The notes under the pieces were generated by a model, which did no database searches, had not been told where the DNA came from, and saw only the letters and a program-made list of their open reading frames with translations. A program made the position numbers and the translations under genes. DNA of 24,802 nt from a virus (Duplodnaviria > Caudoviricetes): positions 1-24,802 of the IMG/VR virus record IMGVR_UViG_3300037483_001077. One strand, given 5' to 3'. Each line of letters starts with the position of its first letter. Position 1 is the first letter of the stretch. Below, in pieces: positions 1 through 24,802 of this stretch.

Positions 1-128
1 TCGGCCGCGAGCGCCTCGCCGCCGGCGGTGCGCGTGAGCCGCGAGACCTGCGTGTTGCCCTCGCCGAGCGCCCCGCGCGGATCGAACTGGCGCGGCGCCG
101 GCGCGTGGCGGCCCTGACGGTTTGGCAT
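1..128 (-). CDS. 5' part of a probable internal virion (ejection) protein, truncated by the window edge
   Basis: ATG at 128 directly follows the TAG of 129..815, with GAGGA upstream. Reads MPNRQGRHAPAPRQFDPRGALGEG... and stays open to the edge. Function inferred from position only. Confidence 0.6.
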   Translation of the reverse strand, partial: MPNRQGRHAPAPRQFDPRGALGEGNTQVSRLTRTAGGEALAA

Positions 129-815
129 CTATCCTCGCCTCAGAATGTCGAACGCGGTGCCGCCGATCTCGGTCAGCGAGCGCGCCGAGGCTTCGGTTCT
201 CAGCGCGTCGGCCTCCGCGCCCGCCGCGAACCTCGCCGAGGCCGCCCTCAGGAGCCCGCCGCGGCGGCGCTCGCGCGCCTGGAGCTTGAGGCTCGCCGCC
301 CGTTCGCGCAGCCGCGTCCCCCGGAAATCCTCGGTCGAGCGGTCGACCTGGAGCGCGCGGTTGGTGTCCCTCACCGCCTCTTTTCTCGCCTCGGCCGGGG
401 TTCCGAACGAAAGATCGACGCCGCCGGCGGCGACCGCGGTGTCCTGCTCGCCGAGCTGGGCGAGCAGCATCTTCTTCAGGGAGTTGCGCCGCTCGAGACC
501 CTGAATGCCCTCGACACCGATCTCGGTCAGGGCATCGCCCGCCGCGAGATCGAGATTGAGCCCCTCGGTCGCCGCGGCATCCTCGATCGAGGCCGCCTCG
601 AGGATGCCCGAGGCGGACGCCGCGTCGGCCCGGATGGCGCCGGCGCGCGACAGGGCGAGCGCCGATCCGACCGACAGCGCCCCTTGCAGGATCGAGCCGG
701 CGAGCGAGAGCCCGCCCGAGGCCGCGGTGGCGAGGCCGGTGGTCGCCGCGCCGGCGGCGGCCGCGCCTCCGAACTGGGCCGCCACCGCGGAAATCGCGCC
801 TGCCGCGAGTTCCAT
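129..815 (-). CDS. Internal virion/ejection protein (T7 gp14-like position)
   Basis: 228 aa. Ala/Gly-rich hydrophobic N-terminus, AAGGVDLSFGTP motif, helical C-half. GGAGGGG RBS. Directly after tail tubular B. Confidence 0.7.
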   Translation of the reverse strand: MELAAGAISAVAAQFGGAAAAGAATTGLATAASGGLSLAGSILQGALSVGSALALSRAGAIRADAASASGILEAASIEDAAATEGLNLDLAAGDALTEIGVEGIQGLERRNSLKKMLLAQLGEQDTAVAAGGVDLSFGTPAEARKEAVRDTNRALQVDRSTEDFRGTRLRERAASLKLQARERRRGGLLRAASARFAAGAEADALRTEASARSLTEIGGTAFDILRRG

Positions 816-825
816 TTGCCCCTCC

Positions 826-3273
826 CTAGAGTTTTGCCTCGCGGGTCATATCCCGCACCTGGAGCGTACCGGGCCTGACCTGCGTGACCAGAACCTCTCC
901 GCTCGCGGTGTAGCCGGAAAGCCCGCCCACCGAGAGCTCGCCGGTGAAGGGCTCGACGATATCCTGGTCCGAGAGCCCGGCGAAGTAGAGCGGAACGTCG
1001 TTCACCGGTCCGCCGTTGCCGGCGATCGCGATCGAGGTGGTCGCGATCACGTCGGCCTTGACGGTGTGCACCCGGATCGGCCGTGCCAGCACCGTGCGCT
1101 CGGCGACGAGCCGGGGGATCGGCAGCGGCATCATCCTTGGCGGCGTCCACCGGCCCACGGTGACGTTCGCCGCCGGGTCCTGGAGCGTGATCTGTCCGCC
1201 CGTCACCGTGAACGGGCCGAGCGGAGCCCCGTCGGCGATCGCCCACACCTCCGCGCCCTCGTAGTCGCCGAGACCGGCCACCGTCGTCGCCGCCGGCGCG
1301 TTGACGATGTCGGTGGCGCAGTCGACGAGCAGATTTTGCTCGAGCCGCTCGTAGAACCTGACGCCTTCGCCGTCGACCTGTCGCTCGACGATCAGATACG
1401 GGACGTTGGCGCCATCGACGCAGACCGATTTGACCGCGCCGTCCGTGGTCCAGCGCACGAAGCCGGTCACGTCCTGGTTTCGGATCAGGATGCCGACCGC
1501 CATCGCGCCATCCTCGCGCGGCAGGAAGTAGCGGGCGGCGTCGCTTTCGGTTTCCGGCCGCTGGAGCGCGGCGTCGACGATCCCCTCGACGAGGTGCGAG
1601 GCGAGAAGCGACATCGGCTGGGAGTCGTAAGCCTGGCTGATGTCCGAATAGAGCGCCGCGTAGGCGACCGAGCGGTTCTTCGAGATGTAGTAGAGCTCGC
1701 CCTCCGACGACACCACCGGCACCTGGGGCGCCGAGCCGTTGCGCGAGGCCTCGACGATGTTCAAGGGCGTGTTGCGGCCGATCGTCCGGTCGGAGACGAA
1801 ATACTCCGCGTCCGAGGTGAACAGCACCAGATGCCGCGAGCGCTCGATACGTTGCAGGCGCTCGGCGCCCTCCGTATCGAGATTGGCGAGGATCGCGCCC
1901 GTGTCGGACGCGATCTCGATGTTCAGGTTGAAGTAGTCTCCCGTGGCGCTGGCGAGGAGCGCTCCCTTCTTGGCGGCGAAGCCGCCGGTCCACAGCCGGT
2001 CCTGGTAGAACCTGGCGCACGCCGCCCAGCCGCGGGTGTCCGAAATCAGATCCTCGCCGCCCAGCTCGCCGATCTGGCTATGGGCGACCGTGGCGGCCGA
2101 ATCGGCGTGGCTGACCACGGCGGCGGCGAGGCTCCGGCCGCCGCCTTCGTTGCCCGTCCCCGTGAACTGGATCACGAACCGGAAAAAGGTGGCGGTGACG
2201 GCGTCGCGGGTGCAGGCGATGCCGGCCGCGACCGACGGCAGCGCCTCGATCGCGACCGCGAGGCTGGCGCAGAACGCATCGATGTCGGCGTCGTCGTCGC
2301 CGCCGGTGTCGACCACCGTGACCCCTTCGGTCTCCTCGCCGTCGATGGTGACGGTGACGACGCGCCCGTAACGGCCGCCGGTGGGATGCTGAACATAGAC
2401 CGACCAGATGTCGGTGATGTTCACGTAAGCCCCGCCAAGGTCGACCTGCGGCACGTCGGTGAACGGCACGTCGTCCCATGGCCATTCGGCGTCGGACCCA
2501 TCGCGCAGGATCCGCCGCGACCGCCGCGCCGGGTGAAACAGCAGCAGCGTGTCGAACCGTTGCTCGGCGATGACGTTGTCGACCTCGGCGGCGAGGAACT
2601 CGGTCTCGGCCGCGCCGGTCAGGACACCGTCCTTGTAGATGTCCACATGCCTCTCGGACAGGACGTAGGTGTAGGTCTCGTTGTCGTCGAAGGTGAACGG
2701 CCGCGTCCGTTCCGAGGTATATTCCGCGCCCTCGGACCTGGCGGTCAGCGAGGTGACGGTGATGTCGATCGACGCCGGCGGCGTGGTCGCGAGCCGGACC
2801 CGGATGCCGACGGCGCTCACCGGCGCGCCCGGTTCGAGCGCCCGCATCTGGTTGCGGGCCGACGGCGTGAGGCGCATCGCGGGTCCGAACGCGCTCCACG
2901 ACGAGCCGTTGTCCCATTCGATCTGGAGCGCGTCCTCGAGATCGTCGGTGTGGTCGGACGAAAACCCGCTGACCGCGACCACGGACACCGGCTGCGCGGC
3001 GGCGAACCGGATTTCGAACACCGTTCCGGGCCCGGCGAAGGCACCGCTCGAGTCGGTCTCCTGCGACGTGGCCAGATCCGAGAGCTGGCGCCGGATCCGG
3101 CCGAGCTTGCGCGACCGCGCCATCAGCCGGAAGCCGCCCTGGGCGACCGGCTCGACATTGGTGAGCTCTCCGGCGGCGGAATAGAAGGACTTGAGGCCGA
3201 ACTGGCCGTGCGTCTCCGGCGCCAGCTCGCCGGCGGTGAAATACGACTGGTAGGCTCCGGGCCGCGCGACCAT
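826..3273 (-). CDS. Tail tubular protein B / nozzle (T7 gp12-like)
   Basis: 815 aa. N-terminal QSYFTAGELAP...NVEPVAQGGFRL, plus GWAACARFYQDRLW, ASATGDYFN, LVLFTSDAEY and QDVTGFVRW motifs typical of this family. Confidence 0.9.
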   Translation of the reverse strand: MVARPGAYQSYFTAGELAPETHGQFGLKSFYSAAGELTNVEPVAQGGFRLMARSRKLGRIRRQLSDLATSQETDSSGAFAGPGTVFEIRFAAAQPVSVVAVSGFSSDHTDDLEDALQIEWDNGSSWSAFGPAMRLTPSARNQMRALEPGAPVSAVGIRVRLATTPPASIDITVTSLTARSEGAEYTSERTRPFTFDDNETYTYVLSERHVDIYKDGVLTGAAETEFLAAEVDNVIAEQRFDTLLLFHPARRSRRILRDGSDAEWPWDDVPFTDVPQVDLGGAYVNITDIWSVYVQHPTGGRYGRVVTVTIDGEETEGVTVVDTGGDDDADIDAFCASLAVAIEALPSVAAGIACTRDAVTATFFRFVIQFTGTGNEGGGRSLAAAVVSHADSAATVAHSQIGELGGEDLISDTRGWAACARFYQDRLWTGGFAAKKGALLASATGDYFNLNIEIASDTGAILANLDTEGAERLQRIERSRHLVLFTSDAEYFVSDRTIGRNTPLNIVEASRNGSAPQVPVVSSEGELYYISKNRSVAYAALYSDISQAYDSQPMSLLASHLVEGIVDAALQRPETESDAARYFLPREDGAMAVGILIRNQDVTGFVRWTTDGAVKSVCVDGANVPYLIVERQVDGEGVRFYERLEQNLLVDCATDIVNAPAATTVAGLGDYEGAEVWAIADGAPLGPFTVTGGQITLQDPAANVTVGRWTPPRMMPLPIPRLVAERTVLARPIRVHTVKADVIATTSIAIAGNGGPVNDVPLYFAGLSDQDIVEPFTGELSVGGLSGYTASGEVLVTQVRPGTLQVRDMTREAKL

Positions 3274-3276
3274 TCC

Positions 3277-3324
3277 CTAAATTCCCCGTCGCGGCCGCGC
3301 CGCCCCGCGCCTCTTGGCGGTCAT
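3277..3324 (-). CDS. Possible 15-aa basic mini-ORF (MTAKRRGAARPRRGI)
   Basis: ATGA overlap with the tail tubular A stop; ends 3 nt before the tail tubular B ATG. Near-identical to the mini-ORF at 21948..21998. Confidence 0.35.
   Translation of the reverse strand: MTAKRRGAARPRRGI
3281..3317 (-). repeat. Dispersed hairpin element, copy 1 of 3
   Basis: Minus strand AGAGGCGCGGG-GCGGC-GCG-GCCGC-GACGGGGAAT; matches copies at 18277 and 21960. Confidence 0.8.
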
Positions 3325-3974
3325 GACAGATGCGCCGTGGTCAAATCGTCGTTTGTCGCGATCGGGCTCGGCCCCGGCGAGCCGGACACATCCTGGTTGA
3401 TCGCGACCCCGACGAGCCCGCCCCTGCCGCCGAGCTCGACCGGGCCTTCGCCGCGCAGGCGCAGCTCCTCGGCGAGCCTGGCATCGCCCGCGACCGGGAT
3501 CGCGAGATCGGAGGCGATCAGAACCATCGCCGCGAGCCGGAACGACGCCGGCCACGCCGCCGGGTCGGCGCGCACCCCGACGCTCGCCCACAGCGGGTGA
3601 AAATCCGCGTACAGCCGGCCCTCCTCGAGCAGATAGTCCCTGAGCGGCGCGTGCGGCGCCCTCGGATTGGTGAGCACCCGCCTCGGCGTTCCGATCGCGT
3701 CGCCCGGCAGCTGGAAGGCGTGGCGGTAGCCGTTGCCCCAATAGTCGGTGGCGTCCCAGCCGTTCTCGGCGCTCCCGGCGATCTCGTCGAGCTTGTATGT
3801 GCGCCGGTTGAACTGCCAGGCGTGGAGCGCGAGCAGGCTGTCGCGCCGCGCCTCGTAAACCGCGTTCACCTTGCGCGCGAGCTCGGTCTCCTCGTCGAAC
3901 GCGAAAATCTCGCCGCCGCCGAACTGCGCCAGCGCGCCATTGGCGATCGAAAGCTCGTCGATCACGCTTGCCAC
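3321..3974 (-). CDS. Tail tubular protein A / adaptor (T7 gp11-like)
   Basis: 217 aa, GTG start with GAGGGAG RBS. ELSIANGALAQFG...LLALHAWQFNRR...AFQLPGD...WPASF motifs. Confidence 0.88.
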   Translation of the reverse strand: MASVIDELSIANGALAQFGGGEIFAFDEETELARKVNAVYEARRDSLLALHAWQFNRRTYKLDEIAGSAENGWDATDYWGNGYRHAFQLPGDAIGTPRRVLTNPRAPHAPLRDYLLEEGRLYADFHPLWASVGVRADPAAWPASFRLAAMVLIASDLAIPVAGDARLAEELRLRGEGPVELGGRGGLVGVAINQDVSGSPGPSPIATNDDLTTAHLS

Positions 3975-4001
3975 GGGTCAGCTCCCTCGAAAGAGTGGCA
4001 A

Positions 4002-4037
4002 CGGCGCCGCGGGGGGAGGCCCGGCCCCGCGACGCCG
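4002..4037 (-). terminator. Putative terminator/attenuator hairpin after the capsid and decoration genes
   Basis: 13-bp GC stem with one G-U pair in the minus-strand RNA and a 10-nt loop. Only a weak U tail (GTTGCCACTCTTTC). A second hairpin without a U tract lies at 4649..4673. Confidence 0.45.
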
Positions 4038-4052
4038 CCGGCCGGTCACTGG

Positions 4053-4619
4053 TCAGGCGCCGAACGCGATCCAGTTGACCTTCTTTGTGAACGTCGTCGC
4101 CGCGATCAGCGTCGCGTCGGCGTCGGTCGACTTCCAGCCCTTGATGATGACCGAGCCGGCCGCCGGCGAGCCCGCCTGGTCGCCGATCGTCGCCGAGACG
4201 TGCATCGCCCCGTCGACCGGATCGTCGTCGAGCGAGGCGACGACGGCGACGACGGTGGCGAGCCCGGTCACGACCGTGTCGGCCGCCGCGACCGTGGTGT
4301 GCTGGCCGCGCGCGACCTTGTAGTTCGCCCCGGCGATGCCGGTGACGCCGAGCTCGGCGACCACCACGTTCGACGGCGCCGCCGGGATCGAGGTCACGAT
4401 CAGGCGCGACCAGGTCGGCGTTCCGCCGACCGAGCAGATGGCATCGATCGTGTCGCCGACCTTGAACCGGCCGCGGGCCGAGTTCCAGTAGCCGGCGGCG
4501 AGCACCGCGGTGATCGCCTCCGTGGTCCGGTAAACGAAATTCGACGAGGTTCCCGAAGCGCCGGTCGCGCTCGCGGCGCCGATCGTCTGCCGGGCAAGCT
4601 GCTTTGCATTGTAGGCCAT
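4053..4619 (-). CDS. Capsid decoration/cement protein with an extra C-terminal beta domain
   Basis: 188 aa directly after the capsid gene. YRTTEAITAVLAAGYWN...KVGDTI motif; ends VNWIAFGA. Confidence 0.65.
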   Translation of the reverse strand: MAYNAKQLARQTIGAASATGASGTSSNFVYRTTEAITAVLAAGYWNSARGRFKVGDTIDAICSVGGTPTWSRLIVTSIPAAPSNVVVAELGVTGIAGANYKVARGQHTTVAAADTVVTGLATVVAVVASLDDDPVDGAMHVSATIGDQAGSPAAGSVIIKGWKSTDADATLIAATTFTKKVNWIAFGA

Positions 4620-4687
4620 GGGTCAGATCCCCTTTCGTGGTCCGGTGGCCGGCCGGGCGATGCGCCCGACCGGATGGCGCGCGCGGA

Positions 4688-5668
4688 TTACGCGCCGTCG
4701 ATGGTGAGCGCCAGATCCAGCGCCATGTGGAGGCGCCGGACGCCCGGCGTCTGGAGCACCTTGGCCGCGCCCGACATCACCGTGTTGTAGAGCCACGACG
4801 TGAACAGGTTCTCGTAGGTGATCCGCGACACCATCGAGTAGTTCGCGCCGAAGCCGAGGGTCCTGCGGTTCCACAGATACGAATAGAACTCGCCGGTCGC
4901 CGGCGAGGTGAACGCCTCGTCGGGGAGCTGGAAGTAGTGCACCCCGTTCCAGGTCTTGGCGTTCCTGCCGTTGGCGAAGGTGAGATCGGGTCCGGTGTAG
5001 TCGGCGTTGTTGAACACCTTGTACAAGTTGAGCTGTTCCCAGGAGATCGATGGCAGGGGGCAGAAGAATTCGTTCATCGACATCATGCCGATCGAGTTGA
5101 TCTGCGCCTTGGCCGTCGTGGTGTCGAGCGGCGAGATCGCCGTCGATCCGTCGCCGATGGTGGTGATGTTGGCGAGCTCGTCATCCATCGCCTGGAGGAT
5201 GATGCGGTCGAACTTGCGGCCCATCGCCATCGCGCCGGCCTCCTGGATCTGGGTCCGGAAGTCGACCGACATGCGCTCGATCTCGCCATGGCGGATGAAC
5301 TCGGCGAACTGGAAGTCCGCCATCACCACGTCCTCGGTGGTCTTGCCGAGGTTGACCGGCTGGATCATTTCGACCGTCTGCGACATTTCCGAGGCCTCGC
5401 CGCGACCGAGAATGAAGAAGCGCAGCGTGTTGCCGCGGACCTCGACCGGCGGCGTGGTGGTGCCGCGCAGGAAAAAGCCCTCGGACTGGAGAATGTGGGC
5501 GACGCGCTTGTCGTATTGGGTCGTGTACCAGTTGGGCGCCTCGAGCGAGGCGAGATAGGCGAAGCCGATGCCGCCCGCCGCATCGGGCCCCACCGCGAAG
5601 GTGAGAATGGCGGCCACGGCGACGAGGCCCGCGAAACCGAGGGCCCAGAAGCGCTGATTGGAAGTCAT
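4688..5668 (-). CDS. Major capsid protein (podovirus type)
   Basis: 326 aa, GGGAGA RBS. APNWYTTQYDKRVAHILQ, AMAMGRKFDRIILQAM, VFNNADY, TWNGVHY and MSGAAKVLQTPGV motifs. Position between scaffold module and tail tubular genes. Confidence 0.9.
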   Translation of the reverse strand: MTSNQRFWALGFAGLVAVAAILTFAVGPDAAGGIGFAYLASLEAPNWYTTQYDKRVAHILQSEGFFLRGTTTPPVEVRGNTLRFFILGRGEASEMSQTVEMIQPVNLGKTTEDVVMADFQFAEFIRHGEIERMSVDFRTQIQEAGAMAMGRKFDRIILQAMDDELANITTIGDGSTAISPLDTTTAKAQINSIGMMSMNEFFCPLPSISWEQLNLYKVFNNADYTGPDLTFANGRNAKTWNGVHYFQLPDEAFTSPATGEFYSYLWNRRTLGFGANYSMVSRITYENLFTSWLYNTVMSGAAKVLQTPGVRRLHMALDLALTIDGA

Positions 5669-5716
5669 GGCAGGTCTCCCGCCTTGAGTGTGAGTGCGAA
5701 AGCCCGCTTCAAGGCC

Positions 5717-5773
5717 GATTGCCGAGGCGCCGCCGGGTCCCCGTTCGGGATTGCCAGCCGCGGCGACGGGTCC
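5717..5773 (-). promoter_or_regulatory. Tandem GGACCCG-N10/11-GGCAATC motif in the capsid 5' leader
   Basis: Two copies (5749..5773 and 5717..5740) in the 149-nt non-coding leader. Confidence 0.55.
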
Positions 5774-5794
5774 ATCCCCTCGCGAGACGGAACC

Positions 5795-5826
5795 ACAATG
5801 ACGTGTGACGGCAGGCGTTAAACGCC
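5795..5826 (-). promoter_or_regulatory. Putative late promoter for the capsid gene
   Basis: GGCGTTTAA-N17-CATTGT. Confidence 0.7.
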
Positions 5827-7164
5827 GACGCCGGGTCCGATCCAGAGCCGGTCGTGGCGCTCGCGCTGGCCGGTCGGCTGGCCCTCGTAGGTCACCGGGA
5901 TCGCGGTGTCGGTCTCGATCGCGATCCCGATCTCCCTGAGCTTGTCGGCCGTGAGCGCGAGCGCGGTGTCGGTCTCGGCCGCGATCCCGGCGGTCAGCGC
6001 CCGGACATGGAGCGCGGGCTGCGCGGTATCGGCCTCGACGGCGATGGCGATCGCCAGTTCCTTGACCGCGGTCACCGGCTGGGCGGCGTCGGTCTCGGCC
6101 GCGAGGCCGGGCTCGCGCGACTTGGCCGCGATCACCGGCTGGGCCGTGTCGGTCTCGGCCGCCTGGCCGATCGGGGTGCCGAACGCCGGGGTCACGGCGA
6201 AGGCCGTGTCCACCGTTCCCGGCAGCGCGATCTCCTTGAGCTTGTCGCGGCCGAGGGCATTGGCGGTGTCGGTCTCGAGCGCCTGGCCGATCAGCGTTCC
6301 GACAACGACAGTGAACGCGAACGCGCTGTCGACCTCCACCGCGAGACCCGCCTCGCGCGACTTGAGCGCGGTCGCGGCCTGGGCGCTGTCCACCTCGGCC
6401 GCGAGCCCGACCTCACGGGTTTTCAGCGCGGTCACCGAGCCGGCGGTGTCGGTCTCCGTCGCAAGCCCGACCGGCGTTCCGCCGCCCGCCGTATCCTCGA
6501 ACGCGGCCAGCCAGCAGATGGCCTCGTGGCCGCTGCCGCTCCAGCCCAGTGACGTGGATTTCACCCCGGCCGCCTGCCCGGCGGCGGCAAAATCGATCAA
6601 ATGCGCGATCCCGTTGTCGCCGCCCTGCGCAGTCACACCGCCGCTGGTCAGTGGCGATGCGAGCGGTCCAGCCCCGAAGCCGCCGAGGGTTTGCATCCGC
6701 CAGCATCCGCCGCCGATGAGCAGCAGATCGCTCGACGCGATCGAGCCGGTGTTGCCGCTGCCCAGAGGGGATGAAGATCCGGTGCCGGAGTTGGCGCTTT
6801 TTGCTCCGGCGACTCCGAATGTGTAGGCCCCGTCCGGCGCGTATTCGACGACCGTGAGCCGCTTGCTGTTAGTAGTACCGTCATCGCCGGAGAACGTATC
6901 CGGCGTTGATGCGGTGACCGGCTTCCACCACACCGAGCAGGACTGTCTGGCGTTCGCGTCGGCGAGTTCTTGATCATTCGACGCGTCGGCGATCTTGGTC
7001 CAGCCGCCCTCGGTATCCTCCAGCACGTGATCGGCATGAGCGGTGCCGGCGCGCTGCGACAGGACACCGATGAGGAGGTTCCCCTCGGTCGGCGCGGCAC
7101 CAAGCGTCACTGCCGCCGGATCCGCGAAATTGGACGCCGACTGGACTTTCGAGAACGTGGTCAT
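5818..7164 (-). CDS. Head-fibre/spike-like structural protein: N-terminal beta-rich domain plus repeat stalk
   Basis: 448 aa, Ala/Thr/Gly-rich. Ten exact-period 20-aa repeats in the C-half. Lies in the cassette with the spike-base gene. Confidence 0.7.
   Translation of the reverse strand: MTTFSKVQSASNFADPAAVTLGAAPTEGNLLIGVLSQRAGTAHADHVLEDTEGGWTKIADASNDQELADANARQSCSVWWKPVTASTPDTFSGDDGTTNSKRLTVVEYAPDGAYTFGVAGAKSANSGTGSSSPLGSGNTGSIASSDLLLIGGGCWRMQTLGGFGAGPLASPLTSGGVTAQGGDNGIAHLIDFAAAGQAAGVKSTSLGWSGSGHEAICWLAAFEDTAGGGTPVGLATETDTAGSVTALKTREVGLAAEVDSAQAATALKSREAGLAVEVDSAFAFTVVVGTLIGQALETDTANALGRDKLKEIALPGTVDTAFAVTPAFGTPIGQAAETDTAQPVIAAKSREPGLAAETDAAQPVTAVKELAIAIAVEADTAQPALHVRALTAGIAAETDTALALTADKLREIGIAIETDTAIPVTYEGQPTGQRERHDRLWIGPGVGV
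5869..6468 (-). repeat. Ten tandem 60-nt (20-aa) degenerate coding repeats
   Basis: Consensus G[LQI]AxE[TV]D[TS]Axx[VL]TAxKxxxx. GTGTCGGTCTC or a variant recurs every 60 nt without indels. Confidence 0.92.
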
Positions 7165-7430
7165 CCGACCATCGAAATCGAGAACGGAAAGATAATGGTC
7201 CCCTCGCGGTCGCGCGTCGCCACCATGCCACGGCTAGCCAGGTCCGTTTTTCTGGTGTCCGTCGGATCGATATCGATGCGCGCGCGGGACGGGTGCCTCA
7301 CCAGTTGCGACGTGCCCCGCGTTGTCTCGTTGGCGCTGTCGGCGCTCACGATTTCGAGCGTCACATCATCATAGGTGACGGATAGTGTCCGCGTCCCATG
7401 CGCGTGGATGACCTGTCTGACCAGCGCCAT
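7161..7430 (-). CDS. Hypothetical protein (fibre accessory?)
   Basis: 89 aa, ATGA overlap with the fibre gene. Confidence 0.65.
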   Translation of the reverse strand: MALVRQVIHAHGTRTLSVTYDDVTLEIVSADSANETTRGTSQLVRHPSRARIDIDPTDTRKTDLASRGMVATRDREGTIIFPFSISMVG

Positions 7431-7442
7431 GGATCGGCCGGC

Positions 7443-7778
7443 TCACGCCGGCAGGAAGCCCCTGATCCGGGCGTAGTGGCCGCGCGCCTCCTTGCCCTGC
7501 GAGGCGCGCGCGGTGCCGCGGCCGGGCCGGTAGGTCTTCTGGGCGAACTTGGCCGCCCTTGTCATCTTGATTTCGAGCCCGCCCGGCCCCATCGCCGCCT
7601 GGATGTCGAGCTTGATCGCCTGATAGGCGACCTCGAGCCAGTATTTGTCGAGCCTGGCCTCGCCGACGCCGAGCTCCTCGAGCCACGCGGGATAGGCGGC
7701 CGCCGAATCGACGATCACCCGGCGCGGGTTGTTGGGGTCGATCGCCGCCCACTTCGGGAGCTGGATCACTCGGGCCAT
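7443..7778 (-). CDS. Hypothetical protein
   Basis: 111 aa, AAGGAG RBS, fits the operon. Confidence 0.75.
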   Translation of the reverse strand: MARVIQLPKWAAIDPNNPRRVIVDSAAAYPAWLEELGVGEARLDKYWLEVAYQAIKLDIQAAMGPGGLEIKMTRAAKFAQKTYRPGRGTARASQGKEARGHYARIRGFLPA

Positions 7779-7793
7779 GGCGGCTCCTTTCGT

Positions 7794-8225
7794 TCAGGCC
7801 GCGCGGGCGAAGCCGGCGGCGTTGATCTGGAGCGTCACGTCCGAGCCGTCCGGCGTGATCGCGAAGTCGTGATGGGTGAGCGGGACGCGGGTCGTCTCGG
7901 CCGCCGCGTTCTCGTAGGCGACGATCGCCTTGGTGATCGCCGCGCCGGCGAGCGCCGTCCATGTCTGGTCGGGAATGTCGACATCGACCCGATCGTTGGT
8001 GTCGTCGACCGTGACGGTCCCGCTGATGCCCGTCTTGCGCGCATAGGAGGCATCCACCGCCTCGGTGTTGCCGGCCGCGCCGAGCAGCGCGTCGAGCTCG
8101 TCGTGATCGACGAGCGCCGCCTCGGCCTCGTTGGCGGTCAGGAGCAGCACGATCCCGTTGGCGGCCGCGTCGCGGAACATCTCGGCGAACGCGCCCTTGG
8201 CAATGTTGAACACGCCGTCGGCCAT
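7794..8225 (-). CDS. Small structural protein of the type that precedes repeat fibres (fibre base/adaptor-like)
   Basis: 143 aa, GAGGAG RBS. MADGVFNIAKG...YARKT...VDDTNDRVDVDIPDQTWTA...PLTHHDFAITPDGSDVTLQINAAGF, a pattern I associate with minor structural proteins of actinobacterial and other phages. Confidence 0.6.
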   Translation of the reverse strand: MADGVFNIAKGAFAEMFRDAAANGIVLLLTANEAEAALVDHDELDALLGAAGNTEAVDASYARKTGISGTVTVDDTNDRVDVDIPDQTWTALAGAAITKAIVAYENAAAETTRVPLTHHDFAITPDGSDVTLQINAAGFARAA

Positions 8226-8235
8226 GTTGGTCTCC

Positions 8236-8559
8236 TCAGTAGCCGTGAATCTCGATATCGCTCGATGTGCCGGTCGCCCACACCCGCCGCGCCGTCACCG
8301 GCTCGGTCCACAGGCCGGGCGGAAACGTCAGCGTGATATCGTCCTCTCCGGCGTCTCGCCCGATCGGCGTCAGCTTCACCGTCCCGACGCCCCCGGTGAC
8401 GGCGTCCGGCACGAACACCCGGAGCGACTTGGCGTGCTCGGCGAGATCGGTGGTATCGGATCTGAGGTCGGTCGCGCCCTTGAGGATCGTGATCGGCGTC
8501 AGCGACGGCGCCGCCGCCACCATCGCCGCCTCGCCGGTGTGATATCTGTCCTTCGGCAT
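8236..8559 (-). CDS. Head spike base protein, RcGTA Rcc01079-like
   Basis: 107 aa. SDTTDL...KSLRVFV...GTVKL...ITLTFPPG...PVTARRVWATGTSS.IEI matches the family's P-V-x-x-x-R-V-x-A-T-G-T C-terminal signature. Confidence 0.7.
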   Translation of the reverse strand: MPKDRYHTGEAAMVAAAPSLTPITILKGATDLRSDTTDLAEHAKSLRVFVPDAVTGGVGTVKLTPIGRDAGEDDITLTFPPGLWTEPVTARRVWATGTSSDIEIHGY

Positions 8560-8585
8560 GGCTATCGCCTTTTGGGTCCGGCCCT

Positions 8586-8617
8586 AGAATGTCCGCCGCG
8601 GGCGGGCGTTAAACGCC
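8586..8617 (-). promoter_or_regulatory. Putative late promoter for the spike cassette
   Basis: GGCGTTTAA-N17-CATTCT, inside the palindrome GGCGGGCGTT-A-AACGCCCGCC. Confidence 0.7.
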
Positions 8618-9583
8618 CGCCGGGCGTTGATCGCCATAGCGCTGGCGCCACAGCCGATCGGTCTCTTCCTGGAACCCGCGGTCGAATTTGAGGCTTCTCG
8701 GATCGTATCTCGGATCGGTGATCCGCCGCTCGAGCTCGCCGTCCGAGAGCGCTCCCGCCGGCGTGCCGCCGTTCATCGCCGGCGCCGTCCTGCCGGACAT
8801 CCGCTGGAACTGCTCGATCGCGCGGATGCCGCGCGGATCGTTGCCGAGCTGCATCACCAGAAAATCGGCGATCTTGTCCGAGAGCTCGGGATCGGCATCG
8901 AAGCCGTGCTGGGACTTGATGCCGTCGAGATAGGCCAGCGCCTCGGTGATCCGCCGGCTCACCGCCCGATTCTGTTCGTCCGGGGCCAGCCCCCGGGCGT
9001 CGTGCGGGACCAGCTCGTCGATCATCTTGTTGAAATCGACCGGGGCCTCGACCGCGACCTCATCGATCATCAGCTCGAGCATTTTGGGCATCACCGCCGC
9101 GTACTGCTTGTCGGTGACCCCGGCCGCGTGGAAGATCGCCCGCGCGCCCTCCATCATCTTGTCGCCCTCGAGCGCCTCCATGTAGGGCTGGAGCTTGTCG
9201 CTCGCCTCGAAGGCGTAGCTGGAAGGCTTCTCCGGCACCGCGCCAATCCGCGACGCCTGGTCGCGGAAGCCGTCGAACGCCTTGTAGAGATTGTCGATCG
9301 TCTCGCGCTCGCTGGCTCCGAGCAGGTGATCGGGCAGTCCGGCCGGCCGGTAGCTGGTGTTGGCCGCGGCCGCCGCGGCCGCCGCGGCATCGGCCTCAAA
9401 GGTTGCCCTGGCGGCGGCGTCGGCGAGCGAACCCGGCCCGTCGCCGCCCGGCTGGCCGCCGCCTTCGCCGCCCTTGCCGTTTCCACCATCGCCCCCGGCG
9501 CCGGCATCGCCGGGAGCTCCGCCACCGCCCTCGCCCTCGGGCGCCATGAGCGGCAGCAAGCTCATAAGATCGCGGATACTCAT
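8609..9583 (-). CDS. Capsid scaffolding protein
   Basis: 324 aa from ATG 9583 (AAGGAG RBS, overlaps the upstream stop). Gly-rich N-terminus, RPAGLPDHL, VPEKPSSY, and C-terminal DPRYDP...DRGFQEE helix. Confidence 0.82.
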   Translation of the reverse strand: MSIRDLMSLLPLMAPEGEGGGGAPGDAGAGGDGGNGKGGEGGGQPGGDGPGSLADAAARATFEADAAAAAAAAANTSYRPAGLPDHLLGASERETIDNLYKAFDGFRDQASRIGAVPEKPSSYAFEASDKLQPYMEALEGDKMMEGARAIFHAAGVTDKQYAAVMPKMLELMIDEVAVEAPVDFNKMIDELVPHDARGLAPDEQNRAVSRRITEALAYLDGIKSQHGFDADPELSDKIADFLVMQLGNDPRGIRAIEQFQRMSGRTAPAMNGGTPAGALSDGELERRITDPRYDPRSLKFDRGFQEETDRLWRQRYGDQRPAGV

Positions 9584-9984
9584 AGTTTTTCTCCTTCTCT
9601 TTCGGGCGGGGCCTGATCGAGGCCTATGGCGACGAGACGCATGATGTGCGCCATCACGAGGTTCATCCCTTCCCTCTGCGCGCCCATCATCGCGGTGCGC
9701 ATCGGGTCGATCTCCCACGAGACGACGAAGGCGGGCCGCCTGAGCGTCACGTCGCACAAATGCTCGAACGCGGCCTTGCCGTCGGCGCTCAGCCAGAGCC
9801 GGGCGAACGTGCCGGCGATCTCCCTCAGCTCCTCGAGCGCGCGGTCGGCCTCCGCCCCGCCGGCCTCGGGAAACAGGCCCTTGAGGAAGTCCTCGACCGT
9901 GCCGATCTCGGCGAGGTTCCTGGACAGCGTCTCGAACGGCATCGCCGCGCGGCCGTCGAACCCGGCCGGACCCACCGGCGGCAT
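9580..9984 (-). CDS. Bbp19-like protein between portal and scaffold
   Basis: 134 aa. FARLWLSADGKAAFEHL...TLRRP...REGMNLVMAHI pattern and conserved position. Confidence 0.75.
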   Translation of the reverse strand: MPPVGPAGFDGRAAMPFETLSRNLAEIGTVEDFLKGLFPEAGGAEADRALEELREIAGTFARLWLSADGKAAFEHLCDVTLRRPAFVVSWEIDPMRTAMMGAQREGMNLVMAHIMRLVAIGLDQAPPEREGEKL

Positions 9985-11582
9985 CAGGCGGTCCCCTGTT
10001 GCGGCTGGGCCTGCGCGCTCGCGAGCTGCGCCACCGCGCGCTGGATCTTGGCCTCGAGCTCTTTTTGTTCATCGGCCGTGGTCACGAACTCGGGCGGCAC
10101 GCCGCGCTCGGCGGCGATGTGCCTGAGCGCGTCGTCGACCCTGACGATGAGGTCGATCGCCTCCTGGCCGCGCACCGCGGCGACGAGTTCGATGAACTCG
10201 ACGATGACGTTGAGCGCCTGGCTCTTGAGCGCGGCGGCGATCGGCGAGCGCACCTCGACCCTGGTGAGCAAGTTGTCGATATCGAGATCGACGTCGAGGA
10301 GCTTTTCGTCGTGGAGAATCTCGATCACCCGGCGGACGATCACCGGATGGATTTCGTTCACCATCCGGCCGAACGCGCCGACATAGTTGACCGCGGTGCG
10401 CTTGATCGTCTCCATGATCTCGGTCGCCGAGCGCGGCGTCGCGCCCACCGGCGGCGGCGGCTCGTCGTGGAGCGCCGCCTGGACCTGTTGCCTCAGATCG
10501 CTGGTGATCAGCTGCGACACGTCGGTGCGGCCCGATGTATCGAGCCGCGCGACATCGGCGCCGAACGCTCCGCCGGTCGACGACATCGGCCAGAACTGCG
10601 CCGGCGCGATCCGCGCGGTGTCGGGATTGAAGGCGCCGCCGGGCCGATAGGCCCAGATCCCGAGCATCGAGATCGCGGCGGCCTTGAGCATGATCTCGAC
10701 CGCCTTGTTCAGGGTCTTGACGGTCGGCAGCGCCAGCAGCACCGGCCCGCGCCCGTAAGCCTCGCCCGGCACGCGGTAGTAGCGGGGCACCGCCACCGGC
10801 TGGGTGCGGTAGGTTTCGGTGACGATCGGCGCCTCCTCGGACTCTTCGATCCACACCACGAGTTTCCAGCCCGGGTCCTCGTCGACGAAATCCTGATGGA
10901 TCACGATCTCGTCGTCGGCGTGGTCCTGTTCCTGATCGACGAATTCGGAGGGGTAGTCCCCCTTGGGGAAAGCGCCCCTGATCTGCCGCCGCGTGAGCTT
11001 GGTCTTCCACGAGACGAGGACCGGCGCGCCATAGGCGTCGCACTCGACCGCGACCTCGTCGAACGGGAGCGCCGCGAACCGGATTGGCCGGCGCTTGTCG
11101 CCGGCGATCGGCAGGAGGGCGCCGTTGCCGACCAGGAGGTCGACGCACATGTCCGTCGTCGCCTGGTCGAACTCCGGGACCTCCATGAAAGCCGAGACCA
11201 CGGTGCCGACCCGGTCGTACTCGCGCCTGAGCTGCTGCTCCTCGCCCTTGTCGCCGCCGATCGCGAGCTTGGCGAGCGGGCCGGGCACGAGGTCGAAGGA
11301 TTTCTGGCCCGGCGGGAACAGATCGTTGTGGAGCTTTCCGGCCGACCGGAACGCCGAGACGATCGCGGTGTTGTCGAACACCCGCTCGACATTGGCGACG
11401 CCCTTGCCGCGCCTCGAGGCCGGACGGCGGTACGGGATCGCGAACTCGTAGGCGTCGGCATAGAGCTTGTCCCATGGCTCGCGGTCGCGCCATGCGCGCT
11501 CGACGCGCTTGCGGTGCCGCTTGAACCACTCGGCTTCGCTGGCCGGGCGGTCGGGCGTGGCGCTGGTTGCCTCGCTCGCCAT
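9984..11582 (-). CDS. Portal / head-to-tail connector (T7 gp8-like)
   Basis: 532 aa. YEFAIPYR, VFDNTA, DLLVGNG, RYYRVPGEAYGRGPVLLALPTVKTLN, RSATEI and SPIA motifs. Confidence 0.95.
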   Translation of the reverse strand: MASEATSATPDRPASEAEWFKRHRKRVERAWRDREPWDKLYADAYEFAIPYRRPASRRGKGVANVERVFDNTAIVSAFRSAGKLHNDLFPPGQKSFDLVPGPLAKLAIGGDKGEEQQLRREYDRVGTVVSAFMEVPEFDQATTDMCVDLLVGNGALLPIAGDKRRPIRFAALPFDEVAVECDAYGAPVLVSWKTKLTRRQIRGAFPKGDYPSEFVDQEQDHADDEIVIHQDFVDEDPGWKLVVWIEESEEAPIVTETYRTQPVAVPRYYRVPGEAYGRGPVLLALPTVKTLNKAVEIMLKAAAISMLGIWAYRPGGAFNPDTARIAPAQFWPMSSTGGAFGADVARLDTSGRTDVSQLITSDLRQQVQAALHDEPPPPVGATPRSATEIMETIKRTAVNYVGAFGRMVNEIHPVIVRRVIEILHDEKLLDVDLDIDNLLTRVEVRSPIAAALKSQALNVIVEFIELVAAVRGQEAIDLIVRVDDALRHIAAERGVPPEFVTTADEQKELEAKIQRAVAQLASAQAQPQQGTA

Positions 11583-11583
11583 G

Positions 11584-11892
11584 TCAGCCGAGCGTCGACC
11601 TCAGGCCCGCTTCCCCGGTCGCGGCCAAGAGCAGGCGCCGGCCCGGCGGCGGGCGGCGAACGGTTCTCAGCGCGGAGCTCGATGTCGCGTCTTCACGCTG
11701 GAGCTCCTGGCGCTGGCGCGCGAGCTGGATTTCCTGCTGTTCGCGGGCGCCGCGGGAAATTTCCTCCTGGCGCGCCCGAGACGCGCGTCCCTCGACAAGC
11801 TGTTGCTCCTGGAGGGCGAGCGCCTTGGTCTGAAGGCCGCCCTGTTTCGGTGCTGAGAACAGCGCCTTGATCCCCTGCGCGACGGCTGCCAT
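11584..11892 (-). CDS. Small virion-associated protein upstream of portal (T7 gp7.3-like position)
   Basis: 102 aa, GGAGG RBS, coiled-coil middle, ends RRLLL...STLG. Confidence 0.75.
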   Translation of the reverse strand: MAAVAQGIKALFSAPKQGGLQTKALALQEQQLVEGRASRARQEEISRGAREQQEIQLARQRQELQREDATSSSALRTVRRPPPGRRLLLAATGEAGLRSTLG

Positions 11893-12316
11893 CGAAACCT
11901 CCCGTCCATTCCCAGATGCCCGCCGGGCCGAGATCCCCGACCCGGTTGAAGCCGAGAAGCCGCGCCATCCGCTCGCCCGGCCGGTGGCCGCGGCGGATCA
12001 GGCACATCACCGGCCGTCGCCAAGTCTCGGCCTCGCTGGCAATCATTAAACGCGTCCGGCGGAAGATCGGCGTGATGAACCTGTGAACCCGCGGATGGGT
12101 CACGACCCAGAGCTCGCGCCGCGTCCGGCACTCGGAGTGACAGAAGCCGATGACGCAGACGATTGGCCCGGCCGCCACCCGGAAGGCATGGGTCTGCGAA
12201 GCGAAGTGCTGGAGCGTCACCACCTTGAGCGCCAGGCGGCCGATCATCCCGTCGCGCGCGAACAGATCGACGGTCTCGGCGATCGGCGCCGGCCGCTCGA
12301 TCCTGATCTCAGACAT
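11693..12316 (-). CDS. GNAT-fold-like protein (T7 gp13-like)
   Basis: ATG 12316 overlaps the terL stop. CVIGF...ELWVV...GHRPGERMARLLGF resembles the GNAT C-terminal motif. The last ~66 codons overlap the next gene. Confidence 0.6.
   Translation of the reverse strand: MSEIRIERPAPIAETVDLFARDGMIGRLALKVVTLQHFASQTHAFRVAAGPIVCVIGFCHSECRTRRELWVVTHPRVHRFITPIFRRTRLMIASEAETWRRPVMCLIRRGHRPGERMARLLGFNRVGDLGPAGIWEWTGGFDGSRRAGDQGAVLSTETGRPSDQGARPPGATACRGTRVSGAPGGNFPRRPRTAGNPARAPAPGAPA
12023..12053 (-). promoter_or_regulatory. Putative intragenic late promoter upstream of the portal operon
   Basis: GCGTTTAA-N17-GAGACT. The motif uses a TTA Leu codon, which is rare in high-GC genes. Confidence 0.55.
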
Positions 12317-13865
12317 CGAACACGTTGAAGTCCGAGCGGGCCTGCCGCGCCTGGATGAGCGGGACGACGTTGCCCGGACGGCCCGCGCGCGCGGCGTCGT
12401 TGACGAGCCCGGCATGGCCGCGGCTGCCGTAGCAGCCATATTGCAGCGCCTCGTGGGCGTGCGAATACTTGTTCTTGACGAAGGCGACCCGCGAGGAGGT
12501 GTCGTGGCGATTGAGGCGGATCATGAACCCGCCCATGAAACCCGCCCGCAGCATCCTGCAGCGCGGATCCATCAGGAAGTGGGGAACGCCCTCATTGGTG
12601 TCGGGTCGGCGCAGGAACCAGGCGACCGCTTCCTGCCGCGCCGATGGCTCGTTGGTCGGCGTCGGCAGGATATGGACGCCGATCGCGCGGCCGAGCGTTT
12701 CCATGAAGGTCAGCTCGCCGGCCTGGCGATCGGCGCCGTAGAACGCCGAGGGATCGCCCCAGCCGTGGCTGATCGCCAGGCCCCGGAACCGGGACTGGAT
12801 GAGATCGATCGCGTATTCCGAAAATCGGCCGATCCCGGTGCCGGGCTCGGTGACGAGCTCGTCGAGCACCCGGACCTGCCCCTTGGGCGTGTACTGGAAC
12901 ACGACCAGCGCCGGCGAGCCGCCGGCATCGACCCCGATCCTGAGCGGAATGTCCAGCGGCTCGAGCGGGTCCTTGGCGACGTGGAGATCGTGATCGAATT
13001 GCTGATAGACCAGCGCGCCGTCGCCGACGAGCCCGAACTCGCCATGGACGAAGCGGCGCACGTCGTCGGGCGCCATGGTCTTGGCCATCGCCTCGTAGGT
13101 CTCGCGCGGGACGTAGGCGCGGTTCTCGGCCTGGTCGGAGAGGCCAGAGGGCTGGCGCCTCAGCACATAGCCCTCGCGCGGGTTCTCGACGCAGGCCTCG
13201 TGGATCCAGTGCGTGATCAGCGGCGGATTGAGATCGCCGCAGACGGAGAACGGGACGCTGGCCTCGGGATCGGCGAGAAGCCCCCGACCCGGATAGCGGC
13301 CCTGGGTGCAGCGGCCGAGACAGAAGCTCGGAACCTTGCGGGCGATCAGATCGGCCTCGCACAGCCAGAAGAAGTTGCCCTCGTACCCCCTCAGCACCGT
13401 CTCGATCGAGTGCTGACCGATGCCGAAGCCGTCGAGGATGATCTGGACCGGGATCTGCCGTCCCGGCGTGCGGAACCTCAGCGTGAACCGGAACGGCCGG
13501 TCCTGCCCGCCCTCGAAATGCGCGCCCGGGAAGTCGCGCGGGAAGAACCGGAAGATCGACTCGAGCCCGGTGCGATAGAGCGCCCGGAAGTTGTCGTGCA
13601 GCACGGCGCCGCGCACGCGGATCACGCCGTCGGCGCAGATCGGCATCCGCATCGAGAACGCGCCCAGACGGAAGGTCGAGCAGGTGGTCTTGCCGGACCC
13701 GAACGGCCCCATGATCAAATCGACCGGCTCGCAGCCATACATGTACGCCTCGCCCACCGGCCCCGGCGGATCGAACTGGAACAACGACATGTCGCCGCCG
13801 GCGAGCTCGGCGAGATCCTGACCCCGCGGCAGCTCGAATTCGCTCGGCACCATCCATTCGTTCAT
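12309..13865 (-). CDS. terL: Terminase large subunit
   Basis: 518 aa from ATG 13865. Walker A GPFGSGKT, Walker B FFWLCEAD, motif III GDLNPP, nuclease GVDAGGSPA, GDPS and KNKYSHAHEALQY. Confidence 0.95.
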   Translation of the reverse strand: MNEWMVPSEFELPRGQDLAELAGGDMSLFQFDPPGPVGEAYMYGCEPVDLIMGPFGSGKTTCSTFRLGAFSMRMPICADGVIRVRGAVLHDNFRALYRTGLESIFRFFPRDFPGAHFEGGQDRPFRFTLRFRTPGRQIPVQIILDGFGIGQHSIETVLRGYEGNFFWLCEADLIARKVPSFCLGRCTQGRYPGRGLLADPEASVPFSVCGDLNPPLITHWIHEACVENPREGYVLRRQPSGLSDQAENRAYVPRETYEAMAKTMAPDDVRRFVHGEFGLVGDGALVYQQFDHDLHVAKDPLEPLDIPLRIGVDAGGSPALVVFQYTPKGQVRVLDELVTEPGTGIGRFSEYAIDLIQSRFRGLAISHGWGDPSAFYGADRQAGELTFMETLGRAIGVHILPTPTNEPSARQEAVAWFLRRPDTNEGVPHFLMDPRCRMLRAGFMGGFMIRLNRHDTSSRVAFVKNKYSHAHEALQYGCYGSRGHAGLVNDAARAGRPGNVVPLIQARQARSDFNVFDV

Positions 13866-14077
13866 CGCCCTGCCCCCTTGAGATCGAGCTCGCGGCAGAC
13901 CGCCATCGCCCAGTGGGCGGCGAGCTGCATCCGCGCGCACGCTGGCCGGTCCGTGGTACGGCTGCATACGCAGTTGTTGACCCCGTCGATCGCCGAGCAG
14001 ATCACCACAGCAATCCGATCGACCGGATCGGCGTGAAAATCCGGCGGTTTTCGCGCTTTTTGCGTTTTCCGCCTCAT
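13862..14077 (-). CDS. Small Cys-rich hypothetical protein
   Basis: 71 aa with 5 Cys, ATGA-coupled to terL. Start uncertain. Confidence 0.5.
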   Translation of the reverse strand: MRRKTQKARKPPDFHADPVDRIAVVICSAIDGVNNCVCSRTTDRPACARMQLAAHWAMAVCRELDLKGAGR

Positions 14078-14377
14078 TTCCGGCGCCCCCGACCCCGGTC
14101 AGGCTCGATTTTCGCCGTGGCCCCCGGACCCCGTCATTGGTGAAAATTCGTTCCAAAAGGCGACCTCCCACCCAGGCAAGCGTGAAATCGGCCGTGTGTG
14201 TGAGAAGGGACCCCCCTATGGGGGTGGACCGCGGCGGTTTTTGACCCCCCGGCCCGCCATGCGGCCCGGATCGGCCGGCCGGCCGGCCGGCGCCGGGGCC
14301 GAGCGGCGAGGAGGGCCGAGGCCGTCCGAGGCAACTGATTTCCAATCAGTGGCCGCGCCGGGATTTCGCGTGCGAGA

Positions 14378-15055
14378 TCAATCGCTTGCGTCATCGTGCG
14401 ACTTTCCATCGTGCGACTTCGCCGCGCCCGCGCCCGGCGTCACGTCGATAACTCCTTGATTTGCCTCGACATCCTCGATCGAGCGCGATCCGGCGTTGAT
14501 CGTCACCCGATCGGCCCGGCCGAACGCGATCACCGGCGTCACCGGCACGCCCTTATCATCTGTCGTGGCGCGCCTGGAGTGCAGATAGGGCATCGCCTGG
14601 CCACGGCAGTCGCGCTGCCACCGCGCCAGGTCCATCACGCTCGCCTCCAGCTTGAGGCCGCGATCTGAGGCGATGGTCCGCATCTCCGTGATCAGCTCGC
14701 CGAGCGGCATGGTGCCGATCGCCACGTCCGCCTCCAGCGGATCGCCGTAGCGCTCGATCAGCGCCACCGCGACCGTCTCGGTCCTGATGTTGCGAGCGCC
14801 CTTCGGCCTCCCCGGACCCCGACGTGAGGAGAGCAATTTCCCGGCCCGCGCGCCTCCAGGCAGACCGATCGCGCTGGCCACCAGTCCGCCGGCCGCGCGC
14901 CGGCGCTCCAGCTCGTCGCCGATCGCGAGCTCGGGCTCGGCCGGCTCGCCCGCCTGTGAGCTCCCACTCCCGCCGGTCCCGGCCCTGTCATCGTCCATCG
15001 CGCGCAGATCCTCGATATTTAATCCGTCAGCGGCCGCCTGGTCGCTTCCAGGCAC
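14378..15055 (-). CDS. Probable terminase small subunit
   Basis: GPGRPKGARN and AMPYLHSR motifs, C-terminal VIDVTP, first gene of the late region. Start codon uncertain. Confidence 0.7.
   Translation of the reverse strand: MPGSDQAAADGLNIEDLRAMDDDRAGTGGSGSSQAGEPAEPELAIGDELERRRAAGGLVASAIGLPGGARAGKLLSSRRGPGRPKGARNIRTETVAVALIERYGDPLEADVAIGTMPLGELITEMRTIASDRGLKLEASVMDLARWQRDCRGQAMPYLHSRRATTDDKGVPVTPVIAFGRADRVTINAGSRSIEDVEANQGVIDVTPGAGAAKSHDGKSHDDASD
14449..14461 (-). promoter_or_regulatory. IHF consensus site
   Basis: AATCAAGGAGTTA is an exact match to WATCAANNNNTTR, at the 3' end of the terS-like gene. Confidence 0.6.
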
Positions 15056-15063
15056 CAGCGGCC

Positions 15064-15297
15064 GGTTATAAGTTCTAACCGCTTACAACCGAAATCTAAC
15101 CACGTTTCTGCAACAAAAACATACACTTAGACGAAAAGGTTAGAAGTTATAAGATATTACCGCATCCCTTACGCGCGCGGCCGCGCGCGCGTCACGCGAG
15201 GCCATCGCGTCCAACCTCTAACCTAACCATCTAAGTCATTGAAAAACCTCGGAAAACACGGTTATAAAACGGTTGTAAGCGGTTAGAACTTCCAACC
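15064..15297. repeat. AT-rich dyad-symmetric region, probable replication origin
   Basis: Perfect 22-bp arms (15070..15091 and 15270..15291), a central 18-bp palindrome (15172..15189) and many CTAACC/GGTTAG-type hexamers, all centred on 15180.5. Confidence 0.75.
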
Positions 15298-15326
15298 GCG
15301 TCCAATCGCTCGCTCGAATGCCTGGC

Positions 15327-15358
15327 AGCGTAGGTCCGGACCGGGCGACTTAAACGCC
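15327..15358 (-). promoter_or_regulatory. Putative late promoter upstream of terS
   Basis: GGCGTTTAA-N17-TACGCT. Confidence 0.7.
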
Positions 15359-15467
15359 CATAACAGGGTCGGGGACCGGGCCTTGCCTCGCGCCGGCCAG
15401 GGGCGCGGCGCCGCGCGGTCAGCCGAGCCCTCGCGCGCCCTGCGCCTCGCCATGGCGATGAGCGGGG

Positions 15468-15647
15468 CTAGGCGTGGCGGGGAGCGGCCTCTATCGCCTC
15501 GCACAAGAGCTCGATCGATCGCGGAATTTCGATCCGGCCGGTCTCGTAGCGGCTGATCATGGTCCAGTGCCGGCCGAGCCGCTCGGCCGCCTCGGCCTGG
15601 GTGAGACCGAGGCGGACGCGCCAGAGGGTGAGGTCGTGGGCGGTCAT
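15468..15647 (-). CDS. XRE-family HTH protein, 59 aa (absent from the ORF track)
   Basis: Translated by hand: MTAHDLTLWRVRLGLTQAEAAERLGRHWTMISRYETGRIEIPRSIELLCEAIEAAPRHA. ATG immediately follows the upstream TGA. Confidence 0.88.
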   Translation of the reverse strand: MTAHDLTLWRVRLGLTQAEAAERLGRHWTMISRYETGRIEIPRSIELLCEAIEAAPRHA

Positions 15648-16016
15648 TCAGGCGGCCACCACCGAGCGCAAGAGCTGGCTCATCTCCGGTGTCAGGTCGT
15701 GGCGTGGGCTCGCGGTCCCGGCCCACGCGTGGTAGGCATCGCTCAGGTCTCTGTGCTCCATCTGCGAGCGGTCGGCGGCGGGCGGAAGGGGAGTATGAGG
15801 CATGCCCTTCCTTGCGTATTTTTCGATCTGATCGGCAGCGTGGCGGTCCTGTCCCCGGCGAATTCTTTCATCACGCAGCCATTTCTGGTGGCGCTGCTGT
15901 ATCTCGCGCCGTATCGCCGCGCCAGCGGCTTGCACCTGTGCGGGCATGGCGTGGATGTCGGGCTGGCAGGGTGCCGAGAAATCCACATGAATGCTCTGGA
16001 TGCGGTATTGGGTCAT
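15648..16016 (-). CDS. Hypothetical protein (moron)
   Basis: 122 aa, GGAG RBS, starts 3 nt after the upstream stop. Confidence 0.7.
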   Translation of the reverse strand: MTQYRIQSIHVDFSAPCQPDIHAMPAQVQAAGAAIRREIQQRHQKWLRDERIRRGQDRHAADQIEKYARKGMPHTPLPPAADRSQMEHRDLSDAYHAWAGTASPRHDLTPEMSQLLRSVVAA

Positions 16017-16019
16017 GAT

Positions 16020-16337
16020 CTACTCCGTCTCGATCGGGGTGGCGGTGATGATGTGCGTCGCCCTCCCGTCGCGATTGTCCTCGACCTCGGCGTAGTCGCC
16101 GGCAATCTGGTAGAAGACGCGACCGGCATAGCGCTCGACCTCGGTAATGGTCGCGGTGCGGTGATGAGGGACCCCGCTTGGCTCCCAGATGGAGCTGTCG
16201 CGGCGATAGCTCCCGAGGTGCTCGGTGACACGGACGGTAGCGCCGACCCGCAGCGGCTCCATGTCCGCAGGCATCGAGCGCGCGGCGACGTAGCGGTCCC
16301 ATTTACGCTGGATGCCACTCATGATCTCGTCGGTCAT
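16020..16337 (-). CDS. Hypothetical protein, possible SH3/KOW-like beta barrel (moron)
   Basis: 105 aa, strong AGAGGAG RBS, LRVGATVRV...ATITEV pattern. Confidence 0.75.
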   Translation of the reverse strand: MTDEIMSGIQRKWDRYVAARSMPADMEPLRVGATVRVTEHLGSYRRDSSIWEPSGVPHHRTATITEVERYAGRVFYQIAGDYAEVEDNRDGRATHIITATPIETE

Positions 16338-16364
16338 CTGTCTATCTCCTCTATCGATGATCGC

Positions 16365-16393
16365 AATATAGCACCACGCTATGCGCCCGGCAA
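16365..16393 (-). promoter_or_regulatory. Sigma70-type promoter of the moron
   Basis: TTGCCG-N17-TATATT. Inverted repeat ATAGC-N5-GCTAT (16368..16382) overlaps the spacer and -10. Confidence 0.7.
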
Positions 16394-16410
16394 TGCGTAA
16401 TGCTTAAATA

Positions 16411-16426
16411 TGTGATGTGGATCACA
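16411..16426. promoter_or_regulatory. CRP/FNR-family box
   Basis: TGTGATGTGGATCACA = TGTGA-N6-TCACA. Confidence 0.55.
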
Positions 16427-16434
16427 ACCGGCCA

Positions 16435-18270
16435 TCACCCCTCGTCCCCCGCGATCTCGTCGTAGCGGGCGAGGTCGACGAGGAGGCAGTGCGCCGCCAC
16501 CCGGTTGATCTTGACCACCCTGTAGCCATCCCTGACCGCCCCGTCGTGGACGCCCTGCCTCAGGCTAGACCACCAGCCGCCGTCCTGCCAGCGCGAGCCC
16601 TGATAGAGCCGGCCGAGCGAGGGCGACGAGCGCGGCACCGCGAGCAGGTACCGCCGCTCGCCATGGGCCCCGCCCTCCGGCCGTTCCTCGACCAGGCCGA
16701 GCCCCGCGGCCGCCAGCCGGTTGCGGATGAACTTGAGATCCGTCTCGTCGATCTCGTCGAGCACCGCGCCCACGGTCGGCTTCTCGCCCGACTTCCAGGC
16801 GTCGATGGTCGAGCCTAGGACATGTTCGAGGCACGTCCGCCAGTTGGGCTGCTGGGCCGCGCGGTCGGTCCTGGTCGCCGCCGCCACCGCCTCGCCGACG
16901 CGCGCGGCGTCCGTCACCGGCAGGCCGGCGTCCTCCATGATCTCGGCCCCGAGCATCAGCTCGGCGATCGCGAACAGCGTCCCCCAGGTGTCCTGCTGGC
17001 GGCCGTCGAGACCGGCCTGCTTGAGGTTGACGCGCCAGTCGCCCAGCATGTGGTCGAACTCCGGCCAGGCGTCCATCAGCGCCCTCAGGATCATCCGCCC
17101 GGCGTCGGGCTCGATCCTCGGCGGCTCGCCCACGTCGGCGAGCTGGTCGAGATCGAGCAGCGCGAACCGCGACCGGTCCTGCGGGCGCATCGGCGGCGGG
17201 ATGATCCCGGTCATGAAGAACGCCGAGCGCGCCTGGAACTCCACCCCCTTGTGGTCGGCGCCGCCGCGCCAGTGGCGCGCGCCCGACGAGGCGAGCCGGG
17301 CGAGCTCGATGATCGCCTCGACCCGGCGGTTGTCGGCGCTCGCCTCCATCTCGTCGACCGCCACCGGCAGCGTGTCGAGGCCGAGGCGTTGCCTCACCCC
17401 CGCCTCGGTCGTGTTCGCCGCGTCATGGAGCGCGGCGCCGAGAACGGCCTTGACCAGGCGTTGCAGCTCGGTCTTGCCGGTCTTCTGGTCGCCGGCGACG
17501 AACAGGTGCGGCCGCCATGGCAGGGCGCCGCCGATGAGCATCGCGCCGAGCGCGCCGACCACGATCACCGGGTCGACGCCCGGGCGGCCCCAGGACCACG
17601 AGGTGAGCGCGGTGAAGATCTCCCGCGCCGGGTTGTCCTCGGCCGGCACCGGCTCGAGCCACGGCACGATGGTCAGCGGCCGCGCCGGGTAGAACAGGCC
17701 GTCGATCTCGCCCGGCGGCGCGTGCTGGAGCCTCGCGCCCCTCCCGTCCGGCACCACCGTCCACAGCCCGTCGCCCGAGTGCCAGATCAGCCGGCCGTGA
17801 TCGTCGACCCAGGCGCCGCGCCCGCGCACCCGGTCGATCGGCTGGAACAGGCCGCGCCCGGCCGCGGCCTTGACCAGGCACTGGGCGGCGTCGTCCGCCG
17901 CGATCCCGGTGATGACGAAATCGTCCTTCGACTTCGCCCATTTCGGCCACGCCCACTCGAGGAAGTTGGGAGTGAGGGCGAACAGATCGATCAGGATCTT
18001 CTTGCCCCATTCGTTCGACGTCACCGGAATGAGCTGGCCGAGGGTGTCGACGAAGTAGCTGATCTTGCCGTCCTTGCCGAGCGGCTGCACCGGGCAGCCC
18101 GGCGGCAGCCGGTCGACCGGATGGCCCGGCCACTGGCCGGCGAGCACCTTGTCGCCGCCGACCTCGCGCCCGCCGATCGCCGGCGGGTCGTCGATGGCGG
18201 TTTGCCTGTCGAGCTCGGCGCGCGCGTCGCAGAACGCGGCGCGCACCCGGCCCGGCCCCTTGCGAGCCAT
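16435..18270 (-). CDS. P-loop NTPase, probable replicative helicase/origin-binding protein
   Basis: 611 aa. Walker A GDQKTGKT, Walker B VAVDEME, RGRGAW, TTEAGVRQ and QDRSRF (Arg-finger-like). Downstream of the primase. Confidence 0.8.
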   Translation of the reverse strand: MARKGPGRVRAAFCDARAELDRQTAIDDPPAIGGREVGGDKVLAGQWPGHPVDRLPPGCPVQPLGKDGKISYFVDTLGQLIPVTSNEWGKKILIDLFALTPNFLEWAWPKWAKSKDDFVITGIAADDAAQCLVKAAAGRGLFQPIDRVRGRGAWVDDHGRLIWHSGDGLWTVVPDGRGARLQHAPPGEIDGLFYPARPLTIVPWLEPVPAEDNPAREIFTALTSWSWGRPGVDPVIVVGALGAMLIGGALPWRPHLFVAGDQKTGKTELQRLVKAVLGAALHDAANTTEAGVRQRLGLDTLPVAVDEMEASADNRRVEAIIELARLASSGARHWRGGADHKGVEFQARSAFFMTGIIPPPMRPQDRSRFALLDLDQLADVGEPPRIEPDAGRMILRALMDAWPEFDHMLGDWRVNLKQAGLDGRQQDTWGTLFAIAELMLGAEIMEDAGLPVTDAARVGEAVAAATRTDRAAQQPNWRTCLEHVLGSTIDAWKSGEKPTVGAVLDEIDETDLKFIRNRLAAAGLGLVEERPEGGAHGERRYLLAVPRSSPSLGRLYQGSRWQDGGWWSSLRQGVHDGAVRDGYRVVKINRVAAHCLLVDLARYDEIAGDEG

Positions 18271-18276
18271 GGTTGC

Positions 18277-18310
18277 ATTCCCTGTCGGAGCTTCGCTCCT
18301 CCACGCCTCT
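18277..18310 (-). repeat. Dispersed hairpin element, copy 2 of 3
   Basis: Minus strand AGAGGCGTGGA-GGAGC-GAA-GCTCC-GACAGGGAAT, ending 6 nt before the helicase ATG. Confidence 0.8.
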
Positions 18311-18350
18311 CGTGGGCGAGGGCGAAAAAGGTCCTATGGTGAAACGCCGG

Positions 18351-18740
18351 TCACTTGCGCGGCCTGGCTGGCCTCGGCCGCGCCCGCGGCCGCTTCGCCA
18401 GCGCCTTGCGCCTGAGCTGGGCCTCGACGCCCTCGCGCGCGACCCGCTCGGCCAGCGTCGGCAGCCCCCGGTGGTGGAGGTCGGTGTTGCTGGTGCGCAG
18501 GGTCTCGCGCATCATCGCGGCGACGACGTTGCCGGCCGCCGCCATCGGCTCGGCCGCGGCCGGCGCCGGCGGCGCCGCGAGCTCGCCCTTGGGCGGCGGC
18601 GCCGGCTTGCCGAGATCGACCCGGTCCCCGAGCCCGTCGGCCGGCTCGATCGCGCGCTCCATCCGCGCCGAGGCTGTCCTCACCGTCTCCCGCGATGGCT
18701 GCTGGGGCTCGCCGCGCACCCGTCCGTCGTCGCCGCTCAT
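18351..18740 (-). CDS. Hypothetical protein with a basic C-terminus
   Basis: 129 aa from ATG 18740, ATGA-coupled to the DHH gene. Confidence 0.6.
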   Translation of the reverse strand: MSGDDGRVRGEPQQPSRETVRTASARMERAIEPADGLGDRVDLGKPAPPPKGELAAPPAPAAAEPMAAAGNVVAAMMRETLRTSNTDLHHRGLPTLAERVAREGVEAQLRRKALAKRPRARPRPARPRK

Positions 18741-19636
18741 GCCGGCACCCGGAAGCCGGCTGCGTTTCGATGCCCGCCGCCGCCGAATTGGCGCGCGACC
18801 TTGCTCACGTCCTCGCGGCCGTCCTCGGACCTCAGCGAATACGTCCTGGCGCCGAAGCTGTGGTACCAGACGGCCGCAAAGGCGGCGCTGCTGTCGCGTT
18901 GCAGGAGCTCGTGGCCGACGTCCGACGCCATGAACCATGGGGCGTTGACGACGGGCACCAGGTGCGGACCGATCCTTCCAGGCACCGCCGCATCGCACAC
19001 CTCGGCGATCTTGCGATCATAGAAGCGCTCGATCGCGTGCGCCTCGGCGAGCACGTTGGCGCGGTCGCCGCCGATGTCGTCGAACGCGCGCATCAGATCG
19101 TCCCACACCTCGAACTCGTAAGGGAAGGACCGCAAGAGCAGCGACAGCGGGCGGGTGTGCTCGTGCGGATGCTTCACCCAAAGATCGCGCTCGGCGATGT
19201 GGCGTATCAGCTTCGGCGCGGGATCATCGGGGAAGCAGAACGCCCACGTCAGCTCGGCCCCGCACTGCTCCATATCGAAAGTGGCGAACACCGCGGGGTC
19301 ACCGTGGTCGAGATAGCTGACCGCCTCGCCGGCCGTCTTGACCGAACCCTGGAAAACCGAAACATGCGCAAGATCCTCAGCCGCCGTCTTGTGGTGGTCG
19401 AGGATGAAGATCGACCGCGCCTCATCGGCCATCGCAGCCAATACGTCCGGCTTGAACGAAAAATCGGCGATCAGCACGTCCTTGCCGGCGAGGTCGATGT
19501 CGAGCGGCTGGCCGTAGTTGCGCCCGGCGAACAGAACCTCGCCCGGCCACTTGCGATTAACCACCCACGCTGCCGCAAAGCCGTCGTCGCAGGGGAAATG
19601 GTGAATGCATATGTCCGGCTTCCAAGTCATTGTCAT
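18737..19636 (-). CDS. DHH/DHHA1 phosphoesterase
   Basis: 299 aa from ATG 19636 (GGAGGAG RBS). HFPCDDG, ADFSF, LDHHKTA, RDLW, YSLRS and GGGGHRNAAGF motifs. Confidence 0.93.
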   Translation of the reverse strand: MTMTWKPDICIHHFPCDDGFAAAWVVNRKWPGEVLFAGRNYGQPLDIDLAGKDVLIADFSFKPDVLAAMADEARSIFILDHHKTAAEDLAHVSVFQGSVKTAGEAVSYLDHGDPAVFATFDMEQCGAELTWAFCFPDDPAPKLIRHIAERDLWVKHPHEHTRPLSLLLRSFPYEFEVWDDLMRAFDDIGGDRANVLAEAHAIERFYDRKIAEVCDAAVPGRIGPHLVPVVNAPWFMASDVGHELLQRDSSAAFAAVWYHSFGARTYSLRSEDGREDVSKVARQFGGGGHRNAAGFRVPA

Positions 19637-20742
19637 GTCTCCTCCTTCACCAGATCGTTGAAATCGTTGACGCCGGCTCCGGCGGCCATCGCCGCCACCG
19701 GCTTGCCGTGGCGGGCGAGCCCGGCGCGCGTCGCCTGGCGCCGCTCGGCCGCGGCGGCGCCCTTGTCGTTGTCCTCGGCGACGATCACCCGCTCGATCGC
19801 GGGATGGTCGACATAGGCGTTCTGGATGTTGCCGGCGCTTGCGGCCGCGGCGACCCGCGCCTCCGGCGCCGCCAGCGCCACGGTCAGCATGGTCTCGATC
19901 CCCTCGCCGATGATCCAGTCCGAGAGAACGCCGTTCTCCGCCGCCTCCTCCATGGTGAGCCCGTCCGCCCCCATGGCGAGCCGGATCACCGCGCCGCGGA
20001 CCTCGCCGTACATCAGTTTTGCCTCCGGCACGTCCGCCTTGCCGGTCCCGTCGTGCCTCAAAAAGGTGCAATGGACGGCGGTGATGTCGCCGGCGCGGTT
20101 TCGCATCGCGCCCACCATGGCCGGGAACGACGGCCCCGGCTCGGCCTTGATCCTCGCCCCGTCCGGGCGGACCTCCCACCTCGCCCCCTTCCACCATTCG
20201 AGCCGGTCGCAGAACCTGAGATCGCCTTCCGGGTGTTTGAGCGCCACCCAGGCGATGCCGCGCCTTGCGAGATAGACCTCGGCGAGCGAGCCCTCGATCG
20301 GCTCCCGCGCCCTCGTCCACAACCGCATCGCCGCCCGGCGCTTTTTCGCCGCCCGCTCGCTCGCGGCGTGGAGCTCCTCGCGCGCCCGCCGTCTCGCGCG
20401 GCTCTTGGCCCGGGCGAGATCGTCGGCGCCCATCTGGCGGACGCCGAGAAAGTCCTCGGCCCAGCGCAGCGCGAACGCCCTGTTCTGTCCGTGCACATAG
20501 GCGATGAGGTCGATCACGTCGCCCTTGGCCGCGCCCCGCGGCGAGTACTCGCAGAAGCCTCCCGTCGCCGGTCCGGTCATCCAGATCACGAACGATCCGG
20601 GCCGGCGGTCGTCGCGGGTCGGATTCCGCGGCGTGAACACCGGGCCGGCCGGGATCCGCTCGCCCGGGAACAGCCTGGCGCACAAGGAGCGCACCTGTCC
20701 CTGGAGCATGTCGCGGATCTGGCGCGGCCCGGCGCGGTTCAT
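19633..20742 (-). CDS. Toprim DNA primase (P4 alpha/DUF7146-like)
   Basis: 369 aa. KGDVIDLI, AEVYLARRGI, AVHCTFL...GKA...AKLMYG, GEGIET, AEDND and NDFND motifs. Confidence 0.9.
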   Translation of the reverse strand: MNRAGPRQIRDMLQGQVRSLCARLFPGERIPAGPVFTPRNPTRDDRRPGSFVIWMTGPATGGFCEYSPRGAAKGDVIDLIAYVHGQNRAFALRWAEDFLGVRQMGADDLARAKSRARRRAREELHAASERAAKKRRAAMRLWTRAREPIEGSLAEVYLARRGIAWVALKHPEGDLRFCDRLEWWKGARWEVRPDGARIKAEPGPSFPAMVGAMRNRAGDITAVHCTFLRHDGTGKADVPEAKLMYGEVRGAVIRLAMGADGLTMEEAAENGVLSDWIIGEGIETMLTVALAAPEARVAAAASAGNIQNAYVDHPAIERVIVAEDNDKGAAAAERRQATRAGLARHGKPVAAMAAGAGVNDFNDLVKEET

Positions 20743-20747
20743 CGGAC

Positions 20748-21173
20748 CTAAGCCGCCTCCCGCCGGCCGGGCGCGCTCTCGTCCTCGTCGGCGAGGAAGG
20801 CCCAGGGAGGCAGGAACACGATCAGGGCGTCGCCCTCGACTTTCGAGACACAGCGCGTCGACTTGAACGTGTCATCCGGGGCGAATTCCGGCTCTCCCAG
20901 ATTGACCCGCAAGGTCAAGGTTTCCCGATTCCGGGGCGCGGAAAGCACTTGGGGCTTGAAGGCTCCGTCGTCCTTCACCGCGACGCGAAGCGTGCCGCGA
21001 TCCTCGCCCCGGCCGATGGCGATCTCCAGCGGCGCGCCGGTCTTGGCGACCGGCGGCAGGAACTCGGCCGGGATGTTGAGGCTCACCGCCATGCCGGCCC
21101 TGACTTCCTTCGCCGACATCGTGACGCACCGCGGATTCTCCGCCGGCGGCGCCTCGAGCGCCTCGAAGCTCAC
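20748..21173 (-). CDS. Hypothetical protein
   Basis: 141 aa, GTGA overlap with the upstream gene, GGAGAGG RBS. Confidence 0.75.
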   Translation of the reverse strand: MSFEALEAPPAENPRCVTMSAKEVRAGMAVSLNIPAEFLPPVAKTGAPLEIAIGRGEDRGTLRVAVKDDGAFKPQVLSAPRNRETLTLRVNLGEPEFAPDDTFKSTRCVSKVEGDALIVFLPPWAFLADEDESAPGRREAA

Positions 21174-21568
21174 GGCGCCTCTCCGCCGCCGGCGGCCCGC
21201 GCGGCGGCGGCGCGCTCGCGCTCCCGGTCCGCCGCCCAGCCGTCCGGGTCGCGGACCTTCTTCATGCCCCCGGTCGTCGCCCTGAGGAAGAAGGTGAGCC
21301 CGTTCGGGTTCCGCTCGACGGTGGCGAGGCCGTCGGCGGCGAGGTCGTCCGCGAGCACGAGCTCGTAATCGATGTCGGCGCCGCGCCGCGGCCGGTAGGT
21401 GCCCTCGGCGACCGCGCGGCGGAGCATGTCGTCCTTCGTTTTCGTCGTCGCGTCCGCCGGCTCGGGCCCGGCCGCGGTCTCCGTCGCGGCCGGCTCGGGC
21501 CCGGCCGCGGTCTCCGTCGCGGCCGGCGCGGCCGCCGCGGACTGCTTTTTGGGTCGTCTCGCCATCAT
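21170..21568 (-). CDS. Hypothetical protein
   Basis: 132 aa from ATG 21568 with AAGGAGAG RBS. Confidence 0.7.
   Translation of the reverse strand: MMARRPKKQSAAAAPAATETAAGPEPAATETAAGPEPADATTKTKDDMLRRAVAEGTYRPRRGADIDYELVLADDLAADGLATVERNPNGLTFFLRATTGGMKKVRDPDGWAADRERERAAAARAAGGGEAP
21456..21527. repeat. Perfect 33-nt tandem duplication (about 2.2 copies)
   Basis: GCCGGCTCGGGCCCGGCCGCGGTCTCCGTCGCG x2, encoding a repeat of ATETAAGPEPA. Confidence 0.95.
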
Positions 21569-21591
21569 GTCTCTCCTTTGCTGGCGGGTGG

Positions 21592-21951
21592 TCAGTCGGG
21601 AAGAATGAGCCCGGCCGCGGTCTCGCGCCGCGGCGCGAGCTCGGACAGGACGTTCAGGTGGATCAGCGACATCACCTGGGTGGCGACCCGCCGCCGGTCG
21701 CCGTCGCCGATCGCGGCGCCGACCATCTGGGTGACGAGGTTGGCCGCCGCGCCGGCGAGCGCGTGAAGGAGATGGGGCGCCGGCGTCGCCCGGTCGCGCT
21801 CGTCCTCGAGGATGTCGACCACGACCGGCATCAGCGCCAGCATCGCCCGGGCCTGGGCGCCCTCCGCCGTTCCCGGCCTCAGCGCCGCCTCGGTCCTCAG
21901 CCGCGGCTCGATCCGCTCCCATTCATTCCTCAGTGGATGGCGCATGGTCAT
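21592..21951 (-). CDS. Hypothetical helical protein
   Basis: 119 aa, fits the early operon. Confidence 0.7.
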   Translation of the reverse strand: MTMRHPLRNEWERIEPRLRTEAALRPGTAEGAQARAMLALMPVVVDILEDERDRATPAPHLLHALAGAAANLVTQMVGAAIGDGDRRRVATQVMSLIHLNVLSELAPRRETAAGLILPD

Positions 21952-21998
21952 TTTTTGTGTCCCTGTCGCGGCTTCGCCGCTCCGCGCCTCTTGGTCAT
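21948..21998 (-). CDS. Possible 16-aa basic mini-ORF (MTKRRGAAKPRQGHKK)
   Basis: ATGA overlaps at both ends and a GGGGGA RBS. Confidence 0.45.
   Translation of the reverse strand: MTKRRGAAKPRQGHKK
21960..21994 (-). repeat. Dispersed hairpin element, copy 3 of 3
   Basis: Minus strand CCAAGAGGCGCGGA-GCGGC-GAA-GCCGC-GACAGGGA. Confidence 0.8.
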
Positions 21999-22606
21999 GG
22001 TCGGTCCCCCATCAGTTGCGTCTCGAGCTCGGCGATGATCGCGTCGACCTGCGCGTCCTCGCGCGCGTCCTCGACCTGGCCGCAGGCGATCGAGATCGCC
22101 GCCGGCGTCATGGCGCAGACCCGGGCCAGCTCCATCTGGCGCACCCCGGCGCCGGTGTTGACGAGATAGATCGCGATCCGCCGCGCGTCGGCCGCGCGCA
22201 GCCACTCCGGCATCGATGACTGCACCGGCCAGGGCCGTTGCGCCTTGATGAGAGTGAAGTCGTAGCCGAAATGGCCGCACACCGCGGCGAGGGTGGCGTT
22301 GTAGAGGCAGCGGGTGACGAGGTCGTCCGCGAGCGCCAGCCCGGCGCGGCCGCGCGCCAGGGCGCGGCGGAGCCGCATCAGCGTCGAGCGCCGGAACGGC
22401 CCCCGCCCGGCGAGCAGCCGCTCGTAGGTCTGCCGGCTGATCCTCGCGTTCCAGCACAGCTCGACCTGGGTGAGCCCGATCTCGGCCCGCTGGCGCTCGA
22501 TCGCGTTTATCTTTGAGGGCATGATTTGCGCATGCCCGCTCGCCGCGCCCGCGTTTAATTGTGGGGGCATGACAGGGGGGGCCGTTCCGGTGCCGATTTC
22601 GCCCAT
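21995..22606 (-). CDS. Two-domain regulator: XRE HTH plus DnaA-C-terminal/GafY-like HTH; candidate late activator
   Basis: IERQRAEIGLTQVELCWNARISRQTYERLLAG (XRE) and ARRIAIYL...QMELAR...AISIACGQVEDARED...DAIIAELE (DnaA domain IV-like). The start may instead be 22570 or 22522. Confidence 0.75.
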   Translation of the reverse strand: MGEIGTGTAPPVMPPQLNAGAASGHAQIMPSKINAIERQRAEIGLTQVELCWNARISRQTYERLLAGRGPFRRSTLMRLRRALARGRAGLALADDLVTRCLYNATLAAVCGHFGYDFTLIKAQRPWPVQSSMPEWLRAADARRIAIYLVNTGAGVRQMELARVCAMTPAAISIACGQVEDAREDAQVDAIIAELETQLMGDRP

Positions 22607-22607
22607 G

Positions 22608-22916
22608 TCAGAGATCCGCCCGCCGCCACCAGTGGCCGCGATTGTCGTTGCCGGCCTCGGCCCGCAGGTCCTCGGCCTTGAAGTGGTCGAGGACGGCGCC
22701 GAGCATGATCAGCGCCGGTACCTCGCCCCTGGCGACGACGACCTCGCGGGCGGCGAGCAGGAGCAGGCGCTCGCGCGCCGTGCCGGTCTCCAGATCCGGG
22801 GCCACGCGCTCGATCAGCTCGCCGAGCTGTTCGACCCGTTCGCGCGGCAGCGGCGTGGCGCGCAAGCATGCCGCGAGCGAGAGCACCGCCAGGCGATCGA
22901 ACGCCGGCGCGGTCAT
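22608..22916 (-). CDS. Hypothetical protein
   Basis: 102 aa from ATG 22916 (ATGA overlap); ends WWRRADL. Confidence 0.65.
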   Translation of the reverse strand: MTAPAFDRLAVLSLAACLRATPLPRERVEQLGELIERVAPDLETGTARERLLLLAAREVVVARGEVPALIMLGAVLDHFKAEDLRAEAGNDNRGHWWRRADL

Positions 22917-23104
22917 GGCACCGGCTCGAACTTGTTGCCGACGACAACCGGCAGCGCGCGCCCGCGCGCCTCGTAGAGCGCCAGCGCCTCGGCGAGCGGG
23001 ATCGGCCAGGCCCGGATCACCCATCCGCGGCCGTTGTGGGCGCGCAGATGGGCCCGCTCGCCCTCGATCGCGATCGACAGGCAGGTGCGGGCCGCCTCAG
23101 CCAT
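22913..23104 (-). CDS. Hypothetical protein
   Basis: 63 aa from ATG 23104, 8-nt overlap with the upstream gene. Confidence 0.6.
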   Translation of the reverse strand: MAEAARTCLSIAIEGERAHLRAHNGRGWVIRAWPIPLAEALALYEARGRALPVVVGNKFEPVP

Positions 23105-23414
23105 GCCGCGCCTTCGGCGGCCGGGGCGGGGCGAGCCGGACGACATGCCGGTTGCCCTCGCCGGCGAGCGCGATCACCGCGAGCGCGAGCTCGCGCGCGG
23201 CCCCCGAGGTTCCCGTCTCCAGCGTCTCGACCGCGCGGGCGATCGCGCCGTCGACGGTCTGGGTCTCGCAGGCCGTCACCTTGCCGCGCTCATCCTCGGT
23301 CCAGGCGCAGATCACGCCGAGCGCCATGGTGCCGACATGGAGCGGCGGCCGGCCCACGCGGTCGATCGCGATCAGCCGCGTCACCTCGGCCCGGCTGTCC
23401 GCGGCCTCGGTCAT
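23097..23414 (-). CDS. Hypothetical protein
   Basis: 105 aa, ATGA overlap with the cro-like gene, GGAGG RBS. Confidence 0.7.
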   Translation of the reverse strand: MTEAADSRAEVTRLIAIDRVGRPPLHVGTMALGVICAWTEDERGKVTACETQTVDGAIARAVETLETGTSGAARELALAVIALAGEGNRHVVRLAPPRPPKARHG

Positions 23415-23767
23415 TCGGCGGCCTCCGGATCAGGTGCCAGGAGTCGGGGATCAGGTGTCAGGTGTCGGGTGTCGGGTGTCGAAGGCTCGGGTATCTGGTG
23501 CCGGATCGCCGCCCGCAAGGCGGCGAGGGTTTCGGCGTCGAGCAGCCGCCGGGCCATGCGCCAGAACATCTCGCGCTCGCAGCGGTCGAGCTCGGCAGTC
23601 ATCAGGCCGTGATGCTTCTGGAAGTTTCGGATCGTCGGGCTCATGCCGGCCTGCCAGCGCGACAGGAGCGAGGGATCAGCCCCGCACGCGCGTGCGACCA
23701 GGTTGAGCGACAGGTTGAGCGCCACCGCCCGTTGCTTTAGCTCGCCAATTTGTTCGATCCATTGCAT
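23411..23767 (-). CDS. Cro-like HTH regulator
   Basis: LNLSLNLVARACGADPSLLSRWQAGMSPT HTH. First gene of the leftward operon, divergent from the repressor. Confidence 0.8.
   Translation of the reverse strand: MQWIEQIGELKQRAVALNLSLNLVARACGADPSLLSRWQAGMSPTIRNFQKHHGLMTAELDRCEREMFWRMARRLLDAETLAALRAAIRHQIPEPSTPDTRHLTPDPRLLAPDPEAAE
23430..23500. repeat. Heptamer tandem repeat, consensus TCRGGTG
   Basis: TCAGGTG CCAGGAG TCGGGGA TCAGGTG TCAGGTG TCGGGTG TCGGGTG TCGAAGG (C) TCGGGTA TCTGGTG. Confidence 0.85.
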
Positions 23768-23882
23768 AACTCATAGGGCTGAAGTGATTTGCGAAATATG
23801 TCAAGATTGTTTTTACAAGATGCAGCGCATCGCCGAAGTCGCGCATACTAGCTCTTGCATTTTCGCAAGGGAGAGTCGGAGC
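23768..23882. promoter_or_regulatory. Divergent switch region (operators and promoters)
   Basis: AT-rich. Consensus -35 TTGACA on the minus strand (23799..23804). Imperfect inverted pair TTGCGAAATATGTCAAG / CTTGCATTTTCGCAA. Confidence 0.65.
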
Positions 23883-23924
23883 GTGGGTGGTGATGACGAC
23901 AATTCGGGCGAGGACGTTGCGGAC

Positions 23925-24608
23925 ATGCTCCGGGCCTGGCTGCGCCGGATTATCACGCGGTCCGGACTCAAACCCACGCCATTCGCCGAAGCCTGCGGCC
24001 TTGCGCCCTCGACGGTGATCCGCGCGCTCGACGAGAACAACCCCGGCCACCTGAGCTGGCGCACCATCGACCGGATTGTCCGACGGTTCGGCGTCTCGCC
24101 GCCCACCGCGGCGGACCCGCTCGCGGAGGCGACCGAGGGCTTCGCCGAGGACGTGGCGCCGTTCCAAACCGCGCCGCCGCCGGAGCTGCGCCCGACCCAC
24201 GCCGATCAGAGCGTTTGGACCGTTCGCGGGCGCAGTCTCGATCTGGCCGGCTACGTTCCCGGCGACCTCATCCTGCTCGATCGCGGCGTCCGGCCCCGGC
24301 CGGGAGACGCGGTTTGCGCCCAGGTGATCGACCATATGCGTGGCGGCGCCGAGACCGTGTTCCGCGTCTGGGATCCGCCGTATCTCATCACCGAGACCGG
24401 CGACAGCACCGCCCGCCGCAAGCCGCTGCTCGTCGATGATGACCGGGTGGCGATCGTCGGAACCGTGGTGCGAGCCCTCCGGCTTCGCGCCCTCGAGCAC
24501 AATGGCGGCGAGGCGGCCCGGCCGGAGCTACCGCCGGCGGCCGTCGAGCCCGACGACGACGGCGACGATCAGCGCGGTCGTCAGCAAAACGCCGCCGCGC
24601 GGCGATAG
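23925..24608 (+). CDS. CI/LexA-like repressor (HTH + S24-like domain)
   Basis: SGLKPTPFAEACGLAPSTVIRAL HTH; VRGRSL...GYVPGDLILLD...PRPGDAVCA...IVGTVV S24 fold. Start is ATG 23925 (GAGGA) or GTG 23883 (GGGAG). Confidence 0.88.
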   Translation: MLRAWLRRIITRSGLKPTPFAEACGLAPSTVIRALDENNPGHLSWRTIDRIVRRFGVSPPTAADPLAEATEGFAEDVAPFQTAPPPELRPTHADQSVWTVRGRSLDLAGYVPGDLILLDRGVRPRPGDAVCAQVIDHMRGGAETVFRVWDPPYLITETGDSTARRKPLLVDDDRVAIVGTVVRALRLRALEHNGGEAARPELPPAAVEPDDDGDDQRGRQQNAAARR

Positions 24609-24734
24609 CCCCAGAATCTCCGTCGCCAGCCACGCCCCGAACTGGACGAGGCCGACGAACGCCGCCGCCGCCGCGGCCAGCCCCGCCACCACGAACAGCC
24701 ATCCCCGCTCACGTGCCAGATCGCGAAGCCCCAT
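24528..24734 (-). CDS. Small two-TM membrane protein
   Basis: 68 aa with two hydrophobic segments flanked by basic residues. Overlaps the repressor 3' end convergently by 81 nt; no clear RBS. Confidence 0.5.
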   Translation of the reverse strand: MGLRDLARERGWLFVVAGLAAAAAAFVGLVQFGAWLATEILGLSPRGGVLLTTALIVAVVVGLDGRRR

Positions 24735-24771
24735 GCCGGCGACTTTACCGCGCGCAACCGTTCCGGCTAAA

Positions 24772-24789
24772 TTGTTTCACGTGAAACAA
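24772..24789. promoter_or_regulatory. parS: parS centromere-like site
   Basis: TTGTTTCACGTGAAACAA contains the canonical 16-bp parS palindrome TGTTTCACGTGAAACA. Confidence 0.85.
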
Positions 24790-24802
24790 CTTGGCGCGAG
24801 AT

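Follow-up and report, generated by a model that had tools for sequence, protein, structure and literature searches.

The three hairpin-bearing sites in this phage very probably arose by insertion of a short and polar alphaproteobacterial repeat of REP-like type, a piece of selfish mobile DNA that is kept in front of start codons by a tail resembling a Shine-Dalgarno (SD) sequence. A reading of these sites as a phage regulatory element does not stand. Repeats of the general class (REP/RPE-like) are already known; no published description of this family was found in Rfam or in literature searches, in which Di Nocera et al. (2013, PMC3733652) was compared by its text, apart from the consensus figures.

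The three phage copies and their family

The window (the whole 24,802-nt stretch of phage DNA that was analysed) holds three copies of the repeat, all on the minus strand and in the same orientation (Table 1). The sequence-only reading had placed them correctly and had correctly reported their stems, GCGGC/GCCGC twice and GGAGC/GCTCC once, as well as the GCGAAGC present in two of them (copies 2 and 3). Its 34-nt element holds as a core but not in length, for the copies start at CAA (3316, 18312 and 21993) and carry an additional tail of 8-12 nt. A covariance model (CM) found no fourth copy in the window, where its next-best match scored 11.2 bits; the three copies belong to the training set of the model, and their 48.7-66.5 bits show only this absence. 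The copies were absent from the 20 largest families returned by a repeat finder in the window, an Rfam search of the window gave no family for the element, and a pattern count allowing three mismatches was at chance level (11 vs 8.2) and was not taken as support.

Table 1. Copies of the repeat in the window, with the mini-ORFs that cross them and the genes downstream (CM, covariance model trained on a set that includes these copies)
Feature	Position	Strand	Remarks
Copy 1 core	3283..3316	-	CAAG 5' end, left arm, 5-bp stem with GCG loop, right arm to GGGGA; CM 48.7 bits
Copy 1 stem-loop	3291-3303	-	Stem GCGGC/GCCGC, loop GCG
Copy 1 tail/spacer	3274..3282	-	9 nt from GGGA to ATG (3273)
15-codon mini-ORF across copy 1	3277..3324	-	Starts in ATGA overlap with stop of tail tubular A-like gene
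Tail tubular protein B-like gene	826-3273	-	Downstream of copy 1; PHROG 376 tail protein
Copy 2 core	18279..18312	-	CGAG start variant; CM 55.4 bits
Copy 2 stem-loop	18287-18299	-	Stem GGAGC/GCTCC, loop GAA
Copy 2 tail/spacer	18271..18278	-	8 nt from GGGA to ATG (18270)
611-aa primase/helicase-like gene	16435-18270	-	Downstream of copy 2; PHROG 21086 and 35358
Copy 3 core	21960..21993	-	CM 66.5 bits
Copy 3 stem-loop	21968-21980	-	Stem GCGGC/GCCGC, loop GAA
Copy 3 A-rich tail/spacer	21952..21959	-	8 nt from GGGA to ATG (21951)
16-codon mini-ORF across copy 3	21948..21998	-	ATGA overlaps at both ends, with upstream stop and with 119-aa gene
119-aa gene	21592-21951	-	Downstream of copy 3; no PHROG match

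The family has the form CAAGAGGCGNGGAG-hairpin-CGACAGGGA followed by a variable A-rich tail, about 42 bases in all. Two invariant purine arms enclose an exchangeable hairpin, which ranges from 9 to >100 nt across the family and spans 13 nt, with a 5-bp stem, in 92 of 106 among the matches listed; the first stem pair is G-C in 78 of 82. The covariation that had been suspected from the window alone is real. In matches collected with the stem positions free in the search pattern, all four free pairs survive in 81 of the 91 unique cores from metagenomes, whereas shuffling gives 13.5 on average and 25 at most; among the 51 unique viral cores the count is 38, against a shuffled mean of 3.9 and a maximum of 12. 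Two free stem pairs are kept in 60 of 60 among the matches listed, a list that includes the three window copies and four near-identical duplicates. The loop has 3 nt. Of 205 unique cores, 148 show GNA there when read on the purine strand and 2 the reverse-strand form; about 18 of the cores came from a first pattern that fixed the loop G. In the tail, A makes up 44-73% of the bases at 8 of the first 10 positions, and all four bases occur. An extension of the stem through a Y-R pair at positions 10-30 was rejected (kept in only 40 of 82), as were, from the sequence, a kink-turn (no 3-nt bulge register) and an intrastrand triplex (no pyrimidine tract on the purine strand).

The repeat was found in 35 of 301 genomes of one order and in 4 of 151 genomes across the phylum, with a reversed-pattern control of 0 in each case. 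There are 46 loci in species genomes, with record titles that in every case name Alphaproteobacteria, their orders or families, or "Proteobacteria," as well as 62 viral loci and about 560 metagenome stretches. The hosts include free-living Hyphomicrobiales and Rhodospirillales, together with their plasmids and phages. CM matches per host genome range from 4 to at least 90, two metagenome-assembled genomes (MAGs) holding at least 84-90 copies, and several prophage-like regions carry many (L643, L645). Copies lie in host tRNA-synthetase, thiC, and uvr genes, and both orientations occur. The linked host MAG (G001, 2.3 Mb, of unstated completeness) has no copy outside the phage contig, an annotated phage collection gave no convincing copy, and Rfam gave no family for the repeat at 15 host loci. 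In one genome (G004), copies flank a non-coding repeat of about 460 nt, of which no longer coding version was seen among 11 matches. In substance, then, the element proved to be the REP-like host repeat that the sequence-only reading had set against its own proposal, but it could not be matched to a described family.

Empty alleles and the sites that are kept

Filled and empty alleles with flank identities reaching 95-98% overall were found at three sites. A DEAD-type helicase gene of other phages is filled in L091, L118, and L134 (97-98% flank identity to empty alleles) and has a 6-nt empty form in 116 of 120 loci. The terL/head-tail junction is filled in L108 and L111 (96-98% identity to empty alleles) and has a gap of 0-3 nt in 120 of 120 loci, as seen with a pattern that could detect only gaps of up to 30 nt. 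In a plasmid methylase-helicase gene, alignment of four filled with three empty records gives a net insert of 39 nt. The insert has a precise CAAG end and a ragged tail of 8-12 nt, and 0-6 nt of the target are lost. There is no target duplication at these three sites; flank repeats of 4-5 nt show a slight excess (18 of 127 vs 8.7 shuffled), and no conserved target tetranucleotide was found at the sites examined. Empty alleles, arrays, and in-frame copies in unrelated genes thus support the tiny mobile repeat that had been one option of the sequence-only reading.

At the three phage sites themselves, where no empty allele of this phage was seen and the relatives that lack the repeat share only 31-40% protein identity, we infer insertion from the behavior of the family. 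In two distant relatives the gap between tail genes A and B measures -1 and +3 nt; here, where it contains copy 1, it is 47 nt. Copies 2 and 3, the only two examined in reads, are retained by strains of about 99% identity in four DNA runs, and no listed joint skips either copy in these runs, whose contigs drop rare variants. No RNA run was listed among those that contain the phage. The mini-ORFs across copies 1 and 3 may, to judge from their overlaps, provide translational coupling over the insert. A pattern search of viral contigs found no relative of the 203-aa gene upstream of copy 3.

Of 167 contexts, 46 (about a quarter) have an ATG that follows GGGA by 5-12 nt, vs about 20 in control windows, and the distances peak at 8 nt (18 contexts) and 9 nt (11 contexts). 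These contexts remained of 247 after those with less than 60 nt of flank or with another copy next were dropped, and the ATG count includes homologous sites, so that its entries are not independent. That the element always abuts a ribosome-binding site is consequently true of the three window copies but not of the family, in which 121 of the 167 contexts have no ATG at this distance. The link to ribosome-binding sites is real and is best read as a survival filter. However, the phage carries its three copies within 25 kb, each ending 8-9 nt short of an ATG, which is denser and more uniform than the family average, so that some co-option is possible.

Within genes, the repeat is in frame at 44 of 116 metagenome loci (40 sense, 33 in the QEA frame), where gene calls were made with a simple codon model. 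Sixteen of the 44 lie in UvrB, UvrA, DnaE, methyltransferase, or helicase genes, and in-frame copies also occur in dnaG. After removal of 26 duplicate, homologous, or unpaired loci before orientation and context were counted, copies are oriented with transcription at about 3:1 between genes and 10:1 inside genes. Adjacent head-to-tail pairs number 59, with spacers of 5-16 nt, and 19 of them combine different stems; arrays reach 6 units, with stems and tails mixed within them.

Regulatory and copying alternatives

The sequence-only reading had offered a translational operator, a nut/boxB-like antitermination site, and a single-strand priming signal, and the distribution of the repeat speaks against all of them. 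It gave no match in 10 related phage loci (134 kb), the relatives of this phage being distant (31-44% protein identity); those relatives that carry it (L129, L081) do so at other positions, L129 with three copies at the 3' end of its helicase gene; and the copies in host housekeeping genes lie in both orientations. An operator, at which a phage or host protein would bind the RNA hairpin by the SD and co-regulate the three genes, possibly through co-opted mobile copies, accords with the uniform spacing before ATG, shared with the family peak, and with the fold of the purine strand as RNA (-10.9 to -14.0 kcal/mol with tandem G.A pairs). It is nonetheless improbable, given that the three genes belong to the early, middle, and late classes and have unrelated functions by PHROG annotation, that most family contexts lack an ATG at this distance, that GGGA lies outside the 5-bp stem and the SD is not hidden by the hairpin, and that position at the same genes, in particular upstream of their homologues, is not conserved among these distant relatives. 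A boxB hairpin has a 5-nt purine loop, and a nut site, with boxA, stands just after early promoters. The short hairpins seen here, all pointing in the direction of transcription in a phage of temperate type that has a repressor/cro-like pair, recall such a system; however, their loop is 3 nt, their stem varies freely, they stand at 3.3, 18.3, and 22.0 kb with none right after the divergent early promoter region near 23770-23880, and family members often lie in host genes and in the antisense direction, which leaves antitermination barely conceivable.

A priming or replication signal for the phage primase (ssi-like) would draw on the GNA mini-hairpins present at the primase sites of phage G4 and plasmid ssiA, as excerpts of PMC13037366 describe them, on the primase and primase/helicase-like protein that this phage encodes (PHROG annotation), and on the wealth of copies in the prophage-like regions. 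This is highly improbable in view of the copies in host tRNA-synthetase, thiC, and uvr genes and of positions that are not conserved in related phages. Orientation agrees with the replichore in one chromosome (G003), where all 8 of the 8 loci that could be assigned have the purine strand as lagging-strand sequence, and is mixed in another (G002), with skew taken from 20-kb samples only. Also considered was an RNA intermediate or partly untemplated copying, a SINE-like route that would create the polar A-rich tail. The precise 5' end, ragged 3' end, and mixed tail, the orientation bias, and the arrays with mixed stems and tails are compatible with it, but selection on SD supply and reading frame accounts for the bias, target duplication is not consistent, the GNA bias of the loop points to DNA, and no reverse transcriptase stands among the neighboring proteins and commonest neighbor families described below, so that this route is very improbable.

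Movement and relation to known repeats

The search for a mobilizing enzyme covered the neighbors of the repeat and candidate genes elsewhere in the genomes. Pfam applied to 115 neighbor proteins revealed no recurring nuclease and no reverse transcriptase, and the 25 commonest families among 150 further neighbors were housekeeping, again without reverse transcriptase (117 singleton families fall outside this list). Among the 115, one Mu-type transposase lies about 290 nt from a copy in a phage. Genes for Y1_Tnp, GIY-YIG, DUF559, PDDEXK_3, and 23S_rRNA_IVP were sought in 5 to 10 genomes. No Y1_Tnp was found in 8 of 10 element-bearing genomes, five element-rich ones among them (2 of 5 and 0 of 5 positive), most being MAGs of unstated completeness, and 0 of 9 Y1_Tnp loci were flanked by the repeat. 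The 35 candidate-enzyme loci yielded one weak full-length CM match (L673, 18.9 bits), and at L675 a divergent copy adjoins a second GIY-YIG gene. Since both lie within CGTC-REP clusters, their nearness to candidate enzymes is no more than a hint. In twenty stretches where copies are paired or arrayed, the enclosed genes are housekeeping or prophage genes, as read from translations rather than from a library scan.

In the model that we favor, mobile repeats under selection, the repeat probably travels in the form of a folded single strand of DNA, assisted by a host enzyme. Its working form would be single-stranded DNA, because the loop is mostly GNA, a DNA mini-hairpin loop, on the purine strand only. 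The two invariant arms would serve as tags by which a trans-acting enzyme recognizes the repeat, for no such enzyme is encoded next to the examined copies. Selection would then act on where copies land, retaining those at gene junctions that gain a new SD, with GGGA and the A-rich tail acting as a replacement ribosome-binding site upstream of start codons, and those in surface loops that tolerate the hydrophilic QEA...ATG reading frame. The phage would have picked up its copies while resident in an alphaproteobacterial host.

The ends of GTAG REPs and of IS200-IS605 elements have a subterminal hairpin near a fixed tetranucleotide end, a strand-asymmetric fold, and no target duplication. In the repeat, too, about 9 nt separate the hairpin from a fixed tetranucleotide end (CTTG, pyrimidine strand), the fold is strand-asymmetric, and no consistent target duplication is seen, but in alignment it lacks a GTAG tag at the stem base, and it flanks none of the 9 Y1_Tnp loci found, unlike REP/RAYT systems. 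RPE-1, a Rickettsia palindromic element (RPE), is about 150 nt long; the repeat is much shorter and its hosts are free-living, which sets it apart by description. Like the repeat, which is also inserted in frame in functional protein genes, RPEs lie in frame in housekeeping, repair, and tRNA-synthetase genes and are presumably translated, according to the text of PMC3733652. MITEs, as that text has them, are non-coding, dispersed, often beside coding sequences, and 70-300 bp long; the repeat is similarly non-coding and dispersed, often near coding sequences, but it is shorter, has no terminal inverted repeats (its ends are CAAGAGG and an A-rich tail), and shows no consistent target-site duplication.

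The closest comparison is with the CGTC-tagged REPs, which the text of Di Nocera et al. (2013, PMC3733652) describes as alphaproteobacterial, 20-40 bp long, with a covarying stem and no dedicated transposase, and in frame in repair and replication genes. The repeat shares their hosts, size class, covarying stem, in-frame repair-gene copies, and lack of a linked transposase. Its pyrimidine strand begins TGTC/CGTC and has a TCCN tail: on the plus strand, CGTC (copy 1) or TGTC (copies 2 and 3) stands directly before the stem, although many family members read GGTC, and the tail is CCCG, TCCA, and TCCG in copies 1, 2, and 3, followed by a further conserved 10 nt. However, the same text defines a CGTC-REP by an unpaired CGTC (or TGTC/CCTC) tag, an 8-9 bp stem from AT, a 4-5 nt loop, and a CCA tail, and reports mostly head-to-head dimers, with head-to-tail dimers negligible and clusters rare. 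The repeat has a 5-bp stem from G-C, a 3-nt loop, two long invariant arms, a variable A-rich tail, and, in a count confined to that orientation, frequent head-to-tail arrays. Of 43 loci, 8 have a CGTC-type hairpin no more than 150 nt away, vs 1 of 36 control stretches. Taken together, the repeat works like REP/RPE elements but fails the CGTC-REP family definition.

There is a small chance that the family is instead an undescribed bacterial short interspersed element with its own copy-and-paste chemistry, an exchangeable hairpin, and a fresh, partly random A-rich tail, as long as a ribosome spacer, for each copy. If so, it would act both as a ribosome-binding site that travels and as a stop-free peptide cassette, and would in this way cancel its own harm, give rise to new start codons, and insert loops into DNA-repair enzymes in Alphaproteobacteria and their phages. 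Under the favored reading as a REP-like mobile repeat, the family offers something rare among its kind, namely cleanly paired filled and empty alleles from the phages and plasmids of rhizobia that can be cultured; therefore, the movement of REP-like repeats without a linked transposase, a question posed in the text of PMC3733652, becomes testable. The repeat invades phage genomes, apparently buffered by its built-in SD and open reading frame.

Insertion into empty sites

At three sites, alleles carrying the element can be set beside empty ones, and the element is therefore an insertion. In the DEAD-type helicase gene of other phages, three filled loci (L091, L118, L134) have flanks 97-98% identical to empty alleles, with an insert of 42 nt net, in frame; at a terminase/head-tail junction, the filled alleles (L108, L111) are 96-98% like empty ones, and their GGGA lies 8 nt upstream of the ATG. 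A 6-nt empty form was seen in 116 of 120 loci at the helicase site and a gap of 0-3 nt in 120/120 at the junction, counts that show empty alleles to be common but give no filled fraction, as both patterns saw short gaps only. At the third site, a plasmid methylase-helicase gene, some rhizobial plasmids contain a net insert of 39 nt that is absent from others. At all three sites, CAA is part of the element and tails vary from copy to copy; the target loses 0-6 bases and shows no duplication; a bulk test for 4-5 nt flank repeats gave a small excess (18/127 versus 8.7). Thus, of the options raised by the sequence-only reading, a tiny mobile repeat is the one borne out. The same helicase loop is filled in L079, L091, L095, L118, L127, L134, and L179; since these phages are 66-84% alike and their tails differ, while 97-98% relatives are empty, repeated insertion events or spread by recombination are suggested. 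Two loci hold decayed remnants starting with CAAG.

The same reading had also proposed a translational operator, a nut/boxB-like site, or a single-strand priming signal. Strains ~99% alike do retain copies 2 and 3. However, ten loci of related phages that share this gene set (protein identity 31-40%; 134 kb) contain no match to the element, and other relatives carry it elsewhere: L129, whose helicase is 44% identical, bears three copies at the 3' end of that gene, a position without copies in the window, and L081 has one directly upstream of its terminase gene. Although the relatives are distant, this comparison of sequences argues against a conserved phage signal of any of the three kinds. 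Taken as a whole, the mobile-insert reading is, in our judgment, probable.

Anatomy, relatives, and a putative route of movement

The element consists of CAAGAGGCGNGGAG, a hairpin, CGAC(A/C/G)GGGA, and an A-rich tail. Most hairpins measure 13 nt, but some exceed 100 nt and still close at the same point. Head-to-tail arrays occur with spacers of 5-16 nt, and stems differ in 19 of 59 adjacent pairs. When the pattern leaves four stem pairs free, 38 of 51 unique viral cores are fully paired (shuffled mean 3.9), as are 81 of 91 metagenome cores (shuffled mean 13.5, maximum 25). Among 82 distinct copies, changes on both sides are present at all five stem pairs, and slid controls collapse; the shuffle ignores relatedness. 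The covariation first noticed in three copies is real, and the stem is kept as structure. Of 205 unique cores, 148 have a GNA loop and 2 the reverse-strand form. Given that GNA loops yield exceptionally stable DNA mini-hairpins (PMC13037366), this bias suggests that the purine strand folds as single-stranded DNA.

A strict pattern finds 4 viral loci and 46 loci in species genomes, the latter titled Alphaproteobacteria, subgroups thereof, or 'Proteobacteria'; looser patterns find 62 viral loci and an estimated 560 metagenome stretches. The pattern is present in 35/301 genomes of one order and 4/151 across the phylum (reversed controls, 0). Each host genome yields between 4 and at least 90 covariance-model matches, the upper figure being a lower bound with 150 candidates scored per genome. 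Prophage-like early regions (L643, L645, L099/L115-L117), with 4-6 copies per few kb in both orientations, look like hot spots. In genome G004, a non-coding repeat of ~460 nt, present in ~10 copies, partial or complete, that are 82-100% identical, often has outward-facing copies of the element at its ends and often a repeat-rich protein gene upstream; Rfam offers no match for it, and a coding version was not seen.

The element works like the REPs and Rickettsia palindromic elements (RPEs) of one review (PMC3733652). With the alphaproteobacterial CGTC-REPs described there it shares a YGTC tag, the absence of a transposase, and a preference for repair genes, but stem length, loop, and arrangement differ and place it outside that family; nor was it found in four supplements. 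No Rfam family matches it, and no published description turned up in paper listings that cover few subscription papers, including by literal-motif search. By Rfam and these listings, the family appears undescribed so far within the REP/RPE-like class. Rhizobia and Caulobacter have repeats of their own, RIME and CIR.

In the proposed mechanism, the element is non-autonomous and REP-like and would move as a folded single DNA strand, acted on in trans by a putative enzyme; on insertion its CAAG end is precise and its tail end ragged. No recurring nuclease or transposase family was found among neighbours. Searches in 10 element-bearing genomes yielded no Y1 transposase in 8, and those present flank no copy; the element likewise does not flank the DUF559, PDDEXK_3, and four-helix-bundle genes examined. 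CGTC-type hairpins are often around copies (8/43 loci versus 1/36 controls). Because each of two short GIY-YIG genes has a divergent copy close by, both within CGTC-REP clusters, shared use of the CGTC-REP machinery is our favoured candidate for the enzyme, though the odds are low.

The phage and its copies

Nearly all genes of this 24.8-kb virus record are on the minus strand, and they include a repressor/cro-like pair, primase, DHH phosphoesterase, a 611-aa primase/helicase-like protein, terminase, major head, and two tail tubular-type proteins. Over ~15 kb, the record is 99% identical to a 32-kb contig of an Alphaproteobacteria MAG (G001, which carries the three phage copies only), so the window most likely represents a temperate, podovirus-like phage of this class. 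The three copies are present with the stems and loops originally described. A covariance model finds no fourth in the window (48.7-66.5 bits for the three, which belong to its training set, versus 11.2 for the next). The contig pile-up in the cro-like ORF is what another dispersed repeat family would produce. The near-palindromic repeats could mark an origin.

Coordinates of the element and of other features
Feature	Position	Strand	Remarks
Copy 1	window 3283-3316	-	GGGA end 9 nt before ATG, tail tubular B-like
Copy 2	window 18279-18312	-	8 nt, primase/helicase-like
Copy 3	window 21960-21993	-	8 nt, 119-aa gene
448-aa protein	window 5818-7164		PHROG 14065, unknown function
~Nine 60-nt (20-aa) repeats	window 5890-6462		within 448-aa protein
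Lower-GC stretch	window 15070-16430		between helicase and small-terminase regions; three small genes, one HTH
Near-palindromic repeats	window 15070-15290
Sigma-70-like promoter match	window 16393-16365		sole match within 14000-24802; in lower-GC stretch
cro-like ORF	window 23411-23767
7-nt repeat run	window 23420-23480		3' part of cro-like ORF; pile-up of many unrelated contigs
Element, L088 and L107	~1490-1540		after stop/start overlap; new ATG 7 nt past GGGA
Early region, L643	G202:C11:59800-63200		prophage-like
G004 repeat	L052 2362-2826; L053 2594-2967; L574 7593-8338		~460 nt

Landing sites and the ribosome-binding site

Our own simple gene caller puts 44 of 116 metagenome loci inside genes, 40 in sense orientation, and 33 are read as QEA...ATG. 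Pfam assigns 16 of the 44 to UvrB (6), UvrA (2), DnaE-type (2), DNA methyltransferase (2), and helicase (4), a raw tally in which recurring sites may be inherited; further targets are ThiC, tRNA synthetases, and tail proteins. In three genomes (L648, L655, L656), UvrB-like proteins have long N-terminal extensions that contain one to three copies in frame.

At copy 1, 47 nt separate the two tail genes in the window, whereas in two relatives the distance is -1 and +3 nt, so the copy takes up almost the entire gap. Mini-ORFs of 15 and 16 codons run from an ATGA overlap across copies 1 and 3 and may keep ribosomes coupled across the insert; in L088 and L107, a mini-ORF similarly crosses the element. 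The claim that the element always abuts a ribosome-binding site stands for the three window copies but not for the family, where 46 of 167 contexts, some homologous, have an ATG 5-12 nt past GGGA (~20 in control windows; peak, 8-9 nt). The link is nevertheless real, although it covers about a quarter of copies. It is most simply read as a filter: where the genome is compact, an element inserted just ahead of a start codon persists if it supplies an SD and spacer itself.
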